Assembly (NCBI RefSeq): GCF_016433145.1
Contig: NC_058131.1
Location: 27,708,992 to 27,772,991 of the forward strand
DNA: 64,000 bases
Source of the DNA: Gracilinanus agilis
Lineage: Eukaryota
Reading direction: 5' to 3'
The translations under genes were made by a program, and so were the position numbers. Shown here piece after piece: positions 1 to 64,000 of the stretch (positions are counted from its first letter, which is position 1; each line of letters opens with the position of its first letter). The notes beneath the pieces are model-generated. The model searched no databases. It worked only from the letters and a program-made list of their open reading frames with translations, and was not told the DNA's origin.

Positions 1-195
1 GGGTGATTTGGAGATAGAAGGTACCATCAGCATTAGGCAGGGTACCACTGGAGCTCTCTTTCCCCCAGATGGCTTGTTCAGTGTCCTTTTTCCAGATTAA
101 CATGATGAATCTGGGGTAGAAGCCTGTGACCAAGCAGGAGAAGGTGATGGTGCCATTGGGAGAATCATGGCGGGACACAAATACCTCGGGTGGCA
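1..195 (-). CDS. Gene A (MHC class I-like, probable UT family) alpha3 / Ig C1 exon, 5' part; continues beyond the window start
   Basis: Not in the ORF track. Reverse complement after acceptor cttag (AG at 197-196) reads stop-free (L)PPEVFVSRHDSPNGTITFSCLVTGFYPRFIMLIWKKDTEQAIWGKESSSGTLPNADGTFYLQIT. Contains the C1-set CxxxGFYP and LPNxDGTF motifs and matches the alpha3 exons of genes B and C. Confidence 0.95.
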
Positions 196-559
196 CTAAG
201 GGAAGACAGTAAGAGAGAAGGAATCATACCTAAAGTTCATTAGAATCCTCCTTTCTTCTTGGCCTTACCCTCCCTCAATGCCCTGCCTCTTCATTAACTT
301 GCTATCTAGTCCTTTTCTCCTTCTGCCTCAGTACCTAGGACAGTTCTCTGCTTACTGCGATTTTTGTTTTTAGCTATTAGAGACTTCTCTAAAATTACCC
401 TCCATGTGTTCTGTAAATCTCTGGTATATACAAGTTATTTACATATAGTCCTCATGAGTAGAATAAGAACACCTTGAGAGCAAGGAACATTTCACCATTA
501 AAAAATTCCCTAACATTAGTTCAGTGCCTGGTATATGAGTTTAATAAGTGCTTATTCTA

Positions 560-790
560 TTAAATATTGATTGTTAGTTTTAGTTACATGATTATGAGTT
601 ACTTGATCATTTCTAATTATAATAAAATTATAATTTTTACTAATGATAATAAAATAATACTTTATATATATTTATATATGTTTATACACATAATTACTAT
701 ATATTATATTACTATATTAAAAGTAATACTTTATATAATTATTATATCTTAATATATTAAAATAATAAACTAATAAAACATTAATAAATA
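560..790. repeat. AT-rich low-complexity tract
   Basis: Almost only A/T (tata/taat runs); explains the spurious ORF 567-752. Confidence 0.8.
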
Positions 791-2066
791 GAATGGGCTA
801 CCAGGGAAGGGATTGGTTTTAGTCTTTTTATAATCTTCAAACAAAGGCTATTTGAACTATTATTGAATATATTTTTGAGGGAGTTATTTTTCAGGGTTGA
901 GGTCGCCTGTGAAGTCCTTATCAGCTCTGAAGTTCTGAGAGTTTGTCAGATCAGAAGATGTCCAAGCCAATGACAAGTGGTCATAAGCAGCCAACTTGTT
1001 CTAAGAAATTGAGTGTAGAGTTTTATTTGATATTCAATACTTGTGAAGATTGGAGATCTTCATCCCATCAACAATAATCCTAATCCTTCCAGAATGTTTT
1101 CTATGGGTATTCATCATTTTCTGCAGCTCATGGAATTCATCAAGGGGGATGGTATGGGAACATGATTCTAAACCTTTCAGATATTAGTTAACCAAACAAT
1201 ACCTAGTCTGTCTCCAACCCTGTTCTCAAAGCTTCACTTGCTAGATAGGATTGACCAGAAACAATATTTACTTGCCTTTGCCTTAAATCAAGATTCCCCA
1301 CCTATGAGCCATGAATGAAGAGAGACTGATTTTATTGGGTCAATTTTATTCAATGATTCAGTGAAATAAATGGGGTTACAGGACCTTAAGTCCATATGCC
1401 ATAAGGGAAAGGATGATGAGCTAGAGTCAAAGACTTTGACAGATGGAAATCCTGACTCTACCATTTGTGCAACCTCAAACAAAACACTTCCTTACTCTGG
1501 ACCTCAGTTTCTTCTGTAGTAACATGAAAGAGGCTGAACTACATGGCCTTGAAAGTCTGTTACAAGCTCTAAATCTATGAACTATGTAGAACTATAAGAG
1601 AACTTAGAAACAACCTATTCAAATTCTGTCATTTTACAGATGGAAAAACTAAGGCCCAGGGAAATCAAGTGAGTTGTCATGATTCAGATCTCAGATGAAC
1701 ACCTTTGATCTTTCCACTGTCAATATTTCCAGAAACAATAAAATATATGTCTTGTGATATATATTAGTTTTCATTAGTGTCAAGCAAAAAGAGTAAAACC
1801 TTGAAAATATTACTGAATTTGTACATTTTTAATATCATGTTTCAGAGAATAGCTAGAACAAAGGATATCAGGGAAACATACAAATGGCAAGGAGGTTAGC
1901 CTGGTCACATGGCAGGAGAGAAGGGTGGCCAGAATGAGGGTGACAAGAATATACCCACCATTTTCCTGGTGATGTCAGGAGAAAGCAAGGAAAGCATATT
2001 GAGTGGTTCCCCTGTGTACAACATATGGAAGGACATGGATAAGAGTGCCTTAAGATAGGCAATGAT

Positions 2067-2709
2067 GAATTAAGGTAATTATTAAGAACTATTTTGGCCA
2101 ATTATGTGGCAATAAATATGACAATCTAGGTGAAATATGTGAACATTTACAAAAATATAAATTGCCTAGATTAACAAAAGAGGAAATTGAATAATTAAAC
2201 AATCCTATCTCAGAAAAGAAATTGAACGATCTATCAAGGAACTTCCTAAGAAAAAATCCCTAGGGCTAGATGAGTCATAAGTGAATTCTATCAAACATTT
2301 AAAGAACAACTAATCCCAATACTACATAAACTATTTGACAAAATAAGCAAAGATATAAGGTAATGGACTTCTCTACTAGCAGCAGTACAATGATCCAGGT
2401 CAATTCTGAGAGACTTATGAGAAAGAACACTATCCACATCTAGAGAAAGAACTGGGAAGCAGAAACACAGAAGAAAAGCATAGGCTCGATCATGTGGTTC
2501 AATGAGGATTTGATTGGGAATGAAGACTCTAAATGATCACTCAATTGCAAATATTAATAATATGGAAATAGGTTTTGAATAATGAGACATGTAAAACCCA
2601 GTGGAATTGCTCATTGGCTCCAGGAGTGGGGAGGGGAGAGAAAGAACATGAATCATGGAGCCATGAAAAAATCTTCTAAATTAATTAATTAAATATTTTT
2701 TAAAAAAAT
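2067..2709 (+). mobile_element. Marsupial L1, composite: ORF2 fragment fused to the 3' end
   Basis: 2067-2353 is a decayed ORF2 (YDNLGE..KYKLPRLT..KKS..EFYQTFKEQLIPIL..LFD); 2360-2700 is an L1 3' end; ataggcaatg(at) direct repeats flank the whole. Confidence 0.85.
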
Positions 2710-2719
2710 ATAGGCAATG

Positions 2720-2927
2720 GGGGCAGCTGGGTAGCTCAGTGGATTGAGAGCCAGGCCTAGAGATGGGAGGTCCTAGGTTCAAATCCGGCCTCAGACACTT
2801 CCCAGCTGTGTGACCCTGGGCAAGTCACTTGACCCCCATTGCCTACCCTTACCACTCTTCCACCTATAAAGTCAATACACAGAAGTTAAAGGGTTTAAAA
2901 AAAATCTATAAAAAAAAAAACAAAAAT
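2720..2927 (+). mobile_element. SINE1_Mdo-type SINE
   Basis: ggggcagctgggtagctcagtggattgagagcc... to an A-rich tail; TSD ataggcaatg. Confidence 0.9.
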
Positions 2928-3351
2928 ATAGGCAATGATAGATGAGATGTGTTCTGTATAATTGAAGGAGACAGTTAAAATAATGGCAAAATCTCTGTGA
3001 ACATGTGACTATTTTCCCCCTCATTCAATACATGCAAATAGTATAACTATAGTAACATGGAAGTTCATGAAATTGACATTTTGTGGGGACTTTTATACTA
3101 AAAAACACTGGGTGATTACTGCCTTAGAAAATCCACAAATACAATGGCAGGACATCAGACTAAAATGGTCATCATCTAAACAAAGTAAGAAAAGAAATTG
3201 TTCTCATTTCTATGATGCCTGCTGTTTTATCAATAGAGGAAATTTCATTCACATCTCCTACTACTTAACTCCAGGGATTCATCTTCTTTACAACAGTAAG
3301 GGAAATATGACTGTACCTCCTGGAAGGAGATAGAGAAGAAAGGGAACTCAC

Positions 3352-3618
3352 GGTTTTCCTTCATGGTGGAATTCTGAAGAACTTTCTGAACTACACCAAC
3401 ACAATATTTCTTAACATAACGTTTTCTCAAATTAGTCCAGAAGAGGCTTTCCACAATGGGTTTCAAGTTTTCAGCCCTAGGGCTCTGGACCACCCAGTGT
3501 CTTTGATGTTCATCAAACTCAATCATAGTCTCTCCAACCAAGCCAATTCGTATTTTGCTATTCAACTTGATGTCATCATCTAATTCACAGCCTAATATGT
3601 ACTGCATTGTGTTATTTC
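3352..3618 (-). CDS. Gene A alpha2 exon (267 nt)
   Basis: ccag|GA acceptor (AG 3620-3619) and C|gtgagt donor. Protein (R)NNTMQYILGCELDD...HW...FWTNLRKRYVKKYCVGVV...KEN has the two alpha2 cysteines; phase 1/1. Confidence 0.95.
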
Positions 3619-4442
3619 CTGGAGGAGATAGAGAAATATGGGATACTTTTAGAGCAAATGGTACAGGAGAAGTTGATGGAGATAGTTTCTCTTGTTGGGC
3701 CCAGAAGTCATAAGGTTTATTTGGTTAACTTTGGGAATCACTTGTGTATCAGGTGCAATTATTGTGGCATCCTGTAGGAATATCACACTTCCAGCCTAGG
3801 AAGTATTATGGCCAGGCTAAGGACCTGTTAAAAGAAAGAGAAGATTAGGAGTCAATTATAATTCGACCTTTGATATGCATTCCTACTTATTTTTCTGCAC
3901 TCTATTCCTTCTGAATCTATATATGGCCTTTTCTTTTGCTTATAGACATTAGAATAACCACATTCCTGTGGTTTTGAATAGGTCAGTGGTAAGAAATAAA
4001 GGAAAAAAGAAAGTACATGTTGGAAGCCATTACCAGGAGGTGGTAGCATCAGTAGATGAGTTGTAACAGGGACTCAGAGATCAAGTAGAATTGACCCTTG
4101 AATTCAGGGAACAAGGGAGGTTTGGTAAAAAGTTTAATAGCTTGAGTTCAGATTCAATGATCAAGAAAACTTGGGAAGGGGTAAAATGTGAAAATTTCTT
4201 GGTTAAGGAGAAACATTTCCAATGGAGGATTTGGGAAAGGTTCTGGGAAGGAGGTTCTGGGAGGCATGTAGTTTGATGAATACTTCACTGCCCCTTTCCT
4301 TCAAATAAAGGATCAGTGTCCTGAGCCTCTGGACATAACAAATATGTCTGGTTCCTGGAGATTGATCCATCAGATTTCGGTGAATGGAGATAAGTTGGGA
4401 TGAGGAGAAATGTGGAGGTGGGAATAAGTGAGACCAACTTAC

Positions 4443-4703
4443 TCTCAGTCTTGGTGTCATTTCCTGTCAAGAAATGGATCAAGGAATGGGCATCCCTCTC
4501 ATGACTCTTTATCAAATGACACATCTCTTCAATGAAGTCAATCCCCAGCGCATCAGAGATCCAATCTACCTTTACTGCAAACTGATGGTTCAGTTTGTAA
4601 TAGGAAATCCACTGAATGTCATCAATAACTGCAAGACCAGTGAAGTCCAAGAGAGAGCTGTCTGTGCTCACTGCAGTGAATTTAAGTTCATTCCAGTGGT
4701 AAA
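4443..4703 (-). CDS. Gene A alpha1 exon (261 nt)
   Basis: tttag|TT acceptor and A|gtaagt donor. Protein (V)YHWNELKFTAVS...IDDIQWISY...DWIS...GNDTKTE has class I alpha1 hallmarks (H3, FTAV, DD29-30, W51, C-terminal sequon). Confidence 0.94.
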
Positions 4704-6463
4704 CTAAATGGCAGAGAAGGGGAAAGCAGGTCATATACTGGGCCAGTCAGAAGCCTAAATTCTCCTCCCACCTTCCACCTGTCACTATGATTTTCTATCA
4801 TTATCAGATTAGAGAGGGTCAGGAATGACCTGAGAGTTGCTCTAAAAGAAGATAATGCACCCAAATGAGCTTTCAGTGAGTGCCTATCAAAGGACTAGAC
4901 ACAAACCAGGGCTCAATAAGAGCTTGCTAATAAGAGTTTATGTAGAGTTATCTGTTATATTTGGAATAAGCTTTTTGCTAAGTCAGTTCAACTGATGATA
5001 TCTTCTCTATCAAAATCCATAAAGGACTAAATGAGGAGTAAAGAGAACTATGAGAAGGAGCATTAAAATTGTTAGTACAGAGGGGAAGGCAACACTCCTG
5101 AACTGGAAGAAGGGAAATGCAGAAAGTACATTTGTTGTGCCAAGAATAGAAAATAGTTTCCCCCCCATGCTGAAGCACTCACAGCAGTAAATGTATAATG
5201 CAGGAATTCAATGTCATTGTTGTTGCTGTGGTAGAGAATGACTTCTTCTGTGACTGCAGAGGGTGATGTAGCATGAGCAAAGAGCAGTAAAGAATCAAGT
5301 AGAATTCTGAAAGTAAGGAGAGAAAGCAGTTCCAGTGTGTTATAATGCATTTTAACTTTGTCTTCTTGAGCTTTTCTGGAAATTTTCCCTGTGGAAAGGA
5401 AAACCAGAAGAATGTCTGCTAACTGTGACATGCCAATAACATCTGGCCGATTAGTCATGTCGTTGCTAGATTGCCTTGAGTTGTCAGAAAAGTTGCTACA
5501 TAGTGCTGTGACTTATAAAAAGCCTATGCTTCCATCTTGAGAGGAAGCACCATAACCACAAGTCTGAGATCAAGGACTTTAAATGGAGGACAGAGGTGGA
5601 GGGATCCAAGATCCCAAGCCAAGTGCAGGGGAGCAATAAACAGCAAGCAGCTGGTATAACACGTGGGGAAGAATATCAGTAGTGGGATGGTCAGGGAAGA
5701 ATATCCAGGAAAAGGGGAAGCAATTACTTGAGAAATAAACAGAGAGCTCGCTAGACACTTTAATGTACAGAGGAAAAGAAGAAGTCACAGACATCACTCA
5801 GATTTTGTGGAATGTGACCCCAAATTGGAAGATAACAATGGAATGGTCCACCTTAACCAAAAAGAAGAGATTAAATAAAAGGTTGATGGTTATAGGATTG
5901 TATATCCAGATGTAGAAATCTCCAAGGAAGAAATCAATGCAGTAAGGAGAGGAGGGAACATGGTAGAAGGCATTCATCAATGATAACTATTAGGAAAAAT
6001 GGAAGTGATATGATATCCATTTGATACCAACAGGATCACCCAGTTAATGACCTTCTGAAAGAAAATATGAAGCTGATTCAGAAGCAAAATAGAAAGTTGA
6101 ACACAGAATAACATGAAGGTATCCACTTGAACCTGTGCTCTGAGAAAAGTAAAGTAGCTATGGAATTTTCAGCATTCAGAAGGTGAAGAAGTGATGAGGT
6201 AAATTGCTATTCTGTTCCTGATTTTGACCCATGAGAAAGGAATGATTATTGATATAGAGATGACTGAAACCTTGTGACCATGTTATCTTACAGATGCAGA
6301 TAGAAAGTGTTAAAAAGAAGGTGAATATATCTCTCTTGATCTCTTGAAAATGGATGGTATAGATGGATCTCAGAGATAATATGGATGGAGGAGGAATAAT
6401 ATGCCCAGGCCTAAGCTGGCTATAATTGGTGAGGGAGAAAGCACACTCTCTTCTCACAGTTAT

Positions 6464-7698
6464 TGTTGGTATAATCTATGCCTCTCCTCCCTGACAAGCT
6501 TGGTTGGATAAGCTTGTCAGTTATCCCCTTTCTATCAGTTTGCCCAGGCAGGAAACCCTGAGAAGTTGTGTGGATGGTTAACCTCTCTAGGTCCCAACAT
6601 GAGATTGGATTAGTTGTTGATAAGGGCTATTGATTTGCTATTGGAAACATTGCAATCTGATTGCATATTGATCTCCCCTTCCCAAGTTGGGCTTTGGTAT
6701 AATAACCACTCAGGAAAGGTACTTGTTGGGCTTTGGTATAATAACCACTCAGGAAAGGTACTTGTTGATAAACACTATATTGAATCTATTGATGGAGTAA
6801 GGAAACACAGTAACAGGATTGAGGATTTAGGAAACCCTATTGCTAATTATTGACTATTAATCTAAGTTGTTGATCAAGGTCTGGAGATTGCTAGGTTTGT
6901 AGAAACTGGAGGTTCTTCACCCTCTCACTAACTCTGACCTGACTTGGCCACAACCAAGCCAGAGTTTAGGGAAGGCTATTTGATGATGTTGATAGATGAA
7001 TCAGTAAACTCTCTCAGCTCTAATAATAATGATGGTGATTGTTCTCTAGCAGTCTCAGAAGGATAACAGATTACAGGTTTCAGGTCTACCCTTCACCCTT
7101 GTTATATTCAAATCCTGAGAAATGTTGGAGTCACCTTGATTGACAAGGGAGGCAGTTGGAGAGATTGGAATGTTCCCAGATGCCTTAAGTCAGGAGCAAA
7201 GTCAGTTGGCCTGGGAGTATAAATACCCCTAACAGCCACCTGGAGGAGTTCTTGCTCTGATTTTGGACTTTGATCTCTTAGATCTTTAGGTCTCTGAATC
7301 TTCCTAGCTTTTAAGTCTCTGGGTCCCTGGGTGGTGAAGGGAGGAAGGGAGGTCTGAAGAAGCAGAGGGTGGGTAGGATCTATATATTTCCTGAAGGCTG
7401 TGAGAGCTAGTACATCTCCTAACATTGATAAGAAAGCTGAGAGAAATCACCAACACAGCTGCATCAAGGACAGTCACTCTCTGGTTTGGCATTGGCCAGG
7501 CTGAGCCAGAGGGGTTGTGAAGAACAAAAGCTTCTACTTCTACTAAGTCAATAGCATCCAGTCCTAAGTGATTATAGATCATAGATGTTAGATTGACAGG
7601 GTCTCCAATCCCCAATCCTTATCCTGTTTATCCTTTCCCTTATTATAGATTACTGATAAAGTGTTTAATAAATACCTTCCTGAGTGGTCTTTATATCA
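6464..7698 (+). mobile_element. LTR-like element (antisense to gene A, intron 1)
   Basis: TG...CA ends, TATAAATACCCC at 7218-7229, AATAAA near 7669. No PBS recognised and no clear TSD. Confidence 0.5.
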
Positions 7699-8700
7699 GG
7701 ACCATTGGAGAGGGAGCAAACACAGTCAGATAACAAATATGATCCAAGGCTAATCAGAGCCCAATATTAGTAATTTATCCAACCCCAGGTTGGACCTGAA
7801 AGGGTTACCCATCCACCTAACCTTTCAGGGTCCATCTCTGGGCAACTGTTATTGAAAGGGTAAATTATAACAACTAGCAAGGGTGATTGGGGTTGGTGTT
7901 CCCCCGTCACCAGCACCTAGGGAGAATACAAAGATACATCCACCTCACTGGTATCCATACCTCCCTAAGACCTTAGGACTTCTCTTTCTTTATAACAACC
8001 TTCACCTCCCACCTTCCCAAGTCCAGGAACTCATCTGAGTTCCCTTGTGTTGTCACTTGGGGGTATTTATAGGGTTGGGGCCAACTGCTTTTTTGCTCTT
8101 GTCTCATGGCACCTGGGGACATTCTGAGATTCTCAACTGCCGATCCTGTCATTCAAAGTGGCATCCATCTTGTTCCAGATAGTGATTTTTAACAAAAGGA
8201 GGAAAACAAGTATAGTTGGAGGGGCCAAACCATGAATATATGAGACGATATGGCTTAAAGATAACAGAGACCATTTAGGTAAGCAGAGGCAAGTTTTAAT
8301 CTTTCTCATGAGAAAGGAGTATTGCACTAAGGGCAATGCCCAATGCATGGGAGCAGATACAAGCACTTTATAGATTCCTAATACCAGAGTCCCTCTTCTC
8401 TCTGTTTGATCCCCCATAACCTAGGGGCCAAATTTGCAATCTAGACACGAAAGGCTAATCAATTAGAAAAAGACAGGTTACACAGCAGGAGCCCCATCAC
8501 AGCATGGGTTTCATCACAAATTTCAACAGGCTAAGGGGGGAGGTTATGAAGAGGTAGCTATGTCCTTAGGAGTGGCTCTTCTGACTTCCAAAGGTCAGAG
8601 GAGATAAGGAGTTAGAATAGCCTAATGGTTTGCTCTCTTCAAGATAAGAGATCTCTCAACTCACTGGGTCTATGGCAATAACAGAATGTCCTTGAGATCT
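7699..8700 (-). mobile_element. Second related LTR-like element, inverted (outer end approximate)
   Basis: The minus strand carries the same TATAAATACCCC (8071-8060) and similar downstream sequence to the plus-strand copy. Confidence 0.4.
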
Positions 8701-9109
8701 TGTTTTTAGACCCTAAGCAGGTTTTCCTTCTCTAATGAGAGCTATAATAAAATCCCACCCTGAGAAGAACAAATTAATTATTTTCCTTCCACACAATGGA
8801 CACTGGAATAATTTTTTAAAATTCACAAACGAGATAGAGGATCACAGGGTCAATATTTGGGTAACTTGTTTTGATAAATGTGTTCTGGAGAAAAAAACAT
8901 TGAAGATGCTGAAGCAATTAGTTCTGATGAAGAACAAAATGAAACTGTCCTAAGAGAAAGAGAACACTAACTTAAATTCAAATTCTTTTAAAAATGAATG
9001 CTGAAGATGGAAACAAGAGTCAATCAATCAGAATCTGTTTTACAAGAGGAATACAATTTTGTGATCATGATGCCAGTAAAACTAAGGGCAGAACAAGCTA
9101 ATGATTCTT

Positions 9110-9308
9110 TTTTGAAAACCCTTACCTTTCGTCTTGGAATTAATACTGTGTATTGGTTCCAGGGCAAAAGAGTGGTGAGGGCTAGGCAATGGGGGTTAAG
9201 TGACTTGCCCAGGGTCACACAGCTGGGAAGTGTCTAAAGCCAGATTTGAACCTAGGACTTCCTGTCATTAGGCCTGGCCCTCAATCCACTGAGCTACTCA
9301 GCTGACCC
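9110..9308 (-). mobile_element. Opossum-type SINE with TSD
   Basis: Reverse SINE body; flanks caagctaatgattct / caagctaaggattct. Confidence 0.85.
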
Positions 9309-9431
9309 CAAGCTAAGGATTCTAATGAAATGCAAGGAGAACAAAAAGTGTGGTTCTTAAAATATAATTGTATGAGTAAGACAATGGACAAAGAAAAGAG
9401 TGTAAATTTTGCAGATTAAAAAAAACTTTAG

Positions 9432-9615
9432 ATGAATCCTTGCCTTCTATCTTGAAATCAATAAAAGTATTGGTTCCAAAGCAAAAGAGGGGTTAGGCAA
9501 TTGGGGTTAAGTGATTTGCCCAGGGTCACACAGCTATGACGTATTTAAAGCCAGATTTATACCCAAGTCTTCCAGACTCCAGACCTGGCACTTTATCCAT
9601 TGGCACCTAGCTCCC
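9432..9615 (-). mobile_element. Older marsupial SINE
   Basis: Reverse CORE-SINE body (gtgatttgcccagggtcacacagct). Confidence 0.75.
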
Positions 9616-11341
9616 CTCAGATTTCTTTTAAGCTAGGATAGTTGGTATCTTGAATGACCAGGATTGAAAGAGTCTTCTAGAGCTTGTAACAATGAACTAA
9701 AATCTCATTAAAGATCAATCTCATTAAATTTAAAAGTTTGGATAGAAAGTCCTCAATTTCCATTAAACAAATAAATTGTCCAATAGTGGCTGGATATCAA
9801 TTAATGGGGAGAAAAGATCTGAGATTTTATTCCTTCCTATCTTTTCCAATGGTGGAAGGCATAGATGGGGTGAGAGTCAATTTGTGGAGAAGAAAAGAAA
9901 GCAGATGCAATACCCACAAGTTGGAAAGGGAACTTTTGGCTGTGCTCCCTAGAAACTATCTAAGTGAACAGAAAGGAGAGAAGGTGGATACCTCATAATC
10001 TCTGCCAACCCAGCCAGTCAAGTGAGCTATTATGGAAGTGAGGATAAGAGACATGTCTTCCATACACTCATTTGTTTCCAAGATTTTGTTTTCTTTTACC
10101 TGGAAAAGTTTCTTTGGAAATCTTTCAACTCCATCTGAATTGGACTAAGAGGAAAAGGGACCCACCTTAATTAGGATATGGTAGACAAACAGACTTATCT
10201 GCTCTTAGTGACCTGATTAGGTGGTAGCATCAGGAAGGGTTTGCATGTGAGTCCCAAGATAAATTTTGGTGCTGGGACTGACAGAGACAGAAGAGTTAGA
10301 GACAGTTGGGAACAGGACTCCTTCCCTGATATTCTTCCTTCATGGGGCCATTTGCAAATCTGTGCTTTTGGATTAAACTGTTCATCATTATTCTAAAACC
10401 CTTTCTAGCACCTGTATGTTTTATCAAACTGGACTGAGCTCTCTATCCAGTAATGAGGGGACTAAGCTCAGGAGGTCATCCCAGGAAAATATGGTCAAGC
10501 CAAAGCAGCTTTTGATTCTTAAGAAGTCCCCAAAGACTCAAAGTTGGTGGGGAGCTCTGTAGCTCCCTTCTCCAATTCTTATCTGAGCAGAAATCTCTTA
10601 TCAAATCCTTGAAAAGTAATTATCCAGCCTGGTTTACTTGGGACAAATGGGAATGAATTTCAGTGGTCACTTACTATTAATGAACATCCCCTTTCTGGTT
10701 AGTAGGGACCAGTCTTGGCCATCAAAGATCTTAGACTAGTTCCAACTAGGGTCATCCTTTACCTGTGATGTCTGGGACTCCCTCTGTCTAAAATTCAGGG
10801 ATATCAACACAAATGCTGTCCTTACCTGATTAATGATTTATCTGAGGCTACAGAGAAGCAGTTTGAGCTGATTAGACACTGCAAATCTAACAATTCTTGC
10901 TTGATAAAGGCACATAAGCCAGGGAGTTGCCACAAGAGGCACAACTATCATCTCAGGTGAAACTTTCCATTTTCCTGAAACACTTCTCTAATTGACTCTG
11001 ATTGGTTCATAGTCACTTCATATTCATCCCCAGGACTCTATGCCATAGTATTGGCCAGATGCTCCAAGTTGTCTCCTTATTTGTATGCTCTTGTGAGTTC
11101 CTTCAGTCAGTAGCCAGGTTCCCCATCAAACTAGGAGTTTCTTGACATCATAGGGTTTGCTTACTCCCATCAGACTAATCAGTTCTCAGATATTGGAGGA
11201 CAAGGTCTTTCCTATCCAAACCCACAAAGCCAGAGGTTCACTGAAGGGAGTTTGTGTCTGCCTTATCAGATTGGGCTACAGATGAATTTCCCACAACAGA
11301 CCCAGAGTTCCATATCCCTTCCCTTGTTCTCACAGACTCAC

Positions 11342-11426
11342 CTGCCTGTATCTCTCTGAGAGGAAACAGCACCAGAATAAGCAGCCAGAATGAGAATGAC
11401 TCTCTCTTCCCCCACAGAGTTATCAT
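11342..11426 (-). CDS. Gene A leader (signal peptide) exon
   Basis: MITLWGKRESFSFWLLILVLFPLREIQA then G|gtgagt, a phase-1 donor compatible with alpha1. An in-frame upstream ATG at 11462 would add 12 aa. The IQA/TQA-G end is shared with the gene B and C leaders. Confidence 0.85.
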
Positions 11427-11534
11427 CTTGTTCTGTAGGTGACTGTTAGGGCTCCTCACCATTAGCCCACTTATGGGATCTATCAGTCTCCAAACCTCAT
11501 CTGCTTTATAGTGCTTCAGTTGGAATAAAGCTCC

Positions 11535-11540
11535 TTTATA
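11535..11540 (-). promoter_or_regulatory. TATA box candidate of gene A
   Basis: TATAAA on the minus strand about 110 nt upstream of ATG 11426. Gene B has TATATA (42264-42269) at a similar distance from its ATG. Confidence 0.45.
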
Positions 11541-11648
11541 CCCAAGGGCTTCCTTCCCCTGGTGCTGGATCTGCCAAGACTTGTCCTCCTATCACTGCCA
11601 ATGAATATATCTGTCATCAGGAAGAACCTGCCTCTTCCTGGCATGAGT

Positions 11649-11675
11649 AGAAGTGGAACAGAGCCTGTGGTGAGG
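11649..11675 (-). promoter_or_regulatory. Conserved IRF/ETS + RUNX promoter module, gene A copy
   Basis: Plus-strand AGAAGTGGAACAGAGCCTGTGGTGAGG; 24/27 identical and ungapped versus the gene C copy. Confidence 0.7.
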
Positions 11676-11986
11676 ACCAGAAACCCAGAGTGGAGTGTGT
11701 CACAGTGCCATAGGCACAGCTGGCATTTGTAACTGTTAGTTCAATTAAAGAAATGCTAGATCTGAGCAGGGTGATCCACTCTTAGGGAAGTAGTCCTCGG
11801 TAAATTGGGAGAGACAGTTTTGTCCTTAAAGAGTCTCTGTTCTAATGAGGAATTATAGTCCCTTTCCAAAGTGGTCCTCCATCATAAAAGGGAGACAAAA
11901 AAATCCTCACCTTCCTGAAGCCCCAAATCTGAGGAGTCAGACAATCAGAGAGTCCTCACACTGAAATCATCAAGAATTCTGGATGA

Positions 11987-12227
11987 TGTGTAATTGGAAA
12001 ATCTTGAACTCTTGACTTCATCTCCCAGAATCCTTTCCCTTCGTCCATGTAGCATACTTGCATATTGTTTATAAATTGTGTGTAATCTCGCCTTCTCGCT
12101 CTCTTCTCTCACCATCCTGGCTGGGTTAGCTCCCTTTTTACTCTAGCTTTTTTATTTTAGTTATTATTAATAAATCTTATTAAATATAATACTGGGAGTT
12201 ATTGTATATTCATTTTTTAATCTTACA
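11987..12227 (+). mobile_element. Short (about 240 bp) solo-LTR-like repeat
   Basis: TGT...TTACA ends, internal tataaa and aataaa; homologous inverted copy at 17554-17788. Confidence 0.6.
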
Positions 12228-14496
12228 GTTACAATGTCATGACTAAGTTATCTTTGATTCTTTTTTCTCCTTCATTCTACAACCCTCTCAGTTTCTAAGT
12301 GTAGATTCGACCTACCCTTTGATACCATATTGCCTAAAAGGTCTGGGGAGGACTGCTGGGTAACAGTGGTAATTTCCCCTAATGATTTCTTGCTTGCATG
12401 TCCTATTGGCCATAGACTGGCTATTCCACAATCACCTCCTTGATATAAGGCTCACTTCCTCATCTGGGGTCAATAGCTGACTCATTATGGGCATTCTTAG
12501 GCTTCTTCCTTGGTGGAGAAGCTGGGTAGGACTCTAAATACCACAAAGTGCCAAAAATTGGAATGAACGGGAAAACATCAAATATCAAGGGAGTGATTTA
12601 GGGGATAGGTTCTGGGAAGGAGCTGGAAGGAAAGATTTTATTTGATGATCAGGGTATGAGTTGACCATCAGGGAAATGTATGCATAACTTAAGGGTGTAG
12701 ACAGAGATTGAGATAACCAAGATCTTAATATACCTTCTCCTTTTAGTCACCCATCATCTCTCTCCATGCCATCCATCACTGGGTGTGAAAACATTATTCT
12801 CTTCAGAATTCATATAACTTGTGGCTTAAGGCAAGCAACTTCTGATTAAAGACAAAATCTGAGTGACTTATAGGTGATATCCAGATCTCACTGTTTGTGA
12901 TCTGTCATGAACCTTGAGAGCATACAGTCATTTATTAATTAGGCTCCTGCGTTCATATATCTAAACTAATAAACACGGGAAACATGAGGACAAATATATA
13001 TATATATATATATATAATATGATATAAGCATAAAAGGACTCAGTCTTTACTTGACAAACTTCAATTCTAACTGAGAAGAAGAAATATGCATATAATAAAT
13101 AACTGAAAAGAATTAAATAGTATAAATGCATGGTGCCTGGCAAAGACTAATGCTTTAATACTCAAAAGTCCAACTCTCTCCTGTTGATATCTGGTTGCCA
13201 GAGTCCTTTAACAGCTGGCATAAGCATGCTGGAGAGAATAGAGAAGAATTCTGAAGTGGTTGTCAAAGATATTCCCATCTTCCTTTGTCCACCCTCTCCA
13301 TCCCCATAAAAACTGGTGAAGTAGAGAAAGGAAATGAGACAGAAGTTTTTATATTTCACAAATACTAATTTGACCAACTGACCTCTGATTCTCATCCAAA
13401 GTACCCTTCCACAACTTCTGTATGTCCATTTAATGGGACTGCCTAGTTTTCCTCATAATGAATTTATAGTCTATACATTCTACAAAACAAATATGAAAAT
13501 ATCAAGGAACACTTCAAAGACCTTGACAACTATAAGAGTTTATTTCATTCAGCCTATTGACTTTGAGTAGGACCAATCCTTCTCTTCAAACTTGCCTTCC
13601 CCATCAGACTGAAAGATCCCTGAGAGCTAGAACCTTGTTTCTCTATGTAATGCTCATTTGAGGCTCATTCACCTACCTACCACCCTTAGTTTAGGTAGAT
13701 ACTTCTTCCTTTGACCCCCTCAGAGCCTTGTCTTTGAGGCTATTTGCTATCTCTAAGAATAAATTGGAAGAATCTTCTTTTAATCAAATTCTTCCTGTTC
13801 AAAAGCCCCTACTATCTATAAACAACTCCTTAGGATGTTTCCTTAGGATGATCAACATTTTTTACCTCCCGTACTCCTTTGGAAATGGATGATGGTAGAT
13901 GAGGGGCTAGAGGGGAAAATGTGTGAATGCTCTATGATCCTGGAGACATGGTTCATATGCAGTTAAGTTAATTAAGCCTTCTACTGTCATTGGAGGAGAA
14001 TGATTGCTCAGTACTCTGTACTTATGTAAGGCCTGGAGTTGGTGAGAGCTTGAAAGATGAGAGATCCTGGGCTTCTGGCTTCTAGCACTAAGAGAGAAGA
14101 TGCTCCATTTCCAATTCTCTTTAGGTCCCTGAAGGGAGAAAGACTCTTGGAAGATGACTTGAAGAGGTCATCATTTTAATAATGTAGTTATTATCAGTTT
14201 GCTACACTAGAGATTACAAGAATTTCCCCTTGGGTAATAATTGAGCTAAGTTACTTCATTCCCAATGAGAAAATATCATCTAGAATACTTTCTCCTATGT
14301 ATGTTTTCTCGGATTTCTCTTTTGCTATTGACCTATGTAAATAGGTTTACTCATCATATGCTACATTATGTTCATTATGGAATTGCTATTTGGTGATTAA
14401 GGAATCAAGTCCTGAGTATATGCCTTGGAAAGCCCCCTTCCTATTAAGGAAGAGCAAACAAGAATGCAGCTTAAACTTAACTTTTTCCCCCTAGAC

Positions 14497-14698
14497 CAGT
14501 GATGGGCAAACTTTAAAGAGGGGACCAAAGGAAAGGAAATGCTCATCTGTCAGTCTGTTTCTAAGGCAACTCTTTCAAAGTTTCATTGTATTGTATCCTA
14601 CTCATTGTATTTGTCAGATGAGGAATAATGTCATGCAGCCAGATAGAACATTTCAGGGGGCCGTATCTGGCCCGCAGGCCATAGTTTGCACATTACTG
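14497..14698 (-). mobile_element. hAT-Charlie non-autonomous element (OposCharlie1/OC1-like MITE)
   Basis: 16-bp TIRs cagtgatgggcaaact / agtttgcacattactg (2 mismatches). The minus strand retains the transposase C-terminal remnant SCLRNRLTDEHF. No intact 8-bp TSD. Confidence 0.75.
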
Positions 14699-15458
14699 CA
14701 AATGTCAGTGGGATTAAATGTATCTTACCTTGTGATATATAGAGATATATAGGCTTATACATATATATATACATTTCTTTAGATGGTGCATACATGTTTT
14801 ATAGTGCTTATATATTATAAAATAAATAAGATGAATGAATTAATATCTTATGTTTTATTTTATTAATAGTCCAAAAACATTTGACCACTGTAATTAAGTA
14901 CACTTAAACATGCTTCATTATTTTTGAAAATCATGATTTTCATGAAATTTCATGAAAATGAATTTCATGAAAATCTTGAAAATCATGAAATTCAGAGGCA
15001 ACTCTAGGTTTAAGTCAATTGTTGAGAAACCCGAGTTGCATGGGAAGGACCTCTTGGCTAGTAAGGAGGAAGTCCTTCTTTGTCAAGGCACTGACAAAAT
15101 TCAGCTATTGTCTTCATTGTCTATCTTGGATGTGTCTTTATAGATATACTCATACTTTTTCAAGAAATCTTTTTTAAAAAATCCTTACCTTCTATCTTGG
15201 AACCAATAATGTGTATAGGTTCCAATTACTTTTCATCTTAGAACCAATACTATGTTGGTTCTAAGGCAGAAGAGTGGTAAGGGCTAGGCAACAGAGATTA
15301 AGTGACTTTCCCAAGGTCACATAGCTAGGAAGTGTTTGAAACCAGATTTGAACCCAGGACCTCTCAACTCTATGCCTAGTTCTCTATCCACTGAGCCACT
15401 TAGCTACTCCCATATAGTCATACTTTAAAAAAAAATCTTCACACTTAATCAGCTCATT

Positions 15459-15664
15459 TTTTTAAGGTTATTTAAAAAAATTTTTTTTAAACCCTTAACT
15501 TCTGTGTATTGGCTCCTTGGTGGAAGAGTGGTAAGGGTGGACAATGGGGGTCAAGTGACTTGCCCAGGGTCACCCAGCTGGGAAGTGTCTGAGGCTGGAT
15601 TTGAACCCAGGACCTCCCATCTCTAGGCCTGACTCTCAATCCACTGAGCTGCCCAGCTGCCCCC
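15459..15664 (-). mobile_element. SINE1_Mdo-type SINE
   Basis: Young reverse copy; TSD taatcagctcat. Confidence 0.9.
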
Positions 15665-15978
15665 CTCACACTAATCAGCTCATGACTGAAACATAGGTCA
15701 ACCAGGATTGACTGACTCCTCTTCTTTTCTGAATATTCTGCAAGGAGCTAGAGTGTTGCCTGATTGGTTCCAACAACCATTTGCATTGAACCAAATATAA
15801 ATGGGGCAGGTATCCCTTTTCTTTTGGCTTTGAGTGTTAGAAGAGCATGGCATACAAGTAAAGCAGGGTAATTGGGTTGGAGAGTATGTGATAGGGAATA
15901 AGTTATAGCAAGTCTAGAAAGGTAGGAAGAGGCCAGTATGGAGAGCTTTGAATGTCAATGTACTTTATATTTAATCTT

Positions 15979-16179
15979 TTTTTTTTAAACCCTTACCTTC
16001 CTTCTTGGAGTCAATACTGTGTATTGGATCCAAGGCAGAAGAATGGTAAGAGTAGGCAATGGGGGTCAAGTGACTTGCCCAGGGTTGCACAGCTGGGAAG
16101 TGTTTGAGGCCAAATTTGAACCCAGGACCTCCCCTCTCTAGGCCTGGCTCTCCATCCACTGAGCTACCCAGCTGCCCCC
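15979..16179 (-). mobile_element. Opossum-type SINE
   Basis: Reverse copy; 17-bp TSD actttatatttaatctt. Confidence 0.9.
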
Positions 16180-17215
16180 ACTTTATATTTAATCTTGGAA
16201 GTAACAGGGAATGGCTGGAAGTAGTGGAGTAAGACCTGCACTTTAGAAAGAAACCCTTTGGCTGCTGAATAGAGAATGGATTGGAGTGGGGAGAGACTTA
16301 AAGCAAGGAAGCTATTGCAATACTCCAAGTGCAAAGTAATTAAGACCTTAAATATGTTGGCATCTATGTCAATGGAAGGAAGAAGCTCCACATGAAAGAT
16401 GTTCTGAAGGAAGAAATACAAGAATTGGCAATGGATTAGATGTGGGGGGTGCTGATGAGTGAGTGTGACAAGTCAAAGATGGAGCTCACTTAAAACAGGC
16501 TGACTTAAGTCTGGAGGGTTTACTTATTCTCTAATAACATCAGATCATTTCTTGTATTTACCCAGGTGGTTCTTCCTCTTCCTATGAGGTCTTAGTTTCA
16601 GACCAACTCCCAACCTGTGGGCTAGATCTCCCCCAGAAATCCCCAGATACCTGGTTTTCTTCTCTTCCCTGACCGTGGCTAGCAGTTGGTGTACCACAGA
16701 CAGTGGGGCATAGGGGAATCCCACAGCTCCGTCTTCTGCTATTTTTCTGGCTAGAGAAGTGGGCAGAGTTCCAGAGACCATTGAGACCACTGGACTATAA
16801 GTAGAAGGCATGAATGCAAAGGCCTGGAGATAGGCTTCTGCCCTTTTAGCTGCTTTTCAGAGACTTTCTCCTAACAAAATCCCCAAGTTCCCTCTTCTCC
16901 TATTGGTTAAATCTTGTCTTACTCTACAAGTTCTCAAGACTTCTGCCATCAGCTGTCTCTTCTCAGTCTCTGACACCATGAGCTGTCAGCTTTTCAAACT
17001 GTGGTTGCCAACAGGGAACTGACTTGTCTATAGACCTCAACAGACACTAAAAGGAGAACACCAGGAGCAGCTTCTCCAGGACAGCTCACTTTGGCTGGTT
17101 CACACTGTCCAGGATGGGCGATCATCCTGGGATCTGATGCCTAAAAAGCAAAAGACAGCATGGCATGTGATCCTGAGGGAGACAAAGCCAGGACCCCATT
17201 GAAAGATATTAATGA

Positions 17216-17415
17216 GAGGGCAGCTGGGTAGCTCAGTGGATTGAGAACCAGGCCTAGAGATGGGAGGTCCTGGGTTCAAATCTGACCACAGACACTTCCA
17301 AGCTGTGTGACCCTGGGCAAGTCACTTGACCCCCATTGTCTAGCCCTTACCACTCTTCTGCCTTGGAGCCAATACCCAGTATTAACTCCAAGAAAGAAGG
17401 TAAGGGTTTTAAAAA
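17216..17415 (+). mobile_element. Opossum-type SINE
   Basis: gggcagctgggtagctcagtgg...; TSD aaagatattaatga. Confidence 0.9.
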
Positions 17416-17553
17416 AAAGATATTAATGATGGCAATGCTGGGCAAAGAGCTAGTATTATTAAGAGAGAGGTATAGGCTAAAATGTAGGACATGTCTATTC
17501 CTTGAGAACCCCATGGCCAACAGACCTGCCTGGTGTGATCCAGAACAGGAGAA

Positions 17554-17788
17554 TATAAATTAAAAATTTAATATGCAAATACTCCAAATATTATATTTAA
17601 TAAATGTGTTAATAACTTGAAGCAAAAAGGAAAGTAAAAAGGCAGCTAATGTAGCTGTAGTTGCAGGAAAAGAGCGCGAGGGTGGGCTTACCACAAACTT
17701 ATAAACAACATGTGAAGACGCAACATAGATGAAAGGAAAAGGATTCTGGGTAATGTAGTTCAGGGGTTCAAGATTTTCTAATTATACA
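17554..17788 (-). mobile_element. Short solo-LTR-like repeat, inverted copy of 11987-12227
   Basis: Reverse complement tgtataattagaaaatcttgaac...cccagaatcc... aligns along the length of the plus copy. Confidence 0.6.
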
Positions 17789-18441
17789 ATAGGCTGAATG
17801 GGAACATTCAAAACCACCCCAAGCAGGAGCTTGATGGGCTAAAGATCTCAGATTTACCACTGTAAGTTCTGAGCCATTTCCTATTTCATTTTCTTTGTGA
17901 TCCCTCTAAGTCTTAGACCAGTTCAGAAGTTTGCCTGGTGACAATTTCTATTATGCTCTTCTCTGCAAGTGGTCTCCTTAACATCTGGCTTCTCCTCTAG
18001 CTGGTTCATCCTTCATAGCTGCCAAAGTAATATCTCTAAAGCCGAGTTCTAACTCTCTTACTCCCCTACTCAAGAGGTTTATTAGTTTTGTTTTATCTCT
18101 AGGCTAACATACTACTCTGGTATTCAAATACCTTCCAAATCTGACTCCAGTCTATTTTTATAGTCTATAAAAAATTTAGAGAGTTATTATTCTCTAAATA
18201 GTCCAGTATTAAATAATTAATAATCCAGTATTAAAGCTGGAACCAGTGGGCAGGGAGGGGGTTTGAAACCCAGAGTCAATTCTATCTAGAAATAGGAACC
18301 AACAATGGAAACTAAAGATGGGAAAGCCTCTCAGTTAGAGTCATGCATAGTGAACAAACAGTAGGCAGTTGGGGTAATTGCTTCACCAAGAAATACACAG
18401 GCCTTTCTCAGCACTAGAAGCATCATCTGTTGGTATGGACT

Positions 18442-18595
18442 GCATTTGATCTCCTCATTGCCTGTTTCAATACCTTCAATTTCTTTTTCTTCTCTAATTG
18501 TTACTTCTAGTGTTTCTAGTACAATGTTAAATAATAGAGGTGACAATGGACATCCTTGTTTCACACCTGATCTTATTGGGAAGGCTTTTAATTTG
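18442..18595 (-). mobile_element. Internal L1 ORF2 (RT) fragment with TSD
   Basis: KQGCPLSPLLFNIVLE..IREEKEIEGI is an L1 RT motif; flanked by tggtatggact at 18431-18441 and 18596-18606. Confidence 0.9.
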
Positions 18596-18620
18596 TGGTA
18601 TGGACTATTTGAAAGGATTT

Positions 18621-18635
18621 CACCAGGGGGCGCTA
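18621..18635 (+). promoter_or_regulatory. CTCF motif (insulator candidate) between genes A and B
   Basis: CACCAGGGGGCGCTA, a near-consensus CTCF core with a surviving CpG in CpG-poor sequence. Confidence 0.55.
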
Positions 18636-20689
18636 TTTGTGTTCCAAGAGTGAGGTCAGTAAAGGCTCACATCCTTGGGGAGAAGTAGATGGACATGAAG
18701 AACAGAGAGGGTTTGGAGAGAAGTTGGTTTTTGTAGTTCAATCAGCTGCTGGTTGTGTCCCTAAGACCAGCTCCCATCTTTGATTCAAATAAGGGTTCTT
18801 ACAATCTGGCATTCTTTCCCCCCATCAGTGTCTTCCTGGGGTGTTCAGTCCTTCAGGATCAGTCTCACCAACATCACCCAAGGGCTCCAAGGGACCTCTC
18901 TGAAGCTAGTGGTGATTGTAGTGGCTCATCATTCTTCATCACTTTTCAACTTTTAAAAGATGGAGCCTGAATGAATGGCTAAAGTGCTGGAGGGGTCTGA
19001 GTGTGAAGATTAGTTCCAATACTTCCTGGCTACATGACCTTGGGCAAGTTGCTTAACTCTGCCGACTCTCAGTTTCTTCATCTGTTAGATGGAGATAATG
19101 TAGGTTTAATGTTTAATTTAATTTCATGTTTAATGTAAGGTTCCTTTCTCCATCTAAGCTGTGACAGAAGATCGAGAATGCAGTTCCAAGGTTATTAATG
19201 AGGTTTTTAATTGACTATTGAGATCTATCTGTTCCTGATGCTTTTCTCTAATGCCACTACTTCTGTGTTGGAGTTGAAAAGGAAACAACAAATTTGGCTA
19301 ACCTCACAGTTTAGTCATACTTCTGGGAGCATTTTTAAATGTCTAAGCCCTTGAATTTTAGGTTTCAAGAGGGAGGGACATTGAAAACCAGGAGTAGAAA
19401 CACTGCCAATAGTAACATTTATAAGACAGTTGTATAATTGGGTAAGCAGCTTCAAGGAGAAAGACCCATTTCCATCAAGAGTCAAGCTAACGATGGATAG
19501 ATAGCTAAGAATAGAGATGGGAGGTCCTGGGTTCAAATGTGAACCAAACATTTCCTAACTGTGTAGCCTCGGGCAAGTCATATAGCCCCAATTGCTTAGC
19601 TTTTACTATTTTTCTGCCTTGAAACTGATACTTAATATCAATTCTAAGACAAAGGATAAGGGTTTTTTTAATTAAAAAGAATCAAACTAAAGAAGAGCAG
19701 ACACTGAAATCAGAATGAGAACTTAGCAAAGAGAGAAAAGACTTCCAGGAATTATAAGTTGCTTTATAAGACATGAATTGTACTTTTGTGCTGACCATTG
19801 AACTTTAGGTTGGTGCCCACTCTTCTCTTGTTTGTATATTTCCTGTGTTTATTTTTAGGAGAATACATTCCAGGTTTGTGGAAGGAATATTTTATAACAA
19901 TTGTCTTAGTAAATGCCTTAGCTAAGATCTAATTACATGAAATAGATGACGGTTAATGGGAAGTACACTGGTAGGGGCTCAGGAAATAAACTATAACTTG
20001 AAGTATCAGCTACCCTTTGGGGACTCAAGCCATCAGTGTGAGTGAAAATTGGAGGAATACCCAAGAAAACTTGTTACAATAATATTCTCTTTAGTACCCA
20101 CTTCATAACGTTGTGAGGTTCTATTGAGATAAGCACTAGGAAACATTTTAAATGCAACGTTAATGGCAGCTATTGTTACAATTACAATGTACTCACATTA
20201 TATTATCCCCATCAATTAGGCAGTGTGCTATGTATTCTTTCTTAACTAATAAATAATAAATACTTTTAATAAAGTTACAAATTTCAGTATGAGTGTATAT
20301 TAGTACCACATTATTACTATATTGCTGTCTGCTATAAATACTGCTTCTAACTCCATTAACATGCTTATTTACAACACACAAATCCTTTATTCAAGATGCA
20401 CCATGCATTTCTATTGCCTTTCAACTGATTTGAAAGTCCCTTGCATGAAATTTAAGGTTTCACACAATCTTTCACCGTCTTGTTTCTATCCTTAGCCTGT
20501 CTACTCTTAATCTACATTGAAATTCAATCAACCAAGTAATCAAAATAGGCAACTGTTGAAGTTTACAAAAGGGCAAAGAGTGTAGATTCTTCAATCTATA
20601 TATAGTTTTAGAAGTTTAACTTTGCTTTCTTGAAATTTCTAGAAATGAATTATTATAGGCATCATTCACAAGCTATTGAAAGGGGAAGT

Positions 20690-21630
20690 AGTGATCACCC
20701 AGTGCAAACTGGATTATTCGAGAAAAAAAATCATTCCAGAATAATCTAATTTCTTTTGTCCCAAAGTTTACTAGCCTGGTAGATAAGAGGGATGTCATAA
20801 TATATCTATTTTTCAGTGGAGCATTTGACAAAGCCTCCCATGCTGTGCTAGTCTACAAGAGGGGTCAACATTCACTAGATTATAGTTAAGTGGATTCAGA
20901 AGGGATTGAATTATCAGAGCTAAAGAATTAATGATTATATAGGTATGCAGAAGCATATGTAATAAAATACCCCAAGATTTTGATGTTAGACCTATTCTTT
21001 TTAATGTTTTTTTTTACTGATGTCTTTGACAAAGTCATAGAGGGCATATTTATTAATTCTTCAAATGATATTAAATTTGAAGTGTTAGTCAAGATACTGA
21101 ATGAAATGAGTGAGATCCAAATTGATTTTAACAAGCTCTAACAATTGAATAATAATAAAAAATGAAAGTCATGTGTTTGACTTTTTTCAAAAATCAAATA
21201 TACAAAACAGGATGTAAGAGTCATAGCTACGCTCCAGTTGATGTCTTAAAAATCAGGGATTTTTAGAGGAAGACAAGCTCAATATAAATGAAGTGTGCTG
21301 TGATAGCCAAAAGAGTTGATTGCACCTTCTACAACATTGAGAGAAGCTGACTGTGCAAAAAGAAGGAAGCACCAGGACTTCTGGATTTGTTTTGTTATGG
21401 CAACATTTGGAGTCATGTTCAGCCTATGGCACCATATTTGCAGAAGGGCATTGAACAGTTGATACCTGTTTTAGAGGATGATAACTGGTATGATAAGATG
21501 ACATGGAGACATCTAGCCCAGGAAAGAGAAAATTCAATTTATTTTTTCTATAATTTGAAGGGTTGTGTAAGGGTTAAAATGGGCTTGACAAATATTTATG
21601 AGTTAAAAAGAGATTGTTGTGTTCACCACT
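20690..21630 (+). mobile_element. CR1/L3 LINE fragment
   Basis: Decayed CR1-type RT sequence (aataatctaatttcttt, ttttcagtggagcatttgacaaagcctcccatg, tttgaagtgttagtcaagatact). Confidence 0.65.
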
Positions 21631-22599
21631 TATAAAATTAACTTCTTAAGTAAAAAAACTGTTAATAGCTCTTAATAATTTAATATAATATAAATTTAAA
21701 TATAGCAAAAGAGAGAAATGTAAGAGGGAAGTAAAATTATCTAACTAAAATATCCTAAGTCCTAATCCTAGTGCCTCCAGACTGTGAATGTGAATCTGAA
21801 TGAAAATCTCACCACAATCCAAAATCTGAATTAGGAAGCCAAAATCAAAAGAGTCTGAAGATGCTGAAAAAAACTGCTGAGAATCTTCAGCACATATGGG
21901 ATTAAGACTGCCAAAAATCTCACTCGGGTCCTGATCTCCACTGGAAGTTTGATAACCTCTTCAATATGGGTCTCATCAGTGTAAGCCTCTTCCTTCAGCT
22001 CCAGTCATTCACTCAGAAAGCGGTCAGTGCAGAATCTTGCAGAATCCTCCTCCAGGAGAGTCTACTCACAGAAGAGCCAAGAATGAATGAATCTTCTTTT
22101 ATGTCTCCTTTTATAACCCATTTTCCACTTCAGTTCCTGTTGCTCCCCTATTTCAGGGGAACCAATCACAGTTTCCCAATTTGCCTAGCACTGCCCTGGG
22201 GAGGCAAATAGACAAAGGGAGAGTTAATTCTCTCTTCACAGTTGTCAGAAAGAAGAGGAATCAAAGGTGTTTTCTTTGGTCTCAGAAGATAGAACTAGAA
22301 GTGATTGGTGGAATTTATATGAAGAAAGATTTAAATTCAACATAAGCATTACTTAATGATTAGAGCTATCAAAAACGTAGAAAGGGCTCCATTGTGTAGC
22401 TTGGTGGCACATTGAATAGAGCACTAGGTCTGGAGTCAGAAAGACCTGAGTTCAAATCTGACCCCAGACACTTATTTACTATGTGAACCCAGATAAGTCT
22501 TCCTCCTTCCCTTAGTTGCTTCATTTGTAAAATGAGGATAAAAATAACTCCTGCCTCCCAGAGTTGTTGTGAGGGTCAAAAAATGAGATAATAATTTTA

Positions 22600-24440
22600 A
22601 AACATCCCCATTTCTCCCTCATCCCTTCCAACATTTGTCATTTCTGATTGGTGTGAATTGGTGCCTCGGAGTTGTTTTATTTGGCCTTCCTCTAATCAAC
22701 GTGATTTAGAGCATTTTTTTCATATTACTATAGATAGCTTTTAATTCTTCTTCTGAAAATTGTCCATTTATATCATTTGAGCATTTACCAGTTGGGGAGT
22801 GACTCTTATTTTCATAAATTTGACTCAGTTCTATACTCAGTACATTATATAGCTGAGAATTGAGATCTTTATCAAGGGAAATTGCTGGAAATTTTTTTTA
22901 ATATTACTTCATTGTCCATAGATATCTTTTAGCATAATGAGATTTTCCTCTTTAAATTAGGTCTTTATTTCCTTTTGCTCTGAGGTCATAATTGCTACCC
23001 CTTGCCTTTTTTACTTCAGATGAAGTGTTTCAGATTTTGCTCCAGCCTTTATTTTGTGTGTTTTCTTCCACNNNNNNNNNNNNNNNNNNNNNNNNNNNNN
23101 NNNNNNNNNNNNNNNNNNNNNNNNNNNNNNNNNNNNNNNNNNNNNNNNNNNNNNNNNNNNNNNNNNNNNNNNNNNNNNNNNNNNNNNNNNNNNNNNNNNN
23201 NNNNNNNNNNTCTTCCTCTCTCCATTCCTCTCTTTTATTCCTAATCAAAGGTTTATTTTACTGCTAACCATTTCCTCTCTTAATCTGTCTTCCTGTTTAT
23301 CATCCCTCCACCTTTCCTTTTTCCCTTCTTCTATATCCCTATTGGGTACATTGCATTTCTATACACAACTCAACTATATGTCCATATATATTCTTCTCTT
23401 TTTGAGTTAATTCTGATGAAAATGATATCCAGCAATTTCTCACTACCATTTCCCTCACCCATTATAAAACCTCTCCCTTGCATGCCTCTAATATATGAGA
23501 AAATTTTCCTTATACTAGCTGCTCCTACAGAGATCATTCCAACATAATTGACTTACATTCATGCCCTCTGTCTATGTAAAGTCCTTCTTACTGATCTAAT
23601 AATGACTACCTGATCTAATAATAATTAATAATTGATCTAATAATAAAATTCTTAGGTATTACATGTATCAACTTTCCATAGAGAAGCATAGACATTTAAT
23701 TTTATTTTATCCCTTACGTTTACCCTTTTATGATTGCCTTTCTATGCTTCTCTTGAGACTTTTGTTAGAATGTCAAAATTTCTATTCATCTCTAATATTT
23801 TCATCAGAATGCTTGAAAATCCTCTATTTCATTAAATATTGATTTCTTCTCTGAAATATTGGACTCAGTTTTGTTGGGTAGGTTATCCTTGGTTGTAATC
23901 TTAGATCCTTTGCCTTACAGAATATTTTCTGGAGAATATATTCTCTACTCCTTTAACATGGAAGCTGCTAAATTGTGTTATCATCACTGTGGATCCATGA
24001 TATTTGAATTGGTTTTTTTTGGGCTACTTGAAGTATTTTTTCTTTGACATGGGAGCTCTGGAATTTGGCTCTAATAGTCCTGGGAGTTTTCATTTTGGGA
24101 TCTTTTTCAAGAAGTTCTTGGTGGATTCTTTCCATTTCTATTTTGCACCCTGAATGTCAAGGCAATTTTCCTTGATAATTTCTTGAATTACATCTAGACT
24201 CTTTCTTTGATCATGACTTTCAGGTAGCTAAATTCTTAAATTGTAGTCTTTCCTCTTAAATTACATCTCCTGGATCTATTTTCCAGGTCAGTTTTTTTCC
24301 AGTGAAATAGTTCTCATTTTTGTCTATCTTTTCTTTCTGTTGAGTTTTTGTTTGTTTGTTTGATATCTCATGGAATCATTAGCATCCACTTGCCCAATTC
24401 TAATTTTTAAGATATTATTTTCATCAGTGAATTTTCATTC
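22600..24440 (-). mobile_element. Old L1 fragments (ORF1/ORF2), interrupted by an assembly gap
   Basis: T-rich antisense L1 ORF1/endonuclease-like sequence. Confidence 0.65.
23072..23210. other. Assembly gap (N run)
   Basis: 139 N. Confidence 0.99.
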
Positions 24441-24499
24441 CTCAAACCATATCTTTTATTTGACTTCATAGGGCCCTCTGAAAGTTTGTTCTCCCTGGA

Positions 24500-25890
24500 T
24501 CAAGGCACCTCCAATGAGCCTTGAAAAACACAACAATAAACACCCCCAAAACAAGGCAGCAGTAAACCAAAAAAGATAGGTCAGTAACATAACAAGTCCA
24601 CAATATGTCTACAAAATTGCATAGATCCTATCCCTAAACAAAGCCTTGGGAAGAAAGTCTAAAAGACAGAGAAAACAAAAAGATAAAAAGATACTGATAT
24701 CAGGCATGCCCAAGACAAAAACTCAGAAGACAATAACTATAAAACACTTTCAAGCAGTCTTAAATTAAGATTCAGCTCAGCCACAAGATCAATGAGAATT
24801 GCTAGAAGAATTAATCAAGGTGTTTTTTAAGAGTTTAAGTTATCTTGTTAATGAAATGAAAGCAAAAGAAGAAAGAACTGAAATTAAATGAGAGCTTTAT
24901 ATAGTATACTTCAAAAGAGAACCAATAGCTTAGTAGAGTAGGTACAACCAAGCAACAGACTCCCTGAAAATTAGAATGGATCAAATAGAAGTAATGAATC
25001 ATGAGACAAAATAAAGACTAAAATAAAATCAAAAGATCAAAAAATAGAAGAAATGTAATAAATCTTATATGGTATCAAAAACAACTGAAAATGTATCAAG
25101 AAAAAATTATTTAAGGATCATTGGTCTACTGAAAAGCCATGACCCAACTAAGTAGGTGAATTATCATATTTTAAGAAATCATGAAAGAAAACTTCTCAGA
25201 GATATTAGTCAGTCAATAAACACTTATTAATCACCTACTGTGTGCCAGGCACCATACTAAGCACTAGAGGATGCAAAGATAGGTAAAAGACCATCCATGT
25301 TCTCAAAGAGCTGACAGTTTAATGTGGAGGACAGTATGTAAATGATATTATACAGGCAAGATATTTACAAGGTAAATTGGAGATAATCAACAGAATGAAG
25401 GCACTAGATATATTAAGGATGAGGAAAGAATACCCCTAAAGAAGGAGGGATTTTAGCTGGCACTTGAAGAAACTCAGGAAAACCAGGAGGCGAAGATAAG
25501 AAAAGCTAGGACAGAGGGAAAATAGAAAGTATCCACCAATCATTTCCTATAAGAAACTTCAAAGAAAAAACTCCCAACAATGTGTTTCAGGCCAAAGGGA
25601 AAAAATATTACAGAGAGCAAGAAAGAAAGAGTGCCAAGGGTCCACATCACATAAGAATTAACAGTTACTACAATAAATGAGTAGAGAAGATAGAATAAGA
25701 TGATCTAAAAGGCAGCAGATATAGGCTTAGAACCAATAAGAACTTACCCAGTAAAACTGAGTATAATGTTATGGGAGAAGGATCTTTAATAAAATAGAGG
25801 ACTTCAGTCATTACAGATTAAATCACTGGAGCTAGGCAGAAACTTGAAATAAAGTAAGAGAATGAAGAGAAAAAAAGGTAAATTCAAGTG
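24500..25890 (+). mobile_element. Old L1 5'/ORF1 fragment with an L2 insert (about 25200-25520)
   Basis: A-rich ORF1-like sequence interrupted by the L2 3' signature (aataaacacttattaatcacctactgtgtgccaggcac). Confidence 0.6.
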
Positions 25891-27969
25891 AGTCAGAGCA
25901 ACTAAGTAACTCAGTAGATAGAAAGCTGGACCTGGAGACAGGAAATCCTAGGTCAAATTTGGATACATCCTATGTGTGTGCCCTGGGGAAGTCACTTAGC
26001 TCCCATTGCCTAGCCCTTACCCTTTTTCTGACTTAAAACTAATACATAATATTTCTAATATACATCATATTGACTCTGTGAGAGAGAGAGAGAGAGAGAG
26101 AGAGCAAAGATTTTTTAAAATTCAAATGAGCCAATGGGAAATAATAATATCTCATGGGGATGAATGGGATTATAAAAACATCATCTAAAAATTATAATGT
26201 CATTGAGGGTCGTAGACAGATACGATGGAGTACCTGGGACTGATTTGTCATATTTTTAATGTCTTCAAAGAAGAAATGAAAATGAGGGGAGAGAAAGCAT
26301 ATAATCTTTATTTGAGATTTGTCTCCCAATATGATGTTCTTTCTCATATGTATGCCACCAGGGACTCCTAAATGGTTAAAAAAAAAACCTATGTATGATC
26401 AAGGAGAGGAGATATCTGGGTAGAGTAGGGAAATCAAGAGATCCACCTCTGCCCCATCACTAGCCTCATGATCTTGTGAAAGAATCTTCACTTCTCTGAG
26501 CCTCATAATCTTCCTCTTAGAAATAGAATAGTGGACAGAATGATGAACTTGGAGTCCAGAAGACTAGTTCAAATCCTGCCTTGGACACTTACTAGTCATG
26601 TGATCCTGAGCATATCATTTATCCTTTCTCCACCTCAGTTTCCTTATATGTAAAATGGAGATAATTATAACTTATACCTGGTTGTAGTGGAGAACAAATG
26701 AATATTTGTAAAGCATTTTACAAATTTTTAAAGGGCTAGGTAAATGCTAGCTTTTATTATTGTTACCTTAACATGCACATATCCTCAAAGTCACGTAAGA
26801 ACATACCTCAAGGGAAATAGTCTCAAAGACAGGGAATCCTGGTTTCATATTCTACCTCTGCTATCTATTTGTTATGTGACACTGAATAAATCAATTACCC
26901 TCTTAATGCCCTAAAAAAACTCACCAAGGCTCTAAACTTCAAGGAAGGTGCCAACATGCATTAACAAAGGAGTCCCTCACTAGGAGTCCCAATGCTGTTG
27001 AAATCACAGGCTCAGCTGAAATATGAACACACACACACACATATATATGTGCAAATACATACATGTGCATGTGCTATTAGCTGTATATGTTGTTTCTTCC
27101 AATAGTATGTAGTCCCCTTAAAGATGGTTACTGTCTCATTTGTCTTTGTGTCCCCAGAGTCTTACACAGTGTCTGGCACACAGAGGTGCTTAATAAATGT
27201 TTGTTTCTTGATTGATCAATCATGTAAATCAAATCAATGCTCAAACTACACAGAATGAGAGGGTTTAGGAGGATTTTGGTCTGCTCCTATGAAGTTGCAT
27301 TCACACTGAAGAGGTCATGGATCCATTGAAGTCTTCAAATATGCTTCTCATAAATCAATATAAACAGGAGTTTGTGATTCTGTTGGTAGAAGAAGTCCTG
27401 GGGAGTCCTACCTGGGCAGTCTCAAACTAATCTAAGGCTTAGTAGATAATCTTAGATGGCTGCCTTAGCTTGAGGAAATTGTAGCTTGTCCACAGCTATT
27501 AGTTGTCAGAGTCCAGATTAAACCCAGGTGTCCTGACTCCAAATCTCAGAGCCTTCTACTGCAGCTTATTACCTCTGTACTCAGAGGGAGAACCAAGGCA
27601 GAAGAAAGATCAGAGCCAAGTCTCAGAAGTGGGAGGGAGAAAGGAGAGCATTAAGGTGAGAAAAGGGAACAGGATCTGGCTGGTATCAGGATAGTTCTTG
27701 GACAAAGCTTCTTCATATCCAGCAGGAATGAGCAAATAACATCTGCAGCTGAGGCTAGCAACAGAGGATATTCTAGAGTCTTTGAAGGTCCAATTGAATG
27801 TCTGAAAAAAAAAGTTATTTCTTTTCCCCTTTTCTATATGCATGAAAATAATTCTCCTCATATCTGGGCTCTACGAAATAGCTAACCAGGCCGGCTCCCT
27901 CTATATCCATTATCCCACTCATATTTCCTTTTGGAATTCCTATCCTGGATAGGTCAGTGTAAATGGATG

Positions 27970-28115
27970 NNNNNNNNNNNNNNNNNNNNNNNNNNNNNNN
28001 NNNNNNNNNNNNNNNNNNNNNNNNNNNNNNNNNNNNNNNNNNNNNNNNNNNNNNNNNNNNNNNNNNNNNNNNNNNNNNNNNNNNNNNNNNNNNNNNNNNN
28101 NNNNNNNNNNNNNNN
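27970..28115. other. Assembly gap (N run) at the gene B 3' end
   Basis: 146 N; may hide the last gene B exon. Confidence 0.99.
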
Positions 28116-28220
28116 NTCTCTCCCTGACCTGCCCCATGAATCACAAGGTTTTTGAGATTATGGATATTTATGGTTTGGGGTAACACTCCACTTTCCTCCC
28201 ATCCTACTCCAGCATCTCAC

Positions 28221-28253
28221 CTTCCATTGTAGCACACTCATGGATGCTGTAGC
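28221..28253 (-). CDS. Gene B cytoplasmic exon (33 nt, exon-6-like)
   Basis: Branch-like cactaat + tttttac AG acceptor, then GCTACAGCATCCATGAGTGTGCTACAATGGAAG|gtgaga. Phase 1/1, encodes (G)YSIHECATME. The length equals classical class I exon 6 (33 nt in HLA-A). Confidence 0.65.
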
Positions 28254-29229
28254 CTGTAAAAAAATTAGTGAGAGTCACAAAAAATGTGCAAAGGACAATG
28301 GACCTGGAGATGAGGCTCTTATATCCCCCCTTTTCAAAGCAAGAGCACACTTGATGGCTGCCTGCACCCTCTCGAGATACAAGGACTGTGCATCTCCCAA
28401 ACCAGACTGGGAGCTGCCTGTGCAGAGCAACCATTTCCCCAGGATGTTGCTTAGTTTTTATCTCTCCTCAAGTAAAGCCTCCAACACTTCTCCTTGGGCC
28501 AATGATTTTCATTATGTATTAAGAAAATGAAATAAATGAGATCATAAGTAACAGGTGGCACAAAGATGGATGGAAGAGCTACTATGTTGGATGAGCATCA
28601 AGATCCAAAGGGAATAAGATGGGTTAGAAATATAGGTCAAAACTAATATGATGACATATATAAAATCACCTGTAAAGCTTCTAACAGCAGGACTGGAGAA
28701 GCATGATTCTCTAAGAGTAGATGTGAGGAAAAAAAGATCTGGGGGATTTTGGTCAGAATGCAAACTCAGTTTGAGTCAGTGAATAGACACAGTAGTTGAA
28801 AAAATAAACATGATTTTAGGCTAGATTAAGAGAAAAGGCCGGTGGGAAACTGATGACCTCACTGTCCTTTGCCCTGGTCATTCCTTATTTGGTTTTGTAG
28901 TCAAGACCACTTTTATGAAGTACCCTGGCAACATATAACATCCAGAAATCTACCATGATAGGATAGGGAGAGAACTAGAAACTATGTCATATAAAGTTGG
29001 AAGGAAATGGGGGCTTGTGGCCTGGGGAAGAGAATACTGGGGGTAGCTGTCACACAGAAGAGGGATTAATTTTTTTCTACATTGAGGGGAGGTAGATGGG
29101 AGGCAAATTTTCTTTGGATGACAAAAAATATTTAACAGAATATTCCAAAAGTAGATTGGGACAATACATGAGGTAATGAGATTTCCATCCCTTTTGAATG
29201 AATTTGAGACAAGTTGAGCTAATGAAAAA

Positions 29230-29900
29230 GTATAATTTAGTCAGGTACTATAATGATAGGGATGCTCAAGACATAAACCCAGAAGAAGGGCACAACTCCA
29301 AGATGTCTGCAAGCAAAGCCTCAAAAAAAATCCCAAACAAACAGATTGGAGAGAGATTAAACTAGAATTCCTAGGGGAGCTGAGGCAAAAAAAAAAAAAA
29401 AACAAAACAAAAAAAAAAAAAACCTTTTTAAAAGAGAGTTGAACTGTGTGACCCTGGGCAAGTCACTTGACCCCCATTGCCTTAAAAAAAAAGGGAGTTG
29501 AAGATGTTTTTGGAAAAGAAATTAGATCTATGAAATAGATGAACAGATTGGCACAAGAGGTCCAAAGATTTTCACAAACAATAAACTCCTAGAAAATTAG
29601 AATGGCCAAATGAATGTTAATGATGAAATGAAAAAAGAAGAAACACTAAAAAAAAATCAAAAACTGAAAAAATAGGGGGGGAATATAAGGTATCTTATAG
29701 CAAAAACAACTGGTTTAGAAAACAGATTGAGGAAAGATAATTTAAGAATAATTAGACTACTTGAAAATCATGACCTACCTCCCTCCAAAAAAGAACCTTA
29801 ACATCAAATCTCAAAAAAAAAAAAAAAAAAAACTTAATAGAAAAGTTTCCAGATCTCTTAGATCCAGAGGGTAAGGTGGAAATAGAAACACAAATCTCTT
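29230..29900 (+). mobile_element. L1 ORF1-region fragment in gene B intron 5
   Basis: A-rich L1 ORF1-like sequence similar to 39140-40310. Confidence 0.6.
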
Positions 29901-30001
29901 CTTGATTTCCACACCCTCACAAAGTTGGTGGAAGATCAATATTTCCTAGCCCTTTCTAACTTACAACTCTTGTTCCTTTCTCTCTCTCCTCATATACATA
30001 C

Positions 30002-30118
30002 CTGTCTTTATTTTATGCCACATGATGAAGGAAACAATACAGCTCAAAACCAGAATGACAACACCCAGGATGGTCAGAGTCAAGGTCCGAGACCTCTTTT
30101 TAGAAGATTTCACATGGA
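30002..30118 (-). CDS. Gene B transmembrane exon (117 nt)
   Basis: Not in the ORF track. cacag|TC ... G|gtatgt; (V)HVKSSKKRSRTLTLTILGVVILVLSCIVSFIMWHKIKT is a hydrophobic helix followed by a basic stop-transfer segment. Same length as the gene C TM exon. Confidence 0.92.
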
Positions 30119-30295
30119 CTGTGACAGCAAGAAGAAGAGTATAAAGGGAATAAAGTTAATGTGAGTAGAACTCTTCTGGGAATCTTCCCCTATATGTATA
30201 TTCTGAAGGAGATAGAAGAAGAGGAGTGCATTAATAGTATTTCATAGCCAGTTCTTCCTGGGGCTCAGACTAACAAACTCAAGTTTAGCTCTCAC

Positions 30296-30574
30296 CAGGA
30301 TATACTTTTGGTGTTCCCAGCTCAATATGTTCCACTACACAACCGTAATTGGTCACTGTTTCCTCTGGTGGGAGCTCAATGAAGACTCGTTGGTAGAAAG
30401 TGGAATCTGCGTTGGGCAAGAGCCCACTGGAACTCTCCTTCCCAACCACAATTTTCTTCTCCTCTTTCTGCCAGTGCAACAGGATAGAGCTGGGGTAGAA
30501 GCCAGTAGCAGAGCAGGAGAGAGTAGTAATGCCATCCATGGCTTCATGATAGGACACAGTCACGTCAGGGGGCA
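30296..30574 (-). CDS. Gene B alpha3 exon (279 nt)
   Basis: tttag|TG ... G|gtgaga; (V)PPDVTVSYHEAMDGITTLSCSATGFYPSS...LPNADSTFY...YGCVVEHIELGTPKVYP has the Ig C1 Cys pair and the YxCxVxH motif. Confidence 0.96.
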
Positions 30575-31169
30575 CTAAAGGTAGAGGTCAGGAGAGAAGG
30601 CATTATGTGAAAATCTCAGTAGTATTTTTGGTTCCCATTGTCTCTTCTTTTCTTCATTTCCCTTTTTGTTCAATACACAGGGTGAACCTATGGCATGCAT
30701 GCCAGAAAGGACACTCAGAGCCCTCTTGGTGGGCACATGTGCTGTCACCCCAACACAGGATTCACCAGAGTTCATTATTATAAAGCCAGAGGGTTGTGGA
30801 GCTGGGATGCTCCTCTCCCCCTTGCCTGAGAACATTTCTCACATCACCCATCGCTCTAAAAGGTTCACCATCACTGCCCTAGTATTTTACAGGCATAATG
30901 TCTTGGAGGGTAAGGTACTACACGATCCATTTTATACTCTCTCTGTGTCTATTTTATACCTCTCCAGTGTCCTCTGCACACAGAAGACCTTCAACAAATG
31001 GTTGTGAATAGTAACAGCAAAAATATCAACAGATTTCTAACCCAACTAAACTATTGACCATCCTGTCTATTACAACAGGTTAAAAACCAGAACTTCTTCA
31101 ATATTTCCTAGTGTTCATGTCCATGATTTATCCATGTGCTTATACCATTCATTGGTGCAGATCACAGAC

Positions 31170-33110
31170 CCTCAAGTTCACAAGCTTGGCATACAAATTC
31201 ACAACTTGCCAAGCTATAGCAGTGTTATGTGATTTCAATTATCCAGATATCCACTGGATCTCTGTTTCTACAAAAGACAAACCAGCTGGTAATATGGAGA
31301 CTTGCCTTCATTATAAATTCTTCCTTCAAAATGTGGAAGAAGCAACCAGGTGAAGTTATTTGTAGATAAAATTTTCATTAAAAGTGAAGAATTGATTGCT
31401 GGAGTGTTGTGATACAAACATGGAGAGGAAGTGATGACTCCCTTCTTGACTTTGTGATAGATGTCTAGGAATTTGGGCTGGGCTGGTATGCCCTCAACAC
31501 TCTGGAAGAATAGACTTCAAAGGGTTCAGAGGAAAGCTAATCTCATGGACTAAAATCTGCAGAGGAAGCCAGCCCATAAAAAGAAGCATTCTAAAGTAAG
31601 ATTTTGAAGAAACCAAAGGAAACCATTCATATAAAGGAGAAAAAGAGAAACTGTCTGAATAGATTGATGAAGATACATAGGTAACTCTCTAACCAAGAAA
31701 TTTTTTTTAACGCTTACCCTCTGTTTTAAAAACAATAGTGAATATGGATTCCAGGGCAGAAGAGCAGTAAGGGCTAGGCAACGGGAGTTAGTGACTTACT
31801 CAAGATCACATAGCTAGGAAGTGTCCAATGCCAAATTTGAACCCAGAACCTCCCATCCATAGGCCTAGCTCTCACTACACTACACCATCTAGCTGCCCCA
31901 ACCCAATAGAATTTTAAAAGAAATATACAGAACATGGAATCTGGGACAAGTAATAAATGATGATGGTACCACCATTAGAAGAAGTGTCAGGAAGGCTAAG
32001 AGGCAGCTTAAGCTTAGGCTCATGATGAGGAAAGCAATGGACAACAACAAGGAGTTTTTAAAGTAATATTGGGGGAAAGGGATTATTAAAGAAGTCATAT
32101 TGTGATTATTGCTTAAGAGTGGTTGGAATAATAATGACAATAGAGAGAAGGCAGACATGCTTATTTTGTTGCTGTTTTTCTGCCAAAGAGAGTCATATTT
32201 ACAGGAGATCAGAAAAGAAAAATGACTAATAGAGAGTTGAAACAAAAATAAAAATCAGAATGGATAGATTTATATAATACTTGGTTTCTTTTTTTTTTAA
32301 TCATTGTAGTAGTAGTACTTTGGTGGTGGTGGTAGTAGTAGTAGTGGTAGTAATATTTATATAACACTTTAATGTTTTCAAAGAACAATGCAAATATTCT
32401 CATTTGATCCTTACCTGGTCCAGAAGAACCATGTTCTTGGGCCCTGGAAGTACTAGCAAAGAAAATGGCTCTTCTATTGATAATAAGTCCATGACAAATC
32501 ATGGACATATTCTCCATGGAGAATGGAGCAGGTACCATAGGATTAAAGGAAGGTAATTGTTTCCCTGATTCTTTAAAAAAAGAAGATGAGTCTACAAGTT
32601 CAAGCTTGACTTGGATTCCTGTGAAGATTCTAAAAGGGTTCCTTAAAGAGATGGTTGATGAAGACCTAAAAAGGAAGTTATAATTACAAAGAGCTAGCTT
32701 GGCTTCATCAAGAGCAGGTTGCCAGACTAACCTCATTTTCTTTGTTGGCAGCATTGCTAAATTAGGAGATGAAAGAAATGCTATGAATATAGTTTACCTG
32801 GATTTAAATATTTACCCAAGGAAGCATTAGGCTCAAAGAATATGTATAAATGGCTCAATGTTGACTTGGCCAGAGGTCTCCATTTTCATTAATGACCAGA
32901 GAGAAAGTATAGATGCTTTCATCATATTTGAACATGACATGAAGGGGTAAGGAGTAGATAGTTAACACATGGGATGACAGGGTCAGGATCCAGAAAGACC
33001 TTGACAGGCTAAAACATTAGACTAGAAATTATTTGGTGCAATTCAATAGGATTCATGTAAATGGCTTTAAATAATCCAGTTCACTAGTAGAAGAAGGGAA
33101 AAGCATGGCT
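31170..33110 (+). mobile_element. CR1/L3 LINE (endonuclease + RT remnants) in gene B intron 3, with SINE insert 31706-31900
   Basis: VLCDFNYPDIHW (CR1 GDFNxPxIxW) and ggcttcatcaagagcaggttgccagactaacctcattttc (GF..RxCQTNLI) motifs. Confidence 0.8.
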
Positions 33111-33558
33111 AGGAAGTTATTTCTCTACTTTATAGTCAATTAGTCTTTGTGAGTTGGTGTAGGTCAGTATCATCCTCCTCTCCCCTTTGATGATGAACAT
33201 CTCTACCTTTATCTGCACTAGTTATTAAGAGAAACAAAGACAAATAGTGACAGGGAGATAGAGTCTGTCTTTGAGCCTCAGTTTCCCTAACATGATGGGA
33301 CAAAGCAGAGCTTGTGCTCAGAAGGCACAGATTGAGAATCATGAGGGTTACTTCCACATGCTGATGACACTAAGAGAATGAGTATGATCATACACGATAA
33401 CAATCTCTCTCCTTTCTCTGTCACTGATTTTTTTCCCCATAGTGGTCAGAGCTAAAGCCAGGACCCAGTTCTTTGACTTCCCACACACACCAGAGCATCA
33501 GCCACTAAAGTAACCTCGACATCCTGATGGAAATTGGACAGAAAGACCAGGTACTCAC

Positions 33559-33825
33559 CATTTTTCTTTATACTTGAGTGCTGTAGAATTTTTTTCATGG
33601 TGTTAATACAATATTCTTGCATGTAGTGTTTCCTCTGAGTGGTCCACAGGTTACTTGTCAGCATGGGTTTGAAGGGCTCAGCCTCAGGCACCATGATAAA
33701 CCAATCCCCGTACTCTTCATCCAGCCAGCAAAAATCCTGACCATCCACAGCAATCTGGATTTCATTTCCTAGCAGGTTGTTCCTCTCAAGTTCGCAAAGT
33801 ATGAAGAGTTGCACCGTGCGGTTCA
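33559..33825 (-). CDS. Gene B alpha2 exon (267 nt)
   Basis: tacag|TG ... G|gtgagt; (M)NRTVQLFILCELE...VDGQDFCWLD...LWTTQRKHYMQEYCINTM...KKN. Confidence 0.95.
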
Positions 33826-34868
33826 CTGTAGAGGCAGGTTTGGAGGTGATGGTCGTGAAGTGAGATGTGCATATCTGGTCAGTAGGACCAGGATTTGAAT
33901 CCCAGCTCTGACATTTATTATCAAGATAATCTCAGGAAAATGACTTCACCTCTCTTTCTCAGTATTCTCACTCATCAAATAGAGATGATGTCACTTCCCT
34001 TCCTCTATACAGAATTATTGTGGAGGAAATTATATATTGAAAGCAAGATAGAGATGTGAGTTGCTAGATTGACATCCCAGGGAGGGAGGCATACAAGGAG
34101 GCAGGAAACCTCAAGGTGTCCAATATCATAAAAGATTAACTTTGGGGATCTTTAAGGACAGCCTTTTGATGTAAATTCCTTGAGCTCCTAAAGGGACCAG
34201 GTGCTCCCTACTCATGAAAAGTCATGATCAAGGTAAACTGAAGACATGGAGTTAAGAAAGAATTGAGTAAGAGCTTCATGTCAGTCTGGGTTAGCCAGTT
34301 TTCTATTATATGACTTCCAATCACCTTATCTAAATGTTTTACTTCTGAATTTTGAATATGCCCTTTTTTTACATGAGTAATTTCTAGAACAACCCACAGG
34401 TGGTTGTGAGCATGTGGAGGAGACCCGCTAGAAAGGAGCAGTTGGAAGTAACTGCTTAGATAAGGCCCTGAAATGCAGTCACAGTGACAGAAGAGCACAG
34501 ATGGTGATTTGTTGGTAAGTTTGTACAGCAAATCTCTGAGCACAGAACCAGGAGAGAACAGGGAGAGTTAGTTGCTTCAAGTTGATATTCAATGATTGGG
34601 AAAAATGTAGAGGAAAATGGTAACCCTCAGGATGAAGACCATCTCCCTGGATGCTTGGCACATAGTAGGCTCTTAATAAATGTTTATTGATTGGCCAGTT
34701 CCAAGAGAAGTAGCCAGTGTCCTGGGAAGCTGGTGTTCCTGGTCCTTTCCCTAGAGTGCTCTGAGATCACTCAATAGTATGGCCTCCTGGAAATTGGGCT
34801 CAATGGAGGCAGAGAGAAAGAAGGATGGGGGAAAAAGGCATGGAAGAAGGGAAGAGGAGCTAACTTAC

Positions 34869-35129
34869 TGTCACTCTTGGTATTGTTCTGCATCAACTTC
34901 CTCAAGAACCATAGGAAACTCTTCTCATGGTCCACTAATTTCTGCCAAGTCTCTTCCATGAACTTGGCCCCCAGGACCTGTGAGATCCAGGCCTCCTTGG
35001 CCATGAGCTGATGGTTATATTTGTTAAAGGAGAGCACCTGTACATCATCCAGAAAGTCCACAATAAAGTATTCTGAGAGGGAGCTTCCTGTGCCCACTGC
35101 TGTGAACTGTATCACATGTTTGTGGTGAG
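34869..35129 (-). CDS. Gene B alpha1 exon (261 nt)
   Basis: tgcag|CT ... A|gtaagt; (A)HHKHVIQFTAVG...LDDVQVLSF...AWIS...QNNTKSD. Confidence 0.95.
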
Positions 35130-35464
35130 CTGCAGGACAGGAAGGAATGGGGAGAAAAGAGAAAAGGGGATCAGTATGTGAAGACCCAGAACTCATGTGC
35201 CTTCTCCCACTCATCCCTTCATCCTCCTGCTACTTGGAAGGCAGTTAAGTCTCCCTAGATCACTTAGATCTGAATAGCACAGAATAGAATGAATAGAATA
35301 GCCCCAGTAGATAGTGTGCTGAACGTAGTCAGCCAGACCATGGTTCTAATCCTACCTCAGACACTTACCATCTAATCATACTGGGCAAATCATTTAACCT
35401 CTGTGTTGACCCATCTATAAAATGAAGAAATCAGACTTGAAAGGTTCCAAAGGTTCCTTCCAGC

Positions 35465-36240
35465 TATGTGCTAGGCACTCTGCTAAGCATTGAAGATAAA
35501 AAAAAAGAGGCAAAAGATGGTCCCTGCTTTCAAGAAACGTGATTGAATAAGAAGACAACAAGCAAACAAGTACATACAAATAAGCCACAGAGCAGATAAA
35601 TAGAAAACGATCAACACAGAGAAGGTATTAGAGTTCAGAAGAGTTAGGAAAGACTTCATGTAGAAGATGAAATCTTGGTTGGGATTTAAAGGAAGCCAGG
35701 GAAGTCAGAAGATGGAAATGAGGAGAGAGAGCTTTCCAGGGATGGAGGACAGTCAGAGAAAATGCCCAGAGCCAAGAATGTCTTGTTCATGGCAAAGCCA
35801 AGAGATCAGTGTCACTGGATCAGAGAATGTGATGGGGAGTGAAAAGACTAGAAAGCAAGGAGGGGACAAGGTTGTGAACAGCTAGGAAAGCCAAAGGGAG
35901 CATTTGATCCTTAAGTTAATTAGGGAACCGCTGGAGTTTATTGATGAGAAAGTGACATGGTTATCCTGTGCTTTAGGAAAATCACTTTGGTGTTGAATGG
36001 AGGATGGATGAGAGCAGGGAGAAACGTGAGGCAGGCAGATTCACTCACCTGTGGGCTACTGCAATTATCCATGTGTGAAGTGATGGGGAACTGCACTAGC
36101 ATGATAGCAGTTTCAGAGGAGAAAAGGAGATATGTTTAAGAGCTATCGGTCGGACTTGGTGAGTGAGAGCTGGCAAGGAATCCAAGATGACTCCTAGGTT
36201 GAGAACCTGAGAGACTGAGGACGGTATTGCTCCCTATAGT
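35465..36240 (-). mobile_element. L2 fragment in gene B intron 1
   Basis: ctatgtgctaggcactctgctaagc... L2 3' signature and a purine-rich antisense body. Confidence 0.7.
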
Positions 36241-36319
36241 AAGAGTGAAGGTGGGGAGGGATTAGGAGGAAAGTTAATGAAGGAGGGTATGGCTGAGTAA
36301 GTTATGGTATTTGATTGTA

Positions 36320-36790
36320 ATGGAATACTATCATGCTATAAGGAATTTTTTTATAAGGATTATTTCTGAAAAACCTGGAAAGAGCTACATGAACTGATGC
36401 AAAGAGATGTGAACAGAGCCAGGAGAACATCACACACACAAACAGTAATATTGAATGATGAACATTGCGAATGACTTAGCTGTTTCTAGCAATACAGTGA
36501 GCCAAGACAATCCCAAAGGACTCTTGATAATAAATGCTGTCCACCTCCAGAGGAAGGCCTGATGGAGTCTGAATAAAGACCAAAACATACTTTAGTTCAC
36601 TTTCTTTCTTCATTTTCTTTTGTTTTGTTAGAGTTCTCTTACACAAAATCACTAACATGGAAAAATGTTTTGTTATTACATATATAAAATCTACATCAGA
36701 TTTCTGACCATCTCAGGGAGAGGGAAGGGAAGGAAGGAAGATAGAGAATTTGGCTCAAACATGTTTTAATGAAGTTTAAGATCGTTTTAA
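36320..36790 (+). mobile_element. Old L1 3' end
   Basis: gaactgatgcaaagagatgtgaacagagccaggagaaca... L1 ORF2 C-terminus/3' UTR. Confidence 0.7.
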
Positions 36791-37663
36791 TATGTAGTTG
36801 AGGAAAAAAGAAAATATTACAAAATGATGCAGTGAGCTCTTCACTATTGGAGGTCTTCAAGCAGAGGCTGAAAGAACACTTGGTAGGAGATGTTTTGGAG
36901 AGTGAGAATTCTTACTCTGGTATGGATGGGCTTGACTTGACAGAGTCATGTTGATATAGCATTAGGAAATGTTTAAGCGGATAAATAAAATATAAAACAA
37001 TATAATGTGGATTGATGGCTTCATAAGTCCATTTGCTGCCACAAGGATTAATTTCTAAGTGGATTTGATAACATTAGACTAGATTATTGCTAGAACTCAT
37101 ATAAATTCTGTTTCTAGGGTCATTTCCATCCCTTGAAAGGTACCAATAGGAGCAGATGACATGGCAATCAAATAGTCACAGAGTTGAGGAAACATTCTCT
37201 TTTCCTTTCACCAAGGGGAGAGGAAGTACCTTGCTAAGAAAGAATCCTGATCTTTAATTTCTAGTTTTAATAATGTTATGATCCTATAAAACCATTAAGT
37301 AATAGTCTATTGTCATACATGGTGGGAGATGAAGTTTTTATTCCATTCACTCCCTGGAGAAGAGTGGTGAAAGAAGGAAAGAGGAGGGAGAAATTCGAGG
37401 GCACCGAAAAGAGGAACCTTGAGGTTCATAGCCCAGTCAACAAGGCAGATGGAAAAGAATCAGGTTCAGGGGCCCCATCAACTCTACCAACCAATCCAAT
37501 CAACTTGAAGACATTAATAAAATTAAGGGGGAGAGGCAGGTTATCATCTATCTACTTGTTTAAAGGCCTGTTTTTTATTTGTTTGCCTCCAAGTGTCTTG
37601 AAAGATTCTAAACCTGCTTAAACTAAATTAAAAAGGGGATGTATAAATGAAGTAGAACCAACA

Positions 37664-37679
37664 TGCCCTCTTGTGGCCA
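37664..37679 (-). promoter_or_regulatory. CTCF-like motif in gene B intron 1
   Basis: Reverse complement TGGCCACAAGAGGGCA resembles the CTCF core. Confidence 0.35.
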
Positions 37680-38889
37680 TCCATGGTCATGAGAGAAGGT
37701 AGCATCCTCCTCTGAATTTCAAATGGATTGGTGGTATCTGTTTCTTGAACTGGATCTGTGATTTCATCAAAGTAGGGGAACTTCTAGCATGGAAGCTCCC
37801 TCCATTGATGCATATTAACAACTAAACTATAACTTTTAGTGCTCGGCAGTTACCTGGAAAACTGAGAAGTTAAATGGCTTGGCCTTGATCACCCAACTAT
37901 GATGGTTCAGAGGGAGGCTTTGAACTCCAGGTTCTCCTGACTCCTAAGATGACCAAACTTTCCACTTAGCTGCATTTCTTGAGTAAATAGAGAAGTGAAA
38001 ACTCAGGAAGTGGAGCCAAGAACGACTGTAGACCCTGATCTCTTCTTGTCTTAGTATATTTGGTTCCCAGGTTTCATCAGGTCATTATGATCTCCATTTT
38101 CCTTAGGTGCTTGCTGCTAGGCTAAGTTGAATCTACAAAGAAGGAGCCCAAGTGCAGCTGTTTACTCCCTGTATGACTGACCTTAAGAAAGGAGAATGGC
38201 ATCAAGATGGTGACATGAAAAATAATCATTTTGTTTTCTCTCAACAGCCTCCTCATAGAAATCAAGTAAAAGTCACAATGAGCCATTTTTCTAGCCCAGC
38301 ATAGGCTGAGAAGATAGAAAGATCTGTAGATCCTGGAATAGGAGCTGACCAGGAGCAGAGCATCAGTAGCAGTGCCATGGTAGGCTATGATGATGACAAC
38401 AGTTTGAGGAAGCAGTAGTGCCTGGGAACAGTGAGGGAACTAAGCATCTGGGCAGAAAAAAGTCCCAGTCCCAGGGGACCTTTGTACCAACATTGGGAGC
38501 AGGAATAGGTGCCATGTGGAAGTTCTGGCATTGATTATTCCATTCCAAGTCACAGTTCCAGGAAGAGAAGAGCAATCATTGTCAGAAGGACTCAAGGACC
38601 CTATCTGAAAACAGAGCAAAGAAGAAAAAAATTCTAGAACCACAGCTGTGTGGCCTATAAACCCAAGAGCAGAGTGTTCTAATCTTTCACCCATACAGTG
38701 GAATAATCTAGGTCAAGAGACAAAAACCAAGGAGAAATTGATAGTTTAGTGGCTTTCAACCTGCAGAATCTCCCAATAGACTGTGATTGAGTCCAATAGC
38801 AAACTATTGAAACTAAACTGCACACATGCCAAAATACTCAAATTGAGTCAGAACCTTTGGAAGCACAGACCAAGAAAGTAGTAAAGAGC

Positions 38890-39135
38890 TGTTGTTGTTG
38901 CTATTAAATCATTTTAGTTGTGTCTGACTCTTTGTGAGCCCATTTGGAGTTTTCTTGGCAATGCTACTGGAGTAGTTTGCCATTTCCTTCTCTAGATCAT
39001 TTTACAGGTGAGGAAACTGAGGCAAACAGGGTTAAGTGTTTTGCCAAGTGTCATATAGTTAGTGTCTAAGGCCATATTTGAATTAAGGAAGATGAGACTG
39101 CTTGATGGCCCAAAACTCTACTTACTATACCATCT
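38890..39135 (-). mobile_element. MAR1-type CORE-SINE
   Basis: gtgtctgactctttgtgagcccatttggagttttcttggca...gaggaaactgaggcaaacagggttaagtg; similar copies at 44620-44860 and 54530-54850. Confidence 0.75.
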
Positions 39136-39139
39136 AGCA

Positions 39140-40310
39140 TTTCATATACTAAACAGAACCTTTACCAGATTCTACCACTTGGTAAGTATCAAAAACTTAA
39201 AGGTTCCCCAGACCAAGCTGTGAAGACATCACAACCTCAGAAAAGATAGAAGCCCAGGGCAGTCATCTTCTCTCAGAGGTGAACAGAGCTGAATTCTAAN
39301 AAGATAGAAGCCCAGGGCAGTCATCTTCTCTCAGAGGTGAACAGAGCTGAATTCTAACACAAAATTCGAAGTCAAGAATGAGCTGAAAAAAGTAAGCAAA
39401 TAACAAAAAAAGGACCTGACCATAAAAACCTACTTATGGCAACAGGGAAGCTTAAGACACAAATCCAAGAGAAAAAATAGCTTTAAAATATTTACACATA
39501 AACCCTGAAAGAAAAAATGCAGATTTGGCAGAAACCCAACAAGCATCCCTAGGTAAGTTAAAGAAAAATTTTAAAGTAGCAGGGAAAAAACGTTCTTAAT
39601 CAAAGAAGAATAGTAAAGGATAAGTTGGGAAAATAAATAAGTGGTACACAAGAAAATTATGAAAAGATAAATAACAACTTGGTTAAAAAAGGTACCAAAA
39701 TACTGAAAAAATAACTTCTTATATATAAGAAGTGGCCAGATGGTAAATGAGGTACAAACCAATATTGAAGAAAACAAGTTCTTAAAAGTTTGACTTGGTA
39801 AAAAAGGTACAAAAATATCATTTAAAAAAATAAGTGCTTGAAAATTATAATTGGTCAAATAGAAGCTAATGACTCTGAGACATCAAGAAACCATAAAACA
39901 AAGTTTAAAATGAAAAAAAATGGAATAAAATAGAAAATATCTCAAGAGAAATGATTGACCTGGAAAATAAATCAAGGAAAGATAATTTTAACATCATTGA
40001 ACAACCTGAAAGCCATAAATAGAAAAAGGGCTTAGATATCATATTTAAAGAATTTACAAAGGAAAGCTACCCAGATATATTAAGACTAGAGGACAAAGTA
40101 GAAACTTGAAGAATACATGTTACCTCTTGAAAGAAAATCCCAAAATGAAAGCTCCCAGCAATATTATAGGCAAAATCCAAAACTCCCAGATCAAGGAGAA
40201 AATAATGAAAATAATAAAAAATAAATAATAAAATACAGTGGAGCCATGGTCAGGATCATACAAAATTTAGCATTTACTACGATAAAGAAACAAAGAACTT
40301 AAACTATAAT
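39140..40310 (+). mobile_element. L1 5'/ORF1 fragment in gene B intron 1
   Basis: A-rich ORF1-like sequence (gacctggaaaataaatcaagg, cccagcaatattataggcaaaatcc). Confidence 0.7.
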
Positions 40311-42061
40311 CTTAAACCAGTCACTTTACCTCTTGGGGTGTCTGTTTCCTCACCTGAAAAAGGAGGAAGTTGAACTAAATAACTCCAAATCCTTTCAAAC
40401 TCTAAATATAAGACCATGATCCTAAGATCCTAGGCAGGTCTCTGGTCTACCTACAAAAAAAAAATAGAGTTGCTTCTTTCTCATGGGAATTTCTAATTTT
40501 TCTCATTGGTAGGGCTGCTCCTGTCAGTTGTTTCTATAAACCAAAGATCAGTGGGGACATCTTTAAGTCATCAATGTCTGTAAAAAATACCTTCTACATT
40601 GTAGTCAGCAGTGACTAGCCTCTAAATGTTAAGAGACCCAGAACTTCCTTAATCTGCCTCACCTTTCCTGTTTATATCCCAACTTCAAAGGTTCTAGGAC
40701 TATCAAAGGTTCCAGGACTCCCAACACAAATGCAGCCAACCAATTCATCCCTGGCTTATTCAATGTCTAGGGGAAGCTTTTCCTTCATGTTCTTTTTGAT
40801 CATTAATCATCATTATCATTGCCATCATTTCAATCTTCTCAGTCTTTTCAATGAGATTCAGATAGAAATGATCCTAGAACAAGTCCCTAGCTGGCTGACA
40901 TTCTTGTTTATTTAATATGCTGGAAACTATTGCAAACATGGATAAACTAATTGCAAAACATGGATTAAAAATAAAATTTAAAAACTTATTTTGATGTAAA
41001 CTCATCCAATGTAGACTTACTTAAAGCAGTCTGAGTACAGGGTGAGTAGCAGATGGGACAATAGAGGTGACATGCATTTCATCCTGTTGGTGGTGCTATT
41101 AGCACGAGCAGAAGTGGCAATAGTCATAATAATACTTAGAGTCACACTTGGAGTCAGGAGGAACTAGGTTCAAGTTCTGTCTCTGACATATGACTGTATG
41201 ACACTGCGTAAGTCATTTAACCTTTCAGGCAACAACTTAGTTTCAAGGAGCTCTCAGGAGATCTAGAGTGATGAAATGGAATGTCTAGAATAATAATAAC
41301 AGTCACTGGCAAATATTTCTAGGGTGCTTTAAAGATTGAAAAAGGCTTTACCTGCATCATCTCCTTTGAACCTTTCCCACAACCCAATGGCAAAGATACA
41401 AGTTGAAAACTGGAGATGCTCTCATTTGGAAAAGGAATGGCTGACTGAATACAAGGTGAATCAAACAAACAAAAAATAAATTAAATAAAAATTATTTTTC
41501 ATGAAATTCCAAGTGGGCATTCAGTGAACTGTGGGCCCTATCAGTGATGTCTCTTGTTTCTCCTCCCTTTTTAAAAATCTTGTCAAAGTTGATTAACTTT
41601 TCATTCTTCATCACTCCTCTCACTCATTTGACAGCCTGGAAGTCTCCATCCTGCCATCTTCTCCAGATAATAGCTTAAGTCTGTTTTTTTGGAGGCGCTT
41701 AACTTCACTCCCATCCCTCTCTTCCTTACATTGCCCTCGTAGCCTCAGTTCCTGCTTAGCCCTAATCCTTTTCAATTCTTGGACATGGACATAAAGTAGA
41801 TCAGTATTCACTCTCTCGGGTCAAACCTCATTTTTTCCTGGAAGATTTTCCTGAACTTCTACTTGGTTAAGTGGAAGAGAAGTAACCCAGCAGAATCATC
41901 CCCTGTCCTTATGGTTCTAGTCATAACGCTCTTGTTAGTCTGCCTATTTAAATGTCTACTGTCAATAGCAGGATTATTCCAGGGTAGGGTCCGAATGTTC
42001 CCTCTCAGATCCAAACCACATTGCCTTCCATCCTTCCCCCCACTTGCTTCCCTAGACTCAC

Positions 42062-42155
42062 CTGCCTGGATCCTCATTACAGAAAGTACCCCCATAAAGA
42101 GCAGCAAGGATGACAAAGACCCCCTCTTTCTTTTCCTTCTCCTTTGGCTGGCCAT
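42062..42155 (-). CDS. Gene B leader exon
   Basis: MASQRRRKRKRGSLSSLLLFMGVLSVMRIQA then G|gtgagt (phase 1). Flanks are homologous to the gene A leader region. In-frame upstream ATG at 42182; the ORF-track start at 42188 is TTG. Confidence 0.85.
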
Positions 42156-42400
42156 CCCATTCCACAGGTGACTGCCTGGCATCTGCAATCACACTCTTGG
42201 TGGTAGAGGTTTCACCTTCCAAACTCTGAACCCCGGTGGTGTCCAAAAGAGAAACAAGGTCTCTATATAAACCTTGGCTCTTTACCGCTCATCTCCAGCC
42301 TAGTTTGGATTGTCCCTGCCCAGGACTAGCCCTCCTATCATTTCTGGCTGAGATATCTGTTGCTAGGCAGAAGCTGAGCATATCTGGAAGCCTTGAGAGT

Positions 42401-42427
42401 AGAAATGAAATGAAGTCTGTGGTGAAG
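42401..42427 (-). promoter_or_regulatory. Conserved IRF/ETS + RUNX promoter module, gene B copy
   Basis: Plus-strand AGAAATGAAATGAAGTCTGTGGTGAAG; 21/27 identical and ungapped versus the gene C copy. Confidence 0.6.
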
Positions 42428-43473
42428 ACAGGAAATTCTAGAGTGGAGTCACCATCAGGTGTCACTGAGAAATATGGGTGACACATATGGCATTTGTAGT
42501 GTTTGAATTTAGAAAGTACTATGTCTCATAATGGACACAAAGATGCACTCTAGAGGACTTTAATTCTGAAAACATGGACTCCTTTGTGTGTGTGTTTGTG
42601 TATGTGTGTGTGTGTGTTTCTTATTTTACATCTAACAGGGCTTAGACATTCTCATTTTCCCCACAGGCAGAGAACCTCAGTGACAAACCAATTCAAGCTT
42701 TTCCTGACCAAGAATCCCTTCTGCACCATCCTCAACAAATGAAGACATCTAATGATACCATCTGATGCTTCCTGCTTTCTGTGATGTGTTATTCCATTGG
42801 GGGATTCCTCTAGTTATTAATAAACTTTTTTTCCTTTCCCTGGAATGAAGTCTGTCTCTGCAATTTTCAATCACTGATCTTAGCTTATCCTTTCTGGGGA
42901 ACACAAGAATAATTCCTCTGATCAAATTTACTTGTGTTCTTTCTCGCTGTCTAGGATTCATAACAGATCATTGATTTAGAGAAGGAAGGGACTAGTGGAC
43001 TTATTTAGTCCATCTCTCTTATTTTACATTTGAGGAAATTGAGGCTTTTCCCAAGCTCATAGTGATAGCTGATGGTAAAGTCAAGATTTGAACTCAGGCC
43101 CTTTGATTGCAACTCCAGTGCTGTTTTCACTACACCACACTGCTCTCTGCAGCAAAACTCCTTCTTCACCCTTAGATCTTTTTCTAGGATAAAATAAGGT
43201 TGGGGTGGGGTTCTCAAAATTAAAATTCTTAGTTGTTACAATTAGTCAGCATCACCACCACCCCTCACTGAAGGCTTTAAGCAAAGGTGTGCCAAAGACA
43301 TTGTAGAAGGCTCTCTAATCCAGGTAGACTAGTTGACTTCTGCCATCTTATCCAACTCAATAAGGCCGTGTGATTCAGTAAAGTTTTCTCTTCCTCCAAA
43401 TGCCATATTATCTTGGTCTCTGTGGTCACTTTAATCTTCTCTATCTTTTCCATCAAAGAGAACCCCAATGCTT

Positions 43474-43484
43474 GGGGATTCCCC
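43474..43484. promoter_or_regulatory. NF-kB site identical to the MHC class I enhancer A kB1 sequence
   Basis: GGGGATTCCCC, about 1.3 kb upstream of the gene B ATG. A related GGGGATTCCT lies near 42800. Confidence 0.35.
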
Positions 43485-46400
43485 CATAACTCAGCAGGAT
43501 GCTGTCTAGTGACCTCAATAAGGGAAATGAGCAGAATCAAATGTCAAAGTGGTATGTGGGGGAGAGTCACCCACAGATTGTGGTCCAGAGTGAAAGGGGG
43601 AACATCAAAGAAGAGTTCATTCAAGAATGATAGGATCGGAGTTTGTTTCTGGAAGGGACCATAGAGATCACCTAATGCAACCCTCTCACCTTCTGGATGA
43701 GGGAAAGGAAGCCTAACGAGGTAAATCCATGGAGGTAACTTACCTTTGTCAAAAGGCACTACAGTATTGCCCTGACTTAGACTCCAGACTTTGTTCATGT
43801 AAATCTCATTAGAGCTATAATTACAATATGGCACACTTTGCCCATCAATACTAAGTATCAGTTCCAAGGCAGAAGAGAGGTAAGTTAGGCAACTGGATTT
43901 ACATGAACTGTCCAGGGTAACACAACGAGTAAGTGTCTGAGGTCAGATCTGAACCCAGAAACTTCTGTCTCCTGGTGTGGATCTCTCTGCACTGAGCTGT
44001 CCAGCTGCTCCTGGCCCACTGTTTTCTAGTCACACATGTCTATGGTGACTTTTCTACCTCTGCTGCTCAAGTCTTCATTCATAATGTGGTGCAGGTGGGT
44101 CATACCATGCACTGCTCCATTTCTCATTGATGCTATAAAGAGCTTCAGACCCTCTAATTCCATGGTTCAGGGCCACCCATTATCTCCAAAATAACATTGG
44201 TACTAAAAGAGTAGGAACCTTTTGTTCAGGGAAGAGTTTGGGAGTCAAAGAACTCCGCAGTTTCTCAAAAGCCCACTGACATAGTCTTCTCTTTGTTGAA
44301 ATTTGCAGCCAGCCCCGCTGGATCAGTCTCTAATCTACATCACCAGTCCTCCCAGAGGCTGGGGACTATCCAATCAGGGAAGAATGTGTTGAGTTTATGC
44401 TTCCCCTTCTCTGAATGGTGAGGTCTTTCTAGCACCTCCATTTGGGATAAAGGCCCAAACATCTCCCCATACCTCCCCCTATTGACTTTTCAGCTCCTTT
44501 TGTGTTGTCTTCCCTCATACCAATGTAAGCCCCATAATGATAGCAACCTGTGTACTTTTTTTTCTAATTATCCTATCCCCAGGGCTTAACACAGTGCCTG
44601 GTATGTTGTTGTAGTTCATTTGTTTCTTTAGCATCCACTTCATTGTGACCTCTTTTGGCGTTTTCTTGGCCAAGACACTAGAGTGATCTGCTATTTCCTC
44701 CTCCAGCTTGTTTTGCAGATGAAGAAACTGAGGCAAACAGGGTAAAGTGACTTGCTCAGAGTCACACAGCTAGTAAGTATCTGAGGGCAAATTTGAAATC
44801 AGGAAGATGAGTCTAATTGGCACCAAGATTATAATTCTTTCCACTGTGCCACCAGATGCTTGGTATATAGTAAGCACTTATTCATTGTCTGTTGACTGAT
44901 GGACAAATTATAGTCAGCCCCTAAGCTAAAGCTGTGAGGATATAAGACCCATTCAATCCACAGCCTTAAGAGCACTGTGCTCATGTTAGGGGAAAAAGAA
45001 CCACAGACTTGAAACAATTGGTAACTTGCTAATTTGATGGATATGGGATCTCGTCCATGTGAGTAATCCTTTCCATGGAACAGATTGCAACCCATCCATG
45101 TCAATATATCCTGTAGGACTCCTGGCCACGTCCTCTGATAGATCTTCTACCAGGGATTCACTGAACATGCTGGCAACCTTCCTTCAGAGGAAACAGCTTT
45201 GGAAAACTATAATCATTAAGAAATGTTTTCCTGGCATCAAGCCTCTAAGCTACATCTATTTATTGTTCCTAGTTCTGCCCTCTGAGATCAAAAAGAATAA
45301 ATCTAATCTATCTTAATTTGGAAGAGCCTAGAGCCTCTCAATTTCCCAGAGGGACCCAGCATTCCTTGACACACCTCTATTCCCTACTTCATCTTATGGG
45401 TTGATGATTTCCTTCTTGACCCCCTTTGAAAAAATTCCTAACCCTGCTTCTGGTTGAAAGTACCCTCAAGGGGCTGAAAGAAACTAAGGACTGTGGGAGT
45501 CTAATCTCTATTCTAGGAAAGTCCTCTCCCTCCTCTAGCCTCTTCAACATGTCACATATCACATTCTAGTTTGGATCCCAGTTCTTTATGCCCATCTCCC
45601 TCACTGGAATATGACCACCTTGATGGCAGAGACCAAAGCTTCCGCCATCTTTTAAACCTTTGGTCCCAGTCCAGTGCTATCTCAGGAGGCACTCTTTATA
45701 GGATGAGACATTTTTCCTCCAAACCCTACCTACAGGGACCCTTAAGGATTAACAAACATATCCTTGTGTATCTGAAGGAAGAGGGATTATTTCCAACTGA
45801 AGTTAAGTTGCAGACAATCAGTGTTTATCCATACTTTGGACCAGGATAAGCAGTTAGAAGACCTGTGTAATATGAACCACAGTTTCTTCATTTGACTACT
45901 TATTTTGAGACACTGTTATACTGAAGTTGTGTGTAGCAGGTTCTTCACAAATATTCCTGTGGGGGCCTTAGCGTTTCACTACCATAACTTGTGTGTTACA
46001 CTTAAGGATTTCCACACTCACTCAGCTTCAGCTCCTCCTATCATCAGAGGACCCCCTTTTTATATAACAAAGGATGAAGCTCGCCAAGTAAGTGACTTGT
46101 GAATTCTCTTACTTCTCCAAGTGACTGTAAGAAGGGGAGAGTCAATCCTATCTTCACACTACCTTTCAGCTTCCTTTTGTATAGTGTCTTCCCCCCATCA
46201 GATTGTAAACTCCTTGAGGGCAATGACTACCTTTCTTTTTCATATTTGTATCCTCAGCATTTAGCACAGTGCCTGATGCCTAGTAGACACTTAATAAATA
46301 TTTATTGACTATCATCACTTGCCAATCAATTGCTTCATGACTCCCGTCCTCATTCTTGTGACTCACCAGATCAAACCTTCCCTAGTCACCACTCTTTTAT

Positions 46401-48889
46401 TTGTGTTGTTTTCTCCCACTGAAATATAAGTTCCGTGAAAGGGAGGGGATTATATTCTTTTGGTATTTGTATACCAAGTTTTGGGTAATGTGTAGCACAT
46501 AATGAACATGTAAAATGTTTTTCATTCATTTATTCCAGCATCTTCTGACATTAAAATGCATGTGCCTGGGGATGGTTTTTTTCCCCCTTGGGAGAATGAG
46601 GACGGTGCCACCTTGGCCCCAAATGTCTATCACTTGCTTGCCAATATCCCTGGGCAAATATTACCCTCTTTGTTCCCAGTCTCTTCACCTGTCAAATGAG
46701 AGGGTTTGACTCAATGATCTCTAAATTCTCGTCCAGCTCTCTATTTCAAACCTAAACTCTATGATGTCAGAAGGAAATGATCCTTTCAAATTTTTCCTTT
46801 AGGAAGATCCAGGCAAAGAGCTGATCTGAGCCAGCAGCTCAGCATTCTCTCTCAAGAGACCAGAATGGGGAAAGGGAAAGGATCTGGGCTTAGCCTAAAC
46901 AGAAAATCAAGGGATCTGGATGTCCTGGTCCAAGGACTCCTTGCCATACCCTTCCATATTCAGTTGTTGAGGTAAGAAATAACTGAGTTTGGGGAGCTAA
47001 AGGGAGTGAGGAGGGGATGAGGCAAGGAGGGCAGGGAATTCTATAACCTGCCACTTTCTCCAGAATGAATAGGGTTGTTGTTGCTTTTTTTTTTCAGAAG
47101 GCCAACAGTGACAGAGGCAGAGAAGTAATCTCCTAATCTCTCCCTAACTCTCCTTCACAATCCCCCAAACTCCTCCTCTTTCAACTTGAGAGAATCTGAA
47201 CTCTGTCCTTCTTCATGATGCACAATCACCTTTTTAACTGAAAACTCCTTGTGTTTATCTGTTGTAGGGCTTGAAGTGGAGAGTTGGAGCCTGTGCATTT
47301 GGGTTGGGGGGCAACTGCTCTGCTTCATGTTTTTGTTGCTTACCTGAGTCAGGATGTGGCCTGGCCTTTTCAGATCATGGAGAGAAGCAAACCAGCAAGA
47401 GGAAACAATCTCTTGTCTCTGCTAACTTGAGCCACGTACCTGCTTGGACATGGCAGGCTGAGTTTCTTTTCTATAAGAGACAACATTAAGGTAGGATTGC
47501 AGGCTGTGAACTACAACAGGCTGCAAAAACTCAATAAGGCTTTTGAAAACTAGAGATCCCAGCTGAGACATGAGAAGTGAGACACTGGTGAACGTGAAGC
47601 AGATCCATTTTGCTGCAGTCTCCCGTGGATTGAATAAACAAGGCCCTGAAAATGCAGACTCAGCTTCCAAGACGAGGAGGAACCTGAAAAAGCCAATGAT
47701 GAAAGCAGAGAATGATGGAGCTCTCGCCTAGTCATCATGGACTTGATCATCATAAGACCAACCGTAGGGATGTAGGACAGACACTAGCTTTGCATTCCCT
47801 AATGAAAATTATATTTGGAAACTTGAGGCACAATTGGAAGAACTCATTACAGTCTATCATAACTGTGAACGTGTGTAGGAATTCTCAAAGAAATCGTTTC
47901 AAAAGAAATTATATTACTGGCCAAAATATGCTATATTTGTGTAACAGATGTCAAAATTCAGTAACAGTATGAAGAACAGATTATTCATCATGTCTTTCAC
48001 ATGCTTGGGATAAGCTCAAACCAGCTTTTCTGTGGCAGATTGTTAAATTTTCAGCATGAGCATTTATACCTCAAAAATCACCACAAATCAAGGCTTGATT
48101 TATTGTTTTGTTGATTGTCTAGACTTGGGAAAGTGAAGAGAAAAATGCTAGCAATGCAGATTAAACTGAAAAGTGTATCCTACTTACATTTTCCCCCCAG
48201 AGACTTAGTTGTTAAACATTAGCCAGCACATTCTTGCTTGGAACTCAAGCATCCTGATGCCCAGCTGACTAATCAAGCTATTCTTGTTCTCTGATTAAGC
48301 TGTGCACTAAAGAATGGATCAGAGAGGACTCTAGATAGAGCATGAGGCTGTAGAGGTCCCTGGAATGCTCTTCTTCCTCACCTCCACCTATTGTCACCCT
48401 GGCTTCCTTTAAGTCCCAACTAAAATGTCATTTTCTATAGAAAGTCTTCCTCACTCTCTCTTAATTCAATTGTGTTTCCTACTTATTCTAGATGTAGCTT
48501 GCTTCATGCATATTTTTTTTCCATGTTGTCTCCTTCATTAGATTGTAAGCTTCTAGAGGGCAAGAATGATCTTTTGCTTCTTTTTGTATCTCTAGCACTT
48601 AGCACAGTACCTGACACATAGTAGGCACTTAATAAATGTTTATTCAATTGAGTCAAACCCCCTTGTTTTACAAATAAAGACAATGAGGTACAGAGAGGTG
48701 AAATGACTTGCCCAAGTCTACTCAAGCAATAAGCATCAGAGGTGGCATTAGAACCTAGACATGACTCCAGAGCAGAGATTCTTTTCATTTGAGAAACAAA
48801 ATGGTGAGTGCTTCTGCTTCATTACTCTCCTCCTGACCTCCCCATGGACTGACATAGAACGCTCCTTCCCCACCTATATGTTACTAGAC

Positions 48890-48985
48890 AGATGATAGAT
48901 ACATAGACGGAGAGAGACACAGAGAGAGAGAGATGTTAGATAGATAAGAAGATAGATAGATAGATAAATAGATGGAGAGATGGAT
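48890..48985. repeat. (TAGA)n/(GA)n microsatellite; other short tandem repeats near 12995 (TA), 26080 (GA), 32305 (TAG/TGG), 42590 (TG)
   Basis: Direct reading of the sequence. Confidence 0.8.
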
Positions 48986-51846
48986 CAGTTAGCTATCATC
49001 CTTCATACCTGAAGACCAATGGCATCATTACATTGGGCCAATGTACAATGTGGCAAACTGGCTGATCAGATCAATAGGAACGTGGACAAAAATACCACAG
49101 GTCAGGCACAAATAACCCACATGAACATTTGGGATGAAGATATCTCTTAATTTGTACATCTCACATTCCTTTTTGAGCTACTGCAATTCTGCTTCACCTG
49201 TAGAGAAAAGGACATTCTTGATGAGATAGATGATAGCTAAATAAATGGAAAGATAGATGATAGGTATATGGATGAAGAGATGGGAAATTTGGTAAATATA
49301 CATAGACATACATATTCACATGTATGTCACATACTGGTTTTCTTAAAGGAGGACAGCAAAGACAAAGGAAGAGCTCATTTAACTGCACTTGATGAATTTG
49401 ATTTGCTTTGTCCAGATGTTACATTTTCTAGTACTAAAAGAAATGAGTGACATAATTGTGGAACCATTTATAGTGATCTTGAAAACATCAAAGCTCTGCA
49501 GGACTAAAGACAGTGAAATGTTGTCCCAATCTCCAAAAATAAGAGGGAAGAATAGAGTCTGCATGTGATAGGCTAATGAACTAGGTCCGTGTGCATCTCA
49601 GCAATTTTCCTCTTCAGATTTTCACTCAGGTGACCCTTGAACACATCGAGCACAAGCATTCCTATTTTCTGTGTTTTCCTTAAGAACTTCCAGTACATTT
49701 GAACAATGTTGTAACATGAATTCTCAATTCATTTATGATGTAATGATTATAAATAGATGCACTAAAATGCATGCTGAGGCGCACAATACACAACTTATGG
49801 TTTCAAAGCTGGAAGTGCTTAAATATAGTGCAAATGTGACTTTCAAAGGTACATATTAGGGGGAAAATCACTCTATATTTGGTCTAATACAGTATAAATA
49901 AATATATATGTACACATAGAAATATGTGTTTAAGCAACATAGATTTATACACATGCATCTAGGAGACTTCCTTCTATATAGTAGGTGCTGATTAAATTTG
50001 TTGATGAATTGAGAGACACTGTTTATTCTGAAGCACTGCTTATCTCTCTATGCTATTAAGGATATAATGGCAATTCAATGTTTATCCCCTTCCTGGTATC
50101 AACAAAGGTGGTCACAATGAATTAGTATGCATTAAATGCTTACAAATGACCAGAATACAAAAACACAAAAAATGAAATCCTCTTTGATTTTAAAGAGCTT
50201 AAATTCTATCTGTGGAAATAAGAAGAATGCATTTAGAATCACTTTTTCTAAATGGAAAGGATATTAGTCTTCATAAAATTCAACCCCCTCATTTTACAGA
50301 TGGGGAAACTGAGATCCAATAAATTTAAGTAACTTTCTTAAGTCATTCAGAAGTTGGATTTGAACTCAGTTTCTCTAACTTGAGCTAGGTGACCCAGTGA
50401 ATAAGGTACCAGGTCATCAGTCAGGAAAACCTGATTTCAAATCTAGTTTTAGATATTTACTAGCTATATAACCCCAGACAAGTCACTGTACTCTTCTGTT
50501 TGACTCAGTTTTTTCAACTGTAAATTGGGGATAATAACAGCACCTACACCCTAGGGTTGTTGTGAGGATTAAATGAGATATTTGTTCAGGACCTGGCACA
50601 TGGTAGATTAGCATCAGCATCATCACTAGTATTCTATTATCCTGGTTTTATCCAAAAACAAAAATGTAGGGTTTGGAGGAGTGGAAGGTGGGAGAAGAGG
50701 GAGGCCAAGAGAGGCTCAATGTAGAGAGTCGTACCTGAACCAAGCATGATAGGAAGCTAGTAACTGTAAGAGGTGAACCAATAAATCTTGCACTTTGGGG
50801 AGGGTACTCGAAACGTAGCCTCTGCTCTATATTACCTAAAAGTAGGGAGATAAAGGTAGGTAACTAATAAAATTTTCTTCACGGATATTATGAATTAACT
50901 CTTCCTCTTTGAAGCTCCTTAATCCCATACTGAACTTTATTCTGTGGCCAGGTTCTCTCCCAGTCACCTCTTTGATGGAGGACTTTACTCTTTGTGGATA
51001 ATGACAGTGGTCACTAGTTGGCTCTTAGATATTGTGACCATATTTGAGGTCATCTTTCTACTGGAGGAGGTGAGCAGAATTCCAGGGACCACAAAGGCCA
51101 CCAAGTTGGAACTGGAAATGATCTCAAATGCTAGGAGAATGCTTCTGAAATCAAAGCCCCTGAGAACAAATTGAAGGAATAAAGTCCTTTCTTTGATAAT
51201 CACAGGGACTTTTCTATGTGTTCTAACATGGGGGAGGATGTAGGAGACAAAGGAAACTGTAGCCTGGCATACTCTCTCTCCCTTCACTGACTATTTCTCC
51301 CTTTTCCCTCACTTTGCACAAAGAATCCATCACTCACCTCGAAAACTCATTGTATGTCACTCTTTCTCCCTGAGGATTGTGACCTTGAATCAAACATTTC
51401 TAGAGCACCTGTTGTGTACCCAGACTAGAGCTGATGACTGTGAGGATTACAAGAGAAGGTGAAGAACAACTAGGCTTTGCCCTTGAGGAGCTATGAAGGG
51501 AGAAATAATTTGCAAACAAGTTTAAATGTTTACAATAACTCCTTATTAAACAGTGATAATACTGTGGAGAGAGATCCAAGGCAGAGAGACAAATTCCAAT
51601 ATGTCAAGTGTTAGGAAATGGGGATCTATACTTGGTAGTGGGAGTTTCAGAGGAGAGAAGAATGTGCTCAGTAGTGTCAAATGCCTCAGAGAGGTCAAGA
51701 CTCCTATACTGTAGGCTAGAAAAGAACGGGGGGCGTGGAAGTCTGTGGGACTATGGGCAGAAACTATCAGGTTAAGGAACAACATGACCATGAGACTAGA
51801 CCTCAAGAACAACAGAAGCTATTCTTTGTTCTAACACTCATTGCCA

Positions 51847-52993
51847 GGGACAGCTGGGTGGCTCAGTGGATGGAGAGCCAGGACCAGAGATGGGAGGTTC
51901 TAGGTTCAAATCTAGGTTCAAATGACTTCAGACACTTCCTAGGTGTGTGACCCTGGGCAAGTCACTTAACCCCTGCTGCCTAGCCCTTACCACTCTTATG
52001 CCTTAGAACCAATATTCATAATAATATGGAAATAGGTCTTGATCAATGACAAAAATAAAACCCAGTGGAATTGCTCATTGGCTGTGGGAGGGGCTGGGAA
52101 GAGGGGAAGGAAAGAACATGAATCATGTAACTGTTGTGAGGATTACTTAGTTATTAGCTTAGTATTAGTATTAGACCTAGCAGGAAGGGCTGGAGAATTC
52201 CAAAATGGAATGAAGAAGCAGGAAGTGTCTACTTGCTGACTGAGAGAGACTCCATGGTGGTTGAGACAGGTTGCAACTGATCCTAGGAGACCTCAGTTTA
52301 CCAGAGATCCCGAAGGAAGACCGTCACCTACTTGTGGGAGATTTTGGTAGAGACTATTAATCCTAACCTGAGTTGCAGGTCAACTTGGGCTGGGTCAGCT
52401 CCCAGAATCTACCCACCTGGAAGAGTGCAGCAGGTGGTCCTGGAGGAGCAGAAACACCACTGGAGTGAGGCTGGACACTACTGAGAGGATGTCCACTTCA
52501 GTCTTTGCTAGTCTCTGGGCTCTGTCTTGCTTAGGTCTCAGTTAGTGTAGATAAGTCCCTTCCCTGACCCTGGGTTTGCCCTTAGTCTGAAGAGTGTGGT
52601 AACCCCTATTCCCATCCTTTATCTTAGTTGTCCCTGATTAAAAGTGTTAAACTCTTGCCTTTACTCGCTGGTTTCCATAGGTCTAGTCTAGATACTGCAG
52701 AGTGGCAGTTGGGCCCAACTGCTACTTCAGTAGCAGTCACCTCCTTGGCAGTAAAACCTGGTCTCCCAACTTTGTTTGATCCTGTCCATCTGTCATTCCT
52801 GCCTCCCTCACCCCATTGTGAACCCACAGATAATTTTAGTTAACTTCCCTGGTAATCCTCCATTACATAACCATGGAAAAATATTGCAAATTAATTAATT
52901 AAATAAAAATTAAAAAAAAAAAGAACCAATATTCACTATTGATTCTAAGAAGGAAGGTAAGGGTTTTAAAAAATAAATTAAAAAAATAAAAAT
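51847..52993 (+). mobile_element. Three-layer nest: SINE containing an L1 3' fragment containing a solo LTR (52132-52867)
   Basis: SINE TSD aacactcattgc/aagactcactgc; L1 TSD agaaccaatattca (52005-52018, 52922-52935); LTR TGT...ACA with 4-bp TSD taac. Confidence 0.9.
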
Positions 52994-55812
52994 AAGACTC
53001 ACTGCATGCTAGGCAAAAGACACATAAGGAAAAGAAGTTGAGGAAATTATAGCACTGACCATTCGGCAGTCTGATAAAACCTACAAATTCCTTTTCAGAA
53101 TCATGTTTTAAAAAAATTAAATAAAATAAGTAAAAATAATATTAGAGACCAGGTAGATGACTGGTAGAGGTTCAATAAATAGGGGTTAGAAAGAAAATGA
53201 ATTACACTGAAATAGAGTCATTTAAAAAATTTAGACAAATCTCTTAATCCCATGTTATGAACTCTTATTCTAGGACCATTTTTAGACTGAAAGATGACTT
53301 TCAGTACCATCTGAACTTACCCCAAGACATCATGTTCTTGTTGTAGGATTCTAAGGCCTGGCTGAGGTTCAATATAAGGAACTCATTTTTCCTAGTCATC
53401 ATCCTCCTCCTCCTCATGATCATCAAGGATATTTAAGTTTGCAAAGTACTTTATAAAAATTATCTCATCCTTTCCTCCTGTGAGGTAGGGGTTATTATTA
53501 TGCCTGTTTTGCAAATGAGTTAACTGAGGCAGATAAGTTAAGGAATTCACTCAGTTTTAGATACTCGATAATGGCAATTTTCAATTCAGATCTTTCTTAT
53601 TTTAAGTCCACTTTTCTGATCAACCTACCCATTCCTGTTCTACCCATCAAAGGAATAGCTGACCTTCAACAGGTGTTTCAGTCAAGCGGCACATAGTGTA
53701 TTCTCTGAACTTTCCCCAACCTCAGAGATTCCAAAGCTCAGACAAATAAGCAATCTGGTTCTCTCACAAATACGTTTTGCCTACAGTTATAGGCTCTTGT
53801 AAGAAGAAAGACAGCCTCTATATGTTTCCATGTGCTCATTCTGTGCATTCTTCCCCAGCAGAACATAAGCTCCTGGAGGGCAGGGACTATTTCCCTTCTG
53901 TCTTTGTAGGACTGTCACATAATAGTGCTTGATAAATACTTGTTGATTGAGAGAACACAGACAATGAAGCATCTGTGGGATTATTGCAATTGCCATTATG
54001 GGCACACATTGAAAAAAGGTACTTATTGACTTGCCAAAGGTAGTTTCTGTTTGAGCAATCATGTCATCTTTCAGCGCAGTAAATAATGAAAACTATAATT
54101 TTTAAAAATGTTGACCCTATTGGAAGGATTTTCCTTTTTTTTAAGGTCTTGTTGATAAATATTTATCAATCAACTCTCAAAAAATATGTACAGTTTCCAG
54201 TTTCATCTGCACTTTTAACCTTTTCTCCATCAACTTGTTAAGTCTAGACAACCTAAAAAAAATCAAGTCCTGCTTTGTGTGTACCAGTTTTAGAGATGTA
54301 AAGTTAGGAGCCTAGTCCAATAATTATGTGGGAAGAGACAAGAATTTGAAGAAAGGAGATTGAAGTAGGTGATTGAGGGAAAAGCCTGGAAGCAAGAGAT
54401 ATTGTGTACGTAGAAGGAGTAGGTATCTGTCATCTAATTGGCTATATGAGGAAAGAAGAATATAAGACTCTAAATTATAAGCCTTTCAGACTGAAAAGAT
54501 GAGAATCAATGGATAAACTCTTATCACTGCTGTTCGGTCATGTCATCTATTTTTGACTCTCCACAACCCAATTTGAGATTTTCTTGGCAGAGATATTGGA
54601 GTACTTGGTCATTTCCTTCTCTAGTTTGTTTTCAAGATGAGGAAACCGAGGCCAGCAGGAGCTAATTGACTTACCCAGGATCAGATTTGACCAGAGTCTG
54701 ATGCCAGATGTGAACTCAGCAAAAAGAGTCTTCCTAGTAGGAGTATGAATCATGTAACCATGTTAAAAATGAATATTAATAAATGTTTAAATTAAAAAAA
54801 AGGAGTCTTCCTGACATCAGGTCTGGCATTTCTCCATCTTGCCACCTAGCTGCCATACTATGTGTCAGGCATTCATCTAAATGCTGGAAATTAGGGAAAG
54901 AGGCAAGGAATGCTTTGGGGGAAAGGTTAATTAAGACTTCACTTTAAGGCAGAGTGAAGTTTTGTTCATGGTGGGACAAATGGAGAAATTTCCACAAGGG
55001 AGTCGTGAATAGAGGACTTTGAGCTCTGGGAAATTGAATGTATAGCCAAGACTTCCAGGGTCACATACATGAGACTGATAACTGAAGCCCAGGGATAAAG
55101 GTAAGTTAACACTTTCCAGAACCAGTGCCCTTAGGTCCAAATCCCAGGGAAGGGAATAGACTCAGACTCAGCGATGAACAAGGGTGTTACACCTCCCAGT
55201 CATAATGATAATGATAAAAGCCAGACACACAGATGGTGAGCCTACAAACACTGCAACATGCCACCCAGGATTCAGTGTCCTGGTCCTGGCAGTCATCCAG
55301 GGGCCACATTGGGAGGAGATAATAATTAATCAGCATGGAAAGGCAATGTGGAATAGGATCAAGAATATCAACAGACTTAACGCTAGTATGACTTCTCTTT
55401 GAATTCTTCCTTAGACTTTTGCTAGTTTCACCCTAGAAAAGTACTTTAATCTCTCTTGGACTCAGTTTCCTTGTCTGAAAAATGAGGATGGATAATAGTG
55501 CCTGCTTCTGCCCCACAGGATTATTGTGACAAACAAGTGAGATAATAATAAATGGAAAGTCCTTTGCTTACCTTAGAAGGGTGTATTCACTGTTATTATT
55601 ATTATTAAGGGCATATTTTTAAACATGTATCTCCATTTAAACCTGCCCCATAAAATCAGGGGGTCCCTGAGAGCAGGATAAAAGGAGCAATGGGGCCTCT
55701 TCCTATTTCTCCCTTCAGAATGAAATCTCCCTTCAGATAGAACAATGTCTAGGTTCAACTAACACTTAGGAATGACAACTGGGTGGTTGGCTCTGAAACA
55801 ACCAGTCCATCT

Positions 55813-55822
55813 GGGGCTTCCC
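55813..55822 (+). promoter_or_regulatory. NF-kB consensus site in the gene C promoter
   Basis: GGGGCTTCCC fits GGGRNNYYCC, 40 nt upstream of the conserved module. A second kB-like GGCACTTTCC (55853-55862) abuts the module. Confidence 0.4.
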
Positions 55823-55862
55823 AGAAAGTACCTGATGATGACTGTGCTCTGAGGCACTTTCC

Positions 55863-55889
55863 CCTCACCACAGACTCTGTTTCACTTCC
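55863..55889 (+). promoter_or_regulatory. Conserved RUNX + ETS-IRF (EICE/ISRE-like) promoter module, gene C copy
   Basis: CCTCACCACAGACTCTGTTTCACTTCC. The reverse complement contains GGAAGTGAAA (ETS-IRF composite) and TGTGGT (RUNX). About 190 nt upstream of ATG 56080. Confidence 0.72.
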
Positions 55890-56079
55890 TCTCTTATGTC
55901 TGCTGAGCAGGGAACGTTTCAGCCTGGTAACAGGCATCTTAGATGACATTGAGAAGAGGGCAGGGTCTAAGCAGAGCCAACCCCATCCTGGGTAGGGTTA
56001 GAGGATGAAAAGCCATATTTAATACACAGGAGACCTCAGTTCCCTTTTAGGTACTGCCTGAGGCTGTTTGGTGTGCTTG

Positions 56080-56194
56080 ATGAAGCCAGGTAGCCCCCTT
56101 CTGAGGTCCACTGGATGTCAGAGGAGCTGGAGATGGTTCTTTTCAGCTGGGCTTCTCATTCTGGAAGTATTTGCTCTGAGAAAGACACAGGCAG
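56080..56194 (+). CDS. Gene C leader exon
   Basis: Not in the ORF track. MKPGSPLLRSTGCQRSWRWFFSAGLLILEVFALRKTQA then G|gtaagt; 115 nt = 38 codons + 1, phase 1. Confidence 0.85.
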
Positions 56195-56299
56195 GTAAGT
56201 GTAGAGAGAAGGGGGTTCAGTAGACAGTGTAGAGACAATGGAGCTTTTGGTCTGATGGGGAAAACTTATTCATTGCCTTTAAAAGGTTTGAGGTAAGGC

Positions 56300-57130
56300 A
56301 GTCAGTCAACAAACATTTATTGAGTATATTTGTTGATTAATTCATTATTAAGCATATTAAACATAATTATTGTTATACTCCAGTAAAAATGCTAGGTACT
56401 GGGGATACCACCACCACCAAAAATAAAATAAACAGAAAGAACATAGTCCCTGCCTAAAAGGAGCTCATGCTCTAAGAGGGAGAGAACATGTAAATTCAAA
56501 AATAACTAGATACATCTAAGGGAGATGAAAAATAATGGAAAACTAACAATTGTTATCCGTGATGGAATGTTTGATGTGAAATATGGTAAATGGGCTAATT
56601 TGACTGAAATGTTAAATGCATGAAGGAGAGGACTAGGAATATAGCCTAGAAAGGAAGACTGGAATCAGAATGTGAATGACTTTAAACACCATTAGCTGCC
56701 AAAGTTTGTATTTCATCATAGAAGAAGTAGGGAACCACTAAAGTCTTTTGGAGATGGAGTGTGGTGTGCTTTGGGAATAGAAAATGGGAAGATTGGGGAG
56801 GACCGATTGAAGAAGGAGAATTCAAAAGAAAGAAACTCATTTAGAAGGAGATTGCCAAGATCCTGGCAAGAGGGAATAAGGGCCTGAACTATGGTGGGGG
56901 ATGTGTGAATGGAGAGAAAGAAAGAAAGATGTGAGAGAGGAGCTGGAGGCAGAATTAGCTGGGCTTGGCTGCTGGTCCGATATTGAGGAAGGACAGAGAG
57001 AGGGAAGATCTGAGAATGGATCTGAGATTACAAACTTGGATGATGAGAATATTAGGGCTATTCTTGGCAAAAATAGAAAGTAAGTGAGAAGCATGGGTTT
57101 ACAGAGAAATGAATGACAACGTTTTTGACA
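56300..57130 (-). mobile_element. L2 fragments in gene C intron 1
   Basis: cagtcaacaaacatttattgag... L2 3' signature and a purine-rich body. Confidence 0.65.
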
Positions 57131-57625
57131 TACTGAGTTTCAAATACGGAAAGATAATCTAATTGAAGAGGTCTGAAAGGAAAGAGTTTTTTAATAAACA
57201 TTTATTAATCCTCTATTATTCAGTAGGTACTGTAATAAATCCCTTATAAATGCCTCCTTTGAGTACCAATAAAACAATAAGCATTCAGTGTCTTTACTAT
57301 TTTCATTTTATGGATAATGAAATTCAGGTTTAAAGAGTTTAAGATCATACAGCTTAAATGTCTGAAGCTAGATTTGAACTCAAGTCTTTCTAATTACAAG
57401 CCCAGCACTCTATCCTCTGAACCAACTAGCTGATGATAGTTGGAGCTCAAAAGAAAGAGACTATGAGTTGGATATGTACATTTTGGAGTCACCTGTTCAG
57501 TGACATTTAATAATAGTAGGAGACAGAGAAAGGGCAAAGAAATGGCTGAGAGGAGGCTCTGGTCCTCTGGTATCCCCAAACCTGAAACATCATCTTCTCT
57601 TCTTCTCTTCCTTTCTATAATTCAG

Positions 57626-57889
57626 CCCACCACAGGCATATGATTCAGTTGACCGCAGTGGGTACAGGCTACTCTGTCTTGGAACTAAGTGCAATTAGCC
57701 TCATAGATGATGTTGAAGTGGTGTTTTATAACAAAGCACAGAAGCAAATTGCTATCAAGATACCCTGGGTCTCCAAACTAGTGGGAATTAATTATCTCAC
57801 ACAGCTACATGATTTATTGGTGAGCCATGAGCAACATTTCCACTGGACATTCCAATTCTTACTACTACGGAATAACACTAACCCAGACA
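57626..57889 (+). CDS. Gene C alpha1 exon (264 nt)
   Basis: ttcag|CC ... A|gtaagt; (A)HHRHMIQLTAVG...IDDVEVVFY...PWVS...RNNTNPD. Confidence 0.95.
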
Positions 57890-58732
57890 GTAAGTCAGGT
57901 TTCCCCTCATCCTGTTTTTCATTATTTTGTCTGTTTGTCTCCCAAGCCCAGCAGATCCATGGATCCCCAGTAGGTCATACCACTGAGACAAATTTCTTTG
58001 GGCCCTGTCCACTGTATATACTTCCCTGGAGAAAGAACTATCAAGGATCCAGCCCTGGGCCTTAGGCTTCACCCAGTTGGATTAACATCCAGGATCACCA
58101 TCTCCTATAATCCTTTTAAGAGATTTCTACCTTCTGCCCAGCGACTTTCACTCCATGCCAAAATTTCTTAATCAATAAACCTGAACTCATAGAATAAGTC
58201 CCATGCTCTCCTTCAGTCCCAGAGCTTAGAAATGTGCTACAGTCCATCCTAGTTACTGATCTCTCTCTTCATCTGGATTTCAGACATTAGTTCTAGCACC
58301 AACTCCTTTCATTATCTTTTACTCCTGCAATTACCCACAACAGACACACTAAGTAATTTCTGGGTTTTGTTTAAAAGGAAAGAAAATACTCAAACTCAGA
58401 TACAAATTGTCCATAGAGCTTTGAGAGCAAAAAAGTGCACTAAGAATTTGGGGATGCACTGCATAACATGATAGTTCAAGCTGTATGGAGTAGAAATGAG
58501 CATAGCCCCAGAATGAAGAGAACCTAACTCCTAAGTTATTCTATGGTACCTGAATTTCCTGTGATTCTCTAGAGACAGTCCAACTTGATTGTGAGCCACA
58601 AGCTATAAGTAGCTCCCAATGTTTTTAAAAAAGGAAAATCCTTTTCATACATCTCCCCCAAAAATGGGCTCCTCCTTTGGGTTCCCTGTCCTCTTTCCAC
58701 CCATAAAAACCCAACTCTGTGTTCCTCCACAG

Positions 58733-58999
58733 GAAACCACACAGCCCAGCTCCTGGGAGAATGTGAAGTGGACAATGACATCACAGTAAAGAGTCATGCC
58801 CATTTAATTTGGGGTGGGAAGGAAAGTTACCGGATAGATGAAGAGGTTGGGCATTGGGAGAACATAGATCCTGATGTCAAACGATACCAACATGTTCTGG
58901 AGAGACCTTTATGGACCAATCTAAGGAAACGCTACATGAAGCTATTTTGTGTTGACATAATGAGGAAAATCGTTGAATATTCAAGCATAAGGGATAATG
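58733..58999 (+). CDS. Gene C alpha2 exon (267 nt)
   Basis: cacag|GA ... G|gtgagt; (R)NHTAQLLGECEVD...HW...LWTNLRKRYMKLFCVDIM...RDN. Confidence 0.95.
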
Positions 59000-59149
59000 G
59001 TGAGTGTTAACTTCTTCCCATCTCCTCCTTAAAGGTCTAGGTTACCTCCGCAATCCTTTTCAGTCCCAGAGAAAGAGACTGCAACCCCACCTTCTGATCA
59101 TAGACCCAGCTGACAATGGGAAATTTTGTTTTAATGTGAAAAAGTTTGC

Positions 59150-59405
59150 ATTAAGTTCTTTTTTCCTTCTTTTCTTTTTCTTCCTTTCTTATTTTCTTTT
59201 TTCTTTTCCATATTTCCTTCCTTCTCTCTATTTTCATCTATCCTTTTTTCCTTTCTTTTTTCTCTACTTTCTTTTCTTTTTACTTCTTTTTTTCTGTTAT
59301 TTAAGTCCTTTCTTTCCTTCCTTTCTTTTCTCCTTCCTTACCTTTTCTTTTCTTTCTCCTTTCTTTCTCTCTTCCATTCTCTTCTTCTTTACTTTTTCTA
59401 TTCTT
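59150..59405. repeat. Polypyrimidine low-complexity tract (about 250 bp) in gene C intron 3
   Basis: Nearly all C/T (ttc/cttt runs); explains the spurious Phe-rich ORF 59004-59408. Confidence 0.9.
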
Positions 59406-60024
59406 TAAGTTAAAGTCTCACCCCCATGACTTATCAAAGGTAGAGGGTAATCCTAGGAGCTAAGAAATCATGGCAGCAAAATACATATTCTGAAATGATC
59501 TCCCAAAGCTGAGAAATCTTTGTTCACAGTACCAGGGATGATGAACTATGTATTTGCTGTGTAAAGAGCTGTCTAGCCAAATTTGAAACATTAGGATGCC
59601 GGCCACAAGTAATATTTTACTTTTATTTGGGGAGGTAGTGACAGAGATACATGAAGGATAGCCTAGTAAGAATGGTGGGTATTCAATCTTAATGATCAGT
59701 AGTATCCCCACTGATTCAATCATGGGTCATAGAAGACTAAGCTTCTTGAAGATGGTTTAGAAAGCTATTGGTGATAAGTTTGTCAAAACCAACTGATGGT
59801 GACTCAGTAACTAGCCGTTAACTTAGCACTCTTTCGGGTGTCCAGAAAGATACATAGGAATAAAAAGTACTCTCAAGGACCTGATGGATCCATTGGGTAC
59901 AAGAGCACAGGAGATGCTGCAATAAGGAAGCTGAGAGCATTCATGAAGTTAAAGATAAAATGGAAGCATCAAACACTGACTAAGATTGTGACATGAGACC
60001 TTCTTCCTTGATCTCTCCTCCTAG

Positions 60025-60303
60025 TGGCCCCAGAGGTGGTTGTATCTCAACATGTCAGCCCAGAAGGCAGCATCATTCTCTCCTGCATTGCCACAGGTTT
60101 CTACCCTCGCTCCATCATCATGCACTGGGAAAAGAATGGGAAGCTGGGGATATGGGGAAATGAGAGTTCCAGTGGCACCCTGCCCAATATGGATTCCACC
60201 TTCTACCTCAAAGTTACCTTAGAACTCCCACCAGAGGACTCAGGTGCAGGTTATACCTGCGTAATAGAACATAGTGAGCTGAAGAGTCCTGCTATGTATT
60301 CAG
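60025..60303 (+). CDS. Gene C alpha3 exon (279 nt)
   Basis: cctag|TG ... G|gtcagt; (V)APEVVVSQH...LSCIATGFYPRS...LPNMDSTFY...YTCVIEHSELKSPAMYS. Confidence 0.96.
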
Positions 60304-60425
60304 GTCAGTGTTTTAGCCACATACTCTCATTACATCCCTAAGAAACTTAGCCCCAGAGTTCCATTCTCTCCCCACTTCTTTCATTGAATGCACACTCACT
60401 TACATTCTACTCTTTATTTCTATAG

Positions 60426-60542
60426 TCCCTAGAAAAACCACTAAAAACAAGCCTTGGATTCTTGCACTGGGCATCATGTTAGCTGTCATGATACTGCTGA
60501 GCTGTGCTGGGGTATTCATCAAATGGAAGATGAGGAAGACAG
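60426..60542 (+). CDS. Gene C transmembrane exon (117 nt)
   Basis: Not in the ORF track. tatag|TC ... G|gtatgc; (V)PRKTTKNKPWILALGIMLAVMILLSCAGVFIKWKMRKT. Confidence 0.92.
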
Positions 60543-61277
60543 GTATGCATGTAAGAAGAGAGAAGTGACAGGAAGATTTTGGATTGGGAGCACCCAAGGA
60601 GACAGGAGATATTGGTATCATAGCAACCTCAATAACTAATTGTAAGAAAATGTTTTGAGAATAGAATCCCAGAATCTTAGGGTCAAAGAAGTACACAAAT
60701 TTTATAAAATCCAAACTTTACCCAATCAAAAAGCTCCTCAATATCATCCTGGCAAGACAATCTCCAATCCTCAGACATCTTATCTGTAATAGGGGGATAT
60801 CAATGGCACTTGCATTACAATAATATTCACATAAAGTGCCAGTCAAATCTTTAAGTGCTATGGAAATATTGGTAATCATTATGACTCAAATAATACAGTT
60901 AGAGACCACTTTTTTAAAACTGTCATGCCATGTCCAAGGCACATTCCTGATTTCTATGAAGTTTTCAGTCCATTAAAATACCCAGGTCTTTATTATTACA
61001 GAAAATATTTTATTGGTGTGTGCATGTATGCATTTATATAACTATAGTATTTAAATTTTATATAAATTTCAATCTAATTCAATGCAATCCAAAAAGAATT
61101 TGTCAAGGACCTATTAGTGTCTTGCTAGACTCCTTTAAGACAAAGACAAAAGGAAAATAGTCCCTGCTCTCATAGAGCTTACATTCTATTGGGGTAACTC
61201 CTATCAAATTTCATCATCTTAAATTCTGCCCATTGTTCTACCCTTTAAAAATCTTTTGAGATCCTGCCTCATCAACT

Positions 61278-61469
61278 GTTTTTTTTTAATTTTAAACCCT
61301 TAACTTCTGTGTATTGACTTATAGGTGGAAGATTGGTAAGGGTAGGCAATGGGGGTCAAGTGACTTGCCCAGGGTCACACAGCTGGGAAGTGTCTGAGGC
61401 CAGATTTGAACCTAGGACCTCCTGTCTCTAGGCCTGGCTCTCAATCCACTGAGCTACCCAGCTGCCCCC
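61278..61469 (-). mobile_element. SINE1_Mdo-type SINE
   Basis: Young reverse copy; flanks actgttttttttt. Confidence 0.9.
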
Positions 61470-62058
61470 TCCACTGTTTTTTTTTAATATTTTTGATGAC
61501 ATTAGCTATCCCTCCAGTATTGGAAACATCTCCAAATTAGATGTTAATGTCATCTATGGCTTCATCCAAGCCATCAAAAACATGGTACCTCTTAGTGAAG
61601 AAGCTTCTCTTGCTAGACACTCGGAAATCAGTCAATTGTGTCTTTCAACTCATTAGAATAAATATTTATTAAATACTTGCTATGCTCAAATTAATAGATA
61701 GCATGGTTTATAGAATAGAGACTCTGTCCTGAAGTTAGGAAGACCTGGATTCATGTCTCACGTACTGGCTGTGTCACACAGACCTTGAACAAGTCACACA
61801 CAGAGCCTCAGGTAACTCTCTAAGACTAAATTATAGAAAGTGCAAATCTTCACTGATAGAGGGAGTTCCTCAGTTGGATTTCCCTATACCCATGATGGCA
61901 CCTGTTGAGACTCTCAAAAAAAGACAGAGGGGGAAGGATTATATACCTTAATAACATTTAGTAGAATCATGTCAATTAATGAAGTTCAGCTCACTGCCTT
62001 CTATGAAGAATCCATCATCTTCCCTTAAAAAAATGTTCACTCACTCATCTATTTCCAG

Positions 62059-62491
62059 ACCAGCAGGACTGTGTATGTTGGGAGCATGCATGTGATAATA
62101 TGATGTGGGGTATCATGGTTAAAGTAAACAGAAAGAGATGCTCTGCCCCATGGGGAAATGTGAATGTGACCCTGGATCATCCCTGGCATGATGTCTTCTT
62201 TGTTCTGATTCCACATAATATCTGGTCTAACCTGGAGTTCATGTAGGATCCAACGTTTGCCCTCCTACAACACAGAACCTCCTCATGAATAAGCTTTCCC
62301 TAATAAAATCTATTTGATTCTGATGCGGAACAGGCCCCTTTTTCTTTGGCATCACAATAACTTCTCATGAAGATGGGAGGGTCCCTCAGGATAGGTATAA
62401 TCAAACAGAACCACCCAAAACTCATTGTAGACTTCTCCCACTCACCATCATTTTTTCAGGGATCATTCTTGATGGATCCTCAATGAAATAA
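62059..62491 (+). CDS. Gene C candidate cytoplasmic/terminal exon(s); structure unresolved
   Basis: Acceptor atttccag|AC at 62059 either stays open to TAG 62244-62246 (AATAAA at 62302-62307), or ends after 33 nt at a weak gtgata donor and splices to a strong acceptor ttttttcag|GG at 62460 (stop TAA 62489-62491). Confidence 0.3.
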
Positions 62492-62544
62492 TCAAGGGTT
62501 CATTTTAGTACCTTGAGATGTCCTTAATCCAAGACTGGAGATTT

Positions 62545-63620
62545 GAGTTTATTGAGGATACCTGTTATCATGAAATAAGGTAAATAATCTGAGCAGGTCA
62601 AAGAAACGCAGTTTGGGTCAAAGGAATGATAAAGCGGATATTAGGGGATTATAAAGTGATTGGGGGAGGAACGAAGGAATGGGAAGGTATTTAGGAGATA
62701 AAGGAAATGGGGTATGTAGGAGAGGCAGCTCAAACAGGTTTATTCCCAGAGGCTTGAGACAGGATACAGGGAGGAAACCAGGGCCAGCAAGAAATGTTAG
62801 GTTTGGCTGGAGAGTTTCTCTTGTTAGTTTCAAAGTCTCTTTTGGGAGGGGTCGAGGAGGCTCCTCCCTGCCAGTCAAACTGATGCTGGAGGAAGTCTGG
62901 GGGAGGTACTTCCTGCCAAGATGAATGCCCGAGTTTTCTTAAGAAATAAAAGAAAAATGATCCCTTCCCCTTGAGCCCTTGTCTTAATTTTGGACACAAT
63001 GACTCACCTCAGGGTTTGAACAGGTAACAAGGGGATTTATTCATACCAGGGTCAGTCAGGAGGGGGGAGGGGTTCAGGGTTTTCTAACTGCTGCTAGGGA
63101 GAAGGTGAGGGTGGGGGATGGGTCGTGGAGAGGTTAGACAGAGAGTCCGGCTCTCCCAGTCAGGAAGATTTGACTGCCTTTTAAGTAAGTCTTTATCAAA
63201 CTTAGGGGTAACTTATTTGAGGATACTCCAATTATGTAAAAAAAAAAAACTAAAATCACTATGTTCAATCACCAAGCCCTCCCTTCCAACCAGAACCCAA
63301 AGGAAAATCAGGGAAGGGGAGGGATGGAGATGGGAGATCAGGGAGAGGTCCAGAGAAATGAGATAGGTCCAAATTTCCCCAAAACAAAATAAGCACAGGC
63401 CAAAGCCGAAGCAATTAGGCCAAAGCCGAAAGGCCAAAGCAAAAGCCTCCAGCCACAGCGAAAGCCAGAAGGCAAAAGCCCCGTCCGTCCGTCCGTTGGA
63501 ACTTCACCTCTATTTATAGCTTTAAGTTCTGACTTTCTGAACATTCTAAGATGTTTAACTGACTTTTTTTGACTGTTAGAAATTACAGAAGCAAAAAGTT
63601 TCTGTTAGCCACCTTGCATT
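62545..63620 (-). mobile_element. LTR element antisense to the gene C 3' end (outer boundary uncertain, may extend further right)
   Basis: Minus strand has TATAAATA near 63510-63517, AATAAA near 63040 and a terminal ...gataACA at about 62545; GC-rich U3/R-like repeats (ggccaaagc, ccgt). Confidence 0.55.
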
Positions 63621-64000
63621 ACATACCTGAAATGTCTCTAGTCAACTTGTCAGTTTCTTTTTTTTTTTAAATGTTTAGGTTTTATTTAAAAATCTCAGTG
63701 TTCATTATCATAGTTAAAAGATTGCATACCATTAGATATGCTGTAACCAAAGGAAATTCTCATTAAGGAAAGATGGATTTACTATAATCTGATCTTTTAT
63801 AAAAAGTAACTGCAAGTTATTGATAACAAAATTTCTTTTTTACTTTCTTAAGTCTAATTCTCTCAAATATTAAACCTTGTTTCTACTCCCCTCTATCTAA
63901 AGTTCAACCATGGTCACATTAGGAAATATCTCTGTTCATTTGTTAATCAGAAATACAATTCGAGTGGCATTTATTTCCATCTGCTTCTTCAGCTGGGTTT

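Follow-up and report, generated by a model that had tools for sequence, protein, structure and literature searches.

Which class I-like family do three genes in a didelphid opossum belong to, and how completely is each preserved? The window, a 64,000-nt stretch of the Gracilinanus agilis genome, contains three such genes, termed A, B, and C. The sequence-only reading had placed them in the UT family, and this assignment is borne out by matches to named opossum UT loci, by 91–96% identity of gene B with ModoUT8, and by per-exon trees. Very probably, the window covers the stretch UT9-UT8-UT7 within the UT class I cluster outside the MHC, in a didelphid closely related to but distinct from Monodelphis domestica, and its genes encode membrane glycoproteins of class I plan. 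Genes A and B are counterparts of the published UT9 and UT8, and gene C, by its position, of UT7. The UT family was described in 2015–2016 (Papenfuss 2015; Krasnec 2016) and is merely listed in a 2025 review. No new kind of gene is involved, and the gain is a second didelphid's copies of UT7, UT8, and UT9.

Gene structure and arrangement

Three class I-like exon sets were identified in the window (Table 1). All 16 exons are free of stops, every internal border is AG...GT, and every junction is in phase 1, as the sequence-only reading had claimed. The exon sizes that it gave also hold: 261, 261, and 264 nt for alpha1 of A, B, and C, 267 nt for alpha2 in all three, 117 nt for the transmembrane (TM) exon of B and C, and 33 nt for the tail exon of B. 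The alpha3 exon is 279 nt where it is full length (B and C). Gene B has seven coding exons, C at least five, and A at least four before the window edge, following the class I plan of five to eight exons (leader, alpha1, alpha2, C1-set alpha3, and TM). Leader exons lie 1.4–7 kb upstream, each preceded by a shared promoter block. Each gene would encode a type I membrane glycoprotein with a signal peptide, an alpha1/alpha2 platform, a C1-set alpha3 domain, a TM segment, and a short tail.

The same reading had described a tandem array of three intact genes with full exon sets. Class I-like sets are present at all three places that it named, and intactness applies fully to gene B, the only complete gene in the window (368 codons, minus strand). 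The alpha3 exon of gene A starts at 195 and runs out of the window, so that only 195 of about 279 nt and neither TM nor tail lie inside; the window therefore covers gene A from its leader up to two thirds of the way through alpha3. In gene C the frame is open through the TM exon, and a tail exon or stop was looked for past this exon in the window but none was identified. Genes A and B are arranged head-to-tail on the minus strand. The locus is not a simple tandem array, because gene C, on the plus strand, faces B head-to-head. Two assembly gaps are present. The gap in intron 6 of gene B is flanked by exons that share a strand, follow the correct order, and correspond to neighbouring stretches of the UT8 C-terminus, so no reading frame spans this gap.

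Pfam MHC_I was assigned to four alpha1/alpha2 ORFs out of six (both alpha1 and alpha2 of B, alpha2 of A, and alpha2 of C), with only the A alpha2 and B alpha2 scores passing the curated cut-off, and C1-set was assigned to the alpha3 ORFs. Both conserved alpha2-domain cysteines, whose counterparts in classical class I are joined by the alpha2 disulfide, occur in A, B, and C. The three paralogs match one another well above the chance level by tblastn, with E values of 1e-14 to 1e-31, and tblastn with the paralog exons gave no further match in the window below E 0.09. Pairwise identity among A, B, and C in alpha1/alpha2 is only 33–41%, a divergence that suggests long-established, fixed lineages rather than alleles.

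Table 1. Coordinates of exons, promoter blocks, and assembly gaps in the window
Feature	Position	Strand	Remarks
Gene A (UT9-like) promoter block	11650..11676	-	RUNX-like ACCACA and IRF/ETS-like TTCCACTTC; promoter alignment
Gene A leader exon	11342..11462	-	121 nt, ATG at 11462, GT donor, phase 1; resembles N-termini of marsupial UT proteins
Gene A alpha1 exon	4443..4703	-	261 nt; ~91% to md_UT9 by eye; 63% to Dromiciops P0002
Gene A alpha2 exon	3352..3618	-	267 nt; Pfam MHC_I E 9.5e-7; exact motif in md_UT9
Gene A alpha3 exon, first 195 nt	1..195	-	acceptor AG 196-197, open frame; 83% to P0002
Assembly gap	23072..23210		intergenic, between A promoter and B 3' end; 4.5 kb from nearest exon; no exon touched
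Gene B (UT8 ortholog) promoter block	42402..42428	-	promoter alignment
Gene B leader exon	42062..42182	-	121 nt; ATG at 42182; second ATG nine codons on is the opossum UT8 protein start
Gene B alpha1 exon	34869..35129	-	261 nt; 91% to ModoUT8 P0117
Gene B alpha2 exon	33559..33825	-	267 nt; Pfam MHC_I E 5e-10; 92% to P0117
Gene B alpha3 exon	30296..30574	-	279 nt; Pfam C1-set E 1.6e-10, Ig domain; 96% to P0117
Gene B connecting-peptide/TM exon	30002..30118	-	117 nt; 92% to P0117
Gene B cytoplasmic exon	28221..28253	-	33 nt, GYSIHECATME; opossum UT8 tail GYSIHECVTIE
Assembly gap, gene B intron 6	27970..28116		between 33-nt exon (28253-28221) and last coding exon (27801-27773)
Gene B last coding exon	27773..27801	-	DIQLDLQRL, stop TAG 27775-27773; opossum UT8 ends DIQLDLQGH
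Gene C (UT3-7 subgroup, UT7 slot) promoter block	55862..55888	+	promoter alignment
Gene C leader exon	56080..56194	+	115 nt; 62-77% to N-termini of P0001/P0130/P0138
Gene C alpha1 exon	57626..57889	+	264 nt; ~70% to md_UT6/UT7 by eye
Gene C alpha2 exon	58733..58999	+	267 nt; TTT (Phe) where md_UT7 has in-frame stop
Gene C alpha3 exon	60025..60303	+	279 nt; Pfam C1-set E 6e-12
Gene C TM exon	60426..60542	+	117 nt; if donor unused, frame ends TGA 60566-60568

Assignment to the UT family

Exact motif matches to md_UT8 and md_UT9 were found in the 2015 supplement that defines the UT family, and gene C is similar to md_UT3-7. The sequence-only reading had proposed a comparison with the M. domestica assembly, and order, orientation, and spacing agree with MonDom5 chr1. 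The three neighbouring genes reproduce the opossum arrangement UT7(-)/UT8(+)/UT9(+) in inverted form. The alpha1-to-alpha1 spacing is 30.4 kb here versus 30.0 kb in MonDom5 for UT8-UT9, and 22.5 kb versus 20.7 kb for UT7-UT8.

Per-exon trees, which held no MR1, CD1, or ZAG reference rows, placed A, B, and C within marsupial UT lineages. The SH-aLRT support for A is 99 in alpha1, and A pairs with Dromiciops at 88 in alpha2; support for B and for C is 99–100 in both alpha1 and alpha2. Only B has a starred clade in the alpha3 tree. Among 1.84 billion proteins searched with HMMER, the top single-domain matches are from Sarcophilus, Dromiciops, Trichosurus, Vombatus, and Monodelphis, followed by platypus and echidna. 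After the monotremes come fish and reptile class I proteins, some of them raised by multi-domain run-on models. That the nearest relatives are marsupial and then monotreme supports the earlier claim of a family restricted to these two groups.

Gene C is assigned on sequence to the UT3-7 subgroup and corresponds to UT7 by position. It has no clear one-to-one ortholog, because identity of its alpha1/alpha2 exons with UT6/UT7 or with any other M. domestica UT3-7 gene reaches only about 70%.

Groove residues and predicted fold

The eight peptide-end anchors of classical class I (Y7, Y59, Y84, T143, K146, W147, Y159, and Y171) are largely replaced. HMMER alignments to classical class I chains place hydrophobic residues at the T143, K146, W147, and Y171 positions in all three genes. 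Y7, just outside the aligned stretch and located by manual extension of the alignment, is I or L. Y159 is the sole anchor that all three genes retain; at the Y59 position A, B, and C have F, F, and Y, and the alignment at Y84 is not confident. Hydrophobic residues make up 35–44% of alpha1/alpha2 in A, B, and C, a composition in line with UT membership; in published work, the number of hydrophobic sites in UT alpha1/alpha2 is about double that of classical class I (PMC5101759).

The AF2 model of UT8 (ModoUT8 as stand-in, pLDDT 79) has the full class I fold, with Z scores of 23.4 to H-2Kd (2fwo) and 22.9 to marsupial class I (7edo). Since classical class I, ZAG, CD1, and HFE are inseparable in the fold search (Z 20.6–23.4), it is uninformative on the ligand.

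Alternative explanations

The closest marsupial proteins carry the NCBI names 'zinc-alpha-2-glycoprotein-like', 'hereditary hemochromatosis protein homolog', and 'MR1-like', and the ZAG and HFE structures reach Z 21 against the UT8 model. On this evidence A, B, and C might belong to another class I-like family, as ZAG/AZGP1-like, HFE homolog, or MR1-like genes, which we consider extremely improbable. The names are automatic best-hit labels that also cover the M. domestica UT8 product, and they mislead for UT proteins. The grouping with MR1, CD1, or ZAG that the sequence-only reading had set against its own assignment was not seen, and sequence matches to these families and to HFE are weak or absent: HFE (E 0.016) and MR1 (E 0.15) match alpha1 weakly, and the best PDB matches are classical class I chains. 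ZAG lacks a TM segment and is secreted, whereas 117-nt TM exons are present in B and C; at the thresholds applied, the sequence searches gave no ZAG chain, and ZAG (AZGP1) membership was rejected. CD1/MR1 membership was also rejected, with PF00129 MHC_I as the only Pfam family given for alpha1/alpha2, the MR1 alpha1 match at chance level, and no CD1 match by Pfam or PDB sequence search. In the 2015 phylogeny the UT lineage is separate from AZGP1, HFE, MR1, and CD1 (PMC4509613). The classical chains are the best PDB matches in both sequence and fold, and published homology models have an open, short groove like that of chicken B21, which would suit classical-type peptide-presenting genes that had moved out of the MHC. 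Such an origin is highly improbable, however, given that hydrophobic residues replace five of the eight peptide-end anchors in all three genes (Y7 by manual extension), that opossum UT genes show low polymorphism and restricted expression in published work, and that A, B, and C are so divergent in alpha1/alpha2.

Within the UT assignment, one or more of the three genes may be unexpressed or decaying pseudogenes that still look open, a reading we regard as unlikely. Gene C is the likeliest candidate, because its positional counterpart UT7 has an in-frame stop in M. domestica. This stop lies in alpha2, and every published ModoUT7 transcript carried a stop. In addition, the tail exon and stop of gene C were not found in the window, C has diverged much further (about 70% identity with UT3-7, versus 91–92% for B with UT8), and the one sequencing run found for this species was DNA-like. 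Against decay, all five exons of gene C are open with intact AG/GT borders, the md_UT7 stop codon is Phe in gene C, its promoter block and leader are conserved, and the alpha2 cysteine pair is kept in all three genes.

Promoter block and possible function

The promoters and leaders of A, B, and C are homologous to one another. The A and C blocks differ by 3 mismatches, with 0 such matches expected by chance. A TATA promoter with a RUNX-like and IRF/ETS-like block, common to the three genes, would drive each of them, and this block, kept by all three, is a candidate for thymocyte-specific control.

To our knowledge, no ligand, partner, or receptor has been reported for UT molecules. Tentatively, and at somewhat less than even chances, the genes encode non-classical surface class I molecules with roles in T-cell development and skin or thymus surveillance. 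The products would reach the cell surface, probably in association with beta2-microglobulin, and the short hydrophobic groove would either stay empty or bind a small ligand of hydrophobic or non-peptide nature. UT8 may act in thymocytes as a ligand or co-receptor in T-cell development, and UT molecules may serve skin or thymus surveillance instead of classical peptide presentation to CD8 T cells. The TCR-mu chain has the same marsupial-plus-monotreme distribution as UT. It is a long shot that UT genes encode the ligands that restrict or select a T-cell subset confined to non-eutherian mammals, such as TCR-mu-bearing cells; if so, the RUNX-like/IRF-like promoter block would confer thymocyte expression. 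UT8 transcripts were found only in developing alpha-beta thymocytes, with low polymorphism (PMC5101759).

Comparison with known class I systems

Human CD1 and MR1 resemble UT in being non-polymorphic and extra-MHC, and the LPNAD.TFY motif in alpha3 presumably recalls CD1/MR1. The groove of CD1 has a comparable hydrophobic composition (Krasnec 2016). CD1 and MR1 do not group with UT by sequence. Classical class I molecules (H-2Kd 2fwo, marsupial 7edo, and chicken BF2) share with UT the overall fold, both alpha2 cysteines, Y159, the C1-set alpha3, and the phase-1 exon-per-domain plan, and are 23–24% identical to the ModoUT8 model over the structural alignment. They differ in that UT alpha1 and alpha2 are each 3 residues shorter, T143, K146, W147, Y7, and Y171 are replaced, and UT genes are not MHC-linked and have low polymorphism and restricted expression.

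Among the opossum UT genes, gene C shares common motifs with the UT3-UT7 subgroup and about 93% identity in alpha3. Its alpha1-to-alpha3 distance is 2.68 kb versus 2.70 kb in UT7, and both genes are head-to-head with UT8, but alpha2 of gene C is open at the site of the in-frame md_UT7 stop. The UT3-7 subgroup appears to turn over fast, with the UT7-slot member open here and broken in M. domestica. Gene A resembles md_UT9 (chr1:705459481-705469054, unannotated in Ensembl 75) in alpha1 (~91%), alpha2 (~95%), and the alpha3 part (~92%; all by eye), and in position and orientation beside UT8. The large first intron of gene A fits UT9, the largest opossum UT gene, whereas the alpha1-to-alpha3 span is about 4.8 kb in A and 9.6 kb in MonDom5. 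Gene B and M. domestica UT8 (ENSMODG00000023068; RefSeq P0117, 359 aa) have the same exon plan, neighbours, and orientation, and their 33-nt and last exons agree (GYSIHEC.T.E / DIQLDLQ..). Coming from different species, they differ by about 6% of exon nucleotides by eye; gene B ends in RL instead of GH and gains nine codons from an in-frame ATG further upstream, as Trichosurus P0114 does. UT8, including its 20-residue tail, is nearly fixed between the opossums and across marsupials.

Gene content and exon structure

Exactly three class I-like exon sets were recovered from the window by six-frame ORF reading and tblastn of the exon translations, and neither approach detected any further class I-like copy. 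The three sets represent gene A (UT9-like), gene B (the UT8 ortholog) and gene C (a UT3-7 subgroup gene in the slot of UT7), all assigned to UT, the diverged MHC class I-like family of marsupials and monotremes. At the nucleotide level, AG and GT flank every internal exon, all junctions are in phase 1, and no exon contains a stop. The exon sizes given by the sequence-only reading were recovered: alpha1 exons of 261, 261 and 264 nt, alpha2 of 267 nt, alpha3 of 279 nt, TM of 117 nt, and a 33-nt cytoplasmic exon in gene B. Pfam assigned MHC_I to four of the six ORFs for alpha1 and alpha2, with E values from 5e-10 to 1.6e-3 and scores above the curated cut-off in A alpha2 and B alpha2 only; the alpha3 ORFs were assigned to C1-set. 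Searches and trees were run exon by exon, and the fold prediction used the opossum ortholog P0117 in place of a joined (spliced) protein. Tblastn identity among the paralogs is 33–41% in alpha1, 33–36% in alpha2 and 54–62% in alpha3, and A, B and C are old paralogs.

Features of the three genes and of their introns and flanks (window positions)
Feature	Position	Strand	Remarks
Gene A	11.4 kb (leader), 4.7 kb (alpha1)	-	alpha3 begins at 195
Gene B	42.1 kb (leader) down to 27.8 kb (stop)	-	33-nt exon at 28253-28221
Gene B last coding exon	27801-27773	-	beyond gap 27970-28116; T-rich acceptor; encodes DIQLDLQRL and stop
Gene C	56.1 kb (leader) to 60.5 kb (TM exon)	+	leader 56080-56194; alpha2 58733-58999
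Promoter block of A	11650-11676	-	upstream of A; 3 mismatches to the block of C, none expected by chance
Promoter block of B	42402-42428	-	upstream of B; more diverged
Promoter block of C	55862-55888	+	upstream of C; 27 nt
Small ORF	57016-57079	+	C intron 1; 64 nt
Assembly gap	23072-23210		intergenic
Assembly gap	27970-28116		about 100 nt downstream of the 33-nt exon of B
Interspersed repeat	61340-61440	+	C 3' flank
Interspersed repeat	29440-29480	-	B intron 5
77-aa ORF	18331-18564	-	A-B intergenic region
Tandem duplication	39241-39357		B intron 1; 58-bp unit; single N at 39300
Tandem duplication	6686-6767		A intron 1; 39-bp unit

An earlier description of three intact genes in a tandem array holds in part. 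Gene B is complete. The alpha3 exon of gene A crosses the window start, so the last third of alpha3, the TM exon and the tail lie outside the window. Gene C is open through its TM exon; a splice-site scan and tblastn with the tails of eight or nine relatives gave no credible tail exon beyond it. If the TM donor is unused, the frame closes nine codons on, at TGA 60566-60568. The array is not purely tandem, because C and B stand head-to-head.

The 3' end of gene B is interrupted by an assembly gap between its 33-nt exon and its last coding exon. In the Monodelphis domestica UT8 protein, GYSIHECVTIE and DIQLDLQGH, the counterparts of these two exons, are contiguous, indicating that the gap is intronic and that both sides are in the correct order and on the correct strand. 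No reading frame spans this gap. With the last exon included, gene B comprises seven coding exons, 1107 nt and 368 codons. The distance between the alpha1 exons of B and A, which crosses both gaps, is 30.4 kb vs 30.0 kb in MonDom5, which argues against a large misjoin.

A short interspersed repeat with the core GTGACTTGCCCAGGGTCACACAG occurs in the 3' flank of C and in intron 5 of B. The 77-aa ORF between A and B includes a motif resembling reverse transcriptase (..GCPLSPLLFNIVLE..) and probably represents a piece of an L1 element. Two near-perfect tandem duplications lie in the first introns of A and B. An Rfam gathering scan of window positions 1-56200 returned no matches.

Family identity and synteny

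The UT-defining paper provides predicted opossum peptides and coordinates in its supplement (PMC4509613). Among these peptides, md_UT8 and md_UT9 contain exact motifs of B and A, respectively. The M. domestica protein P0117, which bears the md_UT8 sequence, shares 91, 92, 96 and 92% identity with B in alpha1, alpha2, alpha3 and TM, and the exon nucleotide difference between B and M. domestica UT8 is about 6% by eye, which marks the source as a different didelphid. Also by eye, gene A shares about 91–95% identity with md_UT9, and gene C shares about 70% with md_UT3-7 in alpha1/alpha2, against about 93% in alpha3. In the per-exon trees, B pairs with ModoUT8 with a support of 99 in alpha1 and alpha3 and falls in an unresolved fork beside it in alpha2, and the UT8 clade including B is supported at 98–100 in all three trees. 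Gene A pairs with its Dromiciops ortholog (support 99 in alpha1 and 88 in alpha2), and gene C lies inside a six-member clade (support 99–100 in the trees of alpha1 and alpha2). In the alpha3 tree, neither A nor C is resolved. MonDom5 places UT7(-), UT8(+) and UT9(+) at 705.406, 705.429 and 705.459 Mb (PMC4509613 supplement), and the order, orientation and spacing of C, B and A in the window are the same, inverted.

Membership of another class I-like family, such as MR1, CD1, ZAG or HFE, was weighed against this assignment. The per-exon trees contained no reference rows for MR1, CD1, ZAG, HFE or FcRn, and MR1, CD1, ZAG and HFE were compared through searches and the fold model. In a scan of 1.84 billion proteins with a profile of the alpha2 exons of A, B and C, the best single-domain matches were proteins of Sarcophilus, Dromiciops, Trichosurus, Vombatus and Monodelphis. 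Platypus and echidna ranked next, and fish and reptile class I only below the monotremes. In the PDB sequence search, the best matches are classical class I chains; HFE (E 0.016) and MR1 (E 0.15) gave just weak alpha1 matches, and no CD1 or ZAG chain occurs among the 13 alpha1 or 60 alpha2 matches listed. On these searches the rival families fail, in agreement with the original assignment of the three genes to UT. The fold model of UT8, built on P0117 as a stand-in for B, has Z scores of 20.6–21.2 to ZAG, CD1, HFE and a non-classical chain from shark; together with the scores to classical class I, these values are too close to discriminate among the families.

Several UT proteins carry RefSeq names of other families (P0002, P0006, P0111, P0117 and P0134: 'zinc-alpha-2-glycoprotein-like', 'hereditary hemochromatosis protein homolog', 'MR1-like', 'H-2 class II ... 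beta chain-like'); these names are misleading best-hit labels. Within PMC4509613, the 'mdUT8' primer of Table S2 encodes the N-terminus of md_UT9 in files 3 and 4, and the 'UT6.a cDNA' bears the stop of md_UT7. The numbering seems to be shifted between the primer table and the sequence files, so UT numbers are best read from coordinates.

Leaders and promoters

Leader exons of 121 (A), 121 (B) and 115 nt (C) are mutually homologous, resemble the N-termini of annotated marsupial relatives, and each end in ...CAGGCAG|GT. Their positions give first-intron lengths of 6.6 kb (A), 6.9 kb (B) and 1.4 kb (C). The leaders lie downstream of a promoter block that in all three genes combines a RUNX-like ACCACA with an IRF/ETS-like TT(T/C)CA(C/T)TTC, approximately 190–250 nt 5' of the ATG, and a TATA-like box lies between block and ATG in each gene. 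Such a block would fit thymocyte expression. A search for sequencing runs returned a single DNA-like run and none from RNA.

The small ORF in C intron 1 was dropped as the leader of C in favor of the exon that shares homology with the leaders of A and B and with marsupial UT N-termini. An ATG start and a strong phase-1 GTAAGT donor characterize this ORF, which could represent an alternative first exon or have arisen by chance.

Predicted fold, groove and cytoplasmic tail

The class I plan is kept: both conserved cysteines of alpha2 are present, N-glycosylation sequons lie where alpha1 and alpha2 meet, alpha3 is a C1-set domain, and the TM segment has a basic stop-transfer. The AF2 model of P0117 (pLDDT 79) shows a full class I fold, with Z scores of 23.4 to H-2Kd and 22.9 to a marsupial class I. 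When aligned without gaps to classical chains by HMMER, A/B/C carry F/L/Y, M/I/V and L/V/L at the positions of the carboxy-end anchors T143, K146 and W147, respectively. The Y171 position is I/V/I, Y59 is F/F/Y, and Y159 is the only anchor retained in all three genes. The Y7 position, just beyond the aligned stretch, reads I/L/I by manual extension. Hydrophobic residues make up 35–44% of alpha1/alpha2.

In opossum, hydrophobic groove sites of UT are about twice those of classical class I and comparable to CD1, polymorphism is low, UT genes are expressed in thymus and skin, and UT8 transcripts are confined to developing alpha-beta thymocytes (PMC5101759). We tentatively propose, with slightly less than even confidence, that the products are surface molecules, probably paired with beta2-microglobulin and holding a small hydrophobic ligand or none. 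Their role would be that of ligands or co-receptors while thymocytes develop and in surveillance of the skin.

UT8 exon 2 differs from the published cDNA by approximately 8 replacement and 6–7 silent codon changes in 82 codons (hand count), which gives a rough dN/dS of 0.4. The UT8 tail, G-Y-S-I-H-E-C-x-T-x-E | D-I-Q-L/M-D-L/I-Q (bar, exon junction), encoded at 28221-28253 and 27773-27801 (-) in the window, is near-invariant from opossums to Australian marsupials (P0114-P0117, P0006, P0110-P0112), and no known sorting motif fits it. Its near-fixation across marsupials suggests a cytoplasmic partner. A related tail, G-H-x-x-H-E-x-A-T-V, is found in the UT10-like lineage (P0128, P0132, P0133).

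Comparison with known UT loci

Both the UT family and the loci to which A, B and C correspond were described in 2015–2016, and a 2025 review added nothing functional on the family. Genes A, B and C are one more species' copy of known UT loci. Small additions are the conservation of the promoter block and of the UT8 tail, and an open gene in the UT7 slot. In M. domestica, md_UT7 has an in-frame stop in alpha2 (..YMKL*C..), just before the second conserved Cys, whereas gene C has TTT (Phe) at this codon and its frame is open.

What the first reader, a model, noticed from the sequence alone, without database searches (positions are those of the whole stretch)
55863..55889. Ungapped 27-nt ETS-IRF + RUNX promoter module shared by all three paralogs
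Read in the same orientation relative to each gene, the copies are A agaagtggaacagagcctgtggtgagg (11649-11675), B agaaatgaaatgaagtctgtggtgaag (42401-42427) and C ggaagtgaaacagagtctgtggtgagg (reverse complement of 55863-55889). A/C are 24/27 and B/C 21/27 identical, with fixed spacing, about 190-250 nt upstream of each ATG, although the proteins are far more divergent. The left half resembles the HLA ISRE (AGAAGTGAAACT); in C it is a perfect PU.1-IRF EICE (GGAAGTGAAA). The right half is an invariant RUNX site (TGTGGT). I found no conserved SXY module. Inference: a family-specific regulatory cassette driving haematopoietic/APC or interferon-responsive expression, distinct from the NLRC5-SXY logic of classical class I.
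Basis: partly seen in the sequence, partly recalled or inferred. Interest (0 to 1): 0.75.

Follow-up and report, generated by a model that had tools for sequence, protein, structure and literature searches.

The report
Conserved IRF/RUNX-like promoter block of UT genes
A 27-base stretch about 190-220 bases upstream of three marsupial MHC class I-like (UT) genes is a real, strongly conserved promoter element: one half is the interferon-response site of ordinary class I genes, the other a marsupial-only RUNX-like site.

Summary
The three 27-mers lie at the stated coordinates and share 20-24 of 27 bases. They sit 187, 219 and 191 nt upstream of the first in-frame ATG of each leader exon. They are the best-conserved 27-nt stretch of a ~450-bp promoter-plus-exon-1 segment.

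The window is Gracilinanus agilis, not Monodelphis. Gene C matches an annotated NCBI protein exactly, exon by exon.

The block recurs, ungapped, in five more UT promoters from Tasmanian devil and Dromiciops (27/27 and 26/27 in gene C's lineage). No other copy was found in 64 kb of window or 311 kb of fetched loci, so these data give no sign of a dispersed repeat.

In gene sense it reads ACCACA, seven bases, then TTTCACTTC. The second part is the class I ISRE, in the classical orientation and about 110-130 nt upstream of a TATA box. Its core also stands in three monotreme UT promoters. ACCACA is invariant in 8 of 8 marsupial promoters and absent in monotremes.

A perfect ETS-IRF site occurs in only 3 of 8, so that reading does not hold for the family. 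An S-like and X1-like remnant follows the ISRE, but X2 and Y are missing.

Verdict: a derived class I promoter with a conserved added RUNX-like site. Factor binding and the transcription start are untested.

The parts
55863..55889 (+). 27-nt block of gene C in gene sense: RUNX-like core ACCACA (55867-55872), a 7-nt spacer, then the ISRE core (10-mer at 55879-55888)
   Evidence: Identical 27/27 and 26/27 in two Dromiciops promoters.
11649..11675 (-). 27-nt block of gene A (gene sense is the minus strand)
42401..42427 (-). 27-nt block of gene B (gene sense is the minus strand)
55831..55854 (+). Second footprint: 24 nt just upstream of the block, invariant between gene C and both Dromiciops L008 promoters and partly shared by B and the devil promoter
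55923..55935 (+). X1-like box of gene C, with RFX half-site GGTAAC, 33 nt downstream of the block
42355..42367 (-). X1-like box of gene B, with half-site AGCAAC
11609..11621 (-). Degenerate X1-like box of gene A, preceded by the S-like CAGGTTCTTCC
56016..56026 (+). TATA-like element of gene C, followed by a strongly conserved core-promoter stretch
11535..11540 (-). TATAAA of gene A, 109 nt downstream of the block
42264..42269 (-). TATATA of gene B, 132 nt downstream of the block
56080..56194 (+). Leader (signal-peptide) exon of gene C; phase-1 donor CAG|GTAAGT
   Evidence: exact match to residues 1-38 of P0149
11342..11462 (-). Leader exon of gene A (second in-frame ATG at 11426); donor CAG|GTGAGT; intron 1 about 6.6 kb
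42062..42182 (-). Leader exon of gene B (second in-frame ATG at 42156); donor CAG|GTGAGT; intron 1 about 6.9 kb
55709..56269 (+). Paralogous promoter plus exon-1 segment of gene C (counterparts: A 11282-11790, B 41998-42526)

Best explanation
The block is the distal core of the proximal promoter of UT-family MHC class I-like genes. It lies upstream of a leader exon that is spliced to the alpha1 exon across an intron of 1.4 to about 7 kb. In gene sense it has two parts at fixed spacing. The 3' part (TTTCACTTC and variants) is the class I interferon-stimulated response element. It has the orientation it has in classical class I promoters, sits about 110-130 nt upstream of a TATA box, and is followed by S-like and X1-like remnants. 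It was probably inherited from the ancestral class I promoter and most likely binds IRF proteins. The 5' part (ACCACA) stands where classical promoters carry Enhancer A and its linker. It is fixed in marsupial UT genes only and most likely binds RUNX-CBFbeta. That would fit the thymocyte and skin expression published for opossum UT genes. Shown here: the position, orientation, spacing and conservation. Inferred: which factors bind, where transcription starts, and the effect on expression.
For: Position. Signal-peptide exons with a conserved phase-1 donor lie 187-219 nt downstream of each block. They match the N-termini of annotated and cDNA-derived UT proteins. Gene C's model equals P0149 exactly.

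Conservation. The block is the top window among the three paralogs and among six promoters of three species (Fisher 2e-5). It is present ungapped at L004:9772-9798, L001:1761-1787(-), L007:9582-9608, L008:9725-9751 and L008:21872-21898. In gene C's lineage it is 27/27 and 26/27 against a 71-73% background. A matrix scan found no other copy in the window or the loci. ACCACA is invariant in the six-promoter alignment and in all eight marsupial rows.

ISRE. The 10-mer core of gene C is identical to the H2-K ISRE in the construct primers of PMC4374748. The core TTTCNCTTC is invariant or nearly so in all 11 marsupial and monotreme UT promoters.

Architecture. The S-like, X1-like and TATA elements follow in the classical order. 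Marsupial classical class I promoters carry Enhancer A, ISRE, SXY, CAAT and TATA within 200 bp of the ATG (PMC2719672, PMC3414760).

Expression. UT genes are transcribed mostly in thymus and skin, and UT8 in alpha-beta thymocytes (PMC5101759).
Against: The ISRE half departs from consensus in several promoters: B has GAAA repeats 5 nt apart, the devil copy reads GAGA, and L001rev has lost the 3' end. In 6 of 8 promoters the RUNX core is followed by G, which is off the TGYGGTY consensus as I recall it. Homology with classical promoters rests on order, orientation, spacing and by-eye comparison with one published mouse sequence. No marsupial classical promoter could be fetched for a formal alignment. 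The Dromiciops ortholog of gene A keeps exon 1 at 77% identity but has no block in place, so the element can be lost.
Confidence: 0.6

Rival explanations
1. One reading: a UT-specific composite of an ETS-IRF element (PU.1 with IRF4 or IRF8) and a RUNX site. It arose independently of class I promoter logic and drives antigen-presenting-cell or interferon-responsive expression.
For: A perfect GGAAGTGAAA stands in gene C, L007 and L008b. The devil copy keeps a strong ETS core. The RUNX core is invariant in marsupials. X2 and Y boxes are absent.
Against: The GGAA core is lost in A, B, L001rev and L008a, so 5 of 8 lack a perfect EICE. The IRF part has the sequence, orientation and position of the class I ISRE and is shared with monotreme UT promoters that lack the RUNX core. 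S-like and X1-like boxes follow it. Published expression is in thymocytes and skin, not typical PU.1/IRF8 cells.
Confidence: 0.2
2. The ACCACA half is not a RUNX site. It is either the conserved linker between Enhancer A and the ISRE of the ancestral class I promoter, or the site of another factor. One candidate is a SMAD-type CAGAC element, which overlaps ACCACA by its last two bases in 5 of 8 promoters.
For: H2-K reads CCACAG directly before its ISRE, one base off the UT motif. Six of eight cores have an off-consensus flank. CAGAC follows in B, C, L007, L008a and L008b.
Against: Monotreme UT promoters have neither ACCACA nor CCACAG at that place. The hexamer is the most strictly conserved part of the block, which argues for direct recognition. 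In UT genes, 6 more bases separate the motif from the ISRE core than in H2-K.
Confidence: 0.12
3. The similarity comes from gene conversion, recent duplication or a transposable element, not from selection on a regulatory site. Alternatively, the block is transcribed and acts in the 5' leader.
For: The paralogs are neighbours in a tandem and inverted array. The transcription start is not measured.
Against: The flanks of the block are only ~50-60% identical, and introns do not align at all. Conversion would homogenise longer tracts. The paralog lineages predate the split of American and Australasian marsupials (orthologs at 58-73%), yet the block is kept across species. No extra copies exist in 64 kb of window plus 311 kb of loci. 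TATA boxes lie downstream of the block in every promoter.
Confidence: 0.06

Closest known systems
Classical MHC class I proximal promoter (Enhancer A, ISRE, S-X1-X2-Y, CAAT, TATA), e.g. mouse H2-K, Modo-UA, Saha-UA/UB/UC
   Same: An ISRE with the same core sequence and the same orientation, upstream of TATA and within about 200-250 nt of the ATG. It is followed by an S-like CAGGTTCT and an X1-like RFX half-site in the same order. The leader exon ends in phase 1.
   Different: No conserved NF-kappaB Enhancer A; an invariant ACCACA stands there in marsupials. The X2 (CRE-like) and Y (ATTGG) boxes are absent or displaced, so the NLRC5/CIITA enhanceosome platform is incomplete. CCAAT occurs in only 2 of 8. 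Intron 1 is 1-7 kb rather than about 0.1-0.2 kb (the classical figure is from memory).
Marsupial non-classical class I UK promoters (SAHA-UK, Modo-UK, Maeu-UK)
   Same: An ISRE is present but no complete SXY module. In devil tumour cells SAHA-UK is induced by IFN-gamma but not by NLRC5 (bioRxiv 10.1101/2020.09.06.274720). This is the behaviour I predict for UT genes.
   Different: A different class I lineage. No RUNX-like partner is reported for it. Its ISRE is 127 bp from the ATG. UT genes have not been tested for interferon induction.
ETS-IRF composite element (EICE, GGAANNGAAA) of PU.1 with IRF4/IRF8 targets
   Same: Gene C, L007 and L008b carry a perfect match.
   Different: Not conserved across the family (3 of 8). 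The conserved letters are those of the IRF/ISRE part, not the ETS core.
RUNX (core-binding factor) sites of T-lineage enhancers and promoters
   Same: A TGTGGT core that is invariant over at least four paralog lineages and three marsupial species, in genes transcribed in thymocytes.
   Different: The flanking base is off consensus in 6 of 8. No adjacent conserved ETS site at the short spacing typical of ETS-RUNX composites (recalled, not tested). Absent in monotreme UT promoters.

Membership tests
Classical class I promoter | ISRE in gene-sense orientation upstream of SXY and TATA, within ~200 bp of the start codon | tested here: met
   The core 10-mer is identical to the H2-K ISRE text. It lies 109-132 nt upstream of TATA and 187-219 nt from the ATG. 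The core is kept in 11/11 UT promoters.
Classical class I promoter | Enhancer A (NF-kappaB site) just upstream of the ISRE | tested here: not met
   A kappaB-like 10-mer stands only in gene C and is not kept in its Dromiciops relatives. Judged by eye against the consensus from memory.
Classical class I promoter | S box upstream of X | tested here: inconclusive
   CAGGTTCT in A and the devil copy resembles the H2-K S box in PMC4374748 by eye. Only TTC and one T are invariant across six promoters.
Classical class I promoter | X1 box (RFX half-site RGYAAC) | tested here: inconclusive
   Present in B, C, the devil copy, L007 and L008a; broken in A, L001rev and L008b. Read by eye.
Classical class I promoter | X2 box (CRE-like) abutting X1, and Y box (ATTGG) 20-22 bp from X | tested here: not met
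   No CRE-like half-site next to X1. ATTGG occurs only in gene A and abuts the X region instead of lying 20-22 bp away. The spacing rule is from PMC4374748.
ISRE / IRF site | Binding of IRF1/2/8 or ISGF3 and interferon inducibility | not testable with these tools
   Sequence match only.
EICE (ETS-IRF composite) | GGAA, two bases, GAAA, conserved in the family | tested here: not met
   Perfect in 3 of 8 marsupial promoters.
RUNX site | TGTGGT core | tested here: met
   Invariant in 8/8 marsupial promoters. Absent in 3/3 monotreme promoters.
RUNX site | Consensus flank (pyrimidine or A after TGTGGT) and RUNX-CBFbeta binding | tested here: inconclusive
   The flank is A in the devil copy and L007 and G in the other six. 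The consensus is from memory. Binding is not testable here.
Dispersed repeat / transposable element | Many copies away from UT leader exons | tested here: not met
   The matrix scan finds the block only at UT promoters in the window and the eight loci. Self-comparison shows no other copy. A whole-genome scan was not possible.

The most novel reading that the evidence does not exclude
After marsupials split from monotremes, an ancient class I lineage swapped the NF-kappaB Enhancer A of its promoter for a RUNX site placed 7 bases from the retained ISRE core. This would create a RUNX-IRF composite switch. That switch has since been held fixed in many diverged paralogs and gives UT genes their thymocyte and skin expression. 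It would be a named, testable cis-code for candidate ligands of marsupial unconventional T cells.
Probability: 0.3. Interest if true: 0.6.

Novelty: new variant of a known kind. Interest (0 to 1): 0.45.

Why it matters
UT genes are a class I family found only in marsupials and monotremes. Their function is unknown and they are expressed mainly in thymus and skin. Neither UT paper that I searched mentions promoter, ISRE, SXY or enhancer, so this appears to be the first description of their promoter. The ISRE survives, the X2 and Y parts of the NLRC5/CIITA platform are gone, and an invariant RUNX-like site has been added. That gives concrete predictions: UT genes should be interferon- or IRF-responsive, NLRC5-independent, and T-lineage restricted. 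It also shows how a class I promoter was rewired when a lineage left classical antigen presentation. The element is short, defined and easy to mutate in reporters.

Tried and rejected
- **RNA and DNA read evidence.** No run ids means no read laying, so the transcription start and expression are untested.
- **Naming the genes with published ModoUT primers.** The step is left out.
- **Word search with the alpha1 exon of gene B.** It came back blank. This is uninformative, because full-length relatives lie outside the tool's length window. I then used the representative search on an alignment of the three alpha2 exons, by reference.
- **No spliced model was joined.** Exons were searched and mapped one at a time.
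- **DNA that could not be fetched.** Trichosurus, Vombatus and Monodelphis loci were not retrievable because the files are too large. P0001 is not on record.
- **Fish loci.** L005 and L006 turned out to be fish class I loci and are irrelevant to the promoter.
- **Enhancer A remnant.** A kappaB-like site upstream of the block in gene C was considered and rejected, because it is not conserved in Dromiciops.
- **Small promoter inversion in the Dromiciops ortholog of gene A.** The local alignment scores 16 against a shuffle mean of 11 and maximum of 17. The only signal is a 14-nt exact match, so this is left unexplained.
- **No marsupial classical class I promoter could be fetched.** The comparison with classical promoters is by eye against the H2-K and H2-Eb primer text of PMC4374748, plus published descriptions.
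- **Supplement search for UT genes in devil interferon data.** No files are held.

Full report
**What is in the window.** Three MHC class I-like genes are present.
- Gene A is on the minus strand: alpha3 5-227, alpha2 about 3317-3616, alpha1 about 4342-4713.
- Gene B is on the minus strand: alpha3 30285-30575, alpha2 33452-33826, alpha1 34774-35214.
- Gene C is on the plus strand: alpha1 57625-57888, alpha2 58735-58998, alpha3 60024-60302.

Pfam gives MHC_I and C1-set for the exons. Gene C's five coding exons match P0149 exactly, exon by exon. P0149 is a 355-residue NCBI protein of Gracilinanus agilis named 'zinc-alpha-2-glycoprotein-like'. The window is therefore from the agile gracile opossum, not Monodelphis.

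Relatives found with a profile of the three alpha2 exons are marsupial and monotreme proteins with the same NCBI label, plus a cDNA-derived Monodelphis 'MHC class I antigen'. This fits the UT family of PMC4509613 and PMC5101759.

**The observation.** Identities are A/C 24, B/C 21 and A/B 20 of 27. Each lies in a 400-500-bp segment that aligns among the three loci at about 59-60%. Apart from the alpha3 exons and SINE-like repeats, nothing else in the three loci aligns.

Each segment contains a signal-peptide exon. This exon ends in a conserved phase-1 donor, CAG|GTRAGT. Its translation matches the N-termini of annotated and cDNA-derived UT proteins. For gene C it is exon 1 of P0149.

The blocks lie 187, 219 and 191 nt upstream of the first in-frame ATG. 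Intron 1 is about 6.6-6.9 kb in A and B and 1.4 kb in C. Annotated relatives have introns of 1-5 kb. The block is the best-conserved 27-column window of the paralog alignment, at 0.80, ahead of the exon-1 donor region at 0.77. The proteins share only 34-39% identity in alpha1 and alpha2.

**Orientation.** The orientation is therefore consistent, but antisense to transcription. In gene sense the block reads CCTC-ACCACA-GACTCTG-TTTCACTTC-C.

**Conservation in other species.** I fetched UT loci of Dromiciops (L001, L007, L008), Tasmanian devil (L004), platypus (L002) and echidna (L003).
- The block recurs ungapped at L004:9772-9798, L001:1761-1787 (minus strand, a head-to-head neighbour), L007:9582-9608, L008:9725-9751 and L008:21872-21898.
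- Every copy lies upstream of a leader exon.
- In gene C's lineage the two Dromiciops copies are 26/27 and 27/27 identical, while the surrounding ~550 bp are 71-73% identical.
- Across six promoters the block is the top window: 0.756 against a median of 0.517, with 12/27 invariant columns against 28/278 outside (Fisher p = 2e-5).
- ACCACA is invariant in all eight marsupial promoters, and so is the spacing.
- A position matrix built from the instances finds no other site in the 64-kb window or in 311 kb of fetched loci. Within these data nothing points to a dispersed repeat.
- The paralog lineages are old. Genes A, B and C each have closer relatives in Australasian or Microbiotherian species than in their own window.

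**The ISRE half.** The 10-mer GTTTCACTTC of gene C is identical to the ISRE at the start of the mouse H2-K SXY construct primers printed in PMC4374748. L008a, L008b and one platypus promoter carry the same 10-mer. The other promoters differ at 1-3 positions.

Three monotreme UT promoters keep an ISRE about 330 nt upstream of the ATG. When all 11 promoters are aligned, the columns of TTTCNCTTC are invariant or nearly so. Monotremes have no ACCACA and a linker 2 nt shorter.

Motif matches alone mean little, since the window holds 6 such 10-mers against 6.8 expected. The argument rests on position and conservation.

**Architecture downstream of the block**.
- About 27-33 nt downstream comes CAGGTTCT. 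By eye this resembles the H2-K S box.
- Next comes an X1-like box with an RFX half-site RGYAAC, present in 5 of 8 promoters.
- Next comes a conserved TGATAGGAGGGC-type stretch.
- A CCAAT occurs in 2 of 8 promoters.
- A TATA box lies 109-132 nt from the block in A, B and C.
- No CRE-like X2 abuts X1, and no ATTGG lies 20-22 bp from X. That is the spacing NLRC5- and CIITA-bound modules require.

Marsupial classical class I promoters carry Enhancer A, ISRE, S-X-Y, CAAT and TATA within 200 bp of the ATG. The devil non-classical SAHA-UK has an ISRE without SXY. It responds to IFN-gamma but not to NLRC5.

**Interpretation.** The UT promoter looks like a derived class I promoter. The ISRE is retained in place, the S and X1 boxes are partly retained, and X2 and Y are lost. 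In marsupials a fixed ACCACA stands where Enhancer A and its linker lie in classical genes.

The hexamer is the RUNX core. Its flank is off the consensus I recall in 6 of 8 promoters, so binding is plausible but unproven. It fits published UT expression in thymus and skin, including UT8 in alpha-beta thymocytes.

The ETS-IRF reading fails as a family feature, because only 3 of 8 promoters have a perfect match. H2-K reads CCACAG directly before its ISRE. The hexamer may therefore descend from the classical linker, although monotreme UT promoters do not show it.

**Limits.**
- There are no read data, so the transcription start, expression and inducibility are inferred.
- No marsupial classical promoter could be fetched for a formal alignment.
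- The S, X1, RUNX-flank and kappaB judgements are by eye.
- The Dromiciops ortholog of gene A keeps exon 1 at 77% identity but lacks the block in place.
- A second devil leader at L004:25346-25477 has lost its donor and its promoter.

The element can therefore be lost.

**Novelty.** Neither UT paper contains the words promoter, ISRE, SXY or enhancer, and a literature search found no UT promoter analysis. The parts are known kinds of site. What appears new is the combination and its strict conservation in this family.

Noticed in passing
window 56080-60565: The window is Gracilinanus agilis, not Monodelphis. Protein P0149 (NCBI 'zinc-alpha-2-glycoprotein-like') maps exactly onto five exons of gene C. 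NCBI labels UT genes variously as zinc-alpha-2-glycoprotein-like, MR1-like, HFE homolog or H-2 class I-like.
   Followed up: yes
window 55831-55854: A second perfect footprint of 24 nt lies just upstream of the block. It is invariant between gene C and two Dromiciops promoters and partly shared by gene B and the devil promoter. No factor is assigned.
   Followed up: partly
L001:9500-10010: The Dromiciops ortholog of gene A keeps exon 1 (77% identity), but homology stops just upstream of the coding exon and the block is missing. The only trace is a 14-nt exact match to the block's flank in inverted orientation near 9770. The alignment score is within the shuffle range. Possibly promoter turnover or a small rearrangement.
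   Followed up: partly
L004:25346-25477: A decayed UT leader exon downstream of the devil gene. The splice donor is lost and no promoter homology remains, so this is probably a pseudogene remnant.
   Followed up: partly
L008:10001-33707: The annotated Dromiciops model P0124 joins a leader at 10001 to an alpha1 exon 14.4 kb away. It skips a second complete promoter and leader at 21740-22304, so the model is probably a chimera of two genes.
   Followed up: no
L005, L006 (fish loci): The profile of UT alpha2 domains scores multi-gene class I models of catfish, sturgeon and other fishes (E down to 1e-28) above any tetrapod classical class I. This may hint at a deep link between UT and a fish class I lineage.
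   Followed up: no
window 55869-55874 and equivalents: CAGAC, a SMAD-type element by memory, overlaps the RUNX-like core by two bases in 5 of 8 promoters. The RUNX-SMAD pairing known from TGF-beta-responsive promoters is a lead only.
   Followed up: no
window 55943-55961, 42327-42340, 11587-11599: A conserved TGATAGGAGGGC-type stretch lies between the X1-like box and TATA. It is GATA-like in A, B and L007, and sits roughly where classical promoters have the Y box.
   Followed up: no
window 2700-2900, 9108-9310, 15226-16200, 17214-17420, 51847-52015, 61290-61487 and others: A SINE-like repeat of about 150-200 bp has at least a dozen copies at 70-94% identity. It is unrelated to the promoter block.
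   Followed up: no
   Followed up: no
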